Part shown: positions 1-64,000 of the stretch, piece after piece
Layout: every line of letters starts with the position of its first letter
Numbering within the stretch: the first letter of the stretch is position 1
Assembly (NCBI RefSeq): GCF_056712565.1
Contig: NZ_CM160072.1
Length of the DNA stretch: 64,000 nucleotides
Direction: 5' to 3' (one strand)
Notes under the pieces: generated by a model
Told to the model about the DNA's origin: nothing
Seen by the model: the letters and a program-made list of their open reading frames with translations, nothing else
Database searches by the model: none
Made by a program: the position numbers and the translations under genes

Positions 1-357
1 ACCGTCTTTCCGGTTTTCTTCCGACAGACCGAACTGATGCACGCTGGCAATTTTCGGTGACTTCCCGCCGTAAAACTCCATTGATGCCTGTTCCGGGCTG
101 GCGCGGATATGCAAAAAACGACTGGTGATAAGTTTCGCAAACATTTTTCGCTTAACGCGACCGGTCTTTTTTCTGGCGCTCTGCTGCTGGCGTGGTGCGT
201 AGGGTGTGCCGTCCGGGGCTTTCTGTGCCATCACCCGGCGCTGCTGACTCTGCCGCAGACGTTTCGCCAGTTCGGAGCTCAGTCGCCGACGCCCTGACGG
301 TGACAGCGATTCAGTCAGTCCGGTCAGCCGGTCTTCAAAACGCTTAAACTCATTCAT
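1..357 (-). CDS. S: P2 tail completion protein S, N-terminal 119 codons only (3' end lies beyond window start)
   Basis: Own translation of minus strand from ATG at 357-355: MNEFKRFEDRLTGLTESLSPSG...; ATGAATGA overlap with stop of R; not in ORF track because truncated. Confidence 0.7.
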   Translation of the reverse strand, partial: MNEFKRFEDRLTGLTESLSPSGRRRLSSELAKRLRQSQQRRVMAQKAPDGTPYAPRQQQSARKKTGRVKRKMFAKLITSRFLHIRASPEQASMEFYGGKSPKIASVHQFGLSEENRKDG

Positions 358-817
358 CCCACTTACTCACCAGTTCGCCATTGATATAAAGCTCCATCGG
401 GCGGGTGACCGGCTCCGGCGGCGGAGGTTCCGGGATATTCTTCACATGCAGCGCACCGTCAACCTCACTGACCAGCGTGCGCTCGGTCAGCATCAGGCTG
501 ATGCTGATATCAAAGCTGCTGTCATTGTTGATGTCCGCATAAAACGTGAAGCCCTTTTTCTGGCCTTCGTCGGTGGTCATGATGTCGGGCTGATTTTCCC
601 GCAGCCACGCCAGCACCGGCACGATGAGCAGGTCAAAATCACCGGTAAAGTCGGTCACAATGACATTGAGCGTGTAACGCTTTTCGAATGACAGCGACGT
701 CGCCAGTGTGGAGGCAATACTCCCGTTATCCACGAATATCCGCAGCATATCGGGGTTAGTTTTCAGCACCGTGACGGCATCAGTCAGCGCCCTGCGCAGG
801 CTGTCGGGTTTGAGCAT
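350..817 (-). CDS. R: P2 tail completion protein R
   Basis: 155-aa ORF, position between lysis genes and S as in P2. Confidence 0.85.
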   Translation of the reverse strand: MLKPDSLRRALTDAVTVLKTNPDMLRIFVDNGSIASTLATSLSFEKRYTLNVIVTDFTGDFDLLIVPVLAWLRENQPDIMTTDEGQKKGFTFYADINNDSSFDISISLMLTERTLVSEVDGALHVKNIPEPPPPEPVTRPMELYINGELVSKWDE

Positions 818-1070
818 CGTTTTCGTCCTGACAGTGTTTAATCATTTTTACCTGGCTGGCACAGCGTGCCAGCGCGTTCTCAAGCTGCCGGATATCGGCA
901 CTTAAATCGCCGTTCGTCTGCGGGTCACTGCCCGGCATCGGGCAAAGGCTCACTTTCGGGCAGGCGTTGGCGACAATCACTGGCGTCAGTGCAGGCCGGA
1001 CGCTGGTGCAACCGGCGCACAGCATCAGGCAGGTCAGCGCCATACCAGCGGCGAAAATCCTCGTTTTCAT
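780..1070 (-). CDS. lysC: LysC, Rz1-like outer-membrane lipoprotein spanin, embedded out of frame in lysB
   Basis: Internal ATG at 1070 gives 96 aa MKTRIFAAGMALTCLMLCAGC... with lipobox LCAGC; nested in +1 frame within lysB. Confidence 0.6.
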   Translation of the reverse strand: MKTRIFAAGMALTCLMLCAGCTSVRPALTPVIVANACPKVSLCPMPGSDPQTNGDLSADIRQLENALARCASQVKMIKHCQDENDAQTRQPAQGAD

Positions 1071-1350
1071 TAAGTAACCTCGTGATGGTTTTCTCGCGCT
1101 GTGCTTCACGTTTCGCGGCGTTCTCCAGTTCCTGACGCAGTGCCACCTGCGCCAGCTCGTTTTTGTCTGCCCTGGTAAGGGCAACATGAAGCTGGTTTTT
1201 CAGCATGGTGATGGTCGTCTGCTGTTCACTGGCGACGTTGTTCGCCCTGTCCAGCGAGGCGCGCAGGCTGGCATTTTTATGTTTCACCAGAAACAGACCG
1301 GCCACCGCCAGCGATAACAACACGACCAGCACAATCATCAGCTTTGACAT
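925..1350 (-). CDS. lysB: LysB, Rz-like inner-membrane spanin
   Basis: 141 aa, N-terminal TM helix then coiled-coil-like region; P2 position. Confidence 0.8.
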   Translation of the reverse strand: MSKLMIVLVVLLSLAVAGLFLVKHKNASLRASLDRANNVASEQQTTITMLKNQLHVALTRADKNELAQVALRQELENAAKREAQREKTITRLLNENEDFRRWYGADLPDAVRRLHQRPACTDASDCRQRLPESEPLPDAGQ

Positions 1351-1763
1351 AGTTCCCGCCCCTCAAGACGCTGACGACAGGCTTTACGTATCAGCCGGAA
1401 AAACAGCGACGCCACAAGATAAATCAGCGCGGTAAAAATCCACCCGGCAGCGACCAGCGAGATAAACGTCGCCACCATCACCACCAGAGCCGCCGCCCGT
1501 CTGCGCCACGGCACCGGCTGCAAAAACAGCGACGTGACAATCTTCACGGCCAGCGATTCCGGCGGCAGCTCCCGCCCGTAGCGTTCCAGCACATACTCCG
1601 TGGCATACACGCCGACACCACCGGCAACCACACAGATAACCGTCGCCAGAATCGCCCAGGTGGCGACAAAACTGACGGCCACGCTCTGCGGGTAAATCAG
1701 GGACAGTGCCAGCATCAGCGCCAGCGACACGTTCAGCATCAGTGAAAGGGATAATTTCTTCAT
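1338..1763 (-). CDS. lysA: LysA lysis-timing membrane protein
   Basis: 141 aa polytopic hydrophobic protein directly downstream of endolysin K. Confidence 0.8.
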   Translation of the reverse strand: MKKLSLSLMLNVSLALMLALSLIYPQSVAVSFVATWAILATVICVVAGGVGVYATEYVLERYGRELPPESLAVKIVTSLFLQPVPWRRRAAALVVMVATFISLVAAGWIFTALIYLVASLFFRLIRKACRQRLEGRELCQS

Positions 1764-1777
1764 GGTGTTTACTCCGT

Positions 1778-2275
1778 TTAAGCCGGTACGCCGCCAGCGG
1801 TACGCCAGACGGTGACCAGTTTTTCCAGTGAATGCTCACGCTGACCGTAACCGGCACCCGGCAGGGACGCCCAGATATTGCGACAGCGTGAAATGGCGCG
1901 CTCAATACGTCCCGCCCGGACGTCATCCAGTGCACCGCGTTCGCGGATCAACTGAATGGCAAGTCTGTCCTGTGACAACGGACTGAAATCCGGCAGGGCA
2001 AGCTGTTTGCGGTAATGCGGCCAGAACAGGTAAAGCTGCTGATAGCGACCGGAGGCCGTGGATTTTTCACCGCGACGGTTAAACACCTTCGCCGGTCGGC
2101 CATGCGCGAACGGGTGGTCACTGTAGTCGGTGAAAATTTCCGGCTTTCCGTCCAGTCCGGTGACTATCACGTCATAGCCCCGGTTTTTCGTCAGCGGATG
2201 GTTCGCCGTCCCTTCGGACACTGCCAGCATGTCGAGAAAGGCGGCGATATTCTGATGCGTGTTAATTACCGGCAT
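1778..2275 (-). CDS. K: Endolysin (P2 gpK lysozyme-like)
   Basis: 165 aa, start overlaps holin stop (ATGA). Confidence 0.85.
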   Translation of the reverse strand: MPVINTHQNIAAFLDMLAVSEGTANHPLTKNRGYDVIVTGLDGKPEIFTDYSDHPFAHGRPAKVFNRRGEKSTASGRYQQLYLFWPHYRKQLALPDFSPLSQDRLAIQLIRERGALDDVRAGRIERAISRCRNIWASLPGAGYGQREHSLEKLVTVWRTAGGVPA

Positions 2276-2556
2276 TACGGTTTCCCCCTGCCCTTAAAGC
2301 GGCGCTGAATGGCAATCTCAATCACCTGATAACCGGCGATACCCAGCATGGAGCCGATGCCGCACACCGCAGGCAGTGACAGGTCAGGAAACTGCACCAG
2401 AACAACACCGGCAACCATCGAGACAAAACCACCGAGCAACATGCGCCCGATAAACAGACGCGGGGTGATGGGTTCACCACCGGCAAGCACCTTGCCGACA
2501 ACAATCAGCACCCCAATCATGAAAAGCGACAGGACGCTTTTTTCTTCTGCTGTCAT
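2275..2556 (-). CDS. Y: Holin (P2 gpY)
   Basis: 93 aa with hydrophobic TM segments, upstream of endolysin. Confidence 0.85.
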   Translation of the reverse strand: MTAEEKSVLSLFMIGVLIVVGKVLAGGEPITPRLFIGRMLLGGFVSMVAGVVLVQFPDLSLPAVCGIGSMLGIAGYQVIEIAIQRRFKGRGKP

Positions 2557-2559
2557 GCG

Positions 2560-2763
2560 TTACTCCCACAGATTGACAGTTTCAGCCACGGGCGCGGTCT
2601 GAACGTCGGGCAGTTCGACGGCGGAGCCATGTGGCAGCACCGCACCCAGTTCAGCCAGTCCCGGATTTGCGGCGAGCACGGTCTCAACCACGCCCTCAGT
2701 GCGCCCGTAATACCGGACACAAATGGCGTCGAGCGTGTCGCCCTGTAGCGCAAAGGTCTTCAT
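2560..2763 (-). CDS. X: P2 gpX tail protein
   Basis: 67 aa from ATG at 2763 (MKTFALQGDTLDAICVRYYG...), ATGA overlap with L stop. Confidence 0.75.
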   Translation of the reverse strand: MKTFALQGDTLDAICVRYYGRTEGVVETVLAANPGLAELGAVLPHGSAVELPDVQTAPVAETVNLWE

Positions 2764-3272
2764 CAGATTTGACTCACGATGCAGCGCGGCTTGTCCTGGA
2801 TGCGCGCCGCTGCCCAGCGCATATCCCGCCACAGCTCATCAATGGTGCTGTCAATGCTGTCGGCCTTCTTGTCTCCTTTCGCACTGGCATCCACGCCGCG
2901 GTAACGCTCATAAAGCGACGCGGTCGCCATCGCACACACGGCGCGCTCGTAGTAAAAAACTTTGATACTTTCACCGTCGATATCGTCCGCCGGAACGTCC
3001 GCCAGACGCGTAAAACCGGCGGCAATTTTCTGTTCGCGGTACTCGTACAGCTCCGCATTTGTTTCCGCCATGCCTGACTTGATGGCCTCACGCAGACGGG
3101 CGGGGGCGACGGTCTGCTCAAGGCGCATACGTTCCCGGACGCGCTTCGGGTCGATATCGGGAAAAAAGAACGTGTTTTTAATCACCGGCTCGTCGCCTGC
3201 CGGTTGCGGGATGACCACCGTACCCTCACCGGACACGGGAGCCTCCTTTCGCGGAATAATCAGCGTCATCAT
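2763..3272 (-). CDS. L: Head completion/stabilisation protein (P2 gpL)
   Basis: 169 aa from ATG at 3272 (MMTLIIPRKEAPVSGEG...). Confidence 0.85.
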   Translation of the reverse strand: MMTLIIPRKEAPVSGEGTVVIPQPAGDEPVIKNTFFFPDIDPKRVRERMRLEQTVAPARLREAIKSGMAETNAELYEYREQKIAAGFTRLADVPADDIDGESIKVFYYERAVCAMATASLYERYRGVDASAKGDKKADSIDSTIDELWRDMRWAAARIQDKPRCIVSQI

Positions 3273-3371
3273 GACTACCTCTGAAAAGTCGGGCGGTGGA
3301 CGCCGGTGCAGTGTCAGGTGATTCACCCTCACTGACCGGCGTGCCGCCCTGGCGCGGGGCGCATTCGGTTG

Positions 3372-4115
3372 TTAACTGGCTTTCTTTTTCGGGCGTCCAC
3401 GTTTTGCCGGTGTCACGCTCCGGGTCTTACGCGTGGCACGGGTGGCCGCTTTGGGTTGCGGCTCCGGCTTAGGTTTCAGCTCCCGCTCCAGTCGCTCAAT
3501 CTCTTTTTTGACGCCTGCCTGACAGTCGAGCTGTGTCGCACGTTGCAGGTGAGCCAGCGCACCGGCGGCATCACCACCGTCACGCAGAAACAGACCGGTG
3601 ATTTTGTGCAGCTTTGCGCGCACTTCATCAGGCATGTCAGCAGCGGCAGTCAGTTCAAGGGTCTCCGTCAGCAGGCGGGTATCCACAGACTCACCGGCCG
3701 CGTGGGCGCGCATGGCCGCGAGCGCGACCTCCTCGGTGAACATATACGGCGGGGTGCGGCGGTGTTTACCCGGCATGGTCAGACCGTATTTCAGGGCATA
3801 ACGGGCAATCTCCAGCGCACCGGCAATATCGCCGGTATCCAGACGCCACAGCATGACCGTCATCAGAATGTCATCCTGTGCGCCTTTGCCCTGCTCCAGC
3901 ACGCCGTTCACCCACGGCAACCAGAACGGCAGCAGTTCGCGCTTTTTCGCGGCCTTCAGCTCTTTTGAATAAATCGCTTTCAGTGTGCGCTGGTCTGCGG
4001 CCAGCTTGACCAGCATCTGCTCATAGACAGTTGCATGTCGCAGCGGGGCGGCTTCCCGCTGCGCGGTCATCGCTGCCGAGACCCGCATCATGTGGCGCTG
4101 TGCGGGACTCGTCAT
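3372..4115 (-). CDS. M: Terminase small (endonuclease) subunit (P2 gpM)
   Basis: 247 aa, between L and N as in P2. Confidence 0.85.
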   Translation of the reverse strand: MTSPAQRHMMRVSAAMTAQREAAPLRHATVYEQMLVKLAADQRTLKAIYSKELKAAKKRELLPFWLPWVNGVLEQGKGAQDDILMTVMLWRLDTGDIAGALEIARYALKYGLTMPGKHRRTPPYMFTEEVALAAMRAHAAGESVDTRLLTETLELTAAADMPDEVRAKLHKITGLFLRDGGDAAGALAHLQRATQLDCQAGVKKEIERLERELKPKPEPQPKAATRATRKTRSVTPAKRGRPKKKAS

Positions 4116-4118
4116 CGG

Positions 4119-5192
4119 TTACGCTCCCGGCTCTGCGGTCGCCTTAGCCGGTGTGGAGAAATCACCGACCTTAATTTTTTCCACCAGACAACCGGCGGCG
4201 TAGTCTTCCACCACGTAATCAATGTTCATTGACTCGTAGTTCTCCACGCGGTCGAGTTTCGGGTTTTCCACAATCACGCGGCGATGGCTGTCATCCATGT
4301 AGTAGATGGACAGGTTTTCCAGCTTCGTGATGAGCATCGCATCCGCCGGGAAGTACGGGACGCGTACCGCCGGCAGGTTACCGATGCGTTTCTGGCTGAT
4401 GATGACGTCAGCGGCCAGCATTTCGCTGTTGTCCTGCTCCTTGTTAACGATGGGGAAATACTTGTCCGCCAGTAGCTGACGCCCCACAATCACCACAAGG
4501 TCAGGGTCTTCCTGATACCACGGTTCAATCAGGTTGTTGGTCGCATCCATCACCAGTGCATCAAGGCTGGCATAATCACCGCCCTTACCCACGCGGATGA
4601 CCTCAGAGGTCGTGTGACCTTCCTCGTCAGTGACCTTGCTCATCACACGCGCCGGGGCTTCATTGCGGTATTTCTGCAGCCAGCCGACCGCCACATCCTG
4701 CAACATCGGATTACTGTTGCGGTCAGAGGTTTCTGCACGCTTCACGCCGTTAAAACCGGCCATGATGAAATCAAGGGACTGGCGTTTGATAATGGCGTTA
4801 CGGATACGGAGCTGGAAATCCTGATAACGCGCCCACAGGTCCAGCGTTTTGTAGCGGATATAAAAATCGAAGTTAATCTGGTCGCATTCGTACTTGTTAG
4901 ACGCCAGCTTCGAGAAGTCCTTCGGCTGACGCTCGGTGCCACCGGCGGTGTCGGTGGTGCTGGCGATGGAGCCGGTGACACCGATACCAATTTTTTCCCC
5001 TTTCATTTCGCTGACCGGCACAATGTTGATGCGGGTCAGAAAGTCAGAGGACTCCTGCATGGTGTTCATCAGGGTCTGGGTGACCGACGGTTCAACGGTG
5101 AATTTTTTCGACACATCACCGGCGTCGATGCCGTTCAGCTCGGCAACACGGGACAGGTAGGCATTAAATTTAAAGCGGGTTTCCTGGCGCAT
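4119..5192 (-). CDS. N: Major capsid protein (P2 gpN)
   Basis: 357 aa, P2 gpN length and position. Confidence 0.9.
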   Translation of the reverse strand: MRQETRFKFNAYLSRVAELNGIDAGDVSKKFTVEPSVTQTLMNTMQESSDFLTRINIVPVSEMKGEKIGIGVTGSIASTTDTAGGTERQPKDFSKLASNKYECDQINFDFYIRYKTLDLWARYQDFQLRIRNAIIKRQSLDFIMAGFNGVKRAETSDRNSNPMLQDVAVGWLQKYRNEAPARVMSKVTDEEGHTTSEVIRVGKGGDYASLDALVMDATNNLIEPWYQEDPDLVVIVGRQLLADKYFPIVNKEQDNSEMLAADVIISQKRIGNLPAVRVPYFPADAMLITKLENLSIYYMDDSHRRVIVENPKLDRVENYESMNIDYVVEDYAAGCLVEKIKVGDFSTPAKATAEPGA

Positions 5193-5250
5193 AGTTTTTC
5201 CTGAAATTAAGGGTTAATCGTGAAGGTTTTCCCGGACTGACTGACGCCGG

Positions 5251-6105
5251 TCAGCAGTTCGTCATCAGGGCGTCACCGCCACCACCGGTGGCCTTGCTGC
5301 GGCGCTGCTGGGTCAGACTTTCGGTGTGGTCGAGACTGTTTTTCAGGCGGGTGAATGCCTGGCTGGTTTCATCCGCCCTGTCAGTCACCTCCTGCTTAAG
5401 TGCGGAAAAGGCGGTTTCCATCTCAGCGAGGCGCTGCTCAGTGGCGCTCAGTTTTTCCTGCACATGTTCAGCAACAGCGGTCACCGCTTCATGCACGTCA
5501 TTCAGACGGGCATCATCGCTGGCCTGTTTGCGGCCAAAAATGGACTTCACCTTTTCGGTCAGGACGGTGAACACTGTTTCAGGCAGGTCTTCAAATTCCA
5601 GCTCAACAGGCGTTGCCACTGAAATCAGGTTTTCAGGGCTTAATTTGAAGCGGTTCAGGGGGTTGTGTTTTGCCGTGCGGCAGAATTCCAGGTATTCCGT
5701 GCCGAGGCTTGCCGGGTCATCGGTGACGGCCAGACCCACCAGATAACATTTGCCGGTGTTGGCAAAGTTCGGCTGAATTTCCATTGAGGTGTAGACCTTC
5801 TGCGCGGCCTTGTTCATCGCGATAAGGTCATCGGTCGGGGTGATTTTCGCAAACAGCGCCCATTTGCCTTTCAGCGCCGAATCATCGTCAATCTTTTCGG
5901 CCTTAAGTTCGGCCACATCGCCATAACGTTTAAAAATACCGTCAGGCAGGATGCCGCGCAGATGTTCCAGGTTAATGCGGCAACCGTAGACACGCGGGTC
6001 AAAGGTTTCAGCCATTTCCTGAATATCCTGCGCACTGATGACACGCCCGTCACAGGTGTCACCCTCAACGCCGATACGAAAGAATTTTGAGACTTTTTTT
6101 GCCAT
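5251..6105 (-). CDS. O: Capsid scaffolding protein (P2 gpO)
   Basis: 284 aa from ATG at 6105 (MAKKVSKFFRIGVEGDTCDGRV...); ORF track start is further upstream. Confidence 0.85.
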   Translation of the reverse strand: MAKKVSKFFRIGVEGDTCDGRVISAQDIQEMAETFDPRVYGCRINLEHLRGILPDGIFKRYGDVAELKAEKIDDDSALKGKWALFAKITPTDDLIAMNKAAQKVYTSMEIQPNFANTGKCYLVGLAVTDDPASLGTEYLEFCRTAKHNPLNRFKLSPENLISVATPVELEFEDLPETVFTVLTEKVKSIFGRKQASDDARLNDVHEAVTAVAEHVQEKLSATEQRLAEMETAFSALKQEVTDRADETSQAFTRLKNSLDHTESLTQQRRSKATGGGGDALMTNC

Positions 6106-6278
6106 TGTCAGGAGTCCTGAATAGTGATTAGAGGAGTCACATGTCGGCATCAGTTTCCCGACGATGCGCATCCTCCGCCATCAGTCCCGGATGGCTTATC
6201 ACTGACACAACAGCACCTTAGCGAATCGCAGGGCGCGACTCAGTAGCCTTGCCGTGTATTCATCACGGCGAGGTATTC
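6106..6278. promoter_or_regulatory. Divergent late-promoter region between O and P (P2 PO/PP, Ogr-activated in P2)
   Basis: Position only; a clean TGT-N12-ACA activator site could not be identified by eye. Confidence 0.35.
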
Positions 6279-8051
6279 ATGACCATCACCACAGACACCA
6301 CTCTTTTACACGACCCGCGTCGTCAGGCGGCGCTGCTGTACTGGCAGGGATTTTCCGTGCCGCAGATTGCCGCCATGTTGCAGATGAAACGCCCGACAGT
6401 GCAGAGCTGGAAACAGCGCGACGGCTGGGACAACGTTGCCCCCATCAGCCGTGTCGAAATGAGCCTGGAAGCGCGGCTGACCCAGCTCATCATCAAACCG
6501 CAGAAAACCGGCGGTGACTTCAAGGAAATTGACCTGCTGGGACGCCAGATTGAACGACTGGCACGGGTAAATCGTTACAGCCAGACCGGCAACGAGGCAG
6601 ACCTTAATCCGAACGTCGCTAACCGCAACAAAGGCGGGCGGCGCAAACCGAAAAAAAATTTTTTCAGTGACGAGGCCATCGAAAAGCTGGAGCAGATTTT
6701 CTTTGAGCAGTCTTTCGACTATCAGTTGCACTGGTATCGCGCCGGGCTTGAGCACCGCATCCGCGATATCCTGAAATCCCGCCAGATTGGCGCGACGTTT
6801 TATTTTTCCCGCGAGGCGCTGCTGCGCGCCCTGAAAACCGGCCATAACCAGATTTTTCTGTCGGCCAGTAAAACGCAGGCGTATGTGTTCCGCGAATACA
6901 TCATCGCCTTTGCCCGGCTGGTTGACGTTGACCTGACCGGTGACCCGATTGTCCTGGGCAATAACGGCGCAAAACTGATTTTTCTCGGCACCAACTCCAA
7001 CACCGCACAGAGCCATAACGGCGACCTGTACGTCGACGAGATTTTCTGGATCCCGAATTTTCAGGTACTGCGTAAGGTGGCATCAGGTATGGCCTCACAG
7101 AGTCACCTGCGCTCGACCTATTTCTCCACCCCGTCCACGCTGGCGCACGACGCCTACCCGTTCTGGTCAGGTGAACTGTTCAACCGGGGACGCGCCAGCG
7201 CCGCCGAACGCGTGGAAATCGACGTCAGTCATAACGCCCTTGCCGGTGGGCTTCTCTGTGCGGACGGCCAGTGGCGGCAGATTGTCACCATTGAGGACGC
7301 CCTGAAAGGTGGCTGCACGCTGTTCGACATTGAACAGCTCAAACGCGAAAACAGCGCCGACGATTTTAAAAACCTGTTCATGTGTGAATTTGTTGACGAC
7401 AAGGCGTCGGTGTTCCCGTTCGAGGAGCTGCAACGCTGCATGGTCGACACGCTGGAAGAATGGGAAGACTATGCGCCGTTTGCCGCCAATCCGTTCGGCT
7501 CCCGCCCGGTCTGGATTGGTTACGACCCGTCACACCGTGGCGACAGCGCCGGATGCGTGGTACTGGCACCGCCGGTGGTGGCCGGTGGCAAATTCAGAAT
7601 ACTTGAGCGTCACCAGTGGAAAGGCATGGACTTTGCCACTCAGGCGGAATCCATCCGCAAACTCACCGAAAAATACAACGTCGAATACATCGGTATTGAT
7701 GCCACCGGCCTCGGTGTCGGCGTGTTCCAGCTCGTGCGCTCGTTCTATCCCGCCGCGCGCGATATCCGCTACACGCCGGAAATGAAAACCGCAATGGTGC
7801 TCAAGGCAAAAGACGTCATCCGCCGTGGCTGTCTGGAATATGACGTCAGCGCCACCGACATCACCAGCTCGTTTATGGCTATCCGCAAGACCATGACCAG
7901 CAGCGGACGCAGCGCCACTTATGAGGCCAGCCGCAGCGAGGAAGCCAGCCACGCCGACCTCGCCTGGGCGACCATGCACGCCCTGTTAAATGAGCCACTC
8001 ACCGCCGGTATCAGCACCCCGCTGACATCCACCATTCTGGAGTTTTACTGA
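6279..8051 (+). CDS. P: Terminase large (ATPase) subunit (P2 gpP)
   Basis: 590 aa from ATG at 6279 preceded by GAGGT; MTITTDTTLLHDPRRQAALLYWQG... Confidence 0.9.
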   Translation: MTITTDTTLLHDPRRQAALLYWQGFSVPQIAAMLQMKRPTVQSWKQRDGWDNVAPISRVEMSLEARLTQLIIKPQKTGGDFKEIDLLGRQIERLARVNRYSQTGNEADLNPNVANRNKGGRRKPKKNFFSDEAIEKLEQIFFEQSFDYQLHWYRAGLEHRIRDILKSRQIGATFYFSREALLRALKTGHNQIFLSASKTQAYVFREYIIAFARLVDVDLTGDPIVLGNNGAKLIFLGTNSNTAQSHNGDLYVDEIFWIPNFQVLRKVASGMASQSHLRSTYFSTPSTLAHDAYPFWSGELFNRGRASAAERVEIDVSHNALAGGLLCADGQWRQIVTIEDALKGGCTLFDIEQLKRENSADDFKNLFMCEFVDDKASVFPFEELQRCMVDTLEEWEDYAPFAANPFGSRPVWIGYDPSHRGDSAGCVVLAPPVVAGGKFRILERHQWKGMDFATQAESIRKLTEKYNVEYIGIDATGLGVGVFQLVRSFYPAARDIRYTPEMKTAMVLKAKDVIRRGCLEYDVSATDITSSFMAIRKTMTSSGRSATYEASRSEEASHADLAWATMHALLNEPLTAGISTPLTSTILEFY

Positions 8052-9085
8052 TGAGCAAGAAAAAAGGGAAAACACCGCAACCTGCGGCAAAAAAAATGAC
8101 CGCCAGCGCCCCGAAAATGGAGGCATTCACCTTTGGTGAGCCGGTGCCGGTACTCGACCGCCGTGACATTCTGGATTACGTCGAGTGCATCAGTAACGGC
8201 AGATGGTATGAGCCGCCGGTCAGCTTTACCGGTCTGGCGAAAAGCCTGCGTGCTGCCGTGCATCACAGCTCACCGATTTACGTTAAACGCAATATTCTGG
8301 CCTCGACATTTATCCCGCATCCGTGGCTTTCGCAACAGGATTTCAGCCGCTTTGTGCTGGATTTTCTGGTGTTCGGTAATGCGTTTCTGGAAAAGCGTTA
8401 CAGCACCACCGGTAAGATCATCAGACTGGAAACCTCACCGGCAAAATATACCCGCCGTGGCGTGGAGGAGGATGTTTACTGGTGGGTGCCGTCCTTCAAC
8501 GAGCCGACACCTTTCGCGCCCGGTTCCGTGTTTCACCTGCTGGAGCCGGATATTAATCAGGAGCTGTACGGCCTGCCGGAATATCTCAGCGCCCTTAACT
8601 CTGCCTGGCTGAATGAGTCGGCCACGCTGTTCCGCCGCAAGTATTACGAAAACGGCGCGCATGCCGGATACATCATGTACGTCACCGATGCCGTGCAGGA
8701 CCGCAACGATATCGAAATGCTTCGCGAAAACATGGTGAAGTCGAAAGGCCGCAATAACTTTAAAAACCTGTTTCTCTATGCCCCACAGGGGAAAGCCGAC
8801 GGCATTAAAATTATCCCGCTCAGTGAAGTGGCGACGAAGGACGATTTTTTTAATATCAAAAAAGCCAGCGCCGTTGACCTGCTGGATGCGCACCGCATCC
8901 CCTTTCAGTTGATGGGCGGCAAGCCGGAAAACGTCGGGTCTCTGGGTGATATTGAGAAAGTGGCAAAGGTCTTTGTCCGCAATGAACTTATCCCGCTACA
9001 GGACAGGATTCGGGAAATAAACGGCTGGCTCGGTCAGGAGGTCATCCGCTTTAAAAACTACTCACTGGACACTGACAACGGCTGA
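8051..9085 (+). CDS. Q: Portal protein (P2 gpQ)
   Basis: 344 aa, ATGA overlap with P stop. Confidence 0.9.
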   Translation: MSKKKGKTPQPAAKKMTASAPKMEAFTFGEPVPVLDRRDILDYVECISNGRWYEPPVSFTGLAKSLRAAVHHSSPIYVKRNILASTFIPHPWLSQQDFSRFVLDFLVFGNAFLEKRYSTTGKIIRLETSPAKYTRRGVEEDVYWWVPSFNEPTPFAPGSVFHLLEPDINQELYGLPEYLSALNSAWLNESATLFRRKYYENGAHAGYIMYVTDAVQDRNDIEMLRENMVKSKGRNNFKNLFLYAPQGKADGIKIIPLSEVATKDDFFNIKKASAVDLLDAHRIPFQLMGGKPENVGSLGDIEKVAKVFVRNELIPLQDRIREINGWLGQEVIRFKNYSLDTDNG

Positions 9086-9090
9086 ACATC

Positions 9091-9112
9091 GCCGCCTGCG
9101 GGCGGCTTTTTT
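9091..9112 (+). terminator. Rho-independent terminator after Q
   Basis: GCCGCC-tgcg-GGCGGC hairpin followed by TTTTTT. Confidence 0.7.
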
Positions 9113-9254
9113 ACACCCCGTCATCACGCCCTCACACGCTCACCACCGCACAAAACACCCCGCAGACACACCAGCGCCTCAACGGGCAGACTAAGCGCCG
9201 TCACGACGCGCTGAGACGCTGAAAAAATAAAATCAGCACCACCGCCAGCGCGCA

Positions 9255-9273
9255 GTGCTTTCCCCGCCTCGCC
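9255..9273. other. P2 cos site (19-nt cohesive-end sequence)
   Basis: gtgctttccccgcctcgcc is the reverse complement of GGCGAGGCGGGGAAAGCAC, the P2 cohesive end as I recall it; about 170 nt downstream of Q as in P2. Confidence 0.6.
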
Positions 9274-9466
9274 CGCCCGCTTCATGGGGCGGTTTTAATG
9301 CAGTTGCATGATGAAACTGAAATCACATCAGCACTGACCGAAACTGACAAAAAGAATAGTATCTGACACATGCAAAAACACGCACTTAATATACGCCTAT
9401 CTATAGCTCCTACAGGATTGTCAAAAAACGACCAACTCGTCATAGCGTAAACACATTTGGCTCAAC

Positions 9467-9565
9467 GAACACTTACGTTATATGCCTCTTGAACATATCA
9501 AAGTCTTAAGGTAGATCTTTACCACTAAGTGGCTATATTAAGCTGCTTTTTTACATACAATAAAA
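9467..9565 (+). promoter_or_regulatory. Putative promoter region of the cargo gene (AT-rich; candidate -10 TATATT 9534-9539 or TACAAT 9556-9561)
   Basis: AT-rich upstream region with -10-like hexamers; no convincing -35; SD GAGG at 9578-9581. Confidence 0.25.
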
Positions 9566-9588
9566 GCTTTATCGTATGAGGCATAAAA

Positions 9589-11805
9589 ATGGAACTTAGA
9601 TTAAAAAATGTTACCAGTTATAAGAAAGACGCCTTCACAATACTGAATCTTGAAAAAAGAGTAAACATACTATACGGCCAAAATGGTTGTGGCAAATCTA
9701 CCATTTCAAATTATTTCTACGACTCTACACACACAGATTATAACGAGTGTGAATGTACCCTTCTTGACAATTACAAACCTCTTGTTTACAACACTAAATT
9801 TATTGAAGATAACTTCTATAATGCACAGGAACAAAAAGGTGTTTTTACATTAAGTAAAGAAAATGCAGATATTGAAAAACAATTAATTGAAAAAGAAGCA
9901 ATTAAACAGCAACTCACAGAGCAATATAGACAAAAAAAAGGAGTGTTATTGAAATTAGAAGCAGAAATGGAAAAAAAAGAAAATGAATACATCGAATCGA
10001 TCTGGAAAAAAACAGAACCAATCAGAAACTCTGTACTAAAAACCTTAATGAAAGGTAAAGTTGGCTATAAAAGACCTTTTTTTGAGATGATAAAATCATC
10101 CTCACCAATCACCTTTATTAATTTAAATGATATAGCAAAAGAATACTCTATACTATTAGAAAATAGAAACAATGAAACCGCATTAATAACTCCTTTACAT
10201 CCATATACCCCATCAATTGATGATGTAAATACATTAGCAACACCTATAATAGATACAAGCAATAGCTATTTATCAGAAACCATTAATAAACTTCATAATC
10301 TTGACTGGGTAAAAAAAGGTAAAGAACATTATTTAGACGGTTCTACATGTCCGTTTTGTCAGGAAAAAACTATTAGTCACGAATTTTTAAATGCCCTTAA
10401 ATCAATATTTGACGAAAGTTATTCAAAGAAAGTAAAACAGCTCTCAGATATAAAGTCAGTTTATGAGAAAAATACCATATATCATTTTAACGAAATACAA
10501 AACAATATATCATCATGTGCACTAATCAATGAGAAAGATAAAGAGAACATTATTTCCAATATTAAAATATTGCAAAACATTGCAGAAAAAAATTTAATAA
10601 ACATTATTGATAAGATCAACAATCCATCAACATGCGTTACATTAGAAATTGATAAAGAACTAGAAAATCATGTTCAGGAAAGCATAGGCGCTGTTAACAA
10701 GAAAATAAGAGACATAAATGATAAGGTTAAAAAACTCAAAGAGTATGAGAATAAAATCGGAAAACAAGTTTGGGGGGCTCTCCATGCTTTTTGCAGCGAT
10801 GATTTAGAGAATTTATCCAAACACAAAGAAAAATTCTTTGATATCAAAAAGAAAGTTCATGATGAATTAAATAATATTGAGCAACAAGGAAAAGAAAATA
10901 ATCTCACAATAAAAGCATTGCGAGATAAAATATCTAACATTGATTCTACGATAGACTCAATAAACACCCATTTAAAAAATCTAGGGATCTCTGGTTTTTG
11001 TATTGAAAAACATGCAGAAAGAAAAGATATGTACATTATATCTCGACCAGGGCATACAAAAAACCAAAATGTTTATAGATCTCTTAGCGAAGGTGAAAAA
11101 ACACTAATAACGTTTCTTTATTTTTTAGAGTGCTGTAAAGGTAAAACCGATAAAAATGATACCGATAGCAGGGATATTTTTATTGTTATTGACGATCCAA
11201 TATCTAGTCTATCGCAAAACTATGTCTACGACATCGCATCAATTATTCATCACCACATTATAAAAAATGAATTAACAAAGAAGGTATTAATCCTTACTCA
11301 CAATCTTTATTTCTTTCATGAACTTATTAAGCTATCTCCTAAAAGCAGAGAAGACAAACTATTTAAGAAAAACTATTATCTAGGTAGAGTAACGAAAAAT
11401 GATTTTAGTATAATTACTGAAATACAAAAAAACAGCATACAGAATGAATATCAATCTTTGTGGCAAATATTAAAAGATGCAAAAGATGGCAAAGCAAACA
11501 AAATCATAATACCGAATATTATGAGAAACATACTAGAATATTATTTTGCATTTGTTCATAGAACAGATGCTCTACAAGATGAATTAACAAAGTTGGCACG
11601 CGACGATAGCAACAGTGATTTCAAAGCATTCTACAGATACATTAACAGAGGTTCTCACTCTGATGCGGTAAATATTACTGATATGGGCGACATAGACCCA
11701 GATAAATACCTAAAACAATTGAGAACAATATTTTCAGCTACTGGTGACGAAATGCATTATTTAAAAATGATGGACGAACTAGAAGAGGAAAACGTTACCG
11801 CTTAG
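9589..11805 (+). CDS. ABC-type ATPase with coiled-coil/zinc-hook insertion and C-terminal effector-like domain; RloC/PrrC-like candidate anticodon nuclease (stand-alone defence gene)
   Basis: 738-aa ORF; Walker A GQNGCGKST, CPFC in a K/E/N-rich insert, LSEGEK signature, IFIVIDDP Walker B, LILTHN H-loop, C-terminal RNILE...H; strongly AT-rich relative to flanking prophage; sits in the P2 cos-A accessory position. Confidence 0.55.
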   Translation: MELRLKNVTSYKKDAFTILNLEKRVNILYGQNGCGKSTISNYFYDSTHTDYNECECTLLDNYKPLVYNTKFIEDNFYNAQEQKGVFTLSKENADIEKQLIEKEAIKQQLTEQYRQKKGVLLKLEAEMEKKENEYIESIWKKTEPIRNSVLKTLMKGKVGYKRPFFEMIKSSSPITFINLNDIAKEYSILLENRNNETALITPLHPYTPSIDDVNTLATPIIDTSNSYLSETINKLHNLDWVKKGKEHYLDGSTCPFCQEKTISHEFLNALKSIFDESYSKKVKQLSDIKSVYEKNTIYHFNEIQNNISSCALINEKDKENIISNIKILQNIAEKNLINIIDKINNPSTCVTLEIDKELENHVQESIGAVNKKIRDINDKVKKLKEYENKIGKQVWGALHAFCSDDLENLSKHKEKFFDIKKKVHDELNNIEQQGKENNLTIKALRDKISNIDSTIDSINTHLKNLGISGFCIEKHAERKDMYIISRPGHTKNQNVYRSLSEGEKTLITFLYFLECCKGKTDKNDTDSRDIFIVIDDPISSLSQNYVYDIASIIHHHIIKNELTKKVLILTHNLYFFHELIKLSPKSREDKLFKKNYYLGRVTKNDFSIITEIQKNSIQNEYQSLWQILKDAKDGKANKIIIPNIMRNILEYYFAFVHRTDALQDELTKLARDDSNSDFKAFYRYINRGSHSDAVNITDMGDIDPDKYLKQLRTIFSATGDEMHYLKMMDELEEENVTA

Positions 11806-11833
11806 GCCGCATATTATCGTTTTGGGTAAGAAC

Positions 11834-11853
11834 GACGGTGCTTACGCACCGTC
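11834..11853. terminator. Hairpin downstream of cargo gene (possible weak or bidirectional terminator)
   Basis: GACGGTGC-ttac-GCACCGTC perfect 8-bp stem; no clear T-run. Confidence 0.3.
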
Positions 11854-12028
11854 TCCCAACGCCCAAAGCGGTAGCGGTTGTACTGGCGTACATTCACTAG
11901 CTTTAACATGAGGCAATCTCCATGCCAGCACTATTGTTGCCAATAGCAGCCTTTATACCCTTTGTACAAAGCTAATACCAAGAGTAATGCAAAGTAGATG
12001 TCCCAAGCGGTAACGGGGCTATTCTATG

Positions 12029-14320
12029 TCAAACACAGAAAAAATCAAAGCGCCCTATGAATCCCCCCCAACCATCAGCGACCGGATACGTGAATTTTTT
12101 CCCGTCATAATTTACGGTCGCTCCACGCGCCAGCGCCTCAAGCTCCCATCGCTGCGGCATGATACCGTTCTGAGCAAGGTCAACGCGGATACGGGTGATT
12201 TGCAATCGTTCAGACCTGGTCAGTCTGGCAGATGGTGCAATTTCATGCGGTTTTAACGGGCTTCCGTTTCTTTGCTGACGGTTTGGCGTTCTCAGGTCGT
12301 ATTTTAATGCGCCCCTGAGCGCCCTCACGACCTCCGGTTCATTCCATTCAATAACACCGTCATCAACCAGATTAAGCACTGCTGCGGCGTGCTCAGAAGG
12401 TGTGGGAGCCGGTAACGAAGTATCACCACCGGTGAGCTTTCCACAGTTATTGACAGGACTCCGAGGCGCGGCGATGCCGCTTTTTAAAGTCAAAGGCTCA
12501 ACGACCGGAACTTTCGGCACAATGCGCCAGTCCGTCGTTCTGGTGATATGAATATGACGCGCGCCGAGATGCGGCGCGTAAATGCCGACCACTCTCTCGA
12601 CTTCTTCCTCGTACTCGTTAACGTCATCCGACGGGCTACGGGCAACCCTGACAGTCTGACAATCGCGCGGGACATTTGCCCCACCCTGCGCGCTGATATA
12701 CAACGCAAAATCACCACTGTCTGCGGCAGCGCGAGCAGCCTCGACGCGTTCGTCAAACTCATCAGCAATACTGACGCCGCGAGGCAATTTGCGTAGTTCA
12801 CGGTAAGCCCCCATTGTCGGCAGGCCAACCGTTTTAAATTGCGGAATTCGCCACGTTGACGCCCATGCGGTAACAGCCGCAGCAGTATCTTTCAGCGGCC
12901 TGCCGGTATCATTATCGAGCTGACCATCCAGTGCATAGCCATCGATGTTTTTTGAGATGTATTTTGCGATATACCCCGCAGCACCGCCCCGGTTAAGATG
13001 TTTTGCCTGAAAACGGTTTCGCGCGGCTCCTCTTTCGTCGCCATCCTCTTTGAGCGCATAGCGACGCATGATTTCGATAATCTGGTTACGCTGGCGTGGA
13101 TTACAAAAAAGCATCATATGCCAGTGCGGCGTTCCGTCGTGGTGTGGCTCGACGACACGCAAACCGTAGACCTGTAAATCATTATCCTTGAATGCCGTGC
13201 GCATCAGGCTCCAGATATGGCAGAGATAACGCTGCGCATCCTTTGGATTAAATGCCTCATCGTTCCAGCCGTGATTTAGCTGGACGGTTTTACTTTCGCC
13301 TTTTCCGACCTGACGTGTCGGGTGATACTTTGACGGCGCGGTAAGCGTGATAAACATCCCCACATCACCCTCTGCGGCGGCGTAACGCTCAATACCGGCA
13401 ATGGTGTTCATCAGCTCCATCCGGCGAATTTCAGGATTAGAAATACTGCCCATCACCTTACTGATAAGGTCGATGCGTTCGCCGGTTTCCCTGTTTTCAA
13501 GGTCACACGATTTAAGAAATTCCAGATTTGCCTGGCGGCGTGCACGCACATCACGAATGGCATGTTTACTGGCATAAGGTGAACGGTCTTTATTGACCTC
13601 CCCGACAGCAATCAGTAACGCCTCATGCCAGCGCATACGCTGGCCTTTAAGCTGACTAATCCACCACTCATCGTTAAACAGGCGGGCAATGGCAGAATAT
13701 GCCTGCCTCGTGGTCATCTGTCCTTTACGGTATTTTTTCCAGTAGAGCGGGGAAATATTGAAAGCACGTGCAGCGCCAGCAACATGACCATAGAGGTGAG
13801 CCTGCGCCTCATCCGTAAACAGCGATTCTTTTTCGCCATGCGCATCCACCCAGGCATCGCAGAGTTCCTCATACATCATGAAAAGCTGCGATGAGATACG
13901 GGCGGCAAACTTTTTCAGCTCCTTATCATTCATCCCCGGCAGACGCGCATAATGGTCACGCTCTGCCAGAAACAGCAACGACGCGTCGGTGTTCATTTCA
14001 TGGCGCTGATTCACACGCTCAATGCGCGGCCATAAACGACGCTGAAAAGTGGATGTGAGGAAATAAAACCCGTGCACCGGGCTTTTATTGCGCCGGATGT
14101 AGTCATAGCGTGAAGTAAACAGCGAGCGCAAAAAGTAAGGCAGGCGGTTAATCGTGGATAAAACACCTTGCACCTGACGCATCTCGTCACGTGTAAGGGG
14201 TCTTTCGCGCCCGACGGCCTCGCGTGGCGCGTTCCATGCATAAGCACCGGTAAACGTCTTACCGGTGCCTGCGGTAAATGCTGACGGAGGGACAAAACGC
14301 CCGGAGGCTTTAACGGCCAT
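12029..14320 (-). CDS. A: Replication initiation (rolling-circle nicking) protein (P2 gpA)
   Basis: Long ORF; start taken at ATG 14320 (MAVKASGRFVPPSAF...) rather than the ORF-track start at 14362. Confidence 0.9.
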   Translation of the reverse strand: MAVKASGRFVPPSAFTAGTGKTFTGAYAWNAPREAVGRERPLTRDEMRQVQGVLSTINRLPYFLRSLFTSRYDYIRRNKSPVHGFYFLTSTFQRRLWPRIERVNQRHEMNTDASLLFLAERDHYARLPGMNDKELKKFAARISSQLFMMYEELCDAWVDAHGEKESLFTDEAQAHLYGHVAGAARAFNISPLYWKKYRKGQMTTRQAYSAIARLFNDEWWISQLKGQRMRWHEALLIAVGEVNKDRSPYASKHAIRDVRARRQANLEFLKSCDLENRETGERIDLISKVMGSISNPEIRRMELMNTIAGIERYAAAEGDVGMFITLTAPSKYHPTRQVGKGESKTVQLNHGWNDEAFNPKDAQRYLCHIWSLMRTAFKDNDLQVYGLRVVEPHHDGTPHWHMMLFCNPRQRNQIIEIMRRYALKEDGDERGAARNRFQAKHLNRGGAAGYIAKYISKNIDGYALDGQLDNDTGRPLKDTAAAVTAWASTWRIPQFKTVGLPTMGAYRELRKLPRGVSIADEFDERVEAARAAADSGDFALYISAQGGANVPRDCQTVRVARSPSDDVNEYEEEVERVVGIYAPHLGARHIHITRTTDWRIVPKVPVVEPLTLKSGIAAPRSPVNNCGKLTGGDTSLPAPTPSEHAAAVLNLVDDGVIEWNEPEVVRALRGALKYDLRTPNRQQRNGSPLKPHEIAPSARLTRSERLQITRIRVDLAQNGIMPQRWELEALARGATVNYDGKKFTYPVADGWGGFIGRFDFFCV

Positions 14321-14585
14321 ATGAGCCAAAAGCCTCTGAACAACGCTTGCTGAGTTGCTCAACCTGCGCGTTTAAATCAGCAAAAGACTTTGCGCTTCCG
14401 GTCAGAATATCGTGATGCATCAGGCCGGAAACGAGCTGGCTTAATTTCGGGTAATAACCAACCACCGCCAGCCATTCCTGACCGGCGTTTTTACCGCTTT
14501 CCGCTCTCTTTTTCTCGTGGAGAATAAACTGAAAGCTGTCACTGGTAACGACATAACGTTCGCCAATTTCAATACGAATACTCAT
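14310..14585 (-). CDS. P2 early-operon small protein (orf80-83 family)
   Basis: 91-aa ORF immediately upstream of A. Confidence 0.6.
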   Translation of the reverse strand: MSIRIEIGERYVVTSDSFQFILHEKKRAESGKNAGQEWLAVVGYYPKLSQLVSGLMHHDILTGSAKSFADLNAQVEQLSKRCSEAFGSYGR

Positions 14586-14806
14586 GCCGTTCTCCGGTAA
14601 TGTTTGTTTTTTGCTTCAAAGACTGACTGACAGGAAACACAACGCGTGGCTGACGGATAAGCCGCACGACGGGCAGCAGGTATTGGCGCGTCACACTCTT
14701 CGCAAACCAGCGCAGAAGCACCGCAATGTTTTACCCTTGCCGCGTTAATCTGGCGCTCCAGTAATTCAGCCTGTTGTTCCTGAATAAAATCTACGTTGTC
14801 CGGCAT
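14582..14806 (-). CDS. TraR/DksA-type C4 zinc-finger protein of the P2 early operon
   Basis: 74 aa with C-x2-C ... C-x2-C (CEEC ... CVSC). Confidence 0.7.
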   Translation of the reverse strand: MPDNVDFIQEQQAELLERQINAARVKHCGASALVCEECDAPIPAARRAAYPSATRCVSCQSVFEAKNKHYRRTA

Positions 14807-14808
14807 TA

Positions 14809-15111
14809 TCAGCTCCTTTTATCGTTAAGTTTCCTGGATACATCAGCGCAATAACTGGCAAGTTCTGTCGTTAATTTTGTCAGTTCATCCACTGAGGAAA
14901 TTTGCTTGTGGAATACAGCGCGTTTAACAAGTAAATTGACCACATCAGACAGGAGGTTTAATTCATTCTGATAAATCGCGATAACAGATTCAGTGATGTC
15001 GCGTTTTTCTTTATCAAGACAAAGTTGAATAAGAGACAAATCGCCATTTTTCATAACGGCGATTTTTAAGGCGTTATTCAGTAATACAACTGAATGAGAA
15101 CAGGACATCAA
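14809..15111 (-). CDS. P2 early-operon small protein, hypothetical
   Basis: 100-aa ORF, tightly packed in early operon. Confidence 0.6.
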
Positions 15112-15332
15112 AGTACCTCCCCGCGAGACAATCCGATATTGTGAAATTTTTCCGACTCCTGACTGAGCAGCTCGACTATCTCCACGCGGGATAACTCCGC
15201 CTTTGTGATATGGCGAATCATGGCGTCAAGATGAGAAGAAAAGCGCGTCGCAGCGTCGGCCTGTGCTTCGGTTCTGGCCTGTTGCAGCAGTAATGCGTAT
15301 TTACCGCACTGATTTTCAGAAACTGTATGCAT
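15108..15332 (-). CDS. P2 early-operon small protein, hypothetical
   Basis: 74-aa ORF, overlapping stop/start with neighbour. Confidence 0.6.
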
Positions 15333-15395
15333 GACTTTCTCCGGGCAAAAAGAAGCCCCGCACGATTAAGCGCGTTAAAAACTCTGGTTAATTAC

Positions 15396-15902
15396 TTAAT
15401 GCAGATATTGCTCTGGTTTTACCGACGTCAGAATTGTCGGTGCATACTCAAACAGACTGAATAATTCACGTAATGCACGGAATAAAGCATCACGCCAGTA
15501 ACATGATTCCTCATTAATTCGCCAGTATGGCTGGTTAAATTCTTTTTCTGTCAGTCGTGCGTGCATAAATAAAGTGCGACGCTGACTGACTGTTAAAAAA
15601 CTAATATATGCATACTCACTTGCGCCAACCTGACGGCGTTTTGAGAATGCCCCACGCAACTCATCAATTGCACATACCAGTCGTTCACGTTCGACGTCGT
15701 TCATTTCTTCAAAACGCATCGTTGCGTGACGCTGTTTTAACTGCGCATGAAAGCAAACCGTTAGCCGTTCGCGCTCCATCATCTGATTATAATAATCACA
15801 TGTATCCTGCCAGCGAGGAACGGCAAGATGCTTACCAATTATCCGGCGCATAGCTGCTGGCTGTTTTTCAACGAGATTGAGCGTCATCACTGTCATTTCC
15901 AT
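15396..15902 (-). CDS. B: Replication protein B
   Basis: 168-aa ORF (possible real start at 15896, MTVMTLNL...); P2 position between cox and the small ORFs. Confidence 0.8.
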   Translation of the reverse strand: MEMTVMTLNLVEKQPAAMRRIIGKHLAVPRWQDTCDYYNQMMERERLTVCFHAQLKQRHATMRFEEMNDVERERLVCAIDELRGAFSKRRQVGASEYAYISFLTVSQRRTLFMHARLTEKEFNQPYWRINEESCYWRDALFRALRELFSLFEYAPTILTSVKPEQYLH

Positions 15903-16063
15903 ACCCTCCGGCTTTTCAGAAAGGTCAGAGCCTTTTTTAACGGACTCTGTTTTTTGGTGCGGATAATGATTCCCTTACGCCCCTTACCGTGGGTGATGGT
16001 GAAGTCAATCGCCCTGGGGCTTTCGTTACGCAATAACTGAGCAATACAACGAGGCTCGTTCAT
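15893..16063 (-). CDS. P2 orf78-like small protein
   Basis: 56 aa from ATG 16063 preceded by AAGGAG; lies between cox and B. Confidence 0.5.
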   Translation of the reverse strand: MNEPRCIAQLLRNESPRAIDFTITHGKGRKGIIIRTKKQSPLKKALTFLKSRRVWK

Positions 16064-16073
16064 ACGGTTCTCC

Positions 16074-16349
16074 TTAACGTGGTTCACCGAGACCTAACCA
16101 CATCAACCAGCCGTCACGAATCTCTTTAGGGCGGCTTTCATAAGCCAGTTTTAGTCCGTTATTCCATGCCGGAAGGTATACCCAATATTCACCTGCACGA
16201 CCTGAAGCTGATTGTGGATCGGTCATATCAATTACAGGCAGCTTTCCTTTATCGATCATCCGACGAACCGCTCCTGTCGATTTTCCTATTAGTTTTGCGA
16301 ACTCCTGATAAGGAATCGCATCAGTCATGAGTGTTACTTGCTTGCTCAT
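16074..16349 (-). CDS. cox: Cox (excisionase / transcriptional regulator)
   Basis: 91 aa, divergent from C. Confidence 0.85.
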   Translation of the reverse strand: MSKQVTLMTDAIPYQEFAKLIGKSTGAVRRMIDKGKLPVIDMTDPQSASGRAGEYWVYLPAWNNGLKLAYESRPKEIRDGWLMWLGLGEPR

Positions 16350-16463
16350 GTCGTCCCCCAGCCCTCATGAATTGCGTTTAATGCCTTATAATGCCTTTTA
16401 GTGCCCACATCCAAGCACTAAACAATCTACATCTAAACTAAATACCATTGAGATCTAAACACC
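16350..16463. promoter_or_regulatory. P2 immunity switch: Pe/Pc promoter region with two direct-repeat operator half-sites ATCTAAAC (16431-16438 and 16453-16460)
   Basis: Two identical 8-mers spaced 22 bp between divergent cox and C; TATAAT at 16386-16391. Confidence 0.5.
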
Positions 16464-16763
16464 ATGTCAAACACGATAAGCGAGAAGATAGTCTTAATGC
16501 GAAAATCAGAGTATTTGAGCAGACAACAACTTGCTGATTTAACAGGGGTTCCGTATGGCACGCTGAGTTACTATGAAAGTGGTCGTTCAACACCTCCAAC
16601 AGATGTCATGATGAACATCCTGCAGACCCCACAATTCACCAAATACACTTTATGGTTCATGACCAATCAGGTCGCTCCTGAGTCCGGGCAAATTGCGCCC
16701 GCTCTCGCACACTTTGGGCAAAACGAAACAACGTCGCCCCACTCCGGTCAAAAGACTGGTTAA
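16464..16763 (+). CDS. C: Immunity repressor C
   Basis: 99 aa MSNTISEKIVLMRKSEYLSRQQLADLTGVPYGTLSYYESG..., helix-turn-helix. Confidence 0.9.
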   Translation: MSNTISEKIVLMRKSEYLSRQQLADLTGVPYGTLSYYESGRSTPPTDVMMNILQTPQFTKYTLWFMTNQVAPESGQIAPALAHFGQNETTSPHSGQKTG

Positions 16764-16878
16764 CAATTTATCGTGAATATATTCATCACAAGTGCCTACT
16801 ATTGGTGGCTAAATTTCAGCCACCACGAAAAAAGCGATTAGTAGTAGCAAAAAAAAGTACCACTCGGAGGGTTTTCTG

Positions 16879-17892
16879 ATGGCAATCAAAAAACTCGATG
16901 ATGGTCGATATGAAGTGGACATCCGCCCTACTGGACGTAACGGAAAACGCATCCGTAGGAAGTTTGATAAGAAAAGCGAAGCTGTCGCTTTCGAAAAATA
17001 CACGTTGTACAACCACCACAATAAAGAATGGCTATCAAAACCAACAGACAAACGACGTCTGTCGGAACTGACACAGATCTGGTGGGATTTAAAGGGTAAA
17101 CACGAAGAGCATGGGAAATCTAATCTTGGAAAAATTGAAATCTTCACAAAAATAACGAATGACCCATGCGCATTTCAAATCACGAAATCCCTTATCAGCC
17201 AGTACTGCGCCACCCGAAGAAGCCAGGGTATTAAACCTTCGAGTATCAATCGTGATTTAACATGTATTAGCGGCATGTTTACAGCCCTGATTGAAGCGGA
17301 GTTATTCTTTGGTGAGCACCCTATCAGAGGGACAAAGAGGCTTAAGGAGGAAAAACCAGAAACAGGCTATCTCACACAGGAAGAAATTGCCTTACTGCTT
17401 GCAGCACTTGACGGCGACAATAAAAAGATTGCGATTCTTTGCCTGAGTACAGGAGCACGTTGGGGAGAAGCAGCTCGTTTGAAAGCAGAAAATATCATCC
17501 ATAACCGCGTCACGTTTGTTAAAACGAAAACAAACAAACCACGCACCGTCCCGATTTCAGAGGCTGTTGCCAAAATGATCGCGGATAACAAACGAGGTTT
17601 TTTATTCCCTGATGCTGATTACCCTCGCTTCAGACGAACAATGAAAGCAATAAAACCGGATTTGCCAATGGGGCAAGCCACACATGCACTAAGGCACAGC
17701 TTTGCCACTCATTTCATGATTAATGGAGGAAGTATTATCACGCTACAACGGATACTAGGTCACACGCGGATTGAGCAAACTATGGTTTACGCTCATTTTG
17801 CGCCAGAGTACCTTCAGGACGCCATTTCTCTTAATCCGCTAAGAGGTGGTACTGAGGCCGAGAGTGTCCACACAGTGTCCACAGTAGAGTAA
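16879..17892 (+). CDS. int: Tyrosine integrase
   Basis: 337 aa with C-terminal R...H-x-x-R...Y catalytic signature (HALRHSFATH ... MVYAHF). Confidence 0.95.
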   Translation: MAIKKLDDGRYEVDIRPTGRNGKRIRRKFDKKSEAVAFEKYTLYNHHNKEWLSKPTDKRRLSELTQIWWDLKGKHEEHGKSNLGKIEIFTKITNDPCAFQITKSLISQYCATRRSQGIKPSSINRDLTCISGMFTALIEAELFFGEHPIRGTKRLKEEKPETGYLTQEEIALLLAALDGDNKKIAILCLSTGARWGEAARLKAENIIHNRVTFVKTKTNKPRTVPISEAVAKMIADNKRGFLFPDADYPRFRRTMKAIKPDLPMGQATHALRHSFATHFMINGGSIITLQRILGHTRIEQTMVYAHFAPEYLQDAISLNPLRGGTEAESVHTVSTVE

Positions 17893-17971
17893 CGTTTAAG
17901 GGCTTTCAGTGGTAATTTATGCCGCTCAAACCCGCATTGTACCGTTGAAAGCCCCTACTGGTGACACCCTA

Positions 17972-17998
17972 AATCTCCCTTACACGGGCTTATTTTTT
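17972..17998. other. P2 att core (prophage end, int-proximal)
   Basis: aatctcccttacacgggcttatttttt is the reverse complement of the 27-nt P2 core AAAAAATAAGCCCGTGTAAGGGAGATT as I recall it; 80 nt downstream of int. Confidence 0.55.
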
Positions 17999-18326
17999 AT
18001 GCATAAGCCCTATCCCTGGTCACCGTCTTCCATTGACCACATCGATAGAATCCTCCTTCATAGCACGATGCTTTTCACTTATCGACATCGTGCTCGCACA
18101 GGTTCCGGTTACGCACAGCCAGAACGCGCATGTTTGACGCTTACCAAAAAATGAACCTAAAGCATTGGAACATTTTTGACATCATTTTCTGATGGCTGCA
18201 TAAAATAAAAATTCTGCTTTAGTTTCATCTATCTGTTTGTCATTATTACTCACATTCAATAATGGTGTTGAAGAATATCCCATCACAGATAAAATAAATA
18301 TGTGCATGGTAGTCTTGAATCTATTC

Positions 18327-18644
18327 TCACTCTCCACATTTGAATGTCAGACGAGCGACGCCATGTAATCCTGCACCTTCTGTCTTCAGGTCAACTATCT
18401 GCATTTTTTTGCCCTGAGTAACACAGAAATGAACTGCATCATTTTTTACTATATTTTCTGCACCAGATATTCTACCCCTGGCTAAAGAAGCTTCGGCTTC
18501 GGTGTAGTATTGGTTATCGAGTTTACGCTGAATATTACTTTTATATGCAAGACCAAATTTACCGATACTTGTCTCATCATTATGTACAGCACACCCAGAC
18601 ATAAGAAAAACACTAATTAATGATATAGCAGCTATCTTTTTCAT
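18327..18644 (-). CDS. yegR: Lipoprotein YegR
   Basis: 105 aa from ATG 18644 with SD; signal peptide and lipobox MSGC. Confidence 0.6.
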   Translation of the reverse strand: MKKIAAISLISVFLMSGCAVHNDETSIGKFGLAYKSNIQRKLDNQYYTEAEASLARGRISGAENIVKNDAVHFCVTQGKKMQIVDLKTEGAGLHGVARLTFKCGE

Positions 18645-19059
18645 CTCACCTTCCCCCATTAAATACCAACGACACTCTCTAGTGTTTAAATATAATAATG
18701 GCATGATTATTATAATTGAATAGGATTATAATAAATGTTCTGTACAACATTTCCTACATAAGTAGGAATTACAGACATGGTGGCCCTTCCGGGTAACCCT
18801 ATGGGGGGCTTAAATATATTTTGAATAGTATATTTAAGATGCCACTATTTAGTTGAATATTAGATATTTGCTCTTTTTTCAAATTTACTGGTGGCTACCG
18901 TTAATATTCGCTGTTCCCATTGCAAGCTCCTGGTGGTAACCACTGAATCCTCCATACTTGAACTGACTTTTTATCCTCCGACTTTCATCCTGTTCTGACT
19001 CCACCTTTTCTTTTCTGCTCTACACTATCTACAGACCAATCATAAAGGCACATACGATC

Positions 19060-19959
19060 ATGGCAGAATTTCCCGCCAGCTTACTGATTCTTAATGGCAA
19101 AAGTACTGACAATCTACCCTTGCGCGAAGCAATTATGCTGTTGCGTGAGGAAGGAATGACGATCCATGTGCGGGTCACCTGGGAGAAAGGCGATGCCGCA
19201 CGATATGTAGAGGAGGCACGGAAGTTGGGCGTCGCAACGGTGATTGCCGGTGGTGGCGATGGCACCATTAATGAAGTTTCTACGGCGTTGATTCAGTGTG
19301 AGGGGGATGACATACCCGCGCTGGGAATTTTACCATTAGGAACCGCCAATGATTTTGCCACCAGTGTAGGGATTCCTGAGGCACTGGATAAGGCGCTGAA
19401 ACTGGCAATTGCCGGTAACGCCATTGCGATAGATATGGCGCAGGTCAATAAACAAACCTGTTTTATTAATATGGCGACAGGCGGATTTGGGACGCGTATT
19501 ACCACAGAAACGCCGGAAAAATTAAAAGCCGCGCTGGGTGGCGTCTCTTACATCATTCATGGCTTAATGCGCATGGATACTCTGCAACCGGACCGTTGTG
19601 AGATCCGCGGTGAAAACTTTCACTGGCAAGGTGACGCCCTGGTCATTGGTATTGGTAACGGGCGTCAGGCCGGTGGCGGTCAACAATTGTGCCCGAACGC
19701 ATTAATTAACGATGGCTTGCTGCAACTGCGCATTTTTACCGGCGATGAAATTATTCCGACTCTCGTATCAACCTTAAAATCTGACGAAGATAACCCGAAT
19801 ATTATCGAAGGTGCTTCGTCGTGGTTTGATATACAAGCCCCACACGAAATCACTTTTAATCTTGATGGCGAACCGTTGAGTGGGCAAAACTTCCATATTG
19901 AAATACTTCCGGCGGCGTTGCGTTGTCGATTACCACCAGATTGTCCATTGTTGCGTTAA
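19060..19959 (+). CDS. yegS: Lipid kinase YegS
   Basis: 299 aa with DAG-kinase-like GGDGT motif. Confidence 0.9.
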
Positions 19960-19997
19960 TAAAACTATTCTCTGTTGAACCAGAGAGAATCCGTAAT

Positions 19998-20031
19998 GCC
20001 GGATGCGGTGTAAACACCTCATCCGGCATAC
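19998..20031. repeat. REP (repetitive extragenic palindrome) element
   Basis: gccggatgcggtgtaaacacctcatccggcatac between convergent yegS and gatR. Confidence 0.5.
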
Positions 20032-20040
20032 AGAACAATA

Positions 20041-20820
20041 CTACACCGTAATTAATTTTACCCGTGTCTTCTGCAATGCCAGTTTATCCACCTCAGACAC
20101 AGCATCATCGGTAATAATAATGTCAATTTTTTCGATTGGCAGTACCTGATTAAAACCGCGACGGTTAAATTTCGATGAATCGAGAACGGCAATCACTTTA
20201 TTCGCCGCTGTCACCATCGCACCGCTAACGGAATAACCTTCATTAAAGGTCGTAATACCATTAACCGCATCAATACCATCAGCACCGACAAACATTAAAT
20301 CGGCATTAATATCCTGCAGGGAACGTTCAGCAATAGATCCATGCATAGATCGCGTTTTATGGCGGACCGTGCCACCGCAGACGACCAGAGTAATGTCTTT
20401 ATTTTCGGAAAGGGCAAACGCCGCCGGGAGACTGTTGGTAATCACCGTGATATTTTTGGCGGTCATTAAACCTTCGGCGATAAGCATTGTGGTACTTCCG
20501 CTGTCGAGAATAACGGTCATCCCTTCGTGGATCATTTTGACTGCCGCCTGCGCTATTCTGTTTTTTGGCGCACTGGCGAGCTGAAATCGCTCTTTAAACC
20601 CAACTTCCTGGGTCTCGGTTTCACTATTACCGGACATTATTTTCGCCGCACCGCCATGAAAGCGCGTAACCACGCCTTTTTGTTCGAGAAAGCGCAAATC
20701 GGCACGGATTGTCGCTTCCGAGGCAGCAAATACTCCCGCCAGATCCTGAACAAGCACGGTTCCCTGTTCATTCACTAATTGGATGATCTTATTCCTTCGC
20801 TCGAATGAATTCATCGTCAT
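20041..20820 (-). CDS. gatR: DeoR-family galactitol operon repressor GatR (intact)
   Basis: 259-aa uninterrupted ORF upstream of the gat operon. Confidence 0.85.
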   Translation of the reverse strand: MTMNSFERRNKIIQLVNEQGTVLVQDLAGVFAASEATIRADLRFLEQKGVVTRFHGGAAKIMSGNSETETQEVGFKERFQLASAPKNRIAQAAVKMIHEGMTVILDSGSTTMLIAEGLMTAKNITVITNSLPAAFALSENKDITLVVCGGTVRHKTRSMHGSIAERSLQDINADLMFVGADGIDAVNGITTFNEGYSVSGAMVTAANKVIAVLDSSKFNRRGFNQVLPIEKIDIIITDDAVSEVDKLALQKTRVKLITV

Positions 20821-20919
20821 TTACCCATATTCAATTGTGGCTAGTGTAAACGAAGGGGGACCATTGGTGAATGATCTGTTTTGCACAATACCGGGCCAGC
20901 ATCACGCTGGCCCGCGGTT

Positions 20920-21960
20920 TCAGGGAATGAGCAACACTTTGCCCGGCATAGCATTACGAGCGATGTCACGCACCGCCTGGGCGAAGCTTTCAAAGCTTCC
21001 ACGGTGAGCGATTAATGGCTCCAGGCTTAACTTACGTTCTGTCAGCAACCGGCTCGCCGTTTCCCACTCCTGCCCCGGCCAAGGGCTGGAGTAGTTCATC
21101 CAACTGCCGATAACCGTCAGCTCTTTACGTAATATTTTGCCAAACGTTGTCGATGTTAAATGCAGATCCTGATGCAACGTGCCCACCAGCGCCAGCTGGG
21201 CATGAGGCCCGGCAATCTCTACCGCCAGTTCGACAGTTTGCGGGACGCCAGCCGTCTCGAGGATAAGCTGATTAAAGCGCAGCTCGCGTAAAACGCCCTG
21301 CATTTGCGGCGCGCTCATTTCAAGGCTGTTAAATGTTTGCATCGCACCGAAAGATTTTGCCAGTGCCAGTTTTTCTGAGCTAATGTCGATAGCCGTCACA
21401 CTCTTTGCTCCCAGCGCGACAGCGCACTGAATAGCCAGCAGGCCAATGGTTCCGGCACCAATAATAATAACGTTTTTATTCTCACAACCTTGCGCTAAAT
21501 GAAAAGCATGCAGGCCAACGGTAATCGGCTCAATAAAAGCCCCATCCTCAATAGGCATATCCGTGGGTAGAGCAAAGACATTTTTTCGCTTAACGACAAT
21601 ATATTCAGCAAGTCCACCATCACGCCGCGAGCCAATAAAATCATATTTTGCGCACTGGGAATAAAACCCTTTCAAACACTCTGGACAAGTAAAACAGGGT
21701 AATAACGGCACACAGGCAACCACATCGCCAGGGTGTAAATCATCAACACCGGATCCCACCGCATCAATATAGCCGCTAAATTCATGACCTAACGTTATTG
21801 GATAATAATGTGCACCATTTTTAAATATCCTGGGTAAATCGGAACCACATAAGCCCGAGCTGGCAATTTTTACCCGCACCTCATCCTGATGTTTAATTTC
21901 AGGAATGACGCTTTCTGCAACGCGCACGATACCATCAGTATCATTCACCACTGATTTCAT
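20920..21960 (-). CDS. gatD: Galactitol-1-phosphate 5-dehydrogenase
   Basis: 346 aa Zn-dependent MDR dehydrogenase; gat operon position. Confidence 0.9.
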   Translation of the reverse strand: MKSVVNDTDGIVRVAESVIPEIKHQDEVRVKIASSGLCGSDLPRIFKNGAHYYPITLGHEFSGYIDAVGSGVDDLHPGDVVACVPLLPCFTCPECLKGFYSQCAKYDFIGSRRDGGLAEYIVVKRKNVFALPTDMPIEDGAFIEPITVGLHAFHLAQGCENKNVIIIGAGTIGLLAIQCAVALGAKSVTAIDISSEKLALAKSFGAMQTFNSLEMSAPQMQGVLRELRFNQLILETAGVPQTVELAVEIAGPHAQLALVGTLHQDLHLTSTTFGKILRKELTVIGSWMNYSSPWPGQEWETASRLLTERKLSLEPLIAHRGSFESFAQAVRDIARNAMPGKVLLIP

Positions 21961-22007
21961 AAAAACTCCTGATTATTAAGGGGGATAACCTCCCCCTCAG
22001 GTAAAAA

Positions 22008-23363
22008 TTATTCTGCGAGAACGGCTTTCTCTTGTTTAATAAAGCCACGCGCTCTACGCCAGGTCATGAAAATACCGGTAAGATAAATGGCACCGATAAT
22101 AATGAAACCGGGAATATTTTGCGGGGAGAAAACCTGAATCAGTAACCAGGTAATGGGAGAACCGCCCTGATCCATTGAAGCCACCATGCCCCCGGCTTTT
22201 AACGCCCCAGCATTAGCCGCCAGTTGGGTGTGCAAACCAATAGTTTGCGTCGCGATCCACAGGGTGATGCTCATAATGATGACACCCGAGATTAAGGTGC
22301 GGAACAGATTTCCACGATGCACGGCAACTGCCATCGCCACAAAGAAGCCGATAGTTGCAAGATCGCCAAACGGCAGCACCTGATTACCCGGAACACAAAC
22401 AGCAATTAAAATGGTGAGAGGGATAAAAATCAGGCTTGCCGATACCACCGCCGTATGCCCCAGCAGCAACGCCGGATCAAGGCCAATCAGGAACTCCTGA
22501 CCGCCGAACTTCGCCTGTAAACGACTACGGGCCTGCTTAGCGATGGGCGTTAAACCATCCATGATGGGTTTAATCACCCGTGGCATCAGCAGCATAACTG
22601 CCGCCGTTTTTACCGCCAGCTGCAATACACCTTTGACATCGTAACCCGCGAGGATGCCGGTAATCAGCCCCATCACAAAGCCCACGGTGACAGGTTCGCC
22701 AAATGGGCCAAATTTGCGCTGAATATCGTCGGCGCTAAATTTAATACGGTTAACGCCTGGGATTTTCTCGATGATAGCATCCACCAGCACCGCAATTGGC
22801 CCCAGATACGCCGACGTACCGTGCGGAATAGCAATGCCTTCCAGCTCAAAGAAATTTCGAGTATCGCGGGCAAACCAGTCGCCGAGCTTATAAACAAACG
22901 CCGCGTGAATTACCACACCCGCCATCCCTATCATCCATGAACCGGTTGCCAGATGCAGCAATGCGCCGGTGAAGGTCATATGCCAGATATTCCAGATATC
23001 AACATTTACCACCCGCGTCATACGGGTCAGTAGCATCGCCACGTTAACCAGAATCGCAATCGGAATCGCCACCAGCGCAATTTGCGACGCCCAGGTCATT
23101 GGTGAAGAGCCCGGCCAACCGACATCGACCACATGCAGATTCAGGTCAAAATTTTCCGCCATCGCTTTCGCCGCCGGGCCAATGGAATCCAGCATTAAGC
23201 CAATCACAAGGCCAATACCAACAAAGCCAATCCCGATATGCAGACCTGCTTTAAAGCAATCGCCTGCCTTCATGCCTAATATTTTAGAAAAAATAATGAT
23301 GACAATCGGCAGCATCACCGTAGGGCCGAGGTCGAGAATATAACGCATGACTTCTGAAAACAT
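22008..23363 (-). CDS. gatC: PTS galactitol-specific EIIC
   Basis: 451 aa polytopic membrane protein. Confidence 0.9.
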   Translation of the reverse strand: MFSEVMRYILDLGPTVMLPIVIIIFSKILGMKAGDCFKAGLHIGIGFVGIGLVIGLMLDSIGPAAKAMAENFDLNLHVVDVGWPGSSPMTWASQIALVAIPIAILVNVAMLLTRMTRVVNVDIWNIWHMTFTGALLHLATGSWMIGMAGVVIHAAFVYKLGDWFARDTRNFFELEGIAIPHGTSAYLGPIAVLVDAIIEKIPGVNRIKFSADDIQRKFGPFGEPVTVGFVMGLITGILAGYDVKGVLQLAVKTAAVMLLMPRVIKPIMDGLTPIAKQARSRLQAKFGGQEFLIGLDPALLLGHTAVVSASLIFIPLTILIAVCVPGNQVLPFGDLATIGFFVAMAVAVHRGNLFRTLISGVIIMSITLWIATQTIGLHTQLAANAGALKAGGMVASMDQGGSPITWLLIQVFSPQNIPGFIIIGAIYLTGIFMTWRRARGFIKQEKAVLAE

Positions 23364-23366
23364 AGG

Positions 23367-23651
23367 TCACCCCTGTAAGATAGTCAGAATTTTATTTTGT
23401 AATGCTTCGATACCGACACCAGAAACAAAAGGCATGCCGTGAACTAACGGAATATTGCCAAAACTACGATCCACCCTGGCAGTGGTGCATATCAAATGCA
23501 CGCCATCCATATAGGTTTCTATTTCATTAACCCGACACTGGATTAATTCAACAGGAATATTATGACTCTGACACAACTCTTTAATTTCTTCCGCCGCCAT
23601 CGTAGAGGTCGCAACCGCGCCTCCGCAAGCGACAATAATTTTGCGTTTCAT
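23367..23651 (-). CDS. gatB: PTS galactitol-specific EIIB
   Basis: 94 aa. Confidence 0.9.
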
Positions 23652-23681
23652 AAATAGTCCTTTTTATTGTTACAGAGGGAT

Positions 23682-24134
23682 TTATTCGTCTGAATCTAAA
23701 ACATACTTTGTGAAGTATTCCTTTAACTGGGTTTCAGGAAGAGTGATTAGTGTCTCGACGATATCGGGCTGTTGTAACTTGCCAAATAAACAGCGTAAAA
23801 GTTTCAATTGCTGCTGCGGATTTTCCACAATCAACGCAATAACCAACGATACCGCCACGTCGTTATCATCATCCGCTTGCTGAAAATGAACTTTATTTGT
23901 TGGCCTTAACAGATAAATGGCTGACGACTTAGCATGAATCGCCTCACAATGCGGTATTGCAATGGCGTGCTGCTGAAGCATTATCCCGGTAGGGAATTCT
24001 GCTTCTCTGGTAATTAATGCCTGTGGCCAGGTATCATGAACCACACCTTTCGCGAGCATCTCATTACCGATATGGGTTAAAACTTCGCTACGATCGACAA
24101 AAGAAATTCCGCTACGAACAAACAGGTTAGTCAT
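23682..24134 (-). CDS. gatA: PTS galactitol-specific EIIA
   Basis: 150 aa. Confidence 0.9.
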   Translation of the reverse strand: MTNLFVRSGISFVDRSEVLTHIGNEMLAKGVVHDTWPQALITREAEFPTGIMLQQHAIAIPHCEAIHAKSSAIYLLRPTNKVHFQQADDDNDVAVSLVIALIVENPQQQLKLLRCLFGKLQQPDIVETLITLPETQLKEYFTKYVLDSDE

Positions 24135-24143
24135 ATACCGTCC

Positions 24144-26301
<2,158 letters not shown>

Positions 26302-26403
26302 TCATTTATTTTCGATTTCAAAACATAATGAAATTATTTGTTTTTAAATGTCGCGATAACGATCACAAAAACGACAATATGAAAATCAATCCAGGAATGA
26401 AAG

Positions 26404-26434
26404 GCAAAAAAAACGGCCTCCCGGGGGAAGCCGT
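26404..26434 (-). terminator. Rho-independent terminator downstream of fbaB
   Basis: Hairpin acggcctcccgggggaagccgt; on minus strand followed by a run of 8 T. Confidence 0.5.
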
Positions 26435-26456
26435 AACAAAGTACGCGTGGTTTTAT

Positions 26457-26490
26457 GCCGGATGTGGCGTTAACGCCTTTTCCGGCCTAC
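26457..26490. repeat. REP element
   Basis: gccggatgtggcgttaacgccttttccggcctac. Confidence 0.5.
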
Positions 26491-26517
26491 GGGGTAGTGC
26501 TGTTCGTATGAAGCGCA

Positions 26518-27570
26518 TCAGGCGATAGTAATTTTGCTATCGAGATAAACGTCCTGCACGGCGTTAATCAGTTTCACGCCGTCAGCCATCGATTTCTTGA
26601 ACGCCTTACGTCCAAGAATCAGCCCCATTCCGCCTGCGCGTTTGTTGATAACCGCAGTACGCACTGCATCGCTGAGGTCAGTTTCACCGCCTGCAGCACC
26701 GCCGGAGTTTATCAACCCGGCCCGGCCCATATAGCAGTTAGCTAACTGATAACGCACCAGGTCAATCGGGTTTTCGCTGGTCAACTTGCTGTACACTCGA
26801 TCGTCGGTATAACCGTAATTAATCGCTTTATAGCCGCCGTTATTTTCCGCCATTTTTTGTTTGACGATATCTGCACCTATGGTTGCCGCCAGATGGTTCG
26901 CCTGACCGGTCAGGTCGGCGGAAACATGGTAATCAACGCCATCTTTTTTAAAGGCGGAGTTACGCAAATAGGCCCACAGCACTGTCACCATGCCCAGCTC
27001 GTGCGCACGTTCAAAAGCCGCAGAAATTTCTTCAATCTGGCGACGTGACTCTTCCGAGCCAAAATAGATAGTCGCACCAACGGCCACCGCGCCCATATTG
27101 AACGCCTGCTCCACGCTGGCATACAGCGTTTGATCGTAGGTATTCGGGTAACTTAGCGTCTCGTTGTGATTAAGTTTGACGAGAAATGGGATGCGATGCG
27201 CGTAGCGCCGCGATACCGATGCCAGCACGCCGTAAGTTGACGCCACACAGTTACAGCCCGCTTCGATCGCCAGTTCAACAATGTTTTTCGGGTCAAAGTA
27301 GAGCGGGTTAGCGGCAAATGAAGCTCCGGCAGAGTGCTCAACGCCCTGGTCAACCGGCAGAATAGAAAGATATCCTGTGCCAGCCAGACGCCCGGTGTTG
27401 TACAACGTCTGCATATTACGTAACACCGCTGGCGGGCGATTATTGTCAATCATCACGCGGTCTACGTAGTCATGTCCGGGGAGATAAAGCTGGTCAGAAG
27501 GAATAGTCATACAACGGTGCTGTAAAAGGTTGTCGGCGTCTTTGCCAAGCAACTGCGCAATATCTGTCAT
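26518..27570 (-). CDS. fbaB: Fructose-bisphosphate aldolase class I
   Basis: 350 aa from ATG 27570 ([20 protein letters not shown]...). Confidence 0.9.
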
Positions 27571-27827
27571 TACTATGCTCCCGTAAATTCCGATTGGATA
27601 TCGGCTATGGATTGTCCTGGCCCGCCTTTTGCGGGCAATCATAATCCTGGTCGTTACGGGCGAGTTTTTCCATCTTTTGGATGTTTTTTCAGCGTTTTCT
27701 GTTGGCTCGATTCATCAGAAAAAATGTTACCGCGGTCAAGTTTTCACCGCAAAAGGTATTTAAAAGGTATTACTAAGTGGTATTGTCATCGCGTACCTTA
27801 CATTACCTGTCATGAAGGAATTAAAAG

Positions 27828-29105
27828 ATGAAAACAACAGCAAAGCTGTCGTTCATGATGTTTGTTGAATGGTTTATCTGGGGCGCGTGGTTTGTGCCAT
27901 TGTGGTTGTGGTTAAGTAAAAGCGGTTTTAGTGCCGGAGAAATTGGCTGGTCGTATGCCTGTACCGCCATTGCGGCGATCCTGTCGCCGATTCTGGTTGG
28001 CTCCATCACTGACCGCTTTTTCTCGGCGCAGAAAGTGCTGGCGGTATTGATGTTCGCTGGTGCGGTGCTGATGTATTTCGCCGCGCAACAGACCACTTTT
28101 GCCGGGTTCTTCCCGTTACTGCTGGCCTACTCGCTAACCTATATGCCGACCATTGCGCTGACTAACAGTATCGCTTTTGCCAACGTGCCGGATGTGGAGC
28201 GTGATTTCCCGCGCATTCGTGTGATGGGCACTATCGGCTGGATTGCCTCTGGTCTGGCATGTGGTTTCTTGCCGCAAATGCTGGGGTATGCCGATATCTC
28301 ACCGACGAACATCCCGCTGCTGATTACTGCCGGAAGTTCTGCTCTGCTTGGTGTGTTTGCATTTTTCCTGCCCGACACACCGCCAAAAAGCACCGGCAAA
28401 ATGGATATTAAAGTCATGCTCGGCCTGGATGCGCTGATCCTGCTGCGCGATAAGAACTTCCTCGTCTTTTTCTTCTGTTCATTCCTGTTTGCGATGCCAC
28501 TGGCGTTCTATTACATCTTTGCCAACGGTTATCTGACCGAAGTTGGCATGAAAAACGCCACTGGCTGGATGACGCTCGGCCAGTTCTCTGAAATCTTCTT
28601 TATGCTGGCATTGCCGTTTTTCACCAAACGCTTTGGTATCAAAAAGGTATTATTGCTTGGTCTGGTCACCGCCGCGATCCGTTATGGCTTCTTTATTTAC
28701 GGCAGTGCGGATGAATATTTCACTTACGCTCTCTTGTTCCTCGGCATTTTGCTGCACGGCGTAAGTTACGATTTTTACTACGTTACCGCTTACATCTATG
28801 TCGATAAAAAAGCCCCCGTGCATATGCGTACTGCCGCGCAGGGGCTGATCACGCTCTGCTGCCAGGGCTTCGGCAGTTTGCTCGGCTATCGTCTTGGCGG
28901 TGTGATGATGGAAAAGATGTTCGCTTATCAGGAACCGGTAAACGGACTGACTTTCAACTGGGCCGGGATGTGGACTTTCGGCGCGGTGATGATTGCCATT
29001 ATCGCCGTGCTGTTCATGATTTTTTTCCGCGAATCCGACAACGAAATTACGGCTATCAAGGTCGATGATCGCGATATTGCGTTGACACAAGGGGAAGTTA
29101 AATGA
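27828..29105 (+). CDS. yegT: MFS nucleoside transporter family protein YegT
   Basis: 425 aa polytopic. Confidence 0.85.
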   Translation: MKTTAKLSFMMFVEWFIWGAWFVPLWLWLSKSGFSAGEIGWSYACTAIAAILSPILVGSITDRFFSAQKVLAVLMFAGAVLMYFAAQQTTFAGFFPLLLAYSLTYMPTIALTNSIAFANVPDVERDFPRIRVMGTIGWIASGLACGFLPQMLGYADISPTNIPLLITAGSSALLGVFAFFLPDTPPKSTGKMDIKVMLGLDALILLRDKNFLVFFFCSFLFAMPLAFYYIFANGYLTEVGMKNATGWMTLGQFSEIFFMLALPFFTKRFGIKKVLLLGLVTAAIRYGFFIYGSADEYFTYALLFLGILLHGVSYDFYYVTAYIYVDKKAPVHMRTAAQGLITLCCQGFGSLLGYRLGGVMMEKMFAYQEPVNGLTFNWAGMWTFGAVMIAIIAVLFMIFFRESDNEITAIKVDDRDIALTQGEVK

Positions 29106-30106
29106 AAACAGAACGTATTCTCGGTGCTCTTTATGGGCAGGCGTTAGGGGATGCGATGGGGATGCCCTCCGAGCTTTGGCCGCGCAGTCGCGTCAAAGCA
29201 CACTTTGGCTGGATTGACCGTTTTCTGCCTGGGCCAAAGGAGAATAACGCAGCCTGTTATTTTAACCGCGCCGAATTCACCGACGATACCTCGATGGCGC
29301 TGTGTCTGGCGGATGCGTTACTGGAACGTGAAGGCAAGATCGATCCGGATCTGATTGGGCGTAATATTCTCGACTGGGCGCTGCGTTTCGACGCCTTTAA
29401 CAAAAACGTACTAGGTCCGACCTCGAAGATTGCGCTTAACGCCATTCGCGACGGTAAACCCGTTGCTGAACTGGAAAATAACGGCGTGACCAACGGCGCA
29501 GCGATGCGCATCTCGCCATTAGGTTGTTTGCTTCCGGCGCGTGATGTTGATTCCTTTATTGATGATGTGGCGCTGGCCTCCAGCCCGACACATAAATCCG
29601 ATCTGGCGGTTGCGGGGGCGGTAGTCATCGCATGGGCGATTTCTCGTGCCATTGACGGAGAAAGCTGGTCAGCAATTGTTAATTCACTGCCTTCAATTGC
29701 GCGACATGCTCAACAAAAACGCATCACTACCTTCAGCGCCTCACTGGCTGCTCGTCTGGAGATTGCGCTGAAAATTGTGCGCAATGCTGACGGCACCGAA
29801 TCCGCCAGCGAACAGCTTTACCAGGTCGTTGGCGCAGGTACCAGCACTATTGAGTCCGTTCCGTGCGCCATTGCGCTGGTTGAACTGGCACAAACCGACC
29901 CGAACCGTTGCGCCGTCCTGTGCGCTAACCTTGGCGGCGACACAGACACCATCGGTGCTATGGCGACGGCAATTTGCGGCGCGTTGCATGGCGTTAACGC
30001 TATCGATCCTGCGTTAAAGGCGGAACTGGATGCAGTAAATCAGCTTGATTTCAACCGCTATGCCACGGCGCTGGCGAAGTATCGCCAACAACGGGAGGCG
30101 ATATGA
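29102..30106 (+). CDS. yegU: ADP-ribosylglycohydrolase family protein YegU
   Basis: 334 aa, overlapping stop/start with yegT and yegV. Confidence 0.85.
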   Translation: MKTERILGALYGQALGDAMGMPSELWPRSRVKAHFGWIDRFLPGPKENNAACYFNRAEFTDDTSMALCLADALLEREGKIDPDLIGRNILDWALRFDAFNKNVLGPTSKIALNAIRDGKPVAELENNGVTNGAAMRISPLGCLLPARDVDSFIDDVALASSPTHKSDLAVAGAVVIAWAISRAIDGESWSAIVNSLPSIARHAQQKRITTFSASLAARLEIALKIVRNADGTESASEQLYQVVGAGTSTIESVPCAIALVELAQTDPNRCAVLCANLGGDTDTIGAMATAICGALHGVNAIDPALKAELDAVNQLDFNRYATALAKYRQQREAI

Positions 30107-31068
30107 GCGGCGCTCGATTACACACGCTGCTGCCTGAATTAGCCACGCATCAGCCGGTGATGGTCGTCGGCGCGGCGGTCATTGATGTGATCGCCGACGC
30201 TTATGCCCTCCCCTGGCGTGGGTGCGATATCGAACTGAAACAGCAGAGCGTTAACGTTGGCGGCTGCGCCCTGAATATTGCCGTGGCATTAAAGCGCCTC
30301 GGCATCGAAGCGGGTAATGCCTTGCCGCTCGGTCAGGGGGTGTGGGCGGAGATTATTCGCAACCGCATGGCAAAAGAGGACTTAATCAGCCTGATCGATA
30401 ACGCCGAAGGTGATAACGGCTGGTGTCTGGCGCTGGTTGAGCCGGATGGCGAACGCACTTTTATGTCATTCAGCGGTGTGGAAAATCAATGGAATCGCCA
30501 GTGGCTGGCGCGATTAACCGTTGCGCCTGGCAGCCTGCTCTATTTTTCCGGTTATCAACTGGCCTCGCCCTGCGGCGAATTGTTAGTGGAATGGCTGGAA
30601 AAGCTACAAGACGTGACGCCGTTTATCGATTTTGGCCCACGTATTGGCGATATCCCGGATGCATTACTGGCGCGGATCATGGCCTGTCGACCTTTAGTGT
30701 CACTCAATCGTCAAGAGGCTGAGATTGCCGCCGAACGTTTTGCTTTATCCGCAGAGATAACAACACTTGGCAAGCAATGGCAGGAGAAATTTGCCGCGCC
30801 GTTGATCGTTCGCCTCGATAAAGAAGGCGCATGGTATTTCAGCAACGACGCTTCTGGCTGCATTCCGGCATTTCCAACGCAAGTTGTAGACACCATTGGG
30901 GCGGGCGACAGTCATGCCGGTGGCGTACTTGCCGGGCTGGCCTCTGGTCTGCCACTGGCGGATGCCGTATTACTGGGCAATGCAGTGGCGTCGTGGGTTG
31001 TCGGGCATCGGGGCGGTGATTGTGCGCCAACGCGCGAGGAACTACTCCTCGCACACAAAAACGTATAG
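30103..31068 (+). CDS. yegV: PfkB-family sugar/nucleoside kinase YegV
   Basis: 321 aa with GAGD motif. Confidence 0.85.
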   Translation: MSGARLHTLLPELATHQPVMVVGAAVIDVIADAYALPWRGCDIELKQQSVNVGGCALNIAVALKRLGIEAGNALPLGQGVWAEIIRNRMAKEDLISLIDNAEGDNGWCLALVEPDGERTFMSFSGVENQWNRQWLARLTVAPGSLLYFSGYQLASPCGELLVEWLEKLQDVTPFIDFGPRIGDIPDALLARIMACRPLVSLNRQEAEIAAERFALSAEITTLGKQWQEKFAAPLIVRLDKEGAWYFSNDASGCIPAFPTQVVDTIGAGDSHAGGVLAGLASGLPLADAVLLGNAVASWVVGHRGGDCAPTREELLLAHKNV

Positions 31069-31788
31069 ATCGCTGCGACAGTGGCTGATGCTGTACTCAA
31101 TAGGCCGTTGCTGTTGGTCAAGCGCCACTTGCTTGATCACCAGCACCGGTATTTTGCTATCTAACTGAATATGTGACTGAAACTCGGCATCCGGCATCCG
31201 GGCGCTAACGCGGGAACGCGTACGTTGTGGGTAAATGTGCTGGCTGCGGAAGTAGTCATAAAGAGAAATCCCGATGGCATCAACATCATGAATTAAATGT
31301 GCCGGAACCCACGATTCCTCAATCGATACCGCCTCTTCATCGACATAGCGAATACGCTTAAGCAAAAAGACATCACTTCCCGCTTCGACCGCCAGCTGCT
31401 GCGCGACTTCTTCGGGACATTTCACGACACGCTTGTTAACCCATAACGTATCGGGCTTTTTCCCGCGCAATACCACCTGCTGAGAAAACCCCCGCGCTTC
31501 TTTCAGCGAGTATTCGAAGATGTTGTTGATCTGCGTGCCGTAACCACGCGAACGCGTCACCACGCCCTCTTCTTCCAGCGACTGCATCGCCTTGCGCACC
31601 GTAATGCGCGAAACGCCGGTTAACTGACTTAAATCACGCTCACCGGGCAAAATATTGCCATGCTCCAGCACCCCGCTGCGCACGGCATTTTTTACCGTTT
31701 CGGCAAACTTAATATAAAGCGGCGTGTTATCCGCCGCTAAAATACGCTCGTTCAGTTGGGCAATCAGCTGGGTATGCGCTTGTTCCAT
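31042..31788 (-). CDS. yegW: GntR-family transcriptional regulator YegW
   Basis: 248 aa; 3' end overlaps yegV 3' end by 27 nt (convergent). Confidence 0.85.
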   Translation of the reverse strand: MEQAHTQLIAQLNERILAADNTPLYIKFAETVKNAVRSGVLEHGNILPGERDLSQLTGVSRITVRKAMQSLEEEGVVTRSRGYGTQINNIFEYSLKEARGFSQQVVLRGKKPDTLWVNKRVVKCPEEVAQQLAVEAGSDVFLLKRIRYVDEEAVSIEESWVPAHLIHDVDAIGISLYDYFRSQHIYPQRTRSRVSARMPDAEFQSHIQLDSKIPVLVIKQVALDQQQRPIEYSISHCRSDLYVFVCEE

Positions 31789-31839
31789 TTGTCTTTTTCC
31801 TGCCGGGGAATCTGGTGGGAGTATATCACTGCTTCTTAT

Positions 31840-32658
31840 TTAAGGCGTTTCTTTAATCCCATCAACGAATGCCTGCAACTCCTCCACCGTGCCATTAAAC
31901 ACATTAAAATCCACCGGACCATTAATGCCATCGACCTGTCCACGGTCGGAATGCTGCCAGAAGCGCCAGGCCATGCCGTCATTGTCCGGGCGACGTTGAT
32001 AATAGTGAGCCACCCACCACGGATATTCATTGAAATAGCCCGCCAGATTGGTGTGATAAAAAACGGCTCCTGAGTAAATAATTGGCTTTTTACCCGTACG
32101 TTTTTCGACCATTTTTAGCCACTGACTTACCCGCTTGCGTAATTCTTTTGCCGATAATTTTCCCCGTTCTTCTACGTCCAGCACGGCAGGGAAATCGCCT
32201 TGTGAGAAATCCACCGTTTGCAGAAATAATCTCGCCTGAACTGAAGCAGATACCGACGGGGAAAAATAATGATACGCCCCGCGCAGCAGGCCATTTTCGC
32301 GGCTTAGTTGCCAGTTACGCGAAAAATAGGGGTCCACCAGCTTTTCGCCTTCCGTCGCCTTAATAAAAGCAAACTGTAAGCGGATACCGTTGTCGCGCAT
32401 TTTTGCCACACGCTGCCAGTCGATCCGCTCCTGCCAGCGTGAAACATCTATTCCGTGAATGGTGTAACTGGCAGGAATGCGAATAGCGAAAGATTTAACC
32501 GGGCGATAACCGTAGAAGTGGATGTAGTCTTTAATCTGAATTGCTGTCGAATAGAAAAAATTCACCGTCTGACGCGGATAAATTGCAACGATGGAAATTA
32601 GCCCAAGAGCGCATAATAAAACGGTGAATTTTTTTCGACTGGTGATTCTCAACTGCAT
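31840..32658 (-). CDS. yegX: Glycoside hydrolase family 25 (lysozyme-like) protein YegX
   Basis: 272 aa from ATG 32658; alternative start 32667. Confidence 0.75.
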   Translation of the reverse strand: MQLRITSRKKFTVLLCALGLISIVAIYPRQTVNFFYSTAIQIKDYIHFYGYRPVKSFAIRIPASYTIHGIDVSRWQERIDWQRVAKMRDNGIRLQFAFIKATEGEKLVDPYFSRNWQLSRENGLLRGAYHYFSPSVSASVQARLFLQTVDFSQGDFPAVLDVEERGKLSAKELRKRVSQWLKMVEKRTGKKPIIYSGAVFYHTNLAGYFNEYPWWVAHYYQRRPDNDGMAWRFWQHSDRGQVDGINGPVDFNVFNGTVEELQAFVDGIKETP

Positions 32659-32722
32659 TGGTTTCATCCCTGAATGTCAGCACCAAAGGCTGACAATAAC
32701 CAAAGCAGCTATAGTACGGTGC

Positions 32723-33523
32723 TCACCACCAGGCGTGGAAGTGGTGAACCGGACCAATACCGTGACCAACTTCCAGCGTGTCGGCCTGGGCTAATGCCGA
32801 TGAAAGCCAGCTTTTTGCCTCCTGTACGGTGTCAGCCCAGTTTGTATGGCGCGGGCGTAGTGCAGCCAACGCCGCAGAGAGCGTACAACCAGTGCCGTGG
32901 GTGTTTTTGGTCATAATGCGCGGTGCAGTAAATCGTTGTTCCCCCTCACGAGTAAACAGCCAGTCCGGGCTTTGCTCATCATCCAGATGACCACCTTTCA
33001 TTAGCACTGCGCCACAGCCCATCGCCAACAGCGATCGCCCTTGTTCCAGCATTTCCTGTTCGGTGCGCGCGTGTGGCGCGTCGAGCAAGGCGGCTGCTTC
33101 GGGCAAGTTTGGCGTTATTAATGAAACATGTGGCAATAATCGACTGCGCAGCGTAGCAACCGCCGATGGTGAAAGCAGCGGGTCGCCGCTTTTTGCCAGC
33201 ATAACGGTGTCGAGTACCACGTTTTGGATCTGATAACGTTGCAACCGTTCTGCCACCGCTTCAACAATATCGGTTTCCGCCAACATACCGATTTTAGTGG
33301 TGTCGATTCGCACATCACTGAACACCGAATCGAGCTGGGCGGCGACAAAATCAGGCTCAATGCGATACACCGACTGTACACCACGGGTATTTTGCGCCAC
33401 CAGTGCAGTAATAACTGAGCAACCATAAGCGCCAAGTGCCGAGAAGGTTTTAAGATCGGCCTGAATCCCCGCACCACCACTCGGATCAGTACCGGCAATC
33501 GTCAGAGCGTTAATTCGTTTCAT
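32723..33523 (-). CDS. thiD: Hydroxymethylpyrimidine/phosphomethylpyrimidine kinase
   Basis: 266 aa. Confidence 0.9.
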
Positions 33524-34308
33524 GCCTGCACCTCCTGCGTCAATTGCCAGAGCGCATCAAGGAAATGTGGAACAAAACTGCCTGGCCCCTCGCTTCTGGC
33601 AACTGCGCGTTCTCCGGCTTGTTTCATCCAGTGACAGGCAGATGCGATATTTTCCAGCGTATCGCCTGGTAGCGCACAACAGGCAGCGACAACCGCCGAT
33701 AGTGCACAGCCAGTTCCTACCACTTTGGTCATTAACGGATCGCCACCGTGAATGCCAATGATACGATGTCCATCGGTAACATAATCCACCTCGCCAGTGA
33801 CCACGACGATTGCGCCAGTTTCCCGTGCCAGTGTTTGTGCAGCGGGTATCGCGTTAGCTGCGGCATCAGTGGTATCCACTCCCCGTCCACCATTAGCAAC
33901 GCCAGCTAATGCCATGATTTCCGAAGCATTACCACGTATGGCGGTTGGCTTATGGGACAGAAGTTCCACACAAAAACGGCGGCGATAATCGAGCGCACCA
34001 ACCGCAACCGGATCAAGCGTCCAGGGCGTTTGTGATCGTGTTGCTTGCTCAACGGCAGCACTCATCGCTTGCGCTCGTGGCTGCGTCAGCGTGCCAACGT
34101 TAATCAACAAGGCACTGGCGATAGCCGCAAACTGACTGGCCTCTTCGGTTTCGATAACCATCGCTGGCGATGCGCCGAGCGCCAGCAAGGTATTGGCAGT
34201 AAAAGTTTGCACCACATCGTTGGTCATGCAGTGCACAAGAGGGGAATGTTGGTGAAAAAGGTGTAACGCGTGCGCAGATTGCGCTGAACTCAGCAGGTCG
34301 ACTTGCAT
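33520..34308 (-). CDS. thiM: Hydroxyethylthiazole kinase
   Basis: 262 aa. Confidence 0.9.
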
Positions 34309-34440
34309 AGTTTGCTCCTGCCATAACGTGAAGAAGCAATGACCTGGTGGTCCGTGACTTCCCTACGCTGGCATTATCCAGATCAGGTGATACGGGTATT
34401 TCTCAGCCTTCACAAAGAAGGGCACCCCGAGTCGTTTGGT
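34309..34440 (-). promoter_or_regulatory. TPP (THI-box) riboswitch in thiM 5' leader
   Basis: Minus strand reads CUCGGGGUGCCCUUCUUUGUGAAGGCUGAGAAAUACCCGUAUCACCUGAUCUGGAUAAUGCCAGCGUAGGGAAGUCACGGACC, then SD and AUG. Confidence 0.8.
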
Positions 34441-34530
34441 TGCGATAATAAATCGCAGAGGAGGATGGTAATGTCCAGCGCACGCGTTGTAAACGGGGAA
34501 AAACGGCAGTTTTACAATCGCGTTAATAAA

Positions 34531-34803
34531 TTATTTGATATAAGAATCCAGCACCTTCAGAACGACATCCAGATCTTCTTCTCGTTTTAGCTCATCCCCC
34601 TGGTGAACGATGTGTTCCGTCAGATGACCTTTAATCACTTCCCGCATCAGACCGTTTACCGCGCCACGGATAGCAGCAATCTGTTGTAAAACTGCAGCGC
34701 ATTCATGCGGTTCGTCGAGCATTTTCTTGAGCGCCACGACCTGGCCCTGAATCTTACTGGCACGCGCTTTCAGTTTCTGTTTATCACGGATTGTATGAGA
34801 CAT
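34531..34803 (-). CDS. rcnR: Ni/Co-responsive repressor RcnR
   Basis: 90 aa. Confidence 0.9.
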
Positions 34804-34851
34804 GGCAACACCTGGTTAACAAGAATATGAAAAATCATAGCACTATTAATC

Positions 34852-34886
34852 TACTGGGGGGTAGTATCAGGTACTGGGGGGGAGTA
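34852..34886. promoter_or_regulatory. Two RcnR operator sites (TACT-G6/7-N-AGTA) in the rcnR-rcnA intergenic region
   Basis: tactggggggtagta (34852-34866) and tactgggggggagta (34872-34886). Confidence 0.7.
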
Positions 34887-34923
34887 GAATCAGATTGCCG
34901 AATTAATACTAAGAATTATTATC

Positions 34924-35748
34924 ATGACCGAATTTACAACACTTCTTCAGCAAGGAAACGCCTGGTTCTTCATCCCCAGCGCCATCTTACTTGGTGCGCT
35001 TCATGGCCTGGAACCGGGGCACTCAAAAACGATGATGGCGGCGTTTATCATCGCCATCAAAGGCACCATTAAACAGGCGGTGATGCTCGGACTGGCAGCA
35101 ACTATTTCGCATACCGCAGTGGTCTGGTTAATTGCCTTTGGCGGGATGGTGATCAGCAAACGCTTTACTGCTCAATCAGCAGAACCGTGGCTCCAGTTGA
35201 TTTCCGCAGTGATCATTATTAGCACCGCGTTCTGGATGTTCTGGCGTACCTGGCGCGGCGAACGCAACTGGCTGGAGAATATGCACGAGCATGATCATGA
35301 GCATCATCACCACGATCACGAAGATCACCACGACCATGGACATCATCACCATCACGAACATGGCGAGTATCAGGATGCCCATGCACGAGCCCATGCCAAT
35401 GACATTAAACGACGCTTTGATGGTAGAGAGGTCACCAACTGGCAAATTTTGCTATTTGGCTTAACCGGTGGCCTTATCCCCTGCCCGGCAGCAATTACCG
35501 TGCTGTTGATTTGCATTCAGTTGAAAGCCCTGACACTGGGCGCAACACTGGTCGTCAGTTTCAGCCTCGGCCTGGCGTTAACGCTTGTCACCGTAGGCGT
35601 TGGCGCAGCAATCAGCGTTCAGCAGGTCGCAAAACGCTGGAGCGGATTTAACACTCTCGCTAAACGCGCTCCCTATTTTTCCAGTCTGTTGATTGGCTTA
35701 GTTGGTGTGTATATGGGCGTACATGGCTTCATGGGCATAATGCGATAA
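34924..35748 (+). CDS. rcnA: Ni/Co efflux protein RcnA
   Basis: 274 aa membrane protein with His-rich loop. Confidence 0.9.
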   Translation: MTEFTTLLQQGNAWFFIPSAILLGALHGLEPGHSKTMMAAFIIAIKGTIKQAVMLGLAATISHTAVVWLIAFGGMVISKRFTAQSAEPWLQLISAVIIISTAFWMFWRTWRGERNWLENMHEHDHEHHHHDHEDHHDHGHHHHHEHGEYQDAHARAHANDIKRRFDGREVTNWQILLFGLTGGLIPCPAAITVLLICIQLKALTLGATLVVSFSLGLALTLVTVGVGAAISVQQVAKRWSGFNTLAKRAPYFSSLLIGLVGVYMGVHGFMGIMR

Positions 35749-35966
35749 CTCAATCCTTTAGGCTTGCATGTTATCTTCAGCCCAGGATGATTCTTAAATC
35801 AGCTATTTCCGCTGACTCTCTGCTCGCTAAGGATGCTTTTAGGGCATCCTTTCATTTACACTTTTTACGAAATCATGGGATCACTAACAAAATATCGCTT
35901 GTCAGTTATATTGTATGGCAGGAAAGATATGCGACTGATATTACAGATCCCCAAAGTGGAGAGTTT

Positions 35967-36305
35967 ATGACCATTAAAAATAAGATGTTGCTGGGTGCGC
36001 TTTTGCTGGTTACCAGTGCCGCCTGGGCCGCACCAGCCACCGCGGGTTCGACCAATACCTCGGGAATTTCTAAGTATGAGTTAAGCAGTTTCATTGCTGA
36101 CTTTAAGCATTTCAAACCAGGTGACACCGTCCCAGAGATGTACCGCACCGATGAGTACAACATTAAGCAGTGGCAGTTACGTAACCTGCCCGCGCCTGAT
36201 GCCGGGACGCACTGGACCTATATGGGTGGCGCGTACGTGTTGATCAGCGACACCGACGGTAAAATCATTAAAGCCTACGACGGTGAGATTTTTTATCATC
36301 GCTAA
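35967..36305 (+). CDS. rcnB: Periplasmic protein RcnB (YohN)
   Basis: 112 aa from ATG 35967 (MTIKNKMLLGALLLVTSAAWA...), signal peptide. Confidence 0.8.
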   Translation: MTIKNKMLLGALLLVTSAAWAAPATAGSTNTSGISKYELSSFIADFKHFKPGDTVPEMYRTDEYNIKQWQLRNLPAPDAGTHWTYMGGAYVLISDTDGKIIKAYDGEIFYHR

Positions 36306-36331
36306 AAAAAAGCCCCCTCGGAGAGAGGGGG
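36304..36331 (-). terminator. Rho-independent terminator after yehA (possibly bidirectional with rcnB)
   Basis: CCCCCTC-ggaga-GAGGGGG stem; run of 8 T on minus strand. Confidence 0.6.
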
Positions 36332-36386
36332 GAATGCAGACACCTTAATATTTTTATTATTAGCCACTTGCTCGTCTTGCTTGTTA

Positions 36387-37421
36387 TTAGTCGTATTTCA
36401 CGTTGATTAATGCGGTTGCCTCCAGTGCGCCAGATTTAACTTTGTTTGTATCGTAGACGTAGTAACTGGCCGTTATCGGAATTGAAACCGTTGTATCTGT
36501 AAGTTTTGACTTTGCCGCAATTTCTTTTAAATTTGTATATCCTTTACTGCTGTTAGTGATATTTAAAAGTGTGACTGGCGTACCATTACTTTCAAGAATA
36601 AATCCTACGCCATTATCTTCCGCACCTTTCAGGATCGTGTTGCTGTTGGTTAACAAGTCAGAACTTGATAAATACACCTGCATTTTCCGTGATGTTTGAT
36701 TTTGTTGACCTAATAAATTTTTACAACGCAGAATAATATCCCCTTTTTTACTATTTATTGTTGTTTTGTTACCTGTGGCTGGTAATTGTGAAACGGGAAT
36801 ACTCTCTAACGTAATTAATAAATCGTCCGGTTTGCAGGTTGTGGTTATCGGGTTGTATGACAATGTCAGATTAAAGGAATAGACACCTGCATTTTGTGCC
36901 AATGCATTTCTGTAGCTATTTACACATGCATCCCATGACTTACCACCTAATAAACACAGTAGAAATTGTACTGCGGCACTCCCGCGTGTCGATGATGAAG
37001 CACTGGATAATGTCGCAACTCCATTAATCATCACTGAACCACCGCCCCCCGCAGAAACATTCACTTTTGCATTACTGGCCGCAGGTGTCACCGTCACCGA
37101 ATAACCACTGGTGAAACTGGTCTGATTATTTGACAACGTAATGTTGTTTTTATTGGTCCATTCAAAATGTAAATTTAATTTAATGGTATCGTTATAAAGT
37201 CCAACAATAATATCCGACGGGCTCATAGGTGTGATAGTATTTGTACTCACGCATGACGAATCATTAAAATTATGCTCATATGTCGCCATTTGTGTTTGAG
37301 TAAGTGCAAAATCCCCCTGAACAACCAAATTGTGCTGAACAGATAACTCACTATAACATGCCGCATAGCTCACAGGCATAACCATCATTATTACTATAAA
37401 TAGCATTATGCGAATTTCCAT
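36387..37421 (-). CDS. yehA: Fimbrial adhesin-like protein YehA
   Basis: 344 aa, last gene of chaperone-usher operon. Confidence 0.8.
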   Translation of the reverse strand: MEIRIMLFIVIMMVMPVSYAACYSELSVQHNLVVQGDFALTQTQMATYEHNFNDSSCVSTNTITPMSPSDIIVGLYNDTIKLNLHFEWTNKNNITLSNNQTSFTSGYSVTVTPAASNAKVNVSAGGGGSVMINGVATLSSASSSTRGSAAVQFLLCLLGGKSWDACVNSYRNALAQNAGVYSFNLTLSYNPITTTCKPDDLLITLESIPVSQLPATGNKTTINSKKGDIILRCKNLLGQQNQTSRKMQVYLSSSDLLTNSNTILKGAEDNGVGFILESNGTPVTLLNITNSSKGYTNLKEIAAKSKLTDTTVSIPITASYYVYDTNKVKSGALEATALINVKYD

Positions 37422-37436
37422 AGAACCACCTGACTA

Positions 37437-39917
37437 TTACTGGCAAATATAATTTCTACTTTCATCAATCTCTTTACCGAAGGTGATTGTGCATGAAAGC
37501 CCTTGTTGCTTATCAATTGCCACATTAACCGATGGCGGTACTTCATTGGTGCGAATAAATAACTGGCTTCCCTGGCCGACAACACCAATATTATGACCAT
37601 GGATATCATTGACTTCATAACCAAACGTTAATGGTTGCCCATCCGCTCTTAACGCTTTTATAAACCATGGCTTGCGCTGATCGGTATCAAAATTAACCAG
37701 TACAACCGCGCCGCGATAAGGGGCGGCAATTTTCCGGTTGCCACGTAATTCTGCTTCGCTATCGCTTTGTGACACATCCAACATCAGGTAATTTTCCCGA
37801 TAAGGTGTCATTCCGTCGTATACCACCACTCCATTACGGTTTGTTGTGCGATATTTTTGCCCATTGACATAAGCATCTTTAATTCCTGGCGCATTCATCA
37901 CAGCAAACGTTTCAGAAAGACGGTTTGCCAGATTAACGCCACCCGACCAAGCGACAATGCCCCCTGAAACACTGGCTCCAGCCTGTCGATAAGCACTCGA
38001 CTGACTATAACTGCCATTCACTGTCGCAACCGGCGCGTTCCAGGTTAAATTCGCCCCAGCTGTCGTTTCATTTCCCTGATACTGATAACTCAGGTTGACC
38101 CCATAGTTAAACTGATCCCGGCTTCCAACGGTTCCTGATAATCCCGTATTATTTGAGGCAACCCCCTGATCATCAAACGTCGTTGAGTTAGACATATATA
38201 TTTGCCGACGAGGCGTCGTAACGTCATCACCCCAATCAAAGGGAATCGATATAAAAATATTAAAACGTTTCTCTTCATGATGATTCTCGTCATAAGCATG
38301 GCTTGCCGCGAGGGTATAGCTTATCCTTCGCAGGTTGTTGGAATAACTCAACTGATAATCCTTACTGCTGCCGCTACGCCCCCAGTAATCTCGCCATAAC
38401 GTACTTAAGGACACAGAACCCCAGCCTTCTGGCAATGACTGACTCATATTGGCAGAGAAGCTATTTTTACGGCCAAAATCGTTCTGGTAATAATCGGCAA
38501 TGTCATAGATATCGTTTTCATCACGGCGATAATTATCTTTATTGTTTGCCCATACGTGATCATTAAATGTCCGATAATCACGCGACGAATAACGCCAGGC
38601 CGCCAGACCAAAACGTGTCGACGTTTGGCTCACAAATTTGTTGTAGGCAATTTGATAACTTTGCCCGTCAAACACATCGCCGTTGTCTTGTTTACTATGC
38701 GACTTCGTGGCATCGACGGAAATGGCACCAATGCGTGTATTCCAGCCAGTCCCCAAAGTGAACGCGTAATAATTATTCGCGACCATCGAGCCACCATACA
38801 GCGTTAATAAGTTATTAAAACCATACTGATGACCCACCTGGACAAAATCACTTTGTTTGCTCGCCCCTTCAATATGGCTACGACCCGCCGCAAAATCATA
38901 TTTCGACACGCCGGGTTGCAGCATATTTGGTACCGCTGCATAAGGCACCAGATAGGTGGTTACCGAACCGTCCGCCTCTTTCACGCTGACATCAAGATCC
39001 GCTCCACCACCGGCCAACTGCAAATCTGTAATCGCAAACGGGCCAGGAGGAACCTCTTTCTGATAAACCACAAAACCATTCTGTTCAATAGTTACCAGCG
39101 CGTTACTCTGAGCAATCCCCTGCACCCGTGGCGTAAAATTTTGTTTCGAGTTAGGCAACATCTGCATATCACGAAACAACCGCACACCGCTGAAGCGAAC
39201 AGAATCAAAAATATCGCTTGATGTGTACATATCACCCACACGAAGCGTGCCGAGAAGTTGGGCAAATCCACGTTCCAGATACAGGGTATTGCTTTTCCAC
39301 ACCCCTGGATTGTTATTTGTTTTACTGAAACTGGCATCAGAATGCAGTTGCCACCCCAATAAATTTAACCCGCTGTTAAAACGTACATATGTACTCTTGC
39401 TATTACCGGACGCTTTATAATCGCTGTAATACTGACTCATATAATAAGAGGTATAAAACGCATTAATACCCCGCTCCCAGTTTTCAGGTGGTACATAGCC
39501 ACTTTCCAGTTCTTCCACCCAGGCCTGCGGGACACTGAAATCGAGACGAAAAACTCCGATATCCCAGGTATAGCTCCCGCCCTGAATAAGTTGCTTAAAT
39601 GTTAAACATTGCTTACCGCTGGCAAAGCTATCGGTATTAATGCCTAACCGCTTGATCATTTCCCTTGATAAACATGTTTCTTGCGGGTTGTCTTTAACAA
39701 TGATCTCATATTTCCCACGCCATTGCTTATTGACATAAATATCGATGTCATACTGCCCCGGCAAGGGCTGATTATCTTCAAGACGAATATTTGAAACCTG
39801 CTGGTCTTTCATTCCACCTATCATGAAATGGGTATCAAAGGTTTCTTCAGCTGCATAAGCTTCAATGCCGATCAATAACGCTACGATTGCTGATGCAAGT
39901 GGGGGCATTCTCAACAT
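37437..39917 (-). CDS. yehB: Fimbrial outer-membrane usher YehB
   Basis: 826 aa from ATG 39917; ORF-track start 39932 is a TTG. Confidence 0.85.
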   Translation of the reverse strand: MLRMPPLASAIVALLIGIEAYAAEETFDTHFMIGGMKDQQVSNIRLEDNQPLPGQYDIDIYVNKQWRGKYEIIVKDNPQETCLSREMIKRLGINTDSFASGKQCLTFKQLIQGGSYTWDIGVFRLDFSVPQAWVEELESGYVPPENWERGINAFYTSYYMSQYYSDYKASGNSKSTYVRFNSGLNLLGWQLHSDASFSKTNNNPGVWKSNTLYLERGFAQLLGTLRVGDMYTSSDIFDSVRFSGVRLFRDMQMLPNSKQNFTPRVQGIAQSNALVTIEQNGFVVYQKEVPPGPFAITDLQLAGGGADLDVSVKEADGSVTTYLVPYAAVPNMLQPGVSKYDFAAGRSHIEGASKQSDFVQVGHQYGFNNLLTLYGGSMVANNYYAFTLGTGWNTRIGAISVDATKSHSKQDNGDVFDGQSYQIAYNKFVSQTSTRFGLAAWRYSSRDYRTFNDHVWANNKDNYRRDENDIYDIADYYQNDFGRKNSFSANMSQSLPEGWGSVSLSTLWRDYWGRSGSSKDYQLSYSNNLRRISYTLAASHAYDENHHEEKRFNIFISIPFDWGDDVTTPRRQIYMSNSTTFDDQGVASNNTGLSGTVGSRDQFNYGVNLSYQYQGNETTAGANLTWNAPVATVNGSYSQSSAYRQAGASVSGGIVAWSGGVNLANRLSETFAVMNAPGIKDAYVNGQKYRTTNRNGVVVYDGMTPYRENYLMLDVSQSDSEAELRGNRKIAAPYRGAVVLVNFDTDQRKPWFIKALRADGQPLTFGYEVNDIHGHNIGVVGQGSQLFIRTNEVPPSVNVAIDKQQGLSCTITFGKEIDESRNYICQ

Positions 39918-39932
39918 AGGCAGCTCCTGCAA

Positions 39933-40607
39933 TTAAATTTTGTCACTAATATAATTGCCATGGTCATCGATAATGGTCAGATGCCAGTTATTTGCATTAT
40001 TACTTTTGACATTAACACTCTGACTTTCTAAGGGGGCAATCATAATAGTTTCATAATTGACTTTGACATTATTAGCTTTGACATCCGAAATCGTCACCCA
40101 ATTAGCTGAGTCATTTTTTATCACCAATCCATTGCCACTGCGATTTACCAGTAACTTTTTAAAGGTCACTTTATTTACCGGAGCAATACCCGCTGGCCGG
40201 TAAAACAACTTAATTCTGTTTTGCATCGCAAACTTCAGTGCATTCTTACCTTCTTGTTCTGGACTATTTGGTGGAATATCCAGAACATTCAGATAAAAAA
40301 TACTCTCTTTATTAGTGGGGAGTTTATTCGGCATAATTTTAATTTTTACTTGCTGCCCGGAATTTGCCCCTATTTTTGCCACTGGTGGCGTTAACATGAA
40401 AGGAACCTGAATTTTTTCTGGTGGTAATGACGTATCGCCATCATCAATCCACGCCTGCATCAGCGAAGAACGGTTTCCCTGGTTCATCAACTGCACCATC
40501 ACTTCTTTGTGCTCTGCCGGGTAAATAATACGCGTCCCGTAGATAACAATACCGGCATGTGCAGGAAGGACCATAGAAGAAATGAGTAAAGCTAATAATC
40601 CTTTCAT
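39933..40607 (-). CDS. yehC: Fimbrial periplasmic chaperone YehC
   Basis: 224 aa with signal peptide; SD AAGAGG upstream. Confidence 0.8.
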   Translation of the reverse strand: MKGLLALLISSMVLPAHAGIVIYGTRIIYPAEHKEVMVQLMNQGNRSSLMQAWIDDGDTSLPPEKIQVPFMLTPPVAKIGANSGQQVKIKIMPNKLPTNKESIFYLNVLDIPPNSPEQEGKNALKFAMQNRIKLFYRPAGIAPVNKVTFKKLLVNRSGNGLVIKNDSANWVTISDVKANNVKVNYETIMIAPLESQSVNVKSNNANNWHLTIIDDHGNYISDKI

Positions 40608-40620
40608 CTTAATGCCTCTT

Positions 40621-40651
40621 AAATTAAAAGGCCGCCATGGAGATAGCGGCC
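40621..40651 (-). terminator. Intra-operon hairpin/attenuator between yehD and yehC
   Basis: GGCCGC...GCGGCC stem followed on minus strand by TTTTAATTT. Confidence 0.4.
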
Positions 40652-40687
40652 ATGTTAATTACCTGAAGAATCTTGCAATTTTATTTA

Positions 40688-41230
40688 TTAATCCTGCGCC
40701 ACACGCATAATCAGGGAAGATAACACATCACCTGAATTCACTGAGTTATCTGTCAGTTTCAGGTATTTTGCTTTAAACGGAATGGCATATTGACCGTCCG
40801 CTGTTTTATAACTCTCGATGTTGAAAGGTGCAGAAACATCCAGGACATCGCTGTTATCACCTAAATAGAGATAATAACCCACGGTATCGTTGCTACTGGC
40901 TATCGCCTTATCGTTTCCGGTTATTTTATCGTTGGTAATCAACGAGAGTTTTACACCAGCAACTTCTTTCGGACAGCTAATTTTTAACATGCTGCTGGTT
41001 ACACCGACTGCACCATCATAGGTCGAGTATTTAGCTTTACCTTCAAAGACCGTAGTTGGTACAGTTGGCATATTAATACTTAATGAATCGCCACCTGCTT
41101 CGAATTTACACGGAGATTCTGCAATATTCCCTTTAATGGTTAATGTTCCGGTATCAACGTCTGCGGCAAATACCCCAGCGCTCATAAAAAAAGAAGAAAA
41201 AACAGCGGCAGCAATAATTGAACGTTTCAT
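40688..41230 (-). CDS. yehD: Major fimbrial subunit YehD
   Basis: 180 aa with signal peptide. Confidence 0.8.
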   Translation of the reverse strand: MKRSIIAAAVFSSFFMSAGVFAADVDTGTLTIKGNIAESPCKFEAGGDSLSINMPTVPTTVFEGKAKYSTYDGAVGVTSSMLKISCPKEVAGVKLSLITNDKITGNDKAIASSNDTVGYYLYLGDNSDVLDVSAPFNIESYKTADGQYAIPFKAKYLKLTDNSVNSGDVLSSLIMRVAQD

Positions 41231-41523
41231 AATATGCTCCTTAATAAAATCTATTTTTGGTTGTTAAGAGTCTGTATCTCTTGGAAACAAATTTCTCACA
41301 CCAAAAAAAGTTGCCGCAATGTAAACACATTGTTTTATTGATTTAAAGCAAATTAACTATTGCAATATAAACACAACAAATACTTAAGCACATTAAATAT
41401 TTATCAAATCTATTAATTAATGTGGATTTCTATAAATGGTATTATTAATATCAATAAAAAAGCTTAAATCATTCATGTAAATGATTTAAGCTTTCTAAAT
41501 CCGATTAAAACCAGGGTGGCAAA

Positions 41524-62432: not shown

Positions 62433-64000
62433 GCCTCGTCCCTCCATGGTAGTCGTAACGTTATTCGGGTGTAACTATCAGGCTCACAGGCGACGCTTAT
62501 CCCATAGTCATCGCCAAACCGTTCACGTAAACGCTTATCCACCAGATTCATCCCCAGCCCACTGGCATTGGTTACCGGTTGATACAAACCGGCATTGTCT
62601 TCGATCTCCAGCATCAAATGTTGCCCCTCACGTCGGGCGCTGATTGCCACTCGCCCTGTATCCAACAGTTGTGATGTCCCATGTTTAATGGCGTTTTCCA
62701 CTATCGGTTGCAGGGTAAACGCGGGCAATTGCTGCTGGGATAATTCTTGCGGAATAGCAATGTTGACCTGCAACCGCGACTGGAAGCGCGCCTTTTCAAT
62801 TTGCAGATAAGCGTTCACATGTTCAATTTCGTCGGCGAGAGTAACAAACTCCGAAGGCCGCTTTAAGTTTTTGCGGAAAAAAGTAGAAAGATACTGCACC
62901 AGCTGGCTGGCCTGTTCGCTGTCGCGGCGGATCACCGCTTTAATGGTGTTAAGCGCATTAAACAAAAAATGGGGATTCACCTGGGCGTGAAGCAGTTTGA
63001 TCTCTGACTGGGTGAGCATCGCTTTTTGCCGCTCATATTGCCCGGCGAGGATCTGCGCCGAAAGCAGTTGCGCAATCCCCTCGCCCAGCGTGCGGTTGAT
63101 TGAACTGAATAAACGGTTTTTGGCTTCATACAATTTGATGGTACCCATCACTCGCTGATTTTCACCACGCAACGGAATGACCAGCGTCGACCCCAGTTTG
63201 CATTGCGGATGCAAAGAGCAACGGTAAGGCACTTCGTTGCCATCAGCGTAGACCACTTCACCGGTTTCAATCGCTTTTAAAGTATAAGTCGAAGAAATTG
63301 GTTTGCCGGGTAAATGGTGGTCGTCACCAATTCCGGTAAAGGCCAGCAATTTCTCTCGATCGGTAATCGCGACTGCACCAATATCCAGCTCCTGATACAG
63401 CACCTGTGCCACTTTCATGCTGTTCACTTCGTTAAACCCCTGGCGCAAAATGCCTTCCGTCGAGGCCGCCACTTTCAGCGCAGTGGCAGAAAAAGCCGAA
63501 GTGTATTTTTCAAACATCGCGCGTTTATCGAGCAATATACGCATAAACAGTGCCGCGCCGACGGTATTGGTGACCATCATTGGCGCAGCAATATTACTCA
63601 CCAGACGCACCGCATCTTCATAAGGTCGGGCGATCGCCAGGATGATCAACATTTGCACCATTTCAGCGACGAACGTGACGGCACCGGCGGTAATGGGGTT
63701 AAAGACTTTATCAGTGCGCCCGCGACGGATCAGGATGCTGTGTACCAGGCCGCCGAGCAATCCTTCAACGATGGTCGAGATCATGCAACTTAGCGCGGTC
63801 ATGCCCCCCATCGAATATCGATGTAACCCGCCGGTCAGACCAACCAGCCCACCGACGACCGGACCGCCGAGTAAGCCGCCCATTACCGCACCTATCGCAC
63901 GGGTATTGGCAATAGAATCGTCAATGTGCAACCCAAACCAGGTGCCCATGATGCAGAAGATGGAAAAGACGATGTAGCAGAGAAATTTATGCGGCAGACG
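62429..64000 (-). CDS. btsS: Sensor histidine kinase BtsS (YehU), 5' end beyond window
   Basis: Open reading frame continues in frame to window end; histidine-kinase motifs; overlaps btsR start. Confidence 0.85.

Follow-up and report, generated by a model that had tools for sequence, protein, structure and literature searches.

A P2-type prophage with P2-type immunity, RloC-like cargo and possible attenuation at the classic attachment site in Escherichia coli

An earlier note on this DNA, made from its letters only, described a near-canonical P2 prophage with intact immunity, lysis and packaging modules, which raises the question how closely the element resembles P2, whether it may still work as a phage, and what its one deviating interval contributes. 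The window, i.e. the whole analyzed stretch of 64,000 nucleotides from contig NZ_CM160072.1 (assembly GCF_056712565.1), contains P2-related sequence at positions 1-17998. Most probably, these positions represent the int-proximal 18 kb of an approximately 33-kb P2-type (genus Peduovirus) prophage at the classic E. coli site, which is gene-complete, has P2-type immunity, carries RloC-like cargo and is possibly attenuated. Among these statements, the P2-family identity and the P2-type immunity are well supported by the sequence comparisons.

Positions 1-17998 align with phage P2 (NC_001895 / AF063097) at 97.7-98.0% nucleotide identity (blastn), in an orientation inverted relative to the P2 map. 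Positions 1-9273 correspond to P2 9271-1 (97.75% identity, with two one-base gaps that are both located in the non-coding spacer between cos and Q), positions 9255-9302 correspond to P2 33593-33546, such that the match crosses cos, and positions 12059-17999 align gap-free with P2 30295-24355 at 97.96% (blastn against NC_001895). The aligned P2-like part of the window amounts to 15.2 kb at 97.7-98% nucleotide identity, and in the same search the segment 9303-12058 was the sole part of positions 1-17998 without P2 alignment. By tblastn and ORF tracing, 23 complete P2 genes were found in this region. The P2 start codon and exact length are kept in R, lysC, lysB, lysA, K, Y, X, L, M, N, O, P, Q, orf83, orf82, orf80, B, orf78, cox, C and int, while orf81 is shorter by one amino acid and A is longer by two and ends in a new tail. 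The 13.1 kb of backbone coding sequence show 254 nucleotide but only 45 amino acid changes against P2, and this strong synonymous bias indicates that the backbone has diverged from P2 under purifying selection. The gene order is that of Peduovirus, with the late operons collinear, Q-P being divergent from O-N-M-L-X-Y-K-lysA-lysB-lysC-R-S and the early operon cox-orf78-B-orf80-83-A facing C-int. The view of a near-canonical P2 prophage with intact modules was confirmed by this identity, the intact genes and the P2-identical cis sites. However, the statement that every P2 gene is full length and collinear is valid for the backbone only, because orf91, tin and old are missing from the covered interval.

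The late genes illustrate this conservation in detail. On the minus strand, the window edge cuts the tail completion gene S (1-357), of which the N-terminal 119 of 150 codons are present with 97.5% identity to residues 1-119 of P2 gpS (tblastn). Next to it are located the tail completion gene R (350-817; 155 aa, 98.7% amino acid identity to P2 with the same start and length), the lysis timing/spanin gene group with lysC (780-1070; 91.7%), lysB (925-1350; 97.2%) and lysA (1338-1763; 95.7%), and the genes for the endolysin K (1778-2275; 99.4%), the holin Y (2275-2556; 100%), X (2560-2763; 98.5%), the head completion protein L (2763-3272; 98.8%), the small terminase M (3372-4115; 98.8%), the major capsid protein N (4119-5192; 99.2%) and the scaffold O (5251-6105; 99.6%). 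All of them are full length, as are the plus-strand genes for the large terminase P (6279-8051; 99.8%) and the portal Q (8051-9085; 98.5%). The late promoters pO and pP, which are divergent and include the Ogr activator site (6106-6278), differ from P2 2994-3166 by one substitution in 173 nucleotides. This substitution is situated at P2 3042 and leaves the annotated activator site (3057-3087) untouched. The P2/P4-type 19-nt cohesive-end sequence of cos, GGCGAGGCGGGGAAAGCAC (9255-9273, minus strand), is located between Q and the accessory slot and matches P2 cosL/cosR exactly. On the other side of the slot, the minus strand encodes the replication initiator/nickase A (12029-14320), which has 763 aa versus 761 in P2 and shows 98.3% identity over residues 1-754, whereas its C-terminal tail is replaced, with the final 13 residues differing from P2. 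The ori nick site at position 12462 and the surrounding 45 nucleotides are the same as in P2. The remaining early genes follow on this strand as orf83 (14310-14585; 98.9% amino acid identity), orf82 (14582-14806; 100%), orf81 (14809-15108; 88.9%, 99 aa versus 100), orf80 (15108-15332; 98.6%), B (15396-15896; 98.8%), orf78 (15893-16063; 100%) and cox (16074-16349; 100%).

The integration functions are likewise those of P2. The integrase gene int (16879-17892, plus strand; 337 aa) encodes a protein with 100% identity to P2 Int, and the stretch P2 24355-24600 with the Cox and Int arm sites shows zero differences. The int-side att core AAAAAATAAGCCCGTGTAAGGGAGATT (17972-17998, minus strand), which forms the junction between prophage and host, is identical to the P2 attP core at 27 of 27 positions. 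The P2 homology stops at 17999, and host DNA begins at 18000 with yegR, yegS and the gat operon coming next. The junction represents the yegR side of the cyaR/yegQ-yegR locus. In the proxy genomes introduced below, a second core was found at the ogr end beside yegQ, identical at 25 of 27 positions, and its two host-type differences fit a crossover within the first 12 bp. The 27-bp core corresponds to the 3' end annotated for the sRNA gene cyaR of K-12. Most probably, P2 Int inserted the prophage at its preferred, classic site, which lies between yegR and cyaR/yegQ. We take this locus to be locI, the P2 site that was reportedly described by Barreiro and Haggard-Ljungquist in 1992.

Immunity and integration could in principle belong to another peduovirus class (186-, Wphi- or 720R8-like), with only the late genes being shared with P2. 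In favor of such a mosaic, most of the top phage matches end at window position 16064, and in vB_EcoM-720R8, the sole phage record reaching position 18000, the intergenic region between C and cox is unrelated. Against it, the alignment with NC_001895 runs gap-free at 98% from A via C and int to the att core. The immunity repressor C (16464-16763, plus strand; 99 aa) is identical to P2 C at 98 of 99 residues, with I70V as the only difference, Int and Cox each show 100% identity, and the operators do not differ from those of P2; thus, a different class was refuted and has a vanishingly small probability. The Pe/Pc switch region (16350-16470), which reaches 7 nt into the C coding start, has operators and the -35 element as in P2. 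Its elements comprise the Pe -35 (16465-16470), O1 (16453-16460), the Pe -10 (16442-16447) and O2 (16431-16438), i.e. two 8-bp direct-repeat operators GTTTAGAT, both identical to P2 O1/O2, flank the Pe -10. Since the Pc hexamers are unchanged as well, the P2-type immunity determinants are present as proposed, and the repressor, the cos 19-mer and the att core indeed turned out to be essentially P2-identical, the latter two exactly so. By analogy to P2 biology, C and int would be transcribed from Pc in the lysogen, and C bound at both operators flanking the Pe -10 would silence cox-B-A and render the cell immune to P2-immunity phages. Resistance of the lysogen towards such phages is therefore to be expected from P2 biology.

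The switch region carries four A>G changes compared to P2, at P2 25908, 25970, 25995 and 25997. The change at P2 25908 (window 16446) affects the second position of the Pe -10 element and converts TAGTAT into TGGTAT. Sigma-70 promoters depend on the A at this position more than on any other base, and judged by this general knowledge the change may act as a promoter-down mutation. Among 395 E. coli genomes that have a P2-type immunity region, 18 carry the G allele, and none of the six phage records with P2 immunity has it. The Pe -35 TTGACA and the 17-bp spacer are intact, and the same change also yields TGgTATTTA, a possible shifted extended -10 with a TG motif upstream of TATTTA.

The prophage parts left of the window were viewed via two proxy strains, SF-468 and Z0117EC0054, which are identical to the window over 1-22000. 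In SF-468, none of 20325 overlapping prophage positions differs and the 46-kb host part shows four mismatches and one gap, while Z0117EC0054 shows 100% identity over window 1-22000 and 24000-48000. The proposed leftward extension recovered all tail genes, ogr and the second att copy beside yegQ in both strains, which supports the view that the prophage is complete. Thus, the cos-A interval is the only deviation inside the window, as had been suggested, but not beyond it, because in the proxy genomes orf30 is missing and the C-terminus of the tail-fibre protein H as well as the Z/fun locus are replaced. Moreover, the essential sheath gene FI lies beyond gene S, where the window ends, and in the proxy genomes it contains a 2-nt insertion that removes the stop codon and adds 14 amino acids. 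This stop loss was found in 15 of 1545 E. coli genomes, the 15 being those that match an FI 71-mer at >=99%, and in none of 74 phage records. Comparison of the whole proxy prophage L003 with P2 gave aligned segments of 81-98% identity and approximately 25.3 kb of identical positions out of 33.3 kb, i.e. a rough value of ~76% (identical positions divided by length). Membership in the species Peduovirus P2, which demands about 95% nucleotide identity across the whole genome, was rejected on this basis, and the element is classified as a P2-like prophage of P2 immunity, whose relationship to P2 is at the genus and not at the species level.

It has been suggested that the prophage may be functional. 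The completeness of its genes agrees with this, but the Pe -10 G and the FI stop loss make its viability as a phage doubtful; both are private to a clonal lineage, hence the element may be attenuated or locked in lysogeny. The earlier note had counted damaged essential genes outside the window as evidence against its view; the FI stop loss comes close to such damage, and no gene is truncated. Carriers of this prophage lineage are O1/O2:K1:H7 ExPEC/APEC strains and the E. coli type strain (DSM 30083 = ATCC 11775), and at least 12 isolates from humans, poultry and dogs share the 22-kb sequence without any difference. A fully viable temperate P2-type phage, able to excise, replicate, package and lyse, with the rare Pe and FI alleles being neutral, has in our view somewhat less than an even prospect. 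It would explain why every gene is full length with conserved starts, why no change is seen in cos, in ori, in the arm region for Int, Cox and IHF or in the activator site of the late promoters, why the synonymous bias is strong, and why Pe retains its -35, its spacer and a possible substitute TG motif. It is difficult to reconcile with a G at the most critical -10 base, given that all six P2-immunity phages and 377 of 395 genomes lack it, with a sheath allele that is found in only 15 genomes and no phage record, and with the restriction of both alleles to one clonal prophage lineage showing no sign of horizontal spread. Alternatively, the prophage could be a recently grounded element, defective or strongly attenuated and vertically inherited, which still provides C immunity and the RloC-like gene but releases no infectious particles, a reading that we see as evenly poised. 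The two lineage-private changes at functionally critical positions point in this direction, and the 22-kb identity among the isolates indicates clonal descent rather than transfer. Further damage in relatives, namely an ISEc12 insertion in the DSM 30083 copy of the region and a possibly split cargo gene in two strains, would fit as well. On the other hand, zero genes are truncated, four strains sharing the window part are absent from the 15 FI 71-mer matches (>=99%), low release is normal since P2 is naturally non-inducible, and the 14-aa sheath tail may be harmless. Only tentatively, and as a rather unlikely scenario in its full form, we consider that a lysogeny lock arose from the Pe promoter-down change, a weakened cox ribosome-binding site and the sheath stop loss, with the element being retained as a module of P2 immunity and RloC-like tRNase. 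If true, this lock would capture prophage domestication at an early and datable stage, with the first hit falling on the switch promoter rather than on a structural gene. In any case, the two private mutations provide a limited but testable example of a prophage at the onset of domestication.

The cargo island (9303-12058, plus strand) takes the place of P2 orf91-tin-old in the cos-proximal defence hotspot of P2. It has no P2 alignment and a low GC content (28-30% versus 51-61% in the backbone). The P2 exclusion proteins Old, an ABC ATPase with a TOPRIM domain, and Tin gave no match by tblastn in window 1-20000, and neither did Orf91. Copies of the island with 99-100% identity are present in 41 of 5426 complete E. 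coli genomes. The island contains one gene (9589-11805, plus strand), encoding a 738-aa RloC-like AAA_13 ATPase (Pfam AAA_13, 2e-111; PADLOC PDC-S06, 1e-254), in which residues 490-730 also match the PADLOC PrrC model (E = 1e-12). In two relative strains, an AAA family ATPase is listed twice, possibly because the cargo gene is split there. The protein combines a Rad50/SMC-type ABC head, a helical insert with CPFC and C-terminal PrrC-type nuclease motifs. The head motifs, namely Walker A GQNGCGKST (aa 30-38), the signature LSEGE (499-503), Walker B VIDDP (533-537) and the H-loop TH (570-571), are invariant in 32 homologues. Residues K36, C254/C257, E501-E503, D535/D536, H571 and R646 are invariant and E650 and H690 near-invariant; among the nuclease motif positions, E650, S689 and H690 are conserved at >=90% beside R646 (homologue alignment). 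The AF2 model (pLDDT 82) matches Rad50/SMC heads in Foldseek, and the ~370-aa insert (aa 90-465) is predicted to be mostly helical with the invariant C254-P-F-C257 in a loop between helices, a CxxC that represents a putative zinc hook. Searches for a solved structure or a sequence-level PDB relative of the protein found none. Relatives are 57-65% identical, and the sources of full-length homologues with 27-32% identity call these proteins 'wobble nucleotide-excising tRNase'.

RloC (COG4694) is a wobble-nucleotide-excising tRNase, reportedly described by Davidov and Kaufmann in 2008, which excises the tRNA wobble nucleotide upon activation by DNA damage or phage infection. It shares with the cargo protein the ABC ATPase head and the long helical insert with an invariant CxxC, and both RloC and PrrC share with it the C-terminal R-x3-E...S-H motifs; however, the studied Geobacillus RloC enzyme is a distant relative only. 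PrrC has about 400 aa, lacks the coiled-coil insert and is located inside a type Ic R-M (hsd/EcoprrI) locus. The cargo is not PrrC proper, which was ruled out by its 738 aa, its ~370-aa helical insert and its P2 neighbors Q and A, and no hsd (type I R-M) genes adjoin it. By homology, it is most likely a candidate stand-alone abortive-infection tRNase expressed from the prophage, which would act as an anticodon nuclease of the PrrC/RloC type. The lysogen may thereby abort other phages, which is relevant to phage work on ST95-type ExPEC/APEC, and the type strain with the same element provides an accessible system for the question whether PDC-S06/RloC-like genes of the P2 hotspot indeed have a defence role. 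Although the cargo had been regarded as standing out, the RloC-like gene and its slot are already known. Table S5A/S5B of Rousset 2022 (PMC9122126) records AAA_13 as hotspot system #5, annotates it as 'RloC-like' and counts 420 occurrences; its slot, flanked by gpA and gpQ, is that of the present cargo. This very protein, WP_000423308, is present in Table S5A, while the Table S5 representative is another, homologous allele diverging from the first residues onward. In the supplement tables of PMC9122126 covered here, AAA_13 occurs only in locus lists, PARIS HHpred results and other-species tables, without sign of defence testing there. The P2 defence hotspot concept is also found in PMC9519451, and PDC-S06, a PADLOC prediction in bioRxiv 10.1101/2025.01.08.631966, represents with AAA_13 a candidate defence gene of this hotspot. 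The FI/FII junction occurs in 1545 of 5426 complete E. coli genomes, i.e. P2-like prophages are present in more than a quarter of them, and with slot and cargo protein already published the discovery value is little.

Compared with known elements, the prophage is closest to P2 in gene order, cos 19-mer, attP core, Int, Cox and operators, with C differing by I70V. It differs by the RloC-like gene in place of orf91-tin-old, the C-terminal tail of A and the four A>G changes in Pe/Pc, and outside the window by the absent orf30, the replaced H C-terminus and Z/fun and the lost FI stop. The best-covering phage record is vB_EcoM-720R8 (ON470606; 83% of the query at 97.1% identity), which is P2-like with yegR/yegS flanks, but it differs in the C-cox regulatory region and the hotspot content and has an FI of the normal 1191-nt length. 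Finally, the cryptic prophage PR-X (ogrK, yegZ) of K-12 occupies the same chromosomal attachment locus with the same ogr-side junction by cyaR, in the order trhP(yegQ)-cyaR-[ogrK, yegZ]-yegR. PR-X keeps only ogr and a D fragment, whereas the prophage studied here is whole.

Several comparisons support the identification of this element (window 1-17998) as a prophage of the P2 type, including its P2 immunity and P2 integration. When window 1-18000 was compared by megablast with 50,697 phage records, P2-family phages were the sole matches, 95 of them at 95-99% identity. When the P2 reference genome NC_001895 was used in blastn, window 1-9273 corresponded to P2 9271-1 (97.75% identity), window 9255-9302 to P2 33593-33546, which spans the joined cohesive ends, and window 12059-17999 to P2 30295-24355 (97.96% identity, ungapped). 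Compared with the P2 map, the prophage part of the window thus has the opposite orientation: it starts in gene S, crosses cos and the early region, and reaches int and the attachment core. The first block contains only two indels, both situated in the non-coding cos-Q spacer. The observation of a P2 prophage at this place in the earlier note was confirmed by blastn, tblastn and ORF tracing against this reference, and its statement that every P2 gene is full length and collinear applies to the backbone genes. The P2 ATG and the exact length are kept in R, lysC, lysB, lysA, K, Y, X, L, M, N, O, P and Q as well as in orf83, orf82, orf80, B, orf78, cox, C and int according to tblastn and ORF tracing. 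The statement does not extend to orf81, which is one codon shorter than in P2, to A, which encodes 763 instead of 761 aa and has a replaced C-terminal tail, and to orf91, tin and old, for the proteins of which tblastn gave no match; S is interrupted by the window edge. The P2 proteins encoded in the window show 89-100% aa identity, with Int, Cox, Orf78, Orf82 and Y at 100%. The collinear coding sequence, 13,119 nt in total, contains 254 nt differences but only 45 aa differences, hence the divergence of the backbone from P2 took place under purifying selection. An Rfam scan at gathering thresholds and ARAGORN detected no ncRNA and no tRNA in window 1-20000.

The cis-acting sites resemble those of P2 as well. 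The cos 19-mer GGCGAGGCGGGGAAAGCAC (9255-9273) and the 27-bp attP core AAAAAATAAGCCCGTGTAAGGGAGATT (17972-17998) are exact, homology to P2 stops at 17999, and the repressor C differs from P2 C by I70V alone, in line with the previous description of these three as essentially P2-identical. There are zero differences in the stretch equivalent to P2 24355-24600, which comprises the Cox sites and the P' arm bound by Int, the 45 nt surrounding the ori nick are identical to P2, and the pO/pP late-promoter spacer shows a single substitution outside the annotated activator site. Moreover, both copies of the operator GTTTAGAT, the -35 element of the early promoter Pe, and the hexamers of Pc, from which C and int are expressed, are unchanged. 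Together with the match in C, this places the element in the P2 immunity class, and it is a well founded expectation that the lysogen would be P2-immune. Another immunity class was suggested by the fact that most phage matches end at window 16064, however, it was ruled out by the alignment to NC_001895. Phage vB_EcoM-720R8 spans the int end, but its switch region is unrelated to that of the window.

Beyond the core, the host genes yegR, yegS, a gene for a DeoR-family regulator and the gat operon follow, and the host sequence extends via the yeh genes as far as btsSR. About a dozen complete genomes contain window 1-22000 at 100% identity, and 18 contain it at 99.5% or more; among the carriers are O1/O2:K1:H7 APEC, isolates from human blood and CSF, one from a dog, and the E. 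coli type strain DSM 30083. Strain SF-468 shows no difference from the window across the 20,325 prophage positions that overlap, and 4 mismatches and one 1-nt gap in the 46-kb host part. Of the genomes that both searches listed, Z0117EC0054 was the only one to rank first by bit score for each of the two window segments tested. These two genomes served as proxies for the prophage part left of the window. Both contain V, W, J, I, H, G, a replaced Z/fun slot, FI, FII, E, T, U, D and ogr, and in both a second core AAAAAATAAGCCtGcGTAAGGGAGATT, matching at 25/27 positions, adjoins yegQ at the left end of the prophage. Hence, the tail genes, ogr and the second att copy, for which an extension to the left had been proposed, are all present in the proxy genomes, and the P2 integration is supported from both sides by the exact int-side core with yegR behind it and by the core next to yegQ.

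In K-12, the cyaR/yegQ-yegR locus is the site of a well-known P2 remnant, and the gene order there is trhP(yegQ)-cyaR-[ogrK, yegZ]-yegR. In agreement with the K-12 annotation, this locus is taken to be locI, the preferred P2 site (Barreiro & Haggard-Ljungquist 1992). In K-12, the annotated 3' end of the cyaR sRNA gene (4115-4201 of the K-12 locus record) already contains the start of the annotated remnant PR-X, therefore the P2 att core would seem to coincide in part with the cyaR terminator. The window includes the int-side core copy only (17972-17998), and the body and 5' part of cyaR are situated at the ogr end, outside of it. The core at the ogr end carries two host-type differences that would alter two pairs of the predicted cyaR terminator stem. 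The distribution of the two core differences would be compatible with a crossover in the initial 12 bp of this sequence. Some further observations concern the carriers. In APEC O1 (NC_008563), the identical cargo gene is found at 0.93 Mb and the yeh/gat host region of the window at 2.29 Mb, so that the prophage is not beside this host flank; either it integrated at another site or the chromosome underwent a large rearrangement. In DSM 30083 (NZ_CP033092), the prophage segment is interrupted by the IS21-family element ISEc12, and the match falls in two pieces and is 2.6 kb longer. The genes yehI, yehK and yehM are frameshifted pseudogenes by RefSeq in the near-identical host region of SF-468 (window ~45,000-55,500).

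The characterization as near-canonical is appropriate for the backbone but not for the whole genome, because the cargo island and three further divergent places outside the window reduce the computed whole-prophage similarity to P2, using the proxy prophage, to ~76%; the relation to P2 is one at the level of the genus, not of the species. Likewise, the claim that only the cos-A interval deviates holds within the window, where the island at 9303-12058 (28-30% GC vs 51-61% GC in the backbone) takes the place of the last codons of A, orf91, tin and old. Outside the window, orf30 is absent from the proxy prophage, the C-terminal part of the tail-fibre protein H is different and G is only 89% identical, and the Z/fun slot, the second P2 hotspot between G and FI (26596-28529 in the SF-468 record L003), encodes a DUF5677 protein, a 194-aa tyrosine recombinase and a 125-aa hypothetical protein, which may represent another defence cassette.

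Two small changes are of importance for the question whether the prophage is functional. First, the 114-nt C-cox switch shows four clustered A>G changes compared to P2 (P2 25908, 25970, 25995 and 25997; window 16357-16446), next to a cox gene that is 100% identical to P2. At P2 25908 (window 16446), the annotated -10 hexamer of Pe, which drives cox-B-A, is changed from TAGTAT to TGGTAT; no other base of sigma-70 promoters is as critical as the A in the second position of the -10 hexamer. The Shine-Dalgarno region of cox is affected by two of the remaining changes, through which AGAGGA becomes GGGGGA. All four positions are A in 6/6 distinct phage records with this immunity region. Among 395 complete E. 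coli genomes with the switch 61-mer, 276 have the exact P2 version and only 18 the window allele, a count that coincides with the set carrying this very prophage. In OkiPb01715, the same cargo is located 4.4 kb from an exact P2 61-mer, hence it also occurs in a prophage with canonical Pe. Since Pe and Pc face each other, a loss of Pe strength would shift the balance towards Pc, C and stable lysogeny. The -10 change also creates TGgTATTTA, possibly a shifted extended -10, so that the activity of Pe is not judgeable from the sequence alone.

Second, the sheath gene FI, outside the window, reads AATTATAAGG in SF-468 and Z0117EC0054 vs AATTAAGG in P2. Due to this 2-nt insertion (L003 30040-30092 in SF-468; L005 10340-10390 in Z0117EC0054) the stop codon is lost and 14 residues are added that run into FII and overlap its start. 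The insertion allele was found in 15/1545 genomes with this junction and in 0/74 phage records. Four strains with the same window part are absent from these 15 genomes, which may mean that the FI change arose later than the Pe change. Both changes are private to one clonal prophage lineage and occur at positions that matter. They argue for caution regarding function, and neither proves a defect; a fully viable phage appears less likely than not.

The island contains a sole real gene, the cargo gene at 9589-11805 on the plus strand, which encodes 738 aa. The ORF search found no second gene in the island beyond spurious small ORFs, and WP_077461969, a hypothetical protein paired with the cargo in Rousset's table, is absent from the current RefSeq annotation. 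Two 53-aa ORFs on the minus strand at 9124-9443 overlap cos and the cargo leader; they are probably spurious, and one of them is annotated as hypothetical in vB_EcoM-720R8. In UID2404240036 and APEC E18055 (record NZ_AP043894 belongs to the same set of matches), two 'AAA family ATPase' entries stand under the match, perhaps a sign of a split cargo gene. The Q terminator hairpin was recovered at 9091-9106, and a consensus scan of 9080-12100 returned 13 promoter-like sites vs 11.5 expected, i.e. chance level, so no cargo promoter can be named.

Pfam AAA_13 covers the cargo protein over its whole length (2e-111); in PADLOC, the candidate family PDC-S06 is matched (1e-254) and the PrrC model fits the C-terminal third (1e-12), whereas NCBIfam has no model naming the protein. 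Homologues across Enterobacterales share 52-65% identity, and distant full-length relatives (27-32% identity) are called 'wobble nucleotide-excising tRNase' by their sources. In an alignment of 32 sequences, the Walker A lysine K36, C254-P-x-C257, LSEGE 499-503, DDP 535-537, T570-H571, R646-x3-E650 and S689-H690 are invariant or nearly so. In the AlphaFold2 model (mean pLDDT 82), the ABC head is split and carries a long insert of helices, and Foldseek placed the model beside Rad50/SMC heads with coiled coils; PDB searches with the protein and the 32-sequence profile retrieved no RloC or PrrC structure, only weak ABC-head and coiled-coil matches. This architecture is the one described for RloC. 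By homology, it is likely that the product would act as a stand-alone abortive-infection anticodon nuclease, restrained by an ATPase/coiled-coil sensor.

The island is 99-100% identical in 41/5426 complete E. coli genomes, and among phage records only a 79% partial match in one Enterobacter phage was detected. By the SF-468 annotation, the cargo accession is WP_000423308, which is repeated in Table S5A as an arrangement of the P2 hotspot (Rousset et al. 2022, PMC9122126). 'AAA_13' is the fifth commonest system of this hotspot in Table S5B, with 420 occurrences and the remark 'RloC-like' (PMC9122126); the same hotspot is described in PMC9519451, and in a 2025 preprint PDC-S06 is still a prediction. 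The sole added value lies in the rare pair of mutations questioning viability and in the presence of the element in the type strain, where the RloC-like candidate defence gene could be tested. The cargo gene itself is not new; it is expected content of a published hotspot and has already been catalogued.

What the first reader, a model, noticed from the sequence alone, without database searches (positions are those of the whole stretch)
9255..9273. P2 cos site marks the packaging end and bounds the cargo interval
An exact 19-nt match to the P2 cohesive-end sequence as I recall it lies about 170 nt past Q. This places the cargo gene immediately inside the genome end adjacent to cos.
Basis: partly seen in the sequence, partly recalled or inferred. 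Interest (0 to 1): 0.25.

Follow-up and report, generated by a model that had tools for sequence, protein, structure and literature searches.

The report
P2 phage packaging site, confirmed
The 19-base sequence is the packaging cut site (cos) of a near-identical relative of phage P2 integrated in E. coli, and it sits beside a well-documented slot for swappable anti-phage genes, so the finding is correct but ordinary.

Summary
Window 9255-9273 (minus strand) reads GGCGAGGCGGGGAAAGCAC. It occurs once in the window, none is expected by chance, and it is identical to the annotated cosL/cosR of the P2 reference AF063097.

The window carries a prophage about 98% identical to P2. Window 1-9273 matches P2 9271-1, and 12059-17999 matches P2 30295-24355, ending at an exact att core. 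The terminase, portal, repressor, Cox and integrase proteins are 98-100% identical to P2.

Only 9303-12058 lacks P2 homology. It replaces orf91-tin-old with one low-GC gene (9589-11805) that has every RloC anticodon-nuclease sequence hallmark.

Rousset et al. 2022 already describe the cos-proximal gpA-gpQ hotspot, and their tables list this very protein (WP_000423308) and an "RloC-like" system.

Three refinements:
- The conserved cos core is about 62 bp (9248-9309), not just 19.
- A phased TGCAT repeat cluster lies 97-128 bp on the cargo side (9370-9397). It is conserved in P2, P4, 186, PSP3 and 108 viral contigs, so cargo proper probably starts near 9400.
- About 10% of P2-like elements also carry cargo between Q and cos.

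Already known; low interest.

The parts
9255..9273 (-). cos 19-nt cohesive-end sequence (the cosN equivalent). By homology to P2/186, the predicted staggered nicks fall between 9273|9274 on the minus strand and between 9254|9255 on the plus strand, giving 19-nt 5' overhangs.
   Evidence: Exact and unique in the window. Identical to AF063097 cosL 1-19 and cosR 33575-33593. The cut geometry is taken from the 186 and PSP3 annotations, 'top strand cut at 5' end, bottom strand cut at 3' end'. It is inferred here, not measured.
9248..9309 (.). Conserved cos core, the published '55-bp cos'. It has 7 bp on the Q side (TGCGCGC), the 19-mer, and about 36 bp on the cargo side, including TGCAAC-TGCAT-TAAAACCGCCCC.
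   Evidence: Ungapped comparison with the P2, P4 and 186 junctions. P4-like satellites and some P2-like prophages in E. coli match only query 161-226, which is window 9246-9311. Per-position conservation is at least 0.85 at most positions from offset -36 to +25 in 110 unique IMG/VR contigs. The 55-bp figure comes from PMC9594776 and PMC2231350.
9370..9397 (-). Distal repeat cluster at fixed distance from cos. Repeat C is TGCAT at 9374-9370. Repeat B is TGCGT at 9384-9380. Repeat A-like is GGCGT at 9397-9393. It is a candidate terminase-binding (cosB-like) element.
   Evidence: TGCAT counts per 10-nt bin in 108 unique contigs are 66, 92 and 89 at offsets -130, -120 and -110, and 101 at -30. Elsewhere within +-400 nt they are mostly 0-3, with bins next to the peaks reaching 16. 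The preferred offsets are -124, -111 and -101. The cluster is present in P2, P4, 186 and PSP3 in different gene contexts and in both P2-like and P4-like classes. The window bases were verified. The function is inferred.
9310..9369 (.). Spacer between the core and the distal repeats. Its sequence is not conserved but its length is fixed to within about 1 nt across elements.
   Evidence: Ungapped identity is near random here while the flanking islands stay in register.
9091..9112 (+). tQ, a rho-independent terminator of the P-Q operon (GCCGCCTGCGGGCGGC followed by TTTTTT).
   Evidence: Terminator scan. Homologous to the annotated tQ of P2 at 160-181.
9113..9247 (.). Non-coding left-end flank conserved among P2-like phages (P2 27-161) but absent from P4 and from P2-likes that carry cargo on the Q side. 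It is therefore probably dispensable for cos recognition.
   Evidence: 97.7% identity to P2. It is the match of query 1-160 in most E. coli hits but is missing in the core-only hits.
8051..9085 (+). Q, the portal protein.
   Evidence: Pfam Phage_portal. 98.3% aa identity to P2 gpQ.
6279..8051 (+). P, the terminase large (ATPase/nuclease) subunit, with an N-terminal HTH domain.
   Evidence: Pfam Terminase_6N, Terminase_6C and Terminase_5/HTH. 99.8% aa identity to P2 gpP.
3372..4115 (-). M, the second terminase subunit.
   Evidence: 98.8% aa identity to P2 gpM, which is annotated 'terminase'. RefSeq names it 'terminase endonuclease subunit'.
9303..12058 (.). Interval with no nucleotide homology to P2. 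It replaces P2 30296-33545 (orf91, tin, old). GC is 26-34% across the gene, against 50-60% for the backbone.
   Evidence: blastn against the complete P2 genome and the composition profile.
9589..11805 (+). Cargo gene: a 738-aa RloC-like ABC-ATPase/anticodon nuclease (predicted), transcribed away from cos as P2 old is.
   Evidence: Pfam AAA_13 at 2e-111. PADLOC PDC-S06 at 1e-254 plus a C-terminal PrrC match. Motifs found: Walker A 30-37, CPFC 254-257, LSEGE 499-503, Walker B 531-536, and R646-x3-E650-x39-S689-H690, matching the RloC definition in PMC2610378. This is WP_000423308, which is listed at the P2 hotspot in Rousset 2022 Table S5.
12029..14320 (-). A, the replication initiator, which forms the other boundary of the cargo interval. 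Its last roughly 12 residues differ from P2, so the swap junction lies inside the 3' end of A.
   Evidence: Pfam Phage_GPA. 97% aa identity to P2 gpA with a divergent C-terminus. Homology resumes at 12059.
17972..17998 (-). att core at the int-proximal prophage end. Host yegR follows.
   Evidence: Exact match to the P2 attP core AAAAAATAAGCCCGTGTAAGGGAGATT. In the 99.99%-identical genome HS13-1 a second copy (2 mismatches) lies beyond ogr, next to yegQ, giving a prophage of about 33.3 kb.

Best explanation
Window 9255-9273 is the cohesive-end (cos) cleavage site of an apparently complete P2-type prophage. This prophage is essentially P2 with its old/tin/orf91 module replaced, and it is integrated between yegQ and yegR of an E. 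coli chromosome.

By homology with P2, the mechanism would run as follows. Int and Cox excise the prophage, and gpA drives replication. The gpM/gpP terminase then recognises the cos region on monomeric closed circles and makes two nicks 19 nt apart, at 9273|9274 on the minus strand and 9254|9255 on the plus strand. It threads the DNA through the gpQ portal. The resulting linear chromosome has Q at its left end and the cargo gene at its right end.

The recognised signal is larger than the 19-mer. It comprises a conserved core of about 62 bp (9248-9309) and, I infer, a phased cluster of TGCAT-type repeats 97-128 bp on the cargo side (9370-9397).

The DNA between this cos unit and gene A is the known cos-proximal hotspot for accessory and defence genes. 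Here it holds one low-GC gene for an RloC-like anticodon nuclease. The recombination junctions relative to P2 lie inside the cos core (9302/9303) and inside the last codons of A (12058/12059).

Shown here: sequence identity, uniqueness, synteny, conservation boundaries, intact cognate genes, and att repeats. Inferred: actual cleavage, a role for the TGCAT repeats in packaging, and RloC activity.
For: - The 19-mer is exact and unique, with 0 expected by chance, and identical to the annotated P2 cosL/cosR.
- The window is collinear with P2 at about 98% on both sides of cos, apart from 9303-12058.
- The core is shared with P4 and 186.
- 2171 of 5426 complete E. coli genomes carry a match. In most sampled hits that include the Q side, homology ends at query 217-233, which is window 9302-9318. 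A second class matches only the roughly 62-bp core. That class includes P4-like satellites and P2-likes with cargo on both sides of cos.
- gpM, gpP and gpQ are 98.8%, 99.8% and 98.3% identical to P2. C is 99% identical, and Int and Cox are 100%.
- The att core is exact at 17972-17998, with a partner copy beyond ogr in the 99.99%-identical HS13-1 genome. All late genes are annotated intact there.
- Literature: P2 and P4 share only a 55-bp cos, closed circles are the packaging substrate, and the overhangs are 19 nt (PMC2231350, PMC9594776). The cos-proximal gpA-gpQ locus is a defence hotspot (PMC9122126), and its supplementary tables list WP_000423308 and an 'RloC-like' AAA_13 system.
- Distal TGCAT repeats.
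Against: - No experimental end-mapping exists for this prophage, and nothing here shows that it is ever excised or packaged.
- The part of the prophage left of gene S lies outside the window. Its completeness is inferred from a near-identical genome.
- Two of the three distal repeats in the window deviate from TGCAT (TGCGT and GGCGT). If these repeats matter, packaging could be less efficient. However, 17 of 108 unique contigs also have only one exact copy.
- No isolated phage in the phage collection carries this exact cargo-side flank.
Confidence: 0.93

Rival explanations
1. The 19-mer is a fossil cos in a defective (cryptic) P2 remnant that can no longer be packaged, so it marks no real genome end today.
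For: E. coli K-12 carries a P2 remnant (ogrK and neighbouring fragments) at this same yegQ-yegR site (own knowledge). Only the right-hand 18 kb of the prophage lies in the window.
Against: Every P2 gene in the window is full length and 97-100% identical to P2. The 99.99%-identical HS13-1 genome has the complete gene set from ogr to int, flanked by att cores, with a length of about 33.3 kb.
Confidence: 0.06
2. The site belongs to a P4-like satellite rather than to a P2-like helper phage. Both carry the same 19-mer.
For: P4 has the identical 19-mer and core. P4-like satellites are common in E. coli and give core-only matches.
Against: The site is flanked by Q/P/O/N/M on one side and by A/B/cox/C/int on the other, collinear with P2. 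There is no psu, delta, sid or alpha gene.
Confidence: 0.005
3. The region is protein-coding. A 53-codon ORF on the minus strand (9285..9124) spans the 19-mer and is annotated as a hypothetical protein (WP_000816492) in one RefSeq genome, so the conservation would reflect a small gene rather than a DNA site.
For: PGAP annotates it in FDAARGOS_1298. The ORF is open in the window.
Against: - In P2 a 1-nt indel shifts the frame for the last third of the ORF, and its start is GTG instead of ATG.
- P4 and 186 conserve only the core, not the ORF.
- The predicted product is a low-complexity Gly/Ala/Arg-rich peptide.
- The P2 reference annotates no gene there.
Confidence: 0.02
4. The distal TGCAT cluster is not a packaging element. 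It would instead be a promoter or regulator-binding region for the outward-facing accessory gene, conserved by descent.
For: In P2 the mapped old-tin transcript starts (33424/33426) place the -35 region inside the cluster. In the window a sigma-70-like site (CTGACA-18-TAATAT, 9363-9392) overlaps it.
Against: - The cluster sits at the same distance from cos in P4 (downstream of psu), in 186 (downstream of terminator t95b) and in PSP3. None of these has an annotated outward gene there.
- It persists next to unrelated cargo in 108 unique contigs, while the spacer sequence is random.
- The promoter scan is not above chance (13 found against 12.4 expected).
Confidence: 0.25

Closest known systems
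Bacteriophage P2 cos (AF063097 cosL 1-19 / cosR 33575-33593; Padmanabhan et al. 1974; Ziermann & Calendar 1990)
   Same: The 19-mer is identical. The left flank is 97.7% identical through tQ and Q, and the first 29 nt of the right flank are 28/29 identical. The position is the same: 170 nt (167 in P2) beyond Q. The terminase and portal are near-identical.
   Different: Beyond 29 nt on the right the sequence is unrelated to P2. The window keeps the TGCAAC immediately before the proximal TGCAT, as P4 and 186 do, whereas P2 reads TTAAGG there. Two of the three distal TGCAT repeats are variant in the window.
Satellite phage P4 cos (NC_001609)
   Same: The 19-mer is identical, the conserved core of about 61 bp is shared, and so is the geometry of the distal TGCAT cluster.
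   Different: P4 shares nothing else with the window. In P4-like elements the variable cargo lies on the other side of cos (between int and cos), and psu abuts the TGCAT side.
Coliphage 186 / PSP3 cos (U32222, AY135486)
   Same: The architecture, the TGCAT repeats and the spacing are the same.
   Different: The 19-mer differs at 2 positions (GGCGTGGCGGGGAAAGCAT). The right end carries tum/orf97-type genes transcribed towards cos.
P2 'TO region' / cos-proximal defence hotspot between gpA and gpQ (Nilsson 2004; Odegrip 2006; Rousset et al. 2022, PMC9122126)
   Same: The location, the low-GC foreign cassette and the single defence-type gene all fit. This exact protein (WP_000423308) and an 'RloC-like' AAA_13 system are in their tables.
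   Different: Nothing substantive. I add only the nucleotide-level junctions (9302/9303 and 12058/12059).
Phage lambda cos (cosQ-cosN-cosB)
   Same: This is an analogy only. Both have a nicking site giving 5' overhangs, flanked on one side by repeated protein-binding elements at helical-repeat spacing. This rests on established knowledge of lambda.
   Different: There is no sequence similarity. The overhang is 19 nt rather than 12 nt. P2 prefers monomeric circles as substrate (PMC2231350). That the TGCAT repeats act like cosB R-sites is my inference and is untested.

Membership tests
P2-type cos site (Peduovirus cohesive-end packaging site) | 19-nt cohesive-end sequence GGCGAGGCGGGGAAAGCAC | tested here: met
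   Exact match at 9255-9273 on the minus strand. Identical to the annotated P2 cosL/cosR.
P2-type cos site (Peduovirus cohesive-end packaging site) | Conserved ~55-bp core shared by P2 and P4 around the 19-mer | tested here: met
   Across window 9248-9308 there are 4 mismatches to P4 over 61 bp. Core-only matches to P4-like satellites cover 9246-9311.
P2-type cos site (Peduovirus cohesive-end packaging site) | Located just beyond the portal gene Q, at the junction of the late-gene end and the accessory right end of the genome | tested here: met
   The Q stop codon ends at 9085, tQ is at 9091-9112, and cos is at 9255-9273. The region is collinear with P2.
P2-type cos site (Peduovirus cohesive-end packaging site) | Cognate terminase (gpM + gpP) and portal encoded by the same element | tested here: met
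   98.8%, 99.8% and 98.3% aa identity to P2 gpM, gpP and gpQ.
P2-type cos site (Peduovirus cohesive-end packaging site) | Cleaved in vivo to give 19-nt 5' overhangs at the virion DNA ends | not testable with these tools
   This needs end sequencing of virion DNA. The only support is by homology and from deposited genomes that start at this base (H27-H30).
P2 cos-proximal accessory/defence hotspot (gpA-gpQ locus, Rousset 2022) | A variable cassette lying between replication gene A and cos/Q, unrelated between otherwise similar phages | tested here: met
   9303-12058 has no P2 homology while the flanks are about 98% identical. GC is 26-34% against 50-60%. Only 43 of the 2171 E. coli genomes with a cos match carry this cassette.
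P2 cos-proximal accessory/defence hotspot (gpA-gpQ locus, Rousset 2022) | The cassette confers anti-phage defence | not testable with these tools
   Only predicted: PADLOC candidate PDC-S06 and RloC hallmarks. Rousset lists the system but the sections read here report no test of it.
RloC anticodon nuclease family (Davidov & Kaufmann 2008, PMC2610378) | Size 658-897 aa with ABC-ATPase motifs (Walker A, signature, Walker B/D-loop) | tested here: met
   738 aa, with GQNGCGKS at 30-37, LSEGE at 499-503 and FIVIDD at 531-536. Pfam AAA_13 at 2e-111.
RloC anticodon nuclease family (Davidov & Kaufmann 2008, PMC2610378) | CXXC zinc-hook in an insert that splits the ATPase domain | tested here: met
   CPFC at 254-257, between Walker A and the ABC signature. 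The coiled-coil character of the insert was not computed.
RloC anticodon nuclease family (Davidov & Kaufmann 2008, PMC2610378) | C-terminal Arg-X3-Glu-X36-52-His triad, with Ser often preceding His | tested here: met
   R646-x3-E650-x39-S689-H690. PADLOC PrrC matches residues 490-730.
RloC anticodon nuclease family (Davidov & Kaufmann 2008, PMC2610378) | Wobble-nucleotide-excising tRNase activity | not testable with these tools
   This is a biochemical assay. No solved homologue was found by sequence search.

The most novel reading that the evidence does not exclude
The packaging signal of the P2/P4/186 family may be a composite of about 150 bp rather than the 55-bp core usually quoted. It would consist of the core plus a phased cluster of three direct TGCAT repeats at -124, -111 and -101 from the 19-mer, separated from the core by a spacer of fixed length but free sequence. 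The cluster would act as the terminase-binding (cosB-like) element, bound for example by gpM or by the HTH N-domain of gpP. Because the swap junction here lies inside the core (9302/9303), cargo cassettes would travel together with their own spacer and distal repeats. Homologous exchange would then use the cos core and the 3' end of A as its portable arms. This may already be described in Ziermann & Calendar 1990, which I could not read.
Probability: 0.3. Interest if true: 0.35.

Novelty: already known. Interest (0 to 1): 0.1.

Why it matters
For annotation, the result fixes the virion genome ends and the limits of the accessory cassette in this prophage. It also identifies the cassette as an RloC-like defence candidate carried by a P2 clone found in 43 of 5426 complete E. 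coli genomes, including APEC O1 and the type strain ATCC 11775. No new biology follows from the 19-mer itself, because P2 cos and the cos-adjacent hotspot are textbook and recently surveyed material. The only potentially useful by-product is the strictly positioned TGCAT repeat cluster. If it is the terminase-binding part of cos, it would matter for designing efficient P2/P4 cosmids, since longer cos flanks raised transduction about 10^4-fold in PMC9594776. It would also sharpen the delimitation of hotspot cargo.

Tried and rejected
- **Hairpin next to the 19-mer.** I considered CCGCCC...GGGCGG (9273-9292, flagged as terminator-like) as a conserved structure. I rejected it because 186 does not keep the pairing (by inspection), and a DNA recognition site does not need one.
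- **Cos-spanning ORF.** The ORF 9285..9124 is annotated in one RefSeq genome. I rejected it as a gene because its frame is not conserved in P2.
- **Promoter for the cargo gene.** The scan finds CTGACA-18-TAATAT at 9363-9392, but the number of sites in the region is not above chance, so no promoter is claimed.
- **Primary literature on cos.** I tried to read Ziermann & Calendar 1990, Christie & Calendar 2016 and Odegrip 2006. None is held. A full-text search for TGCAT with cos and terminase found nothing relevant. Two early paper searches failed on term length.
- **Database searches on the cargo protein.** The PDB sequence search gave no hit and NCBIfam gave nothing meaningful.
- **Isolated phage with this cassette.** I looked for one to show packaging competence of this exact right flank. 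None exists in the phage collection; only Enterobacter phage ENT4 has a 79%-identical partial RloC-like gene.
- **P2 non-inducibility.** Papers checked for a citable statement were not explicit. The claim therefore rests on my own knowledge plus the 99% identity of the C repressor.

Full report
**1. The observation**

The bases at window 9255-9273 read gtgctttccccgcctcgcc on the plus strand. The reverse complement is GGCGAGGCGGGGAAAGCAC. A pattern search allowing up to 3 mismatches finds this site and no other in the 64 kb. None of 100 dinucleotide-preserving shuffles produced a match.

The P2 reference genome AF063097 annotates bases 1-19 as 'cosL; left cohesive end' and 33575-33593 as 'cosR; right cohesive end'. 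Both read GGCGAGGCGGGGAAAGCAC.

The upstream ORF 8051-9085 is a portal protein (Pfam Phage_portal) that is 98.3% identical to P2 gpQ. The site thus starts 170 nt past Q, as claimed. Deposited linear genomes of Wphi, 11W and vB_YpM_117 begin at exactly this base (H27-H30).

**2. What surrounds it**

A blastn of window 1-20000 against complete P2 gives three segments:

| Window | P2 | Identity |
|---|---|---|
| 1-9273 | 9271-1 | 97.7% |
| 9255-9302 | 33593-33546 | 97.9% |
| 12059-17999 | 30295-24355 | 98.0% |

The window therefore holds the right-hand 18 kb of a P2 prophage in inverted orientation. The gene order is S...L, M, N, O, P, Q, cos, cargo, A, orf83-80, B, cox, C, int, att.

Protein identities to P2 are:
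- gpM 98.8%, gpP 99.8%, gpQ 98.3%
- C 99%, Cox 100%, Int 100%
- gpA 97%, with a different C-terminal dozen residues

The P2 attP core occurs exactly at 17972-17998. The rest of the window is host chromosome, from yegR to btsS.

The whole window is 99.99% identical to E. coli HS13-1. In that genome the prophage continues through the tail genes, D and ogr to a second att core (2 mismatches) next to yegQ. The element is about 33.3 kb and all late genes are annotated intact. I take the prophage to be complete, but this is inferred from a near-identical genome because the left part lies outside the window.

**3. The cargo interval**

Only 9303-12058 lacks P2 homology. It replaces P2 30296-33545, which holds orf91, tin and old. 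GC falls to 26-34% across the gene, against 50-60% in the backbone.

The interval contains one long ORF, 9589-11805 (+), transcribed away from cos like P2 old. Evidence on its identity:
- Pfam AAA_13 at 2e-111.
- PADLOC candidate PDC-S06 at 1e-254, with a C-terminal PrrC match.
- Motifs: Walker A at 30-37, CPFC at 254-257 between Walker A and the ABC signature, LSEGE at 499-503, Walker B at 531-536, and R646-x3-E650-x39-S689-H690.

These are the defining sequence features of RloC as set out by Davidov & Kaufmann (PMC2610378). The protein is RefSeq WP_000423308.

The cassette together with cos is present in 43 of 5426 complete E. coli genomes, including APEC O1. The cos-to-cargo-start stretch is also 100% identical in the type strain ATCC 11775.

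**4. How large the cos is**

I compared the window with the circularised junctions of P2, P4 and 186. Conservation runs from TGCAAC-TGCAT-TAAAACCGCCCC, about 36 nt on the cargo side, through the 19-mer, to TGCGCGC, 7 nt on the Q side.

A survey of complete E. coli genomes supports this. Of 5426 genomes, 2171 have a match. In most sampled hits that include the Q side, homology ends at query 217-233, which is window 9302-9318. A second class matches only query ~161-226, which is window 9246-9311. One such hit is a P4-like satellite with the order int, helicase, hypothetical, cos, psu, delta, sid. Another is a P2-like prophage in strain MS 69-1. There a retron Ec48 module sits between Q and cos and a DUF7380 gene sits between cos and A.

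This core of about 62 bp corresponds to the '55-bp cos' that the literature attributes to Ziermann & Calendar 1990 (PMC9594776, PMC2231350, PMC3931495). The same papers state that closed circular monomers are the preferred packaging substrate and that the ends are 19-nt cohesive ends.

**5. A second conserved island**

I scanned IMG/VR for the exact 19-mer and extracted +-200 to +-400 nt around it from 108-110 unique contigs. In what follows, offsets are in P2 orientation, and window coordinate = 9273 minus offset.

Per-position identity to the window is at least 0.85 at most positions from -36 to +25. It falls to random in the next 60 nt. It then rises again at about -111 to -97.

The cause is a set of direct TGCAT repeats:
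- TGCAT counts per 10-nt bin are 66, 92 and 89 at -130, -120 and -110, and 101 at -30. Elsewhere within +-400 nt they are mostly 0-3, with bins next to the peaks reaching 16.
- The preferred positions are -124 (or -120), -111 and -101. This is a 10-13 nt phasing.
- P2, P4, 186 and PSP3 all have the three distal repeats plus the proximal one.
- The cluster is present in both P2-like contigs (mean 2.3 exact copies, n=90) and P4-like contigs (mean 3.0, n=14).

The gene context of the cluster differs between these phages. In P2 it overlaps the region upstream of the mapped old-tin transcript starts. In P4 it follows psu. In 186 it follows terminator t95b. In PSP3 it follows orf38. The one function these elements share at this place is packaging by the P2-type terminase. 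I therefore infer that the cluster is part of the packaging signal, analogous to lambda cosB. This is untested.

Pseudomonas phage phiCTX has annotated repeats of a different motif (R3-R6) around its cos. That suggests the architecture is a family trait.

In the window the cluster reads GGCGT (9397-9393), TGCGT (9384-9380) and TGCAT (9374-9370). Only one copy is exact, as in 17 of the 108 contigs.

The accessible literature mentions only the 55-bp core, and I could not read the 1990 paper. I therefore cannot say whether this cluster is already described. PMC9594776 reports that a cosmid with longer cos flanks transduced roughly 10^4-fold better, which is consistent with the cluster being needed.

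**6.

The site is P2 cos, it defines the virion genome ends, and the cargo gene lies just inside the right end, where old lies in P2. Three refinements apply:
- The boundary of the truly free cargo is probably near 9400 rather than 9273. The swap junction relative to P2 itself lies inside the core, at 9302/9303. The other junction lies inside the 3' end of A, at 12058/12059.
- Cos is an island rather than a wall. About 10 of 91 P2-like contigs have 327-2730 nt between cos and Q instead of the usual ~173-178. In P4-like satellites the hotspot lies on the opposite side of cos.
- The prophage has P2 immunity, and there is no space for a tum-type antirepressor gene in the right-end interval. From established knowledge of P2, such prophages are not SOS-inducible. 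This was not tested here. Some P2-like prophages that carry tum are inducible (PMC11195241). End-mapping would therefore need spontaneous lysates, P4 superinfection or artificial derepression.

**7. Comparison with what is known, and novelty**

Everything in the finding is established:
- The P2 cohesive ends were sequenced by Padmanabhan et al. in 1974 (cited).
- The variable 'TO' locus between A and cos was described by Nilsson 2004 and Odegrip 2006 (cited).
- Rousset et al. 2022 systematically described the cos-proximal gpA-gpQ hotspot in 18,150 E. coli loci.
- Their Table S5 lists WP_000423308 thirteen times as 'AAA_13 + hypothetical'. It ranks an AAA_13 'RloC-like' system fifth, with 420 occurrences.

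The finding is correct and ordinary. The only item that might be new is the distal TGCAT cluster, and I rate that as uncertain.

**8. Verdict**

- Observation: confirmed.
- Interpretation: supported, with the refinements above.
- Novelty: already known.
- Interest: 0.1.

Noticed in passing
window 9370-9397 (also L005-L008, L135-L138, L015-L134): Three phased direct TGCAT-type repeats lie at fixed offsets (-124, -111, -101) from the cos 19-mer. A spacer of conserved length but unconserved sequence separates them from the core. They are present in P2, P4, 186, PSP3 and essentially all 108 unique IMG/VR contigs that carry the P2 19-mer. The window has the variant copies GGCGT and TGCGT plus one exact TGCAT.
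   Followed up: partly
window 9589-11805 (+): The cargo gene has all the sequence hallmarks of the RloC anticodon nuclease: Walker A, a CPFC zinc hook, the ABC signature, Walker B and an R-x3-E-x39-SH triad. GC is about 29%. It is RefSeq WP_000423308, already catalogued at the P2 hotspot by Rousset 2022.
   Followed up: partly
window 9124-9285 (-): A 53-codon ORF spans the cos 19-mer and is annotated as a hypothetical protein (WP_000816492) in RefSeq genome FDAARGOS_1298. The frame is not conserved in P2 (a 1-nt indel, and a GTG start), so it is probably a spurious call. If real, it would be intact only in circular or prophage DNA.
   Followed up: yes
L012 (E. coli MS 69-1, NZ_CP146675) 1246-5681: A P2-like prophage carries cargo on both sides of the cos core. 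A retron Ec48 reverse transcriptase and effector lie between Q and cos, and a DUF7380 gene lies between cos and A. About 10 of 91 P2-like IMG/VR contigs likewise have 0.3-2.7 kb between Q and cos.
   Followed up: partly
window 12029-12064 (-), the 3' end of gene A: The last roughly 12 codons of the replication gene A differ from P2 (GGFIGRFDFFCV against EWPGFSTVMEWT). The cassette-exchange junction therefore falls inside the coding sequence of A, and P2 orf91 is absent.
   Followed up: partly
window 53549-53638 (-) and 53884-53957 (+): A zorO/orzO type I toxin-antitoxin locus lies between yehK and yehL. The 29-aa ORF MDTLTQKLTVLIAVLELLVALLRLIDLLK matches ZorO as I recall it. The Rfam OrzO-P antitoxin sRNA scores 91.5 bits.
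   Followed up: partly
window 34343-34439 (-): A TPP riboswitch (Rfam RF00059, 71 bits) lies upstream of thiM-thiD, as annotated in HS13-1.
   Followed up: no
window 17972-17998 and beyond: The prophage is integrated between yegQ and yegR, with an exact P2 attP core at the int end. From my own knowledge, this is the site where E. coli K-12 keeps a P2 remnant (ogrK).
   Followed up: partly
outside the window: L004 2712-4645 (HS13-1): The second P2 variable locus (the Z/fun position, between G and FI) of the same prophage carries a DUF5677 protein, a short tyrosine-recombinase-like gene and a hypothetical gene instead of fun(Z).
   Followed up: no
window ~49281-57440 (yehI, yehK, yehM by transfer from L011): In the 99.99%-identical HS13-1 genome, yehI, yehK and yehM are annotated as frameshifted pseudogenes within the yehH-yehQ (DUF4132 / MoxR-like ATPase / vWA / SWIM) cluster. 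I did not check whether the same frameshifts are in the window.
   Followed up: no

What the first reader, a model, noticed from the sequence alone, without database searches (positions are those of the whole stretch)
11320..11805. C-terminal domain with R-x3-E and His residues: candidate nuclease effector
Residues about 578-738, after the ATPase H-loop, form a separate module containing RNILE (aa 646-650), H657 and NRGSH (aa 687-690). PrrC/RloC anticodon nucleases use an Arg-Glu-His catalytic set in a C-terminal HEPN-like domain. The spacing here is suggestive but not diagnostic.
Basis: inference. Interest (0 to 1): 0.6.

Follow-up and report, generated by a model that had tools for sequence, protein, structure and literature searches.

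The report
Prophage RloC-type anticodon nuclease domain
The flagged C-terminal stretch is very probably the RNA-cutting (HEPN-type anticodon nuclease) domain of an RloC-family protein carried as anti-phage cargo by a P2-like prophage of E. coli. This same protein was already listed as an RloC orthologue in 2008, so the finding is correct but not new.

Summary
ORF 9589-11805 (+, 738 aa) has RNILE at aa 646-650, H657 and NRGSH at aa 686-690, downstream of a complete ABC-ATPase motif set.

The nuclease interpretation is supported, with corrections:
- Across 105 homologues (17-66% identity) the conserved set is N643, R646, N647, E650, R683, N686, S689, H690 and H723.
- H657 is variable (49/105), so it is not catalytic.
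- R646-x3-E650-x39-S689-H690 fits the published RloC motif (Arg-X3-Glu-X36-52-His, with Ser before His).
- R683-x2-N686-x3-H690 reproduces EcoPrrC R349/N352/H356, an HEPN Rx6H motif.
- A profile-profile comparison with PrrC nuclease domains aligns these residues in register (P 1e-4 to 6e-4; best of 40 controls 0.017).

The gene is a 30%-GC single-gene cassette just past an exact P2 cos site, in the old/tin defence hotspot.

The 2008 RloC paper lists this protein (E. coli APEC O1 YP_852004, 738 aa) as an RloC orthologue. The 2013 HEPN survey appears to name it as a prophage ABC-HEPN prototype. I found no experimental test of this protein.

Verdict: already known, low to moderate interest.

The parts
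9589..11805 (+). rloC-like gene, 738 aa: an ABC-ATPase head split by a coiled-coil/zinc-hook insert, followed by a C-terminal HEPN-type anticodon-nuclease domain. GC is 29.7% against 53% in the flanking phage genes.
   Evidence: ORF and translation. Pfam AAA_13 aa 17-716, E 2e-111. PADLOC PDC-S06, E 1e-254. 100% identical to WP_000423308.1 in E. coli APEC O1 and about 40 other complete genomes. GC values.
9676..9702 (+). Walker A / P-loop (aa 30-38, GQNGCGKST)
   Evidence: G30, G35 and K36 are invariant in 44 diverse homologues.
9856..10980 (+). Insert splitting the ATPase head (aa 90-464). Long antiparallel helices 90-141 and 403-464 enclose a helical middle region.
   Evidence: Full-length AlphaFold model, pLDDT 82.5. 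Best PDB matches are Rad50, SMC heads and Lamassu LmuB.
10348..10359 (+). CPFC (aa 254-257), a candidate zinc hook of the Rad50/RloC CxxC type
   Evidence: C254 and C257 are invariant in 105/105 homologues. They lie in a loop at aa 249-263 of the model. The RloC definition includes a CXXC hook.
11083..11100 (+). ABC signature motif LSEGEK (aa 499-504)
   Evidence: G502 and E503 are invariant.
11176..11211 (+). Walker B and D-loop, IFIVIDDPISSL (aa 530-541)
   Evidence: D535, D536, P537 and S540 are invariant. The counterpart in EcoPrrC is YVFIDD...SSLD.
11284..11304 (+). H-loop / switch, VLILTHN (aa 566-572)
   Evidence: T570 and H571 are invariant.
11305..11439 (+). Linker between head and nuclease (aa 573-617): two short helices and a beta-hairpin.
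   Evidence: DSSP of both AlphaFold models.
11440..11778 (+). HEPN-like helical bundle (aa 618-730), the predicted anticodon-nuclease domain
11515..11538 (+). Catalytic motif 1, N643-I-M-R646-N647-I-L-E650, equivalent to EcoPrrC R320-N321-x2-E324
   Evidence: Conservation 105, 104, 83 (+20 R/K) and 102 of 105. In-register hhalign alignment to PrrC LLRNLYE. PrrC and RloC mutagenesis in the literature.
11635..11661 (+). Catalytic motif 2, R683-Y-I-N686-R-G-S689-H690-S691. This is an HEPN Rx6H motif, equivalent to EcoPrrC R349-x2-N352-x3-H356.
   Evidence: Conservation R683 88, N686 97, S689 102 and H690 103 of 105. Aligned to PrrC RIINFTSHS. H690 lies in a low-confidence loop of the full-length model.
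11557..11559 (+). H657 codon.
   Evidence: His in 49/105 homologues; E, G, Q, R or C in the rest.
11755..11769 (+). H723-Y-L-K-M727, a family-specific conserved 'HYxxMM' motif in the last helix, with no counterpart in PrrC
   Evidence: H723 101/105, Y724 95/105 and M727 98/105. The PrrC C-termini end in NYGFWQ-type sequences instead.
9255..9273 (-). P2 cos site (19-nt cohesive-end sequence, exact match). It marks the left border of the cargo hotspot.
   Evidence: Exact match, none expected by chance. The query sequence came from my own knowledge of P2. The P2 hotspot lies between gpQ/cos and gpA.
8051..9085 (+). P2-type portal protein gene (gpQ), left flank of the hotspot
   Evidence: ORF. RefSeq product 'phage portal protein'.
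12029..14362 (-). P2-type replication endonuclease gene (gpA), right flank of the hotspot
   Evidence: ORF. RefSeq product 'replication endonuclease'.

Best explanation
The region encodes the C-terminal effector domain of an RloC-type anticodon nuclease carried as single-gene cargo in the old/tin defence hotspot of a P2-like prophage.

Proposed mechanism, by homology with Geobacillus and Acinetobacter RloC:
1. The N-terminal Rad50-like ABC-ATPase, with its coiled-coil arm and CPFC zinc hook, keeps the nuclease silent.
2. A DNA signal produced during infection (DNA ends or breaks) stimulates ATP hydrolysis and switches the nuclease on.
3. The HEPN-type domain (aa ~618-730) then cuts tRNA anticodon loops without metal, leaving a 2',3'-cyclic phosphate. 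The active site is built from R646, N647 and E650 on one helix and R683, N686, S689 and H690 at the start of another. The enzyme may excise the wobble nucleotide.
4. Translation stops and the superinfecting phage is aborted.

Shown here: the domain architecture, the conserved residues and their register with PrrC, the fold class (weakly), the genomic context, and the prior literature assignment.

Inferred: RNase activity, tRNA as substrate, the DNA trigger, and the anti-phage phenotype.
For: Architecture: Pfam AAA_13 covers aa 17-716. A complete and invariant ABC motif set plus invariant C254/C257 are seen in 44-105 homologues. AlphaFold gives an ABC head, an antiparallel coiled coil and a C-terminal bundle. 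The nearest solved folds are Rad50, SMC and LmuB.

Nuclease domain:
- R646-x3-E650-x39-S689-H690 fits the published RloC motif and is about 97-99% conserved.
- N647, R683 and N686 sit at the same spacing as EcoPrrC's strictly essential N321, R349 and N352.
- hhalign against 38 PrrC nuclease regions gives P 5.8e-4 and 1.2e-4, with all six residues in register. The best of 40 controls is 0.017. The PrrC regions were confirmed as PrrC by PADLOC (E 6e-97).
- In the reciprocal direction, the PrrC fragments hit PDC-S06 models through to their C-terminal ends.

Literature:
- RloC paper, Table S1 row 51: E. coli APEC O1 YP_852004, 738 aa, flanked by phage replication-initiation and capsid genes.
- The HEPN survey names APECO1_4465 as a prophage ABC-HEPN prototype.
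- RloC triad mutants lose ACNase activity and toxicity. RloC is switched on by its DNA-dependent ATPase and by DSB inducers.

Context: a 30%-GC single-gene cassette lies between an exact P2 cos site and gpA. This is the documented P2 defence hotspot, where this exact protein accession is catalogued. Homologues in Streptococcus prophages are annotated 'translation-disabling ACNase'.
Against: - I found no experimental data for this protein. It was not among the P2-hotspot systems cloned by Rousset et al., and PADLOC still lists it only as candidate PDC-S06.
- The C-domain alone gives no PADLOC PrrC hit, no Pfam HEPN family hit and no solved-structure relative by sequence.
- PrrC's essential His295, His297 and His315 have no His counterpart here. 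There is no His between aa 578 and 656, and Q622 aligns with H295 in a low-confidence part of the alignment.
- The catalytic loop around H690 is modelled with low confidence.
- I could not fetch the characterised RloCs (G. kaustophilus, A. baylyi), so their distance from this clade was not measured. The HEPN survey treats the APECO1_4465 group as a clade beside RloC and PrrC.
Confidence: 0.8

Rival explanations
1. The domain is an active HEPN RNase, but its physiological substrate is not the tRNA anticodon loop. It could instead cut mRNA or rRNA, as RnlA/LsoA-type HEPN toxins cut mRNA, or cut a different part of tRNA.
For: HEPN domains include indiscriminate mRNases. PrrC's lysine-anticodon recognition motif (LARP, KYGDSNKSFSY) and His295/His315 are absent here. 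The family-specific HYxxMM motif has no PrrC counterpart.
Against: The closest characterised relatives by sequence and architecture (PrrC, RloC) are all anticodon nucleases. The catalytic residues are in register with theirs. RloCs already differ among themselves in tRNA preference without leaving the anticodon loop.
Confidence: 0.1
2. The C-terminal bundle is a non-catalytic regulatory or nucleic-acid-binding HEPN-like domain. Any toxicity would then come from the ATPase or from an unidentified partner.
For: Some HEPN domains are non-catalytic, such as MtlR. Fold matches are weak. An older annotation paired the gene with a 'hypothetical' neighbour.
Against: Near-invariance of exactly those residues whose mutation kills PrrC and RloC is hard to explain without catalysis. 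Current RefSeq annotation shows a single-gene cassette with no partner.
Confidence: 0.04
3. The protein is mainly a Rad50/SMC/LmuB-like DNA-end sensor that acts on DNA, or recruits a host nuclease, in the manner of Lamassu.
For: The best structural matches for the full-length model are Rad50, SMC heads and Lamassu LmuB. A PADLOC LmuB model hits at E 2e-10.
Against: Those matches cover only the ABC head and coiled coil. [quoted passage not shown] No LmuA-type effector gene is adjacent. The C-domain carries the ACNase residues.
Confidence: 0.03

Closest known systems
RloC (Geobacillus kaustophilus and Acinetobacter baylyi wobble-nucleotide-excising anticodon nuclease; Davidov & Kaufmann 2008)
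   Same: - Size is in the RloC range: 738 aa against 658-897.
- The ABC-ATPase head is split by a coiled-coil insert with a CxxC hook.
- The C-terminal motif Arg-X3-Glu-X36-52-(Ser)His is present, with E-to-H spacing of 39 residues here against 40 in GkaRloC.
- There is no linked R-M silencer.
- This very protein is row 51 of the paper's orthologue table.
   Different: - It is prophage-borne, in the P2 cos-proximal hotspot.
- It is about 65 aa shorter than GkaRloC, with the hook at C254/C257 against about C291.
- The HEPN survey puts the APECO1_4465 group in a clade beside RloC proper.
- No biochemical data exist for it, and its identity to the characterised RloCs was not measured here.
PrrC (E. 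coli tRNA-Lys anticodon nuclease)
   Same: - It has an ABC-ATPase followed by a C-terminal HEPN nuclease.
- R320/N321/E324 and R349/N352/H356 correspond in register to R646/N647/E650 and R683/N686/H690.
- The profile-profile P value is 1e-4 to 6e-4.
- The PADLOC PrrC model hits the full protein at E 1e-12.
   Different: - PrrC is 341-416 aa, without a coiled-coil or hook insert.
- PrrC is always embedded in a type Ic hsd locus that silences it.
- PrrC has a LARP motif and essential His295/297/315 that are absent here.
- The E-to-H spacing is 31 in PrrC against 39 here.
P2 Old (ABC-ATPase + TOPRIM), the cargo of the same hotspot in phage P2
   Same: It occupies the same locus, between cos/gpQ and gpA. 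It follows the same logic of an ABC-ATPase sensor fused to a nuclease effector. A 2026 preprint reports Old as an abortive tRNase triggered by DNA defects.
   Different: Its effector fold is TOPRIM (metal-dependent) rather than HEPN. It lacks a long coiled-coil or zinc hook. There is no sequence relationship beyond the ABC head.
PADLOC candidate system PDC-S06
   Same: The full-length HMM match is E 1e-254 over profile positions 4-724 of 727.
   Different: PDC-S06 is only a computational candidate label with no described mechanism. The evidence here suggests that at least this part of PDC-S06 corresponds to RloC-family proteins.
Rad50/SbcC and Lamassu LmuB
   Same: They are the best structural matches for the ABC head plus coiled coil, and Rad50 has a CxxC hook.
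   Different: None of them has the C-terminal HEPN nuclease domain. They act with separate nuclease subunits.

Membership tests
RloC (sensu Davidov & Kaufmann 2008) | ABC-ATPase motifs: Walker A, signature, Walker B/D-loop and linchpin His | tested here: met
   All are present and invariant in 44 diverse homologues. Pfam AAA_13 E 2e-111.
RloC (sensu Davidov & Kaufmann 2008) | Coiled-coil insert with a CXXC zinc hook splitting the ATPase domain (Rad50-like) | tested here: met
   CPFC 254-257 is invariant in 105/105. The model shows antiparallel helices 90-141 and 403-464. Top PDB matches are Rad50 and SMC. Zinc binding itself was not tested.
RloC (sensu Davidov & Kaufmann 2008) | C-proximal Arg-X3-Glu-X36-52-His motif, with Ser often preceding His | tested here: met
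   R646-x3-E650-x39-S689-H690. Conserved in 104, 102, 102 and 103 of 105 homologues. Motif definition.
RloC (sensu Davidov & Kaufmann 2008) | Size 658-897 aa, about twice PrrC | tested here: met
   738 aa. The range is given.
RloC (sensu Davidov & Kaufmann 2008) | Anticodon-loop cleavage with excision of the wobble nucleotide | not testable with these tools
   This is a biochemical property, shown only for G. kaustophilus and A. baylyi RloC.
RloC (sensu Davidov & Kaufmann 2008) | Internal switch: DNA-dependent ATPase and zinc hook control the nuclease | not testable with these tools
   Known from GkaRloC. Here only the sequence elements are present.
PrrC | Compact 341-416 aa ABC-ATPase plus nuclease, without a coiled-coil insert | tested here: not met
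   738 aa, with an insert of about 375 aa at aa 90-464.
PrrC | Gene embedded in a type Ic R-M (hsd) locus that silences it | tested here: not met
   The gene is flanked by the P2 portal gene, cos and gpA, and no hsd genes are adjacent.
PrrC | Nuclease-domain residues R320, N321, E324, R349, N352 and H356 | tested here: met
   hhalign places R646, N647, E650, R683, N686 and H690 in register. Essentiality in PrrC.
PrrC | LARP anticodon-recognition motif and essential His295/His315 | tested here: not met
   There is no His between aa 578 and 656. PrrC's GDSNKSFSYH aligns, at low confidence, with NSIQNEYQ.
HEPN superfamily | Rx4-6H motif at the start of a helix | tested here: met
   R683-x6-H690. 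R683 is conserved in 88/105 and H690 in 103/105. The motif sits at the helix 676-686 to loop junction.
HEPN superfamily | All-alpha up-down helical bundle fold similar to solved HEPN domains | tested here: inconclusive
P2 old/tin hotspot cargo (Rousset et al. 2022) | Located between the cos/portal gene gpQ and the replication gene gpA of a P2-like prophage | tested here: met
   Portal gene at 8051-9085, exact cos at 9255-9273, cassette at 9300-11800, gpA at 12029-14362. WP_000423308 is listed in their Table S5A.
PADLOC PDC-S06 | Full-length match to the PDC-S06 HMMs | tested here: met
   PDLC04886, E 1.3e-254, aa 2-730 against profile positions 4-724 of 727.

The most novel reading that the evidence does not exclude
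The prophage clade typified by this protein (APECO1_4465 / PDC-S06) may be more than a copy of RloC.

- It lacks PrrC's upstream essential histidines.
- It has its own near-invariant C-terminal H723-Y724-x2-M727 motif.

It could therefore use a differently composed active site, for example a second histidine for the double incision. It could also have a distinct tRNA target set or trigger, such as the DNA ends of a superinfecting phage sensed from a cos-adjacent prophage gene. If so, it would be a separately evolving anticodon-nuclease subtype that still awaits its first phenotype.
Probability: 0.25. Interest if true: 0.45.

Novelty: already known. Interest (0 to 1): 0.28.

Why it matters
The value is mainly in annotation.

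- RefSeq calls the protein 'AAA family ATPase', PHROGs lists its family as 'unknown function', and PADLOC lists it only as a candidate (PDC-S06).
- It can be named with confidence as an RloC-family ABC-HEPN anticodon nuclease, with a defined list of residues to mutate.
- It shows that the P2 old/tin hotspot can swap one ABC-ATPase-plus-tRNase (Old, TOPRIM) for another (RloC-type, HEPN).
- I found no published phage-plating test of an RloC-type gene in the papers I searched. This E. coli prophage copy, found at 99% identity or more and near full length in 41 of 5,426 complete E. coli genomes, would be a convenient one to test.

Tried and rejected
- **Solved structures by sequence:** the full protein gave no hit at E <= 1. 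The C-domain profile gave only a chance GntR hit at E 0.5. No structure of a PrrC/RloC nuclease domain appears to be available.
- **C-domain alone against PADLOC:** only PDC-S06 models matched, with no PrrC hit even at E <= 10. The full-length PrrC hit is therefore carried largely by the ATPase lobe, which is why I went to profile-profile comparison.
- **Other libraries:** no Pfam HEPN families matched the C-domain alignment. NCBIfam gave nothing relevant. PHROGs gave only 'unknown function' families.
- **AFDB Foldseek:** it returned only the protein's own family under auto-assigned names, so it is not independent evidence.
- **Searches that missed PrrC:** a protein search with the C-domain alignment returned only fragments of the same family. 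PrrC sequences were finally retrieved with a pseudo-query built from EcoPrrC motifs printed in Meineke & Shuman 2010.
- **H657 as a catalytic residue:** rejected, because it is not conserved.
- **A partner gene:** an old annotation lists 'AAA_13 + hypothetical WP_077461969'. Current RefSeq records show a single gene, and no convincing small ORF was seen.
- **Promoter scan:** no better than shuffles.
- **tRNA genes in the window:** none.
- **CRISPR I-F repeats, expected from the APEC O1 neighbourhood:** none, because the window comes from a strain with a different integration site.
- **Supplement of the HEPN paper:** it does not hold the APECO1_4465 alignment. The identity of APECO1_4465 with this ORF is therefore very likely but not formally shown.
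Full report
**1. What is at the coordinates.**
The finding covers nt 11320-11805, which is aa 578-738 plus the stop codon of a 738-aa ORF at 9589-11805 on the + strand. RNILE is at aa 646-650 and H657 is present. Upstream lies a full ABC-ATPase motif set: Walker A 33-38, signature 499-504, Walker B/D-loop 535-540 and H-loop 569-572. The ORF has 29.7% GC, against 53% in the flanking genes.

**2. Is the motif more than chance?**
The loose motif is not: R-x3-E-x30-52-H appears in 54% of shuffles of this protein. The signal comes from conservation. I collected 118 homologues and aligned 105 full-length ones at 17-66% identity. In the C-terminal region the (near-)invariant residues are:
- N643 (105/105), R646 (104) and E650 (102, plus 2 Asp)
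- N686 (97), S689 (102) and H690 (103)
- H723 (101)
- N647 (83, otherwise R/K) and R683 (88) are also well conserved

H657 is His in only 49 of 105, so it is not a catalytic candidate.

**3. Comparison with the published catalytic sets.**
[quoted passage not shown] In G. kaustophilus RloC, R692, E696 and H737 are each required for ACNase activity and toxicity. Here the pattern is R646-x3-E650-x39-S689-H690.

Meineke & Shuman found EcoPrrC R320, N321, E324, R349, N352 and H356 essential. Here R646-N647-x2-E650 and R683-x2-N686-x3-H690 have the same internal spacing. R683-x6-H690 is also the HEPN Rx4-6H motif of Anantharaman et al..

**4. Direct homology test.**
The full protein hits the PADLOC PrrC model (E 1e-12, envelope aa 490-730). 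The C-domain alone does not, so a more sensitive test was needed.

I retrieved PrrC C-terminal fragments with a pseudo-query assembled from EcoPrrC motifs quoted in the literature. PADLOC confirms them as PrrC (E 6e-97).

hhalign of my C-domain alignment against 38 non-redundant PrrC post-H-loop regions gave P = 5.8e-4. With both sides trimmed to the nuclease core it gave P = 1.2e-4. The six residues above were in register. The best of 39 column-shuffled controls was 0.017, and the reversed profile gave 0.25.

The similarity is weak but real, and it sits exactly on the active-site motifs. PrrC's LARP motif and His295/His315 have no counterpart here. This family instead has its own conserved H723-Y-x2-M motif.

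**5. Structure.**
AlphaFold2 of aa 575-738 with 45 sequences (pLDDT 83.6, pTM 0.76) gives a short helix and beta-hairpin linker, then an all-helical bundle at aa 620-727. R646 and E650 lie on helix 638-655. R683 and N686 lie at the end of helix 676-686, with S689 and H690 in the following loop.

The full-length model (pLDDT 82.5) shows an ABC head, long antiparallel helices 90-141 and 403-464, and the invariant CPFC in a loop at aa 249-263. The H690 loop has low confidence. The best PDB matches are Rad50, SMC heads and Lamassu LmuB, which matches the 'Rad50-like' description of RloC.

**6. Genomic context.**
The gene follows the P2-type terminase and portal genes. An exact 19-nt P2 cos sequence lies at 9255-9273; the query sequence came from my own knowledge of P2. 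The gene precedes the P2-type replication endonuclease gpA, which is on the opposite strand.

This is the cos-proximal old/tin hotspot that Rousset et al. showed to be a reservoir of anti-phage systems. Their Table S5A lists this exact accession, WP_000423308, as 'AAA_13 (+ hypothetical)'. It is not among the systems they cloned.

The 2.8-kb cassette is at least 99% identical and nearly full length in 41 of 5,426 complete E. coli genomes. It occurs in prophages integrated at different sites: next to pflA in APEC O1, and next to yegS/yegR in the strain matching this window. A 65%-identical copy is in Enterobacter phage ENT4. Homologues at 26% identity in Streptococcus prophages are annotated 'translation-disabling ACNase'.

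**7. Prior knowledge.**
Supplementary Table 1 of the RloC paper lists 'Escherichia coli APEC O1, YP_852004, 738 aa, flanking genes: phage replication initiation, capsid' as RloC orthologue no. 51. APEC O1 has a single copy, 100% identical to this ORF, with those same flanks.

The HEPN superfamily survey names 'APECO1_4465 (gi 117623091)' from avian pathogenic E. coli as the prototype of prophage-borne ABC-HEPN proteins, next to PrrC and RloC. It proposes that they exclude other phages. This is very probably the same protein, but I could not confirm the accession mapping.

Current databases do not reflect this assignment. RefSeq says 'AAA family ATPase', PHROGs says 'unknown function', and PADLOC says 'PDC-S06'.

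**8. Mechanism and confidence.**
By homology with RloC, the most likely mechanism has three steps:
- The Rad50-like ATPase and hook keep the nuclease off.
- DNA ends or breaks arising during infection stimulate ATP hydrolysis and switch the nuclease on.
- The HEPN site cuts anticodon loops, possibly excising the wobble base, which halts translation and aborts the infection.

The architecture, conserved residues, context and literature assignment are shown. Activity, substrate, trigger and phenotype are inferred. I put 0.8 on this explanation as a whole, and more than 0.9 on homology of the domain to the PrrC/RloC nuclease.

The rivals are each unlikely: another RNA substrate, a non-catalytic domain, or a DNA-directed SMC-like role.

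**9. Verdict.**
- Drop H657 from the catalytic set.
- Add N647, R683, N686 and H723.
- Start the domain at about aa 618.

The assignment is already in the literature for this very protein, so novelty is low. What remains open is the experimental test, and whether this prophage clade differs in active-site make-up, target or trigger.

Noticed in passing
window 9255-9273 (- strand): An exact copy of the 19-nt P2 cohesive-end (cos) sequence sits between the portal gene and the low-GC cassette. The cargo therefore begins within about 30-50 bp of cos.
   Followed up: partly
window ~9300-11810: There are sharp GC borders: 55-63% GC before 9300, 22-41% across the cassette, and back to about 53% after 11800. 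This points to a recently acquired single-gene module, 100% identical in dozens of E. coli genomes.
   Followed up: partly
window 15000-21000; L001/L004 (E. coli APEC O1): The same 2.8-kb cassette rides in P2-like prophages integrated at different chromosomal sites. It is next to yegS/yegR in the strains matching this window (HS13-1, SF-468) and next to pflA in APEC O1. The integrase ORF lengths also differ (337 vs 331 aa).
   Followed up: partly
window 11755-11769 (aa 723-727): The near-invariant H723-Y724-x2-M727 motif in the last helix of the C-domain is absent from PrrC C-termini.
   Followed up: partly
window 10348-10359 (aa 254-257): The CPFC motif is invariant in all 105 homologues and resembles the Rad50 CPVC zinc hook. 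It is preceded by a conserved D239-W240...G244 segment. It lies outside the finding's coordinates but is central to the likely regulation.
   Followed up: partly
window 11834-11853: A perfect 8-bp hairpin (GACGGTGC-TTAC-GCACCGTC) lies about 30 nt after the stop codon, between the convergent rloC-like and gpA genes. No T-run follows on either strand. Its function is unknown.
   Followed up: no
window 9085-9589 and 11805-12260: Rousset et al. Table S5A pairs WP_000423308 with a 'hypothetical' WP_077461969. Current RefSeq records annotate no second gene, and I could not tell which small ORF was meant (53-aa ORFs at 9124-9285 and 9282-9443 on the - strand, or a 76-aa ORF at 12026-12256).
   Followed up: partly
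aa 690-696 of the ORF (window ~11656-11676): In the full-length AlphaFold model the loop carrying the catalytic His has pLDDT below 50, although it is the most conserved part of the domain. It may be ordered only in an oligomer or when substrate is bound.
   Followed up: no
L004 (E. coli APEC O1, record 888139-897915): APEC O1 carries a type I-F CRISPR-Cas locus (csy2 is a pseudogene) about 25 kb from its copy of the prophage. This locus is absent from the window's strain.
   Followed up: no

Follow-up and report, generated by a model that had tools for sequence, protein, structure and literature searches.

A P2-class repressor operator beside a recurrently altered early-promoter base in an Escherichia coli prophage

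The operator O1/O2 of phage P2 is annotated in GenBank and has been studied by EMSA, SPR, reporter assays and crystallography, and the Cox protein of the same phage is known both as a repressor of the lysogenic promoter Pc, on which it acts via the cox-boxes, and as the excision directionality factor, required for excision. The C repressor of P2 binds two 8-bp direct repeats that lie 22 bp apart, centre to centre, on either side of the -10 hexamer that belongs to Pe, the early promoter (PMC1904268). The half-site reads GTTTAGAT, and exchanging O1 for an unrelated sequence abolished repression in vivo; a primer-extension product obtained in P2 fits the presumed start of Pe (PMC1904263). Structural modelling placed one C dimer on each half-site, and cooperative binding was proposed (PMC2995052). 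The cox-boxes, with the consensus TTAAA(G/C)NC(A/C), overlap Pc, and P2 prophages defective in cox release no phage (PMC3936717).

Two heteroimmune phages use other versions of this operator: P2 Hy dis has 8-bp repeats 26 bp apart around the -35 of Pe, W-phi has 10-bp repeats 34 bp apart, and their C proteins are, respectively, 63% and 43% identical to that of P2 (PMC1904268). The locus described here shares with both a small C repressor, two direct-repeat half-sites and convergent Pe and Pc promoters, but it differs from them in the sequence, length, spacing and position of the half-sites and clearly belongs with P2. It resembles P2 (AF063097; 2XCJ/2L49) in the half-sites, their 22-bp spacing and their place around the Pe -10, in the Pe -35, the Pc -10 and the cox-boxes, and in a gene order of A...B-orf78-cox on one side and C-int-att on the other, with Cox 100% and C 99% identical. 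It is unlike P2 in four substitutions within the cox-C spacer, one of which turns the Pe -10 from TAGTAT into TGGTAT, in an I70V change in C, and in its cargo, a PDC-S06/AAA_13 ATPase gene having replaced old/tin.

We analysed a stretch of 64 kb, hereafter the window, whose left 18 kb are the prophage part and are collinear with P2, the left half of the prophage lying outside the window (Table 1). To the right of 17999, as examined to about 36.5 kb, the sequence is chromosomal (yegR, yegS, the gat operon and others). We assign the host element to a P2-type (Peduovirus) prophage inserted between yegQ and yegR of the E. coli chromosome. Several complete E. coli genomes, SF-468 among them, match the first 19 kb of the window at 100% identity. 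In SF-468 the prophage is present in full between yegQ and yegR, with every P2 gene from ogr to int and no pseudogene flags in RefSeq; the partner att core of SF-468, matching at 25 of 28 positions, adjoins ogr and yegQ. Seen through SF-468, the element thus has the P2 essential genes in P2 order together with the att cores, as in a complete Peduovirus prophage. Next to cos, in the insert found at the position of old/tin in P2, a 738-aa ATPase is encoded (9589-11805, + strand); its match to PDC-S06, a candidate defence family in PADLOC, has E=1e-254, and it also matches Pfam AAA_13. The type strain ATCC 11775 has this cargo gene interrupted by ISEc12, a member of the IS21 family. Two Rfam matches at gathering level were found in the chromosomal part, an OrzO-P type I antitoxin RNA (53884-53957, + strand, 91.5 bits) and a TPP riboswitch upstream of thiM (34343-34439, - strand).

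Another prophage at the same chromosomal site, that of APEC O1 (NC_008563.1 2260945-2301004, our locus L051), has the same TGGTAT allele within the same 60-mer. It is heavily decayed: it has deletions, its scaffold gene borders directly on a baseplate J gene that is truncated, truncated tail-fibre and tail-sheath genes have an IS21-family element between them, and the cargo is different (DprA-like). The idea that the window represents this degraded prophage was discarded, given its 100% identity to SF-468, where the prophage is annotated as complete.

Table 1. Window coordinates of the switch elements and of the surrounding prophage segments, with their P2 counterparts
Feature	Position	Strand	Details
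Segment collinear with P2	1-9273		P2 9271-1, genes S through Q; 97.7% identity
cos region	about 9255-9302		
Foreign cargo	9303-12058		In place of P2 old/tin
Segment collinear with P2	12059-17999		P2 30295-24355, A through int to att core; 98.0% identity
Early operon remainder (orf78, B, orf80-83, A)	12029-16063	-	Pe-driven; collinear with P2, 98.0% identity
cox	16074-16349	-	91-aa ORF; 91/91 identical to P2 Cox; PDB 4LHF and Pfam Phage_Cox matches
Pc -35 hexamer, ATGAAT	16367-16372	+	Annotated in P2 AF063097; identical in window
Three tandem cox-boxes over Pc	16373-16400	-	16373-16381 TTAAACGCA; 16382-16390 TATAAGGCA; 16392-16400 TAAAAGGCA
Pc -10 hexamer, TATAAT	16387-16392	+	P2 annotation of the Pc hexamers, 25962-25967 and 25982-25987; identical in window
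O2 half-site, C repressor operator	16431-16438	-	GTTTAGAT; equals AF063097 25916-25923, 'O2 repressor binding site'
Pe -10 hexamer	16442-16447	-	TGGTAT here, TAGTAT in P2; P2 annotation 25907-25912
Pe -11 substitution, derived, recurrent	16446	-	G on - strand, C on + strand; A/T in P2 and most relatives
O1 half-site, C repressor operator	16453-16460	-	GTTTAGAT; equals AF063097 25894-25901, 'O1 repressor binding site'
C, immunity repressor, 99 aa, HTH	16464-16763	+	98/99 vs P2 gpC; PDB 2XCJ/2L49, Pfam HTH_3
Pe -35 hexamer, TTGACA	16465-16470	-	P2 annotation 25884-25889; identical in window; overlaps C codons 1-3
int, integrase	16879-17892	+	337-aa ORF at the position of P2 int; co-transcribed with C from Pc
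att core at prophage-chromosome junction	17971-17998		28/28 vs P2 attP core 24356-24383; then yegR

The initial annotation had proposed that two identical 8-mers between cox and C form an operator of the P2 type. The interval it marked, 16350-16463, is exactly the cox-C intergenic spacer, 114 bp between the cox ATG at 16349 (- strand) and the C ATG at 16464 (+ strand), and the repeat is as it described. On the + strand ATCTAAAC is found at the two half-site positions of Table 1, with a start-to-start spacing of 22 bp, and these are its only two copies on both strands of the 64-kb window, for which shuffling predicts 1.62 copies. Its reverse complement is GTTTAGAT, so that the P2 pattern of two directly repeated 8-bp half-sites at 22 bp centre to centre is present. 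We carried out the comparison with P2 O1 and O2 that had been suggested as a check and found the sequences identical (AF063097; PMC1904268, PMC1904263). The cox-C fragment aligned with P2 without gaps, both 8-mers coinciding with the annotated O2 and O1 sites, and the agreement extends to sequence, spacing and position alike; over 751 bp around the operator, identity to P2 is 99.1%. That the half-sites occupy the part of the spacer nearest to C follows from their position around the -10 of Pe, a promoter that is read leftward, in the direction of cox. O2, distal to C, overlaps the expected start of Pe transcription, and O1 ends 3 bp ahead of the C start codon. The layout of half-sites and promoters is therefore that of P2, with the Pe -35 and the Pc -10 conserved and the flanked hexamer altered. 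One detail of the earlier description held in part: cox and C are divergent as genes, but their promoters are not, Pe and Pc being convergent and facing each other.

On composition the repeat is only moderately unusual, and its significance rests on homology rather than statistics. Some exact 8-mer direct repeat was present in 18% of random 114-mers generated by a first-order Markov model, a frequency that by itself would leave room for a coincidence in an A+T-rich spacer, and an 8-mer of this kind might equally serve another protein, such as Cox or IHF. Both ideas have almost nothing left to them once the base-for-base identity to the experimentally defined O1 and O2 of P2 is considered; a repeat spaced 21-22 bp turned up in just 0.56% of the random sequences, which together with that identity led us to reject chance, and good cox-box matches lie elsewhere, over Pc. 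We are thus close to certain, from the match to P2, that the two 8-mers would act as functional P2-type half-sites. Every feature of the P2 immunity class that can be tested on sequence was found, indicating that this is the P2 operator itself and not a relative of it. As such it is already known, the textbook O1/O2, and this copy adds nothing new to it.

The remaining elements of the immunity side support the same assignment. C matches the 'C protein' of PDB 2XCJ/2L49 over its full length (E=8.5e-64) and is essentially identical to P2 C (98/99), against 63% or less for the heteroimmune classes. Its sole change is I70V (codon 70 at 16671). The same residue, Ile70, is reportedly the one altered in the classical c7 mutation of P2, Ile70Asp. 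It lies on the protein surface, near an area implicated in the interaction with the P4 E antirepressor (PMC2995052), and the change to valine is conservative and probably neutral. Cox is intact (91/91), and the three cox-boxes over Pc agree with the consensus at 9, 7 and 8 of 9 positions, their starts 9-10 bp apart. Because the half-sites are identical to those of P2 and C and Cox are identical at 98/99 and 91/91 residues, the P2 immunity specificity claimed at the outset is well supported, and the prophage can be placed in the P2 immunity class. We infer C binding in this strain, and immunity to P2 superinfection, from the identity of both partners. For annotation, the value of this placement is that the prophage should exclude phages of the P2 immune type.

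The claim that the region is a functional lysogeny switch fared less well. Repression and immunity seem unimpaired, but the Pe -10 reads TGGTAT in place of the TAGTAT of P2, so that the claim is overstated. The four substitutions that separate the window from P2 in the 114-bp spacer fall at 16357, 16359, 16384 and 16446. The first two are in the ribosome-binding region of cox, and the third falls on the degenerate base (N) of a cox-box. The fourth, 16446, alters the second base of the Pe -10 hexamer and amounts to an A-to-G change at -11. The canonical hexamer of a functional bistable P2 switch, with A at -11, is thus absent. A consensus promoter scan found Pe in P2 (TTGACA-17-TAGTAT, 10/12 matches), and the same scan of window positions 16250-16560 found no promoter on either strand, Pe included. 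An alternative promoter for cox was discarded on the same scan.

The base concerned, -11A, is of special importance for nucleating promoter melting, and once it was replaced, promoter-fragment probes bound RNA polymerase up to ~1000-fold less well, or still ~300-fold less well with an extended -10, figures that were obtained in vitro for A-11T whereas the window change is A-11G (PMC3753650). Within the literature searched, nothing useful was found on Pe -10 mutants or on the yegQ/yegR integration site. We consider it rather likely, from the position of the change, that G at -11 substantially weakens Pe. The early operon orf78-B-orf80-83-A depends on this mutated promoter, and the lytic side of the switch is probably crippled.

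We determined how common the allele is. Among 5,426 complete E. coli genomes 395 carry the operator, and the window allele, scored as the exact window 60-mer, is present in 18 of these, the other 377 differing by one or two mismatches. When the hexamer was left free, two of 48 IMG/VR loci had the window allele and 46 had TAGTAT; none of 12 metagenome loci had it, nor did any of 10 phage records, a sample (six phages) too small to inform. These hexamer-wildcard scans of IMG/VR and metagenomes (60 loci) returned TAGTAT and TGGTAT and no other variant. An anchor-based scan showed that other bases of the 39-bp core vary in nature, one O1 variant included; the notion that 16446 is the only variable base was therefore dropped, and variation at one core base is unremarkable in itself.

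The direction of the change could be read from close relatives. Those nearest to the window have the P2 base, T, at 16446: MS20653 (2 differences in 19,000), CEA212U (3) and the type strain ATCC 11775. At 2809, the other difference common to these relatives, P2 agrees with the relatives, so that the derived state belongs to the window lineage. The -11 allele is thus both rare and derived. Position 2809 lies in gene L (head completion protein); apart from it and 16446, the window and MS20653 agree throughout the 19 kb. At 2809, too, the window allele is derived relative to P2, and the change is presumably non-synonymous, as the protein accession of gpL differs.

A different reading of these data is that the switch is fully functional and P2-like, G at -11 being a tolerated, effectively neutral polymorphism that leaves Pe strong enough. 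Pe in the window keeps a perfect -35 (TTGACA) and the 17-bp spacer, and given these, residual activity may suffice for lytic growth. Through the -11 change a TG has also arisen two bases ahead of TATTTA, and the - strand sequence TGGTATTTA fits the extended -10 pattern TGnTATTTA. SF-468 and similar carriers are without pseudogenes in the prophage, and related APEC/ExPEC isolates forming a clade have kept the allele; most carriers have a prophage that is intact in other respects, so that the mutation is either recent or not disabling. Against this reading stand the role of -11A in melting and the loss that persists even in an extended -10 context. The new TG-TATTTA element is at best a possible weak extended -10 and would be a poor substitute for the Pe -10: its register is shifted by 3 bp to 20 bp from the -35, and it lacks the -7T, whose loss brought a further drop of roughly 200- to 700-fold with consensus -10 probes (PMC3753650). 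The allele is also missing from the 10 phage records, a small sample, and occurs mostly on very short terminal branches, as expected without horizontal spread. We therefore regard neutrality as an unlikely account, though one to be taken seriously, and a weakened Pe as the better one.

It is still less probable that the substitution acts on C rather than on Pe. The operator offers one route, since one helix of each C dimer has been proposed to read the 8-bp repeat and the other to contact DNA outside it (PMC2995052), so that 16446 might be a spacer contact of the second HTH. The other route is translation of C through its 5' UTR, as 16446 is transcribed from Pc and precedes the C ATG by 18 nt. 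The predicted Pc leader folds in the same way with C or T, and accessibility of the initiation region is 0.394 vs 0.397. With predicted structure and accessibility unchanged between the alleles, an effect through the C leader RNA is not supported.

Taken as a whole, a P2 operator combined with a weakened Pe, in a switch biased to lysogeny, is the best explanation of the locus, and we put its probability at about 0.85. By analogy with work on P2, one C dimer would bind each direct repeat, cooperatively and with bending of the DNA. Because the repeats flank the -10 and the start site of Pe, C on O1 and O2 would occlude both and turn off the leftward early operon cox-orf78-B-...-A, and the weak convergent Pc would go on expressing C and Int. 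Cox, made from Pe, would counter this by coating the cox-boxes over Pc. With repressor, half-sites, Pe -35, Pc -10, cox-boxes and Cox all P2-like, immunity of the P2 type should be conferred. A G at -11 would make Pe much weaker, so that little Cox would be produced even when repression lapses, and with little Cox, excision and spontaneous release of phage would seldom or never occur, in line with what is seen in P2 prophages defective in cox. Pc, in turn, would be relieved of interference from the convergent Pe; such relief is expected because in P2 itself Pc was detectable only once Pe had been inactivated (PMC1904263). The net outcome would be a switch biased or locked to lysogeny with P2-type immunity retained. 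A lysogeny-locked switch of this kind, its lytic arm down and its immunity intact, is what we infer for the window.

The same base change was found outside the window lineage. C at 16446 is present in prophages that have different flanking haplotypes, cargo and integrase alleles, namely those of UTME-13, JCKP02 and the IMG/VR locus L026. Comparison of sister pairs that differ in the allele located the change precisely. SF-468 (C) and MS20653 (T) are separated by 2 SNPs in 19 kb, 16446 being one of them; JCKP02 and VTB96777v (T) by 2 differences in 7.6 kb, again including 16446; and UTME-13 and WP8-S18-CRE-02 (T) by 9 differences in 7.6 kb, the nearest others lying 1-2 kb from 16446. Three sister pairs thus split at exactly 16446, and therefore the A-to-G change at Pe -11 arose at least three times, in three unrelated prophage backgrounds. 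The notable point is the recurrence at a functionally critical base, on very short branches, and a derived, recurrent change at a key base of the lytic promoter is also the only wider interest of the locus.

Recurrence of this kind need not be due to selection: the base could be a hotspot of mutation, or P2-type prophages at the same site could have exchanged it in short gene-conversion tracts. Conversion has some appeal. The prophages are mosaic: FDAARGOS_1261 shares the window sequence without a difference as far as 16768 and has another haplotype beyond it, the APEC O1 haplotype switches to the left of 16002, and every carrier examined sits at the yegQ/yegR site. Yet 16446 is one of only two differences in two of the sister pairs (19 kb and 7.6 kb), and in the third the nearest differences are 1-2 kb off, so that conversion would have had to bring in this one base alone; we judge such single-base import by recombination far less likely than recurrent mutation. 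As to a hotspot, the change is a transition, but by inspection the site contains no Dcm motif (CCWGG), and a hotspot driven by methylation was discarded on that ground. Overall, an explanation by hotspot or conversion instead of selection seems to us possible and somewhat doubtful.

Selection, for its part, can be put forward only tentatively. The -11 change might be an adaptive 'grounding' mutation that silences the lytic operon and locks the prophage in place while the immunity due to C and the cargo defence gene are kept, and that has perhaps reached fixation on three or more separate occasions in E. coli lineages, one clade of O1/O2:K1:H7 APEC/ExPEC strains included. Like grounded (domesticated) prophages, the element retains immunity and cargo genes and carries a change expected to impair the lytic programme, and the APEC O1 copy, of the same lineage, went on to lose structural genes through deletions and an IS21-family element. 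Unlike such prophages, the window shows one promoter base as its only suspect lesion, gene content being otherwise complete (SF-468) and the loss of function putative. If grounding is the right reading, the change would be a natural and repeatable first step of prophage domestication. If Pe is disabled, the locus would be a clean natural example of a host lineage fixing a prophage in place by one nucleotide, and would illustrate that intact operators and repressor genes do not certify a working switch. A near-isogenic natural strain pair exists, with two SNPs across the 19 kb compared.

Several minor features of the operator region were also recorded. A partial copy of the half-site (6/8, CACTAAAC) lies at 16416-16423, 15 bp upstream of O2, and a GATC (Dam) site at 16452-16455, inside a BglII site, overlaps O1 and not O2; both are present in P2, where they have no functional annotation. 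One viral contig from IMG/VR (L076, UViG_2588253749_000009) has the O1 variant ATCTAAAT in place of ATCTAAAC, and five other contigs vary at 16439 and 16440, positions that directly follow the Pe -10 on its downstream side.

What the first reader, a model, noticed from the sequence alone, without database searches (positions are those of the whole stretch)
17972..17998. P2 att core adjacent to yegR defines the integration locus
The 27-nt P2 core lies 80 nt downstream of int and is followed by backbone genes yegR-yegS-gat. From memory, K-12 carries only a P2 remnant (ogrK, yegZ) at this locus next to yegR, so this strain would hold an apparently complete prophage where K-12 has a decayed one.
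Basis: partly seen in the sequence, partly recalled or inferred. Interest (0 to 1): 0.35.

Follow-up and report, generated by a model that had tools for sequence, protein, structure and literature searches.

The report
P2 prophage end at cyaR site

Summary

- **The core.** Window 17972-17998 (AATCTCCCTTACACGGGCTTATTTTTT) occurs once in the window. It is 27/27 identical to the annotated attP core of phage P2.
- **The phage side.** It lies 79 nt after an integrase that is 100% identical in protein to P2 Int. The P2 P' arm and Cox-binding region are intact.
- **The host side.** Homology to P2 stops at base 17999. The host sequence continues into yegR, yegS and the gat genes, exactly as at the empty site of strain UTI89.
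- **The other end.** It lies outside the window. In E. coli SF-468, identical to the window over the 20.3 kb compared, a 33.2-kb prophage runs from here to a second core copy (25/27) next to ogr, cyaR and yegQ. That prophage has every essential P2 gene at full length and a cos site.
- **K-12.** It keeps only cyaR-core-ogrK-yegZ plus 18 nt of this junction's core.

Two refinements:
- The core is the last 27 nt of the sRNA gene cyaR (half its terminator). Integration rebuilds cyaR at the far end.
- The far copy differs at core positions 13 and 15, an allele typical of P2-like att sites in other enterobacteria. Its origin is unresolved.

The parts
1..17998 (.). Int-proximal 18 kb of a P2-type (Peduovirus) prophage: S' (cut by the window start), R, lysCBA, K, Y, X, L, M, N, O, P, Q, cos, cargo, A, orf83-80, B, orf78, cox, C, int, attL.
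   Evidence: tblastn of P2 proteins gave 89-100% aa identity at full length for the genes in the window. The stretch is 100% identical to the SF-468 prophage.
9255..9273 (-). P2 cos 19-nt cohesive-end sequence GGCGAGGCGGGGAAAGCAC.
   Evidence: Exact match to cosL/cosR of AF063097.
9589..11805 (+). Cargo gene in the old/tin slot: 738-aa AAA_13 ATPase, PADLOC candidate defence family PDC-S06.
   Evidence: PADLOC E=1.3e-254. Pfam AAA_13 E=2e-111. P2 old, tin and orf91 are absent.
16074..16349 (-). cox, the excision directionality factor and Pc repressor.
   Evidence: 100% aa identity to P2 Cox.
16464..16763 (+). C immunity repressor.
   Evidence: 99% aa identity to P2 gpC.
16879..17892 (+). int, a tyrosine integrase transcribed toward the core.
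   Evidence: 337 aa, 100% aa identity to P2 Int.
17858..17884 (.). P' arm Int-binding site, with the direct repeats AGTGTCCACA x2 at 17863-17883.
   Evidence: Mapped from the P2 annotation. 0 mismatches to P2 over 17850-17998. The direct repeat was found. It fits the P2-type arm consensus tgTGGaCa (PMC3448106).
17882..17955 (.). Cox-binding region of attP, retained in attL.
   Evidence: Mapped from the P2 annotation. Identical to P2.
17972..17998 (.). 27-nt att core, the int-proximal junction copy (attL in the P2 prophage-map convention). It is a duplicate of the last 27 nt of cyaR.
17999..18326 (.). Host flank between the core and yegR. It includes a 169-nt AT-rich stretch (18153-18321) that K-12 lacks.
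   Evidence: The 45-50 bases compared immediately after the core are identical to the UTI89 empty site. Over the whole 827-nt empty-site construct UTI89 differs at only two positions, the two core bases.
18327..18644 (-). yegR, a host backbone gene.
   Evidence: RefSeq annotation of the identical SF-468 sequence.
19060..19959 (+). yegS, a host backbone gene.

Best explanation
Window 17972-17998 is the integrase-proximal junction (attL) of a P2-type prophage integrated at P2's preferred E. coli attachment site, the 3' end of the sRNA gene cyaR (ryeE) between yegQ/trhP and yegR.

How it works:
- P2 Int is a tyrosine recombinase. With host IHF it recombined the 27-nt attP core with the identical 27 nt of the chromosome.
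- Those 27 nt are the loop, the 3' half of the stem and the U-tract of the CyaR terminator.
- The core is therefore duplicated. The far copy, next to ogr, completes cyaR. The copy in the window is an orphan 3' fragment flanked by the phage P' arm and Cox sites on one side and by yegR on the other.
- Excision would need Int, IHF and Cox acting on this junction and its partner.

Shown here: sequence identity, flanks, the partner copy, the empty site, the K-12 remnant, and an intact cyaR. Inferred from published P2 biology: the recombination chemistry and the protein requirements.
For: - The core is unique in the window and 27/27 identical to the annotated P2 attP.
- Window 17850-17998, covering the P' arm, Cox sites and core, has 0 mismatches to P2.
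- Int is 100% identical in protein to P2 Int.
- Phage homology ends at 17999.
- The right flank is identical to the empty site of UTI89, which has a single core preceded by cyaR.
- In SF-468, which has 0 mismatches to the window over 20,325 nt, the partner core lies at L002 35566-35592. It is flanked by the P arm, IHF region and ogr on one side and by cyaR-yegQ on the other.
- The prophage there is 33,238 bp, with all essential P2 genes at full length and a cos site.
- Rfam CyaR (RF00112) scores 100.7 bits at the empty site and 100.2 bits in the lysogen. The core overlaps the last ~24 positions of the model. In K-12 the annotated cyaR 3' end coincides with the core end.
- 716 of 5,426 complete E. 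coli genomes cover at least 80% of a 6-kb query spanning this int-core-yegR junction.
- ryeE is cited in the literature as a known phage target (PMC3603311). The 1992 paper on P2 attachment sites and the K-12 remnant is cited in PMC3091744.
Against: - The partner copy is outside the window. It was seen only in proxy genomes, although these are identical to the window where they overlap.
- The partner matches 25/27, not 27/27.
- No experiment here shows that this prophage can excise or form plaques.
- The name 'locI' for this site rests on my memory of Barreiro & Haggard-Ljungquist 1992, which I could not read.
Confidence: 0.95

Rival explanations
1. The junction is real, but the prophage is a locked-in or defective fossil rather than a live phage. 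It would look full-length yet be unable to excise or grow, for example because the two junction cores differ at two central positions or because of point defects.
For: - The attL and attR cores differ at positions 13 and 15. Tyrosine recombinases are generally sensitive to heterology in the overlap region (general knowledge).
- The same prophage carries an ISEc12 insertion in the type strain ATCC 11775, so decay has begun in some hosts.
- K-12 shows the end state of such decay.
Against: - All essential P2 genes are full length at 84-100% aa identity. Gene H, the lowest, aligns to P2 only over its first 207 residues.
- cos is intact, and Int and Cox are 100% identical to P2.
- The P' arm and Cox sites are identical to P2.
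- P2 is reported to use more than 10 different loci in E. coli (PMC3091744).
Confidence: 0.2
2. The 27-mer is a chance or unrelated sequence, for example just a host terminator, and is not a recombination junction.
For: The sequence is indeed part of a host terminator (cyaR) at the empty site.
Against: - Here it is preceded by phage sequence, not by the cyaR body. No CyaR match was found in the window.
- No match appeared in 100 shuffles.
- The break in phage homology falls exactly at its end.
- A partner copy and an empty site both exist.
Confidence: 0.01
3. Sub-question: the two-base difference in the partner core arose by mutation or gene conversion after integration, rather than arriving with the phage's attP.
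For: - All six distinct sequenced phages with this int and attP region (ten records) have the canonical core. The best match to the reconstructed variant attP is 98.1%.
- The exact variant junction is confined to about 24 E. coli records.
Against: - The changes are clustered: core positions 13 and 15, plus a third change 9 nt further into the P arm.
- The same core allele is standard at cyaR/P2-like att sites in hosts whose yegQ is 83-85% identical to E. coli.
- No empty E. coli site carries the allele.
Confidence: 0.45

Closest known systems
Bacteriophage P2 attP x attB site-specific recombination at the cyaR-yegR site. Source papers: Yu, Bertani & Haggard-Ljungquist 1989; Barreiro & Haggard-Ljungquist 1992 (citations seen; papers not read). 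I recall the site being called locI.
   Same: Identical 27-nt core, identical Int protein, identical P' arm and Cox sites, and the same chromosomal interval.
   Different: - The cargo genes differ from reference P2. PDC-S06 replaces old/tin, and fun(Z) and orf30 are absent.
- The P-arm/IHF region resembles P2_4C9 and P2_2H1 more than P2.
- The partner core has two substitutions.
E. coli K-12 cryptic prophage PR-X (ogrK, yegZ).
   Same: Same integration site and the same ogr-side junction: cyaR, core, P arm, ogr.
   Different: K-12 has lost everything from mid-D to core position 9 of the int-side junction. About 0.63 kb is left, against 33.2 kb here. This K-12-type deletion junction is found in 357 of 5,426 genomes.
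Prophage integration into the 3' ends of small structured RNA genes. Examples: phage 186 in a tRNA-Ile gene, Fels-2 and SopE-phi in ssrA, and phages at ryeB/sdsR in Salmonella (PMC3448106, PMC3603311, PMC3333887).
   Same: The core duplicates the 3' end of an RNA gene, so the gene stays intact after insertion. CyaR scores 100.2 bits in the lysogen, and its terminator folds at -15.8 kcal/mol against -15.5 at the empty site.
   Different: The target is an Hfq-type sRNA terminator rather than a tRNA or tmRNA. Only 27 nt are duplicated.

Membership tests
P2 attL junction (int-proximal prophage/host junction) | The core sequence is identical to the P2 attP core. | tested here: met
   27/27 against AF063097 24356-24382. 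Unique in the window.
P2 attL junction (int-proximal prophage/host junction) | The P' arm Int-binding repeats and the Cox-binding region lie on the phage side of the core. | tested here: met
   0 mismatches to P2 over 17850-17998. AGTGTCCACA direct repeats at 17863-17883.
P2 attL junction (int-proximal prophage/host junction) | A P2-type tyrosine integrase gene is adjacent and reads toward the core. | tested here: met
   int at 16879-17892 (+), 100% aa identity to P2 Int.
P2 attL junction (int-proximal prophage/host junction) | Phage homology stops at the core, and the host flank equals the flank of an unoccupied site. | tested here: met
   The P2 alignment ends at 17999. The UTI89 empty site has an identical right flank.
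P2 attL junction (int-proximal prophage/host junction) | A partner core copy lies at the other prophage end, flanked by the P arm, IHF site and ogr. | tested here: met
   Found outside the window in SF-468, which is identical to the window over 20,325 nt. It lies at L002 35566-35592 and matches 25/27.
P2 attL junction (int-proximal prophage/host junction) | Int, IHF and Cox-dependent excision regenerates attP and attB. | not testable with these tools
   Needs PCR or a plaque assay on the strain.
Complete P2-like (Peduovirus) prophage | All essential P2 genes are present as full-length ORFs, and cos is present. | tested here: met
   37 of 42 P2 proteins were found at full length. H diverges after residue 207, as tail fibres often do. 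Only the non-essential orf30, fun(Z), orf91, tin and old are missing. cos is an exact match. About half of the prophage lies outside the window.
Complete P2-like (Peduovirus) prophage | The prophage produces infectious particles. | not testable with these tools
Integration into the 3' end of the sRNA gene cyaR/ryeE | The core overlaps the 3' end of cyaR at the unoccupied site. | tested here: met
   Rfam RF00112 at L003 639-724 with the core at 701-727. In K-12, cyaR b4438 ends at the last base of the core.
Integration into the 3' end of the sRNA gene cyaR/ryeE | The RNA gene is reconstituted in the lysogen. | tested here: met
   A full-length CyaR match of 100.2 bits lies next to the ogr-side junction. 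The terminator hairpin is kept. Expression was not tested.

The most novel reading that the evidence does not exclude
The mismatch between the two junction cores, canonical ACACGG here and ACGCAG at the ogr side, may be a natural recombination footprint. On this reading a P2-type phage carried the core allele of other enterobacterial genera when it entered this E. coli lineage. The segregation of the two marker bases then places strand exchange, or heteroduplex resolution, to the left of core position 13 in window orientation. That would be an in vivo map of the P2 crossover and a record of cross-genus phage movement.
Probability: 0.4. Interest if true: 0.25.

Novelty: already known. Interest (0 to 1): 0.1.

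Why it matters
Mostly as annotation. It fixes one prophage boundary to the base and identifies the element as a P2 prophage at its classical site. It also explains the difference from K-12, which has the decayed version.

Two practical points follow:
- The site is the terminator of the regulatory RNA CyaR, so prophage calls and sRNA annotation at this locus should be made together.
- The prophage carries a candidate anti-phage gene (PDC-S06) in the known P2 cargo hotspot.

None of this changes current understanding.

Tried and rejected
- **Second core copy inside the window.** None was found even with 3 mismatches. This is expected, because the window starts in gene S.
- **CyaR at the window copy.** There was no Rfam match at gathering or at E<=10. 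This copy is only the 27-nt tail.
- **Variant partner core as a host attB allele.** Rejected. No complete E. coli genome matched the variant-bearing empty-site construct at 100% (best 99.8%), and UTI89 has the canonical core.
- **Sequenced phages with the variant attP.** None was found. All six distinct phages have the canonical core. In IMG/VR the variant occurs only at prophage/host junctions, mostly in other genera.
- **Window copy as an intrinsic terminator for int.** No terminator-like site was called, and the fold is weak at -9.7 kcal/mol.
- **Census of empty, occupied and remnant sites.** It is only approximate. The 80%-coverage counts are confounded by the 169-nt indel near yegR and by the tool joining nearby pieces.
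- **Primary P2 att papers.** Yu 1989, Yu & Haggard-Ljungquist 1993 and De Lay & Gottesman 2009 are not held in the library.

Full report
**Observation**

Window 17972-17998 reads AATCTCCCTTACACGGGCTTATTTTTT. It is the only match in the 64-kb window even with three mismatches allowed, and no match appeared in 100 dinucleotide-preserving shuffles.

A 1.7-kb query around it aligns at 98.9% to phage P2 (AF063097). The alignment stops at window 17999, one base past the core. In the P2 record the same 27 bases are annotated 'attP' (24356-24382), with the Int core-binding site over them.

The integrase ORF is 16879-17892 (+), so 79 nt separate its stop codon from the core.

**The phage side**

- tblastn of all P2 proteins shows that Int is 100% identical to P2 Int. 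Cox is also 100% identical and C is 99% identical.
- Window 17850-17998 has no mismatch to P2. By the P2 annotation this stretch holds the P' arm Int site, the Cox-binding region and the core.
- The P' arm direct repeats (AGTGTCCACA twice, 17863-17883) were found independently. They fit the P2-type arm consensus given in PMC3448106.
- The window begins inside gene S. It carries S'-R-lysCBA-K-Y-X-L-M-N-O-P-Q, the exact 19-nt cos sequence (9255-9273), a cargo gene, A, orf83-80, B, orf78, cox, C and int.

**The host side**

To the right of the core come yegR (18327-18644, -), yegS (19060-19959, +), an intact gatR, gatDCBAZY, fbaB and the rest of the backbone.

**The other end, the empty site and K-12**

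- *Closest genome.* The window is identical to E. coli SF-468 (NZ_CP012625.1) over the 20,325 nt compared. It is 99.99% identical over the remaining backbone.
- *Other end of the prophage.* In SF-468 the prophage continues to D and ogr and ends at a second core copy, L002 35566-35592. That copy is followed by cyaR and yegQ. Core to core the element is 33,238 bp.
- *Gene content.* All essential P2 genes are full length. Only the non-essential orf30, fun(Z), orf91, tin and old are missing.
- *Empty site.* A construct made from the two host flanks matches many ST95-type genomes end to end. UTI89 has cyaR, one canonical core and the same right flank as the window.
- *K-12 MG1655.* It has cyaR, a canonical core, the P arm, ogrK and the yegZ (D') pseudogene. 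These are followed by the last 18 nt of the int-side core and then yegR. K-12 therefore holds the same insertion after a deletion running from mid-D to core position 9.
- *Frequencies.* The K-12-type deletion junction occurs in 357 of 5,426 complete genomes. The int-core-yegR arrangement of the window covers at least 80% of a 6-kb query in 716 genomes.

**What the site is**

- Rfam places CyaR/RyeE (RF00112, 100.7 bits) at the empty site. Its last ~24 model positions lie inside the core.
- In K-12 the annotated cyaR gene ends on the last base of the core.
- The core is therefore the loop, the 3' half of the stem and the U-tract of the CyaR terminator.
- In the lysogen a full-length CyaR match (100.2 bits) sits at the ogr-side junction. 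The window copy gives no CyaR match at all.
- Integration thus duplicates the sRNA's 3' end and keeps the gene whole, as with tRNA- and tmRNA-targeting phages.
- That ryeE is a phage target is already in the literature (PMC3603311). The P2 sites and the K-12 remnant were described in 1992 (citation seen; paper not readable here).

**Mechanism**

The shown steps are the sequence relationships above. The inferred steps come from established P2 biology. Int with IHF recombines attP with attB. Excision needs Cox as well, and its binding sites are retained next to this junction. Nothing here tests whether this particular prophage is active.

**One small unexplained detail**

- The partner core differs at positions 13 and 15 (ACACGG becomes ACGCAG). 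There is a third change 9 nt further into the P arm.
- Both alleles keep an 11-bp terminator stem, at -15.5 and -15.8 kcal/mol.
- The variant is not a host allele in E. coli. No empty site carries it.
- No sequenced phage with this attP carries it either.
- It is, however, the usual allele at cyaR/P2-like junctions in hosts whose yegQ is only 83-85% identical to E. coli. In those hosts the cyaR 5' stem is GCCTGCGT.
- Only about 24 E. coli records have the exact variant junction.
- It either came in with the phage's attP or arose later by conversion. If it came with the phage, strand exchange lay to the left of core position 13 in window orientation. I cannot decide between the two.

**Verdict**

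This is a correctly identified junction of a P2 prophage at its classical site. It is useful for annotation, already known, and of low interest.

Noticed in passing
window 9589-11805 (+): A 738-aa AAA_13 ATPase sits in the P2 old/tin cargo slot between cos and gene A. It matches the PADLOC candidate defence family PDC-S06 (E=1.3e-254), with weaker PrrC, LmuB and AriA similarity. P2's own old, tin and orf91 are absent.
   Followed up: partly
L002 26596-28529 (SF-468, outside the window): The second P2 cargo slot (Z/fun) holds a DUF5677 protein, a 194-aa tyrosine-recombinase fragment and a hypothetical gene instead of fun(Z).
   Followed up: no
window 53549-53638 (-) and 53884-53957 (+): A zor-orz type I toxin-antitoxin locus lies in an unannotated gap between yehL and yehK. 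It consists of a 29-aa ORF (MDTLTQKLTVLIAVLELLVALLRLIDLLK) and an OrzO-P antitoxin RNA (Rfam 91.5 bits).
   Followed up: partly
window 34343-34439 (-): A TPP riboswitch (Rfam 71.2 bits) lies upstream of thiM-thiD. This is ordinary.
   Followed up: no
window 18153-18321: A 169-nt AT-rich stretch between the att core and yegR is present here but absent from K-12. It overlaps a weak, sub-threshold STnc410 match (18148-18272, 21.5 bits against a gathering score of 50).
   Followed up: partly
window 20041-20820 (-): gatR is intact here (259 aa). In K-12 MG1655 it is split by IS3E.
   Followed up: no
L004 4813-4830 (K-12 MG1655): K-12 retains the last 18 nt of the int-side core (TACACGGGCTTATTTTTT), joined to the D' fragment through a 3-nt overlap. 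This marks the deletion that produced the PR-X remnant. The same junction occurs in 357 of 5,426 complete genomes.
   Followed up: yes
L002 35566-35592 (partner core, outside the window): The ogr-side core differs at two central bases from the window copy and from the empty site of sister strains. The variant is the normal allele at the same site in other enterobacterial genera. Its origin is unresolved.
   Followed up: partly
NZ_CP033092.2 (E. coli type strain ATCC 11775), region matching window 1-18100: The same prophage is interrupted by an IS21-like ISEc12 element in the type strain. The match is split into two pieces spanning 20.7 kb instead of 18.1 kb.
   Followed up: no
window ~45100-55000 (yehI, yehK, yehM): RefSeq flags yehI, yehK and yehM as frameshifted in the near-identical SF-468 sequence. 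I did not check whether the window shares the frameshifts.
   Followed up: no

Follow-up and report, generated by a model that had tools for sequence, protein, structure and literature searches.

An Uninterrupted gatR Repressor Gene in an Escherichia coli gat Locus and What It Suggests for the Regulation of Galactitol Use

The gatR gene codes for the repressor of galactitol utilization, and the IS3-broken allele of this gene in Escherichia coli K-12 MG1655 has been described since the 1990s. A gat locus in which gatR is uninterrupted thus raises the question of whether the gat genes of its host are held under repression and induced by galactitol, or whether an intact reading frame can accompany constitutive or effectively silent gat expression. 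In the present work, we have addressed this question for a stretch of 64,000 nucleotides of contig NZ_CM160072.1 (assembly GCF_056712565.1), referred to here as the window, by comparing its gat locus with those of K-12, other reference strains and the complete genomes of E. coli. The features on which the analyses are based are listed in Table 1.

The gatR gene and its product

Both the list of open reading frames and direct reading of the sequence identify gatR as one open reading frame of 259 codons, which begins with ATG and contains no internal stop codons. This length is that of the longest open reading frame and not necessarily that of the protein, which is possibly shorter, as the start annotated by PGAP in near-identical genomes is the second in-frame ATG (position 20814 of the window), giving a product of 257 amino acids (aa). 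A Shine-Dalgarno-like motif (GGGT) is located 8 nt from the second ATG and 2 nt from the first, and in view of this spacing a length of 257 aa is no less likely than one of 259 aa.

Two conserved domains are present in the predicted protein. The N-terminal DNA-binding domain is HTH_DeoR (Pfam PF08220; residues 8–60, E = 1.3e-16, 60.5 bits against a cut-off of 21) and the C-terminal effector-binding domain, a sugar-phosphate sensor, is DeoRC (Pfam PF00455; residues 85–238, E = 1.8e-51, 174.7 bits against a cut-off of 31.8). The original prediction of an uninterrupted 259-codon gene of the DeoR family is hence borne out by the reading frame and by both domains, with the qualification that the PGAP start yields 257 aa. 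A sequence search for homologues of solved structure gave a single one, 7l6l, which is the C-terminal domain of the repressor of the deoxyribose operon. The best NCBIfam matches of the protein are to AgaR (232.7 bits, cut-off 260) and SrlR (227.8 bits, cut-off 350), both below their cut-offs, and none of its NCBIfam matches is to a model named for GatR. AgaR and SrlR (GutR) are DeoR-family sugar or hexitol repressors of E. coli which resemble GatR over its full length and share its two-domain layout; however, because it scores below both equivalog cut-offs, GatR is a paralogue of these proteins rather than a member of either group, and its operon and, presumably, its inducer are not those of AgaR or SrlR. 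The exact protein is found on at least 1000 contigs, where its source name is "galactitol utilization operon repressor". Judged by sequence and position, the window's protein qualifies as an orthologue of GatR, and the gene is wild-type gatR, coding for a repressor of the DeoR family.

Table 1. Coordinates of gat genes, intergenic regions and candidate regulatory sites in the window
Feature	Position	Strand	Remarks
yegS	19060–19959	+	Convergent with gatR
Convergent gatR/yegS spacer	19969–20030	-	REP-like palindrome 19999–20030; terminator-like hairpin and T-run 19969–19986
gatR CDS	20041–20820	-	ATG at 20820, 259 codons; stop codon 20041–20043
Site equivalent to the K-12 IS3 insertion	20516–20518	-	GAC, ORF nt 303–305, codon 101/102; unoccupied
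gatD–gatR spacer	20821–20919	-	GC-rich hairpin (about 20892–20914) directly after the gatD stop
Candidate gatR promoter, weak sigma-70-like	20866–20871 and 20843–20848	-	TTCACC, 17-nt spacer, TACACT; by eye
gatD	20920–21960	-	Intact ORF
gatC	22008–23363	-	Intact ORF
gatB	23367–23651	-	Intact ORF
gatA	23682–24134	-	Intact ORF
gatZ	24144–25406	-	Intact ORF
gatY	25435–26289	-	Intact ORF
gatY promoter/operator region	26290–26410	-	Candidate sites from sequence and repeats
Candidate GatR operator	26315–26334		Inverted repeat ATTTCA-N8-TGAAAT
AgaR-like motif, candidate	26320–26333		TTTCATTATGTTTT; overlaps the ATTTCA-N8-TGAAAT repeat
CRP-like half-conserved site, candidate	about 26352–26367		TGTGA-N6-TCGCG; by eye

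The gat cluster and the disrupted gatR gene of K-12

The gat genes are transcribed from the minus strand in the order gatY-Z-A-B-C-D-R, with gatR, located between gatD and yegS, closing the gatYZABCD-gatR cluster. The description of gatR as preceding the gat operon is correct in plus-strand coordinates only, since by transcription the gene lies downstream of gatD. The same gene order, with yegS convergent, is found in the window, K-12, ATCC 11775, HS, Z0117EC0054 and CFT073, and the gatYZABCD genes (20920–26289) are the presumed target of repression by GatR. No insertion sequence is present in the gat region, as had been noted from the letters of the window at the outset: every gat gene is equal in length to its HS counterpart and free of internal stops, and positions 19960–26520 match many complete genomes at 100% identity in a single piece. 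A search for private lesions in the six structural gat genes revealed none, the exact protein coded for by each being found on at least 1000 contigs, and at least 58 genomes, those of APEC O1 and UM146 among them, carry the whole 6.5-kb gat locus without a single difference. In two other strains with the same gat haplotype (viz. ZJ3920 and SCU-116), the match to the locus is split in two pieces by extra DNA of approximately 0.8 and 1.4 kb, respectively, an IS4 element being annotated there in SCU-116; therefore, natural insertions of IS elements into gat occur in this lineage.

The genes of the cluster differ in their divergence from HS. The most diverged is gatZ, with 94.6% nucleotide identity and 17 aa differences (including G131D, W268R, and G310R), and gatA is 99.1% identical. 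This uneven divergence suggests a mosaic or recombinant history within the gat operon.

The record of MG1655 annotates gatR as two pseudogene fragments on either side of an IS3 transposase. Our alignment of the window to MG1655, in which both junctions were read, places an IS3 of 1258 bp after nt 305 of the gatR reading frame, flanked by a 3-bp target duplication (GAC), and the K-12 product is cut to 112 aa, consisting of 101 native residues and a read-through tail. When the K-12 gene is reconstructed by deleting the IS3 and one copy of GAC, it codes for 259 aa and differs from the window's gene at 24 of 780 nt and at a single residue (I198V), 258 of the 259 residues being identical. The MG1655 pseudogene (gatR::IS3, or IS3E) and the window's gatR are hence the same gene, with the difference that the window's copy carries no insertion: an IS3 of the K-12 type after nt 305 is absent, and the sequence is continuous across the equivalent site. 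The disruption of gatR in K-12, which had been put forward at the outset, is thereby confirmed, and the constitutive expression of gat in this strain, put forward together with it, agrees with several papers that attribute constitutive gat expression in MG1655 to the inactivation of gatR by an IS insertion. NCM3722, which is also a K-12 strain, is reported to lack the gatR disruption.

Of the 5426 complete E. coli genomes, 349 contain the exact gatR/IS3 junction, and all of the full-length junction carriers among the matches listed are named K-12 or laboratory strains. A one-piece gatR is held by 4756 of these genomes (about 88%), a count that is based on BLAST summaries in which at least 80% of the gene lies in one piece and which is blind to small lesions. 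On the strength of these two numbers, an intact gatR is the norm for the species, representing its ancestral and majority state, and the K-12 allele is the exception; the intact gene is thus not a distinguishing feature of this strain.

Intergenic regions and proposed regulation of gat

The regions flanking gatR and gatY contain a number of candidate regulatory sites (Table 1). The candidate gatR promoter in the gatD–gatR spacer agrees with the consensus at 8 of 12 positions, which is under the threshold of the scanner, and a sigma-70 promoter scan of the gat region gave nothing above chance. The 105 bp between gatD and the PGAP start (20815–20919) are 100% identical in the window (phylogroup B2), HS and K-12. 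The flanking genes differ by 2–3%, so that about three differences would be expected in this interval and none is found, which provides mild evidence that the spacer holds a constrained regulatory element, either the hairpin or a gatR promoter. At the other end of the gene, the palindrome and the hairpin of the gatR/yegS spacer, assigned a function from a terminator scan and the sequence, are probably where transcription of gatR ends.

Four haplotypes, those of the window, CFT073, HS and K-12, share a conserved core in the gatY promoter. The promoter region contains an inverted repeat that is a candidate GatR operator and, overlapping it, the motif TTTCATTATGTTTT, which we take to resemble the operator core of AgaR. 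A search for GatR operators with statistical support yielded none, as the repeat and the AgaR-like motifs are no commoner here than in shuffled sequence, and a consensus scan likewise gave no above-background support for the CRP-like site or for the gatR promoter. Farther upstream, the fbaB–gatY spacer (26410–26517) of the window is without about 78 bp of REP-like sequence found in K-12 and HS, and in CFT073 the place of this stretch is taken by IS200C. Divergence is far greater in the region upstream of gatY than in the coding sequence: over the 171 bp concerned, only 157 genomes match the window at 99% identity or more, and most others match at 90–95%.

These features are compatible with the following model. 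The N-terminal winged helix-turn-helix of GatR would bind operators in the gatY promoter, for which the sites above are candidates, and the bound repressor would shut off the genes for the galactitol PTS and the tagatose-bisphosphate pathway. Galactitol entering through basal EII-Gat would give rise to a phosphorylated intermediate of the pathway, and binding of this intermediate by the DeoRC sensor domain would release the repression. By analogy with DeoR, GlpR and LacR, either galactitol-1-phosphate or tagatose-6-phosphate is the probable inducer. A further layer, catabolite control, would be supplied by CRP, so that in the window strain expression of gat would be expected to require both the presence of galactitol and the absence of glucose. 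In MG1655, by contrast, the IS3 within gatR leaves gat expression constitutive.

Strain background, galactitol phenotype and alternative readings

The window differs from the genome of Z0117EC0054 by 3 SNPs over 64 kb. One of these (56128) lies in yehM, which in Z0117EC0054 is annotated, together with yehI and yehK, as a frameshifted pseudogene (window span 49281–57440); the window counterparts of yehI, yehK and yehM occupy 49281–52912, 52973–53289 and 55168–57440, respectively. The type strain, ATCC 11775, is the top match to gatR at 100%, and its identity with the window strain was considered and rejected, as the window is without the ISEc12 that the type strain carries in its prophage and shows several base differences from it, namely three substitutions and an indel of a single base in a comparison of 16.8 kb. 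The prophage concerned is P2-like; part of it occupies about positions 1–17900, adjoining yegR and running off the left end of the window, and it includes an integrase (16879–17892), cox, a replication endonuclease, and portal, terminase, capsid and lysis genes. K-12 retains only a remnant at this site, consisting of ogrK and part of the late control D gene. In the slot for P2 accessory genes, which has the replication endonuclease gene on one side and the portal gene on the other, the window codes for a 738-aa AAA_13 ATPase (9589–11805, plus strand). From end to end this protein matches PDC-S06, a candidate defence family of PADLOC (E = 1e-254), and its C-terminus shows PrrC-like similarity. 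The gene for this ATPase is intact in the window and split by the IS21-like element ISEc12 in ATCC 11775 and JCM 20135.

The GatR proteins of the window and HS are identical at 256 of 257 residues, the single difference being the conservative substitution I198V, and their genes differ by 22 synonymous and 1 non-synonymous codon changes, which is the strongest constraint seen for any gene of the cluster in the comparison with HS (gatZ, for comparison, shows 48 synonymous and 17 non-synonymous changes). This ratio, together with the 24 nt and 1 aa differences from the K-12 gene, indicates that gatR is under strong purifying selection. The window's GatR is also identical at all 257 residues to that of CFT073 (WP_001367074.1). 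The gatR genes of HS and CFT073 lie at the same locus, between gatD and yegS, and have the same length and domain layout as that of the window, from which they differ by 14 synonymous nt in CFT073 and by about 24 nt in HS, as in K-12; the haplotype upstream of gatY in the window differs from those of HS and CFT073. The wild isolate EC3132 belongs with HS and CFT073 among the carriers of wild-type gatR (UniProt P36930 family). Replacement of the MG1655 pseudogene by the HS allele restored the regulation of gat, and the regulated strain quickly re-evolved constitutive gatR::IS mutants in mice (PMC5850726). In a CRISPRi screen, silencing of gatR was beneficial for CFT073 and LF82 in the mouse gut (bioRxiv 10.64898/2026.01.05.697630), and since it changes fitness in these strains, GatR is an active repressor there. 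The authors of the screen interpret their data to mean that both strains "fail to de-repress" gat in the mouse model (bioRxiv 10.64898/2026.01.05.697630); therefore, induction of gat may be weak or conditional in B2 strains.

The reading that best accommodates these observations is that the window strain possesses a repressible, galactitol-inducible gat operon, and we regard it as highly probable from the sequence comparisons. It could be argued that the reading frame is intact and its product inactive, owing to I198V or to a silent regulatory defect, with gat constitutive as in K-12. All that speaks for such a defect is one substitution in comparison with K-12 and HS, and it is a conservative one; the exact protein is moreover found on at least 1000 contigs and is that of CFT073, for which a knock-down phenotype is known, the excess of synonymous over non-synonymous codon differences from HS argues for a function that has been kept, and the window shares its gatD–gatR spacer unchanged with HS and K-12. 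An inactive GatR is hence very improbable. A minor rival is the opposite possibility, that gatR is intact and active and that under standard conditions gat is in effect cryptic in this lineage, so that the strain would score as galactitol-negative. Tight repression, or induction that is weak or temperature-dependent, would produce this outcome, and an intact gatR would then be a mark of poor galactitol use. The type strain DSM 30083T (= ATCC 11775), whose gatR and gatY promoter are identical to those of the window, is dulcitol-negative in Kauffmann's tests, in OmniLog and on M9, and MG1655 with its broken gatR is positive (PMC4334874). The failure of CFT073 and LF82 to de-repress gat, as the CRISPRi data have been read (bioRxiv 10.64898/2026.01.05.697630), and the speed with which regulated derivatives of MG1655 evolved gatR::IS constitutive mutants in mice (PMC5850726) point in the same direction. 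Growth on galactitol is temperature-sensitive. This fits with the galactitol indicator plates having been kept at 30 C (PMC5850726).

Several observations nevertheless make an effectively cryptic gat operon unlikely in the window strain. The window is distinct from ATCC 11775, and therefore the dulcitol-negative phenotype of the type strain is not simply transferable to it. Within the gat genes the two differ at one base only (position 23525, C in the window and T in the type strain), which changes codon 43 of gatB from GAA (Glu) in the window to AAA (Lys) in the type strain. The type strain thus has a candidate lesion of its own, GatB E43K, which is absent from the window; the K43 allele is found on 216 contigs, compared with at least 1000 for the E43 allele of the window. 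On sequence grounds, E43K is a testable candidate for the cause of the dulcitol-negative phenotype of the type strain, which is a classical diagnostic trait. The gat locus of the window is identical to those of APEC O1, APEC O18, UM146, PMV-1 and O1/O2:K1:H7 strains, which we take to belong to the ST95 complex of phylogroup B2, and the window haplotype is common in such presumed ST95-complex strains. Of ST95 isolates, 83% were dulcitol-positive in API tests (PMC3917908). This frequency, together with the presence of E43, makes it more likely that the window strain is Gat+ and regulated. A strain with gatR and the rest of the gat locus intact need not be Gat+, because DSM 30083T, which is one gat base away, is dulcitol-negative. 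A broader proposal is that in B2 strains, probably those of the ST95 complex, intact GatR holds gat in a nearly non-inducible state or, alternatively, that GatB E43K is behind the dulcitol-negativity of the type strain; we consider this proposal quite doubtful. If gat were indeed nearly non-inducible, the use of galactitol would be limited by failed de-repression and not by missing genes, which would explain both the existence of dulcitol-negative strains with a complete set of gat genes, the type strain being an example, and the advantage of gatR loss in the gut.

The intact gatR of the window is the ordinary, already known wild-type state of a well-described gene. The constitutive expression of gat in MG1655 is a laboratory peculiarity, and it drives the well-known rapid loss of gat in evolution experiments in the mouse gut; wild strains such as that of the window thus need not match MG1655 and should not be expected to behave in the same manner.

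Follow-up and report, generated by a model that had tools for sequence, protein, structure and literature searches.

The Escherichia coli yegTUV operon and its convergent repressor gene yegW (ggaR): a proposed role in riboside uptake and a conserved coding overlap

The locus examined here, in a stretch of 64,000 nucleotides (hereafter the window), is the E. coli yegTUV operon together with its repressor gene yegW (ggaR), both described previously, and our ORF listing gave the same gene coordinates throughout as RefSeq annotates in an identical E. coli genome (Table 1). These four genes form a module that is kept across Enterobacterales, and Pfam placed their products in Nuc_H_symport, ADP_ribosyl_GH, PfkB and GntR plus UTRA, the same families that had been named in a preliminary description of this DNA, although the span given there (29102–31788) left out yegT, which its title had included. 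That description had also called the module uncharacterised. The label still fits the enzymes YegU and YegV but not the regulator, which was renamed GgaR in 2024 as a single-target repressor of yegTUV (PMC10819704), nor YegT, whose crystal structure was described in 2025 (PMC11979927).

Table 1. Genes, overlaps and candidate regulatory elements at the locus (positions in the window).
Feature	Position	Strand	Remarks
CRP-like half-palindrome TGTTA-N6-TCAAG	27725–27740	+	Candidate activator site, upstream of yegT
O1, candidate GgaR operator	27752–27798	+	Three direct GGTAT repeats and inverted GTACC
yegT	27828–29105	+	NHS-family MFS proton symporter
O2, candidate auxiliary GgaR site	28634–28666	+	GGTAT-N6-GGTAT-N9-GGTCT, inside yegT
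yegT/yegU stop/start overlap	29102–29105	+	ATGA, 4 nt
yegU	29102–30106	+	ADP-ribosylglycohydrolase-fold (ARH) enzyme
yegU/yegV stop/start overlap	30103–30106	+	ATGA, 4 nt
yegV	30103–31068	+	PfkB-family kinase
Candidate Rho-dependent termination zone	30900–31041	-	Past yegW stop; unstructured, C-rich RNA, antisense to yegV 3′ end
Hairpin H1	31034–31052	+	GCGAGGA/UCCUCGC, start of overlap
yegV/yegW convergent overlap	31042–31068	both	27 nt, 3′-to-3′
yegW (ggaR)	31042–31788	-	HutC-type GntR repressor, wHTH and UTRA domains
Hairpin H2	31063–31096	+	yegTUV-sense RNA, 92% of cells paired
Long hairpin H3 and U-rich tract UAUUUUGCUAUCU	31098–31163 (core 31104–31150)	+	yegW codons ~209–231

The stop/start layout that had been described for yegTUV was found at both same-strand junctions, each of which is preceded, inside the upstream ORF, by a Shine-Dalgarno-like GGGGAAG or GGGAGG. 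At yegT/yegU the 4-nt ATGA overlap recurred in 65 of 68 loci, with the upstream GGGGAAG also kept, and at yegU/yegV ATGA was present in at least 35 of the 68; in the others the start was ambiguous, yet GGGAGG and a nearby ATG were kept. The overlaps and internal ribosome-binding sites fit a translationally coupled operon, the coupling itself being predicted. Upstream of yegT, our alignment showed TGTTA..TCAA to be kept in ~65 genomes, as part of a half-palindrome that, by its consensus, is a candidate CRP site.

YegT matched Nuc_H_symport (PF03825) over its full length (611 bits, positions 1–400 of 400) and TIGR00889 at 653 bits, against a cut-off of 446, and carries the GxxxD protonation motif of TM10 as GVSYD (residues 311–315), with D315 reported to be protonated in the crystal (PMC11979927). 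None of the nucleosides uridine, adenosine, cytidine and guanosine gave a significant signal in isothermal titration calorimetry, and the base-contact residues of NupG are not conserved in YegT (PMC11979927). Sequence and fold thus place YegT in the NHS family, as a member whose substrate has diverged.

Both enzymes fall clearly within their superfamilies and outside the specific functions for which profiles exist. YegU scored 225 bits against PF03747 (cut-off 26), and its di-metal motifs GDAMGMPSE (GDxxGxPxE), TDDT and GGDTDT, which align with those of ARH3 and MJ1187, are all kept; as a DraG or Tri1 equivalog it scored below cut-off (TIGR02662, 79 bits versus 337; NF041672, 69 bits versus 490). 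YegV matched PfkB (PF00294) at 189 bits over residues 19–309, and its VGGCALN and DTIGAGD align with ribokinase motifs, with the ribose-diol aspartate kept. Its score as a ribokinase equivalog was 81.5 bits, under the cut-off of 299.65 (TIGR02152), and it lay far under every other sugar-kinase equivalog cut-off as well. Three RbsK residues, N14, K43 and E143, which we take to be ribose contacts in the 1RKD structure, are replaced in YegV by V, C and A.

YegW combines an N-terminal GntR winged helix (PF00392, 59.5 bits) with a C-terminal UTRA domain (PF07702, 125 bits), and by this composition it belongs to the HutC subfamily of the GntR family. Its closest solved relative was NagR/YvoA of B. 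subtilis (4u0v, E = 2e-22), with which it aligned end-to-end over residues 22–245, C-terminal strand included. The effectors of NagR/YvoA are phosphorylated sugars, which would fit a phosphorylated pathway intermediate as the effector of GgaR, although the two proteins differ in operator type and regulon and the published effector of GgaR is ADP-glucose. Deletion of ggaR derepresses the single yegTUV transcript ~30-fold, and the protein, which is very scarce (~10 dimers per cell) and constant through growth in two media with 1% glucose, binds in the fbaB–yegT spacer, where it shifts a 190-bp upstream fragment in vitro, and more weakly inside yegT, on a fragment comprising nt 571–869, while no binding was seen at its own promoter (PMC10819704).

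The near-invariant block of the fbaB–yegT spacer in ~65 species is O1, which lies within the 190-bp fragment of the published gel shift (PMC10819704) and whose GGTAT repeats are spaced 11 and 13–14 nt apart, start to start. The exact sequence AAAGGTATT occurs only three times in the 64-kb window, twice in O1 and once at 28643; the latter is nt 816 of the yegT ORF and therefore inside the second published fragment. O2, the candidate site at this position, shares 22 of 34 positions with O1 when the two are compared by eye, their repeats falling in register, and we did not find it conserved at synonymous sites in other genera. The conserved triple GGTAT direct repeat is likely to be the GgaR operator, judging from its sequence and placement. 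In having a low-copy repressor encoded beside its sole target, with its principal operator located at the promoter and a weaker site in the first gene (PMC10819704; the O2 motif match), the system resembles LacI-type single-target repressors. Unlike those, GgaR belongs to the GntR/HutC proteins, and three direct repeats make up its candidate site; looping here is only a possibility, and conservation of the internal site does not extend to other genera.

Nine of 10 long YegU relatives were ARH–PfkB fusions, in both domain orders, and among 10 distant neighborhoods a PfkB gene was adjoining or fused in nine, an importer of one of four classes (NCS1, ECF, ABC with SBP, or NHS) adjoined in nine, and a GntR/UTRA regulator was present in four. 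Hydrolase–kinase fusions in both orders, together with interchangeable importers, suggest that yegTUV serves to import and degrade a non-canonical riboside and not to act in glycogen metabolism. The comparative evidence thus supports the catabolic role that had been suggested for the module, or else a salvage role, with an imported riboside as substrate. In our model, YegT would take up the riboside, YegV would phosphorylate the 5′-OH of its ribose, and YegU would use its di-metal ARH fold to split the ribosyl–aglycone bond, yielding ribose 5-phosphate and the base.

The order of the two steps, kinase and then hydrolase, is one that we infer from the fusions, from ARH chemistry and by analogy to PsuK/PsuG. 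The E. coli genes psuK, psuG and psuT (yeiC, yeiN and yeiM) encode a PfkB-family 5′-kinase, an enzyme that cleaves the ribosyl–base bond of the 5′-phosphate to release ribose 5-phosphate, and a nucleoside importer, the same three functions that we propose for yegTUV. The differences are that the yegTUV glycosidase has the ARH fold (PF03747) and not that of PsuG, that the transporter is of the NHS-MFS type with a substrate that is not a canonical nucleoside, and that the regulator is a convergently encoded GntR protein of the HutC type. A second parallel is found in the rus loci of Bacteroidetes, in which ribokinase-family kinases, a transporter and a regulator accompany variable ribose-releasing enzymes that include ADP-ribosylglycohydrolases (bioRxiv 10.1101/574913). 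Those loci are SusC/D-based, of the polysaccharide-utilization type, with many glycoside hydrolases, whereas yegTUV is a minimal three-gene operon whose type of hydrolase and kinase is linked tightly enough to be fused in other taxa.

The steps might also run in reverse, with YegU first freeing ribose and the aglycone from the riboside and YegV acting as a dedicated ribokinase. Ribokinases are the best characterized relatives of YegV and, in the Bacteroides ribose loci, are found together with ADP-ribosylglycohydrolases and nucleoside hydrolases (bioRxiv 10.1101/574913). We regard this order as possible but doubtful, in view of the low ribokinase score of YegV, the replacement of the three presumed ribose contacts and the fact that E. 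coli already has RbsK. Moreover, known ARH-fold enzymes act on ribose that bears a 5-phosphate or diphosphate, a substrate that a preceding kinase step would supply.

The published proposal is that GgaR senses ADP-glucose and that the operon tunes glycogen accumulation, with YegU acting on ADP-glucose or ADP-ribose-like nucleotides and YegV being a sugar kinase that feeds glycogen synthesis. In gel shifts GgaR was released from its operator by ADP-glucose and not by glucose or ADP; deletion of ggaR led to two to three times more glycogen and to poor growth in M9 glucose; yegTUV mRNA rose ~3-fold, dependent on GgaR, in 1% compared with 0.25% glucose; and a yegV mutant had less glycogen in an earlier screen (PMC10819704). 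However, the 3-fold induction by glucose falls well short of the 30-fold increase upon full derepression, which suggests that ADP-glucose is not the main inducer, and the phenotypes were observed in a Keio deletion mutant, in which the 3′ end of yegV may be altered as well. The authors themselves called the link "somewhat ambiguous" and assayed no enzyme (PMC10819704). A role on an endogenous metabolite would also leave unexplained why the operon opens with an importer gene and why the ARH–PfkB pair adjoins importers of four interchangeable classes, and YegV does not score as a known sugar kinase. We therefore consider a glycogen function unlikely. The riboside model, for its part, gives no obvious reason why ADP-glucose should be the effector or why ggaR and yegV mutants should show glycogen phenotypes.

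At the other end of the operon, the 27-nt overlap on opposite strands that had been described for yegV and yegW was confirmed by the ORF listing and by the RefSeq annotation. Because the genes meet tail-to-tail and two stop codons alone set the overlap, it is independent of start-codon annotation. The last eight codons and the stop of yegV lie opposite the last eight codons and the stop of yegW with coinciding codon boundaries, and either stop codon reads, on the opposite strand, as a CTA or TTA leucine codon of the other gene. A 27-nt antisense open stretch alone is statistically unremarkable, but its conservation exceeds chance: of 68 other Enterobacterales genomes, 64 have an overlap of exactly 27 nt, including relatives as distant as 62% YegV identity. 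The codon for Leu241 of yegW was CTA or TTA in 62 of 62 full-length overlapping loci, as it must be by construction, since this codon defines the overlap; at 18 other conserved leucine columns the share of these codons was 12%, and in C. amalonaticus, where the overlap is lost, Leu241 is encoded by CTG.

The tail of YegW (...CRSDLYVFVCEE) hardly varies and can be aligned to the C-terminal strand of NagR; the overlapped yegW codons would specify the invariant last β-strand of the UTRA domain. The last eight codons of YegV vary (K/E, N/D/H and H/D) solely where yegW third positions are synonymous; this tail probably lies outside the kinase fold, with its drift restricted to those positions, and selection on it would only retain a stop codon there. 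In two Citrobacter lineages yegV and yegW are 56 and 69 nt apart, showing that the overlap is dispensable, and in distant relatives the regulator gene is upstream or divergent. Considering these exceptions alongside the constant level of GgaR, we infer that shared coding constraint, in the form of a frozen dual-coding arrangement, is the main reason for the overlap.

The arrangement also bears on where the two mRNAs end. A simple terminator scan found no canonical terminator between yegV and yegW on either strand, and because there is no room for one there, yegTUV mRNA probably has its end inside yegW, at conserved hairpins within the coding region. No part of the locus is more structured than the plus-strand RNA past the yegV stop: among 838 windows, those with the two lowest folding z-scores are both on this strand, in 31032–31164, and one of them, 31032–31104, had a z of −5.15, tied for lowest. 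H1 was paired in 86% of cells (64 sequences) and was absent from Pectobacterium; it has no U-tract after it on either strand and is thus not a canonical terminator. H3 folded at −28.7 kcal/mol (z −5.2) on the plus strand compared with −22.3 (z −2.1) on the minus strand, and its stem is followed by the U-tract UAUUUUGCU, which is poor in Citrobacter; the simple scan did not pick up this hairpin. It persists in Enterobacter, Citrobacter and Pectobacterium but has disappeared from Leminorella, with 95.9% of cells paired and weak covariation. For the hairpins overall, which lie within conserved coding sequence, covariation was likewise weak, with pairing at 92.2% of cells versus 91.8% in shuffles. 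Synonymous diversity was reduced across yegW codons 208–248, at 0.49 versus 0.66 (p = 0.005). From its predicted fold, H3 is a candidate 3′ end or terminator of the yegTUV mRNA. The published 3.3-kb Northern band is no test of these hairpins, since the only strain to show it was the Keio deletion mutant, from which they are missing.

On the minus strand the terminator scan found no terminator-like site past the yegW stop. The RNA from the zone beyond it had a folding z of −0.98, and the GC skew there was +0.21 on the plus strand (that is, more C than G in yegW-sense RNA), which makes it a candidate for Rho-dependent termination. With the yegTUV mRNA ending at the hairpins inside yegW, the two mRNAs would be complementary over ~125 nt. 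Taken together, we think it probable that the locus is a riboside uptake and breakdown operon, yegTUV, with its repressor gene yegW (ggaR), a frozen dual-coding overlap, and an operon mRNA that ends inside yegW.

Complementary ends could instead make the overlap a selected regulatory device, in which induction of yegTUV would lower yegW expression through colliding polymerases and cutting of the ~125-nt duplex by RNase III, giving positive feedback on a scarce repressor. The pair was indeed among the 165 convergent E. coli excludons of the 2025 ExcludonFinder list, called in at least 50% of 58 RNA-seq datasets (PMC12288877), but where coding sequences overlap the transcripts must overlap too, and such a call is close to automatic. 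The kept overlap length, the lack of a canonical terminator, the structured operon end inside yegW, the very low copy number of GgaR and its lack of classical autoregulation, its own promoter being unbound, would all suit such a device; we nonetheless find it improbable, because dual coding and the invariant YegW β-strand fully account for the conservation, the separated Citrobacter genes and relocated regulators stand against it, GgaR is constant over growth in the two glucose media, and yegTUV mRNA is strongly increased where a cassette (either orientation possible) replaces yegW. Under the dual-coding explanation, antisense regulation at the overlap is probably minor and secondary. Excludons have a mean intergenic distance of 95 nt and most overlap in untranslated regions (PMC12288877). 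Like other convergent excludons of E. coli, yegV and yegW are opposite-strand neighbors with overlapping transcripts, but here mutual exclusion is only putative and the coding sequences themselves overlap, in codon register.

The ~5-kb stretch around the yegTUV–yegW locus matches many complete E. coli chromosomes at 100% identity and was found in 5,417 of the 5,426 complete E. coli genomes. Its gene order was taken from a mechanical ORF list and from the RefSeq annotation of an identical genome, which agreed. The preliminary description had proposed that yegT, yegU and yegV are joined by overlapping stops and starts and that yegV overlaps the convergent gene yegW by 27 nt, and both observations held. 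At each same-strand junction the stop of one gene and the start of the next share 4 nt (ATGA), with a purine-rich ribosome-binding sequence upstream, and yegV (ending at 31068) and yegW (ending at 31042) meet tail to tail. Two stop codons fix the convergent overlap, which therefore does not hinge on where either gene is taken to start. Pfam agreed with all four protein families originally named, and the sole inaccuracy in the observation was a span (29102–31788) that left out yegT.

Coordinates, strands and sources of the genes and predicted hairpins at the locus
Feature	Position	Strand	Source or placement
fbaB		-	first in gene order, ahead of yegT
yegT	27828-29105	+	ORF list and RefSeq
yegU	29102-30106	+	ORF list and RefSeq
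yegV	30103-31068	+	ORF list and RefSeq
yegW	31042-31788	-	ORF list and RefSeq
yegX, thiD, thiM		-	after yegW in gene order
H1	31034-31052	+	predicted folding
H2	31063-31096	+	predicted folding
H3	31104-31150, then UAUUUUGCUAUCU	+	predicted folding

The accompanying interpretation, an uncharacterised catabolic module with possible antisense interference, was supported only in part. Earlier publications already cover the genes, the operon, the repressor with its binding region and the convergent pair (Saito et al., 2024, PMC10819704; Xiao et al., 2025, PMC11979927; ExcludonFinder, 2025, PMC12288877), so the finding as first written was already known, except for the enzyme substrate. Our analysis contributed, as by-products, an account of how the overlap became frozen, a candidate 3′ structure embedded in yegW, a candidate operator, and a proposed, testable biochemical role for two orphan enzymes.

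A scan with one genome per species provided 70 enterobacterial loci, ranging from Escherichia to Pectobacterium and Leminorella, and in 64 of the 68 other genomes with both yegV and yegW the overlap was exactly 27 nt. The two frames are in antiparallel codon register, with yegV codon position 1 opposite yegW codon position 3. The YegW C terminus (...CRSDLYVFVCEE) is near-invariant across these loci and aligns with the final strand of a solved relative, NagR/YvoA (RGDRYTFV). The last eight residues of YegV (LLLAHKNV) lie outside the PfkB domain, the Pfam match to which stops at residue 309 of 321, and this tail varies (K/E, N/D/H, H/D) exactly at synonymous third-position changes of yegW. The invariant structural strand of YegW would thereby dictate both the tail and the stop codon of yegV. 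The yegV stop, TAG or TAA, is complementary to the codon for yegW Leu241, and in every overlapping locus that codon is CTA or TTA. These two codons account for only 12% at the 18 other conserved Leu columns of yegW, a comparison that is partly circular because the loci were chosen by overlap length. We therefore relied instead on the absence of any simple in-place loss of the yegV stop among the 68 genomes, and on a de-overlapped control.

That control came from the four exceptions to the 27-nt overlap. In C. amalonaticus S646 (locus L011:6900-7107), a ~80-nt tandem duplication of the junction has placed the genes 56 nt apart, with the remnant junction copy lengthening YegV by 8 codons, and codon 241 of the functional yegW is CTG. 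In C. sedlakii NBRC 105722 (L022:6960-7036), a 69-nt spacer with two short hairpins separates the genes, and the YegV C terminus differs (REQLLVSLKR). Yokenella regensburgei ATCC 49455 (L031:6940-6985) has a 1-nt deletion in the overlap (GCAACAAAAACG versus GCACACAAAAACG) that frameshifts both tails, reflecting either a sequencing error or double pseudogenisation, and in one Pectobacterium yegV is damaged. Among distant relatives of the module, the regulator is upstream or divergent rather than convergent. Taken together, the conservation pattern, the exceptions and the distant arrangements argue that the overlap is ancient within Enterobacterales and held by a double coding constraint, yet dispensable. 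The locus is a clean natural case of a convergent coding overlap becoming frozen, complete with natural de-overlapped controls. Separately, for loci L045 and L049, an assembly labelled Chryseobacterium sp. 18061 carries an enterobacterial yegTUVW locus (YegW identity 90%) that barely differs from the one in Citrobacter sp. 18056, which belongs to the same project; the Chryseobacterium assembly is likely mislabelled or contaminated.

Scanning both strands of the yegV/yegW junction revealed no canonical intrinsic terminator; the scan returned 8 sites in 5.4 kb versus 7.4 expected, none of them at the junction. Within the 5′ portion of the yegW ORF, at 31718-31738 on the minus (sense) strand, lies a terminator-like hairpin, AGCGGCGGATAACACGCCGCT TTATATTAAG, whose tail is T-rich; hits of this kind are as numerous in the region as expected by chance. 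On the yegTUV-sense strand, the 135 nt from the overlap onward is predicted to fold into three hairpins, H1–H3. When 838 windows on both strands of 27600–32700 were folded, the two lowest z-scores (-5.15) belonged to plus-strand windows 31032-31104 and 31092-31164; the third-strongest outlier, at 32424-32496, lies inside the GH25 gene yegX and appears on both strands (z -4.6 on plus, -3.8 on minus). H3 has a predicted energy of -28.7 kcal/mol (z -5.2) on the plus strand versus -22.3 (z -2.1) on the complement, and it persists in Enterobacter, in Citrobacter and, with a G-C pair changed to U-A at both positions, in Pectobacterium; Leminorella has lost it. Synonymous diversity in yegW is 0.49 in codons 208–248 versus 0.66 elsewhere (one-sided p = 0.005) and is lowest, 0.36, in the overlap. 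Formal covariation support for H1–H3 is weak, the paired fraction of 92.2% barely exceeding the 91.8% of a column-shuffle control, with only a few compensatory changes, traceable to a single lineage. H1 was also considered as a bidirectional terminator and rejected: it is followed by no U-tract on either strand and is absent in Pectobacterium.

From these predictions, the yegTUV mRNA may end at the hairpins inside yegW, with ~125 nt complementary to the yegW mRNA. The supplements of Adams et al. (2021) hold no 3′-end entries for yegT, yegV or yegW. On the opposite strand, RNA downstream of the yegW stop is unstructured (z -0.98) and C-rich, features that would suit Rho-dependent termination.

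These putative 3′ structures bear on the interpretation of published ggaR (yegW) phenotypes. The standard Keio design, which we take to retain the last 6 codons and stop of the targeted gene, would in strain JW2088 delete the last codon and stop of yegV (31063-31068). A deletion so designed (31063-31785) would also remove H2 and H3, and JW2088 might consequently make a longer YegV and differ at the 3′ end of the operon. JW2088 is the mutant used to study GgaR (PMC10819704), so those phenotypes come from a deletion expected to take out the putative 3′ structures of the operon and perhaps the stop codon of yegV. A 3.3-kb Northern band was discarded as support for H3, having been seen only in this deletion strain (PMC10819704), which lacks H2 and H3.

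YegW was renamed GgaR when ChIP-chip and gel shifts identified a single genomic target: the repressor binds the fbaB–yegT spacer and, more weakly, nt 571–869 of the yegT ORF (Saito et al., 2024, PMC10819704). That paper is silent on the gene overlap and on any operator motif. Aligning the region upstream of yegT from ~65 genomes, we found a near-invariant block, AAAGGTATTtAAAAGGTATTAtt..aTGGTAt...GTACC, at 27752-27798. In it, GGTAT recurs three times in direct orientation at a spacing of roughly one helical turn, together with an inverted half-site, and the block lies within the fragment shifted by GgaR (PMC10819704). The 9-mer AAAGGTATT has only three exact copies in the 64-kb window, two in this block and one at 28643 (nt 816 of yegT), a position that falls in the second of the published binding fragments and shows the three-repeat spacing of the block. 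This independent coincidence marks the GGTAT repeat as the likely GgaR recognition element. The internal site was rejected as a conserved element; its synonymous positions vary between genera, and it is therefore probably a weak, lineage-specific auxiliary site. The upstream alignment also contains a conserved TGTTA-N6-TCAAG at 27725-27740 that resembles a CRP site.

We then considered the enzymes. YegU keeps every di-metal motif of the ARH fold and scores far below the DraG and Tri1 cut-offs. YegV keeps the PfkB catalytic motif and the ribose-diol-binding Asp, scores 81 bits against a ribokinase cut-off of 300, and has replaced the residues aligned with N14, K43 and E143, which contact ribose in RbsK. 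Among 235 cluster representatives of YegU relatives (E <= 1e-30), nine of ten long proteins are ARH+PfkB fusions, in both domain orders. In ten distant neighbourhoods, a PfkB gene is adjacent or fused in nine, a transporter adjoins in nine, and a GntR/UTRA regulator recurs in four. The transporters belong to four unrelated classes (NCS1, ECF, ABC with binding protein, and NHS), of which NHS occurs only in Enterobacterales. Some neighbourhoods also hold a nucleoside phosphorylase, an isochorismatase-family amidase or DeoB/DeoC-like enzymes. One distant ARH-PfkB fusion (L086:86-4172) lies beside an NCS1 permease and an isochorismatase-family enzyme, and another (L089:1989-10733) beside an ECF transporter, followed downstream by DeoB-like, NCS1 and DeoC genes; these neighbours hint at the nature of the aglycone, perhaps an amide-bearing base, and at how pentose phosphate is handled further along.

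The 3.1 Å structure of YegT was accompanied by calorimetry in which none of uridine, adenosine, cytidine and guanosine gave an ITC signal, and the base-contact residues of NupG are not conserved in it (Xiao et al., 2025, PMC11979927). Together with the fusions and neighbourhoods, this non-binding of canonical nucleosides suggests that a non-canonical riboside is imported and degraded. Most likely YegV would 5′-phosphorylate the riboside first and YegU would then cleave the ribosyl bond to yield ribose 5-phosphate, an order analogous to that of pseudouridine kinase and glycosidase. Literature searches on YegU/YegV, and on ADP-ribosylglycohydrolase with PfkB, ribokinase or riboside, returned no biochemical assignment, and a preprint from 2025 still counts YegV among uncharacterised sugar kinases. 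For one of E. coli's remaining orphan enzyme pairs, the fusion and neighbourhood evidence offers a concrete proposal, riboside 5′-kinase then phosphoriboside glycohydrolase, at odds with the current "glycogen" naming. That naming reflects a published role for yegTUV and GgaR in ADP-glucose and glycogen metabolism: ADP-glucose frees GgaR from DNA in vitro, and a ggaR mutant accumulates more glycogen, in a study without any enzyme assay (PMC10819704). We consider this role unlikely, as it leaves the obligatory importer unexplained and glucose induced yegTUV, a single transcript, only 3-fold, versus the ~30-fold derepression in the ggaR deletion mutant (PMC10819704).

The antisense interference initially suggested, in which yegTUV induction feeds back on yegW through the overlap, is conceivable because the two transcripts must overlap and the repressor is scarce (~20–30 molecules per cell; PMC10819704) and not autoregulated by binding its own promoter; the pair is also one of 165 convergent excludons of MG1655 (ExcludonFinder, 2025, PMC12288877). 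Such feedback nonetheless seems rather improbable, given that conservation of the overlap is accounted for without it, that the overlap has been lost twice, that the convergent arrangement is lineage-specific, and that GgaR protein was constant in the conditions tested (PMC10819704). A reading that joins these elements is similarly improbable: the last ~125 nt of yegW would double as the conserved, structured 3′ end of the repressed operon; induction of yegTUV would lower GgaR (~10 dimers per cell) by collision or RNA-duplex cleavage, making induction switch-like; the operon would degrade a non-canonical riboside by a widespread pathway of importer, PfkB kinase and ARH-fold glycohydrolase; and the glycogen phenotype would be a side effect.

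An Rfam search matched no RNA family in 27–32 kb. Matches in the window were limited to a TPP riboswitch upstream of thiM-thiD (34343-34439, minus strand; RF00059, 71 bits), also present in the RefSeq annotation, and the OrzO-P antitoxin RNA (53884-53957, plus strand; RF02083, 91.5 bits), which points to a zor-orz type I toxin-antitoxin locus in another part of the window.
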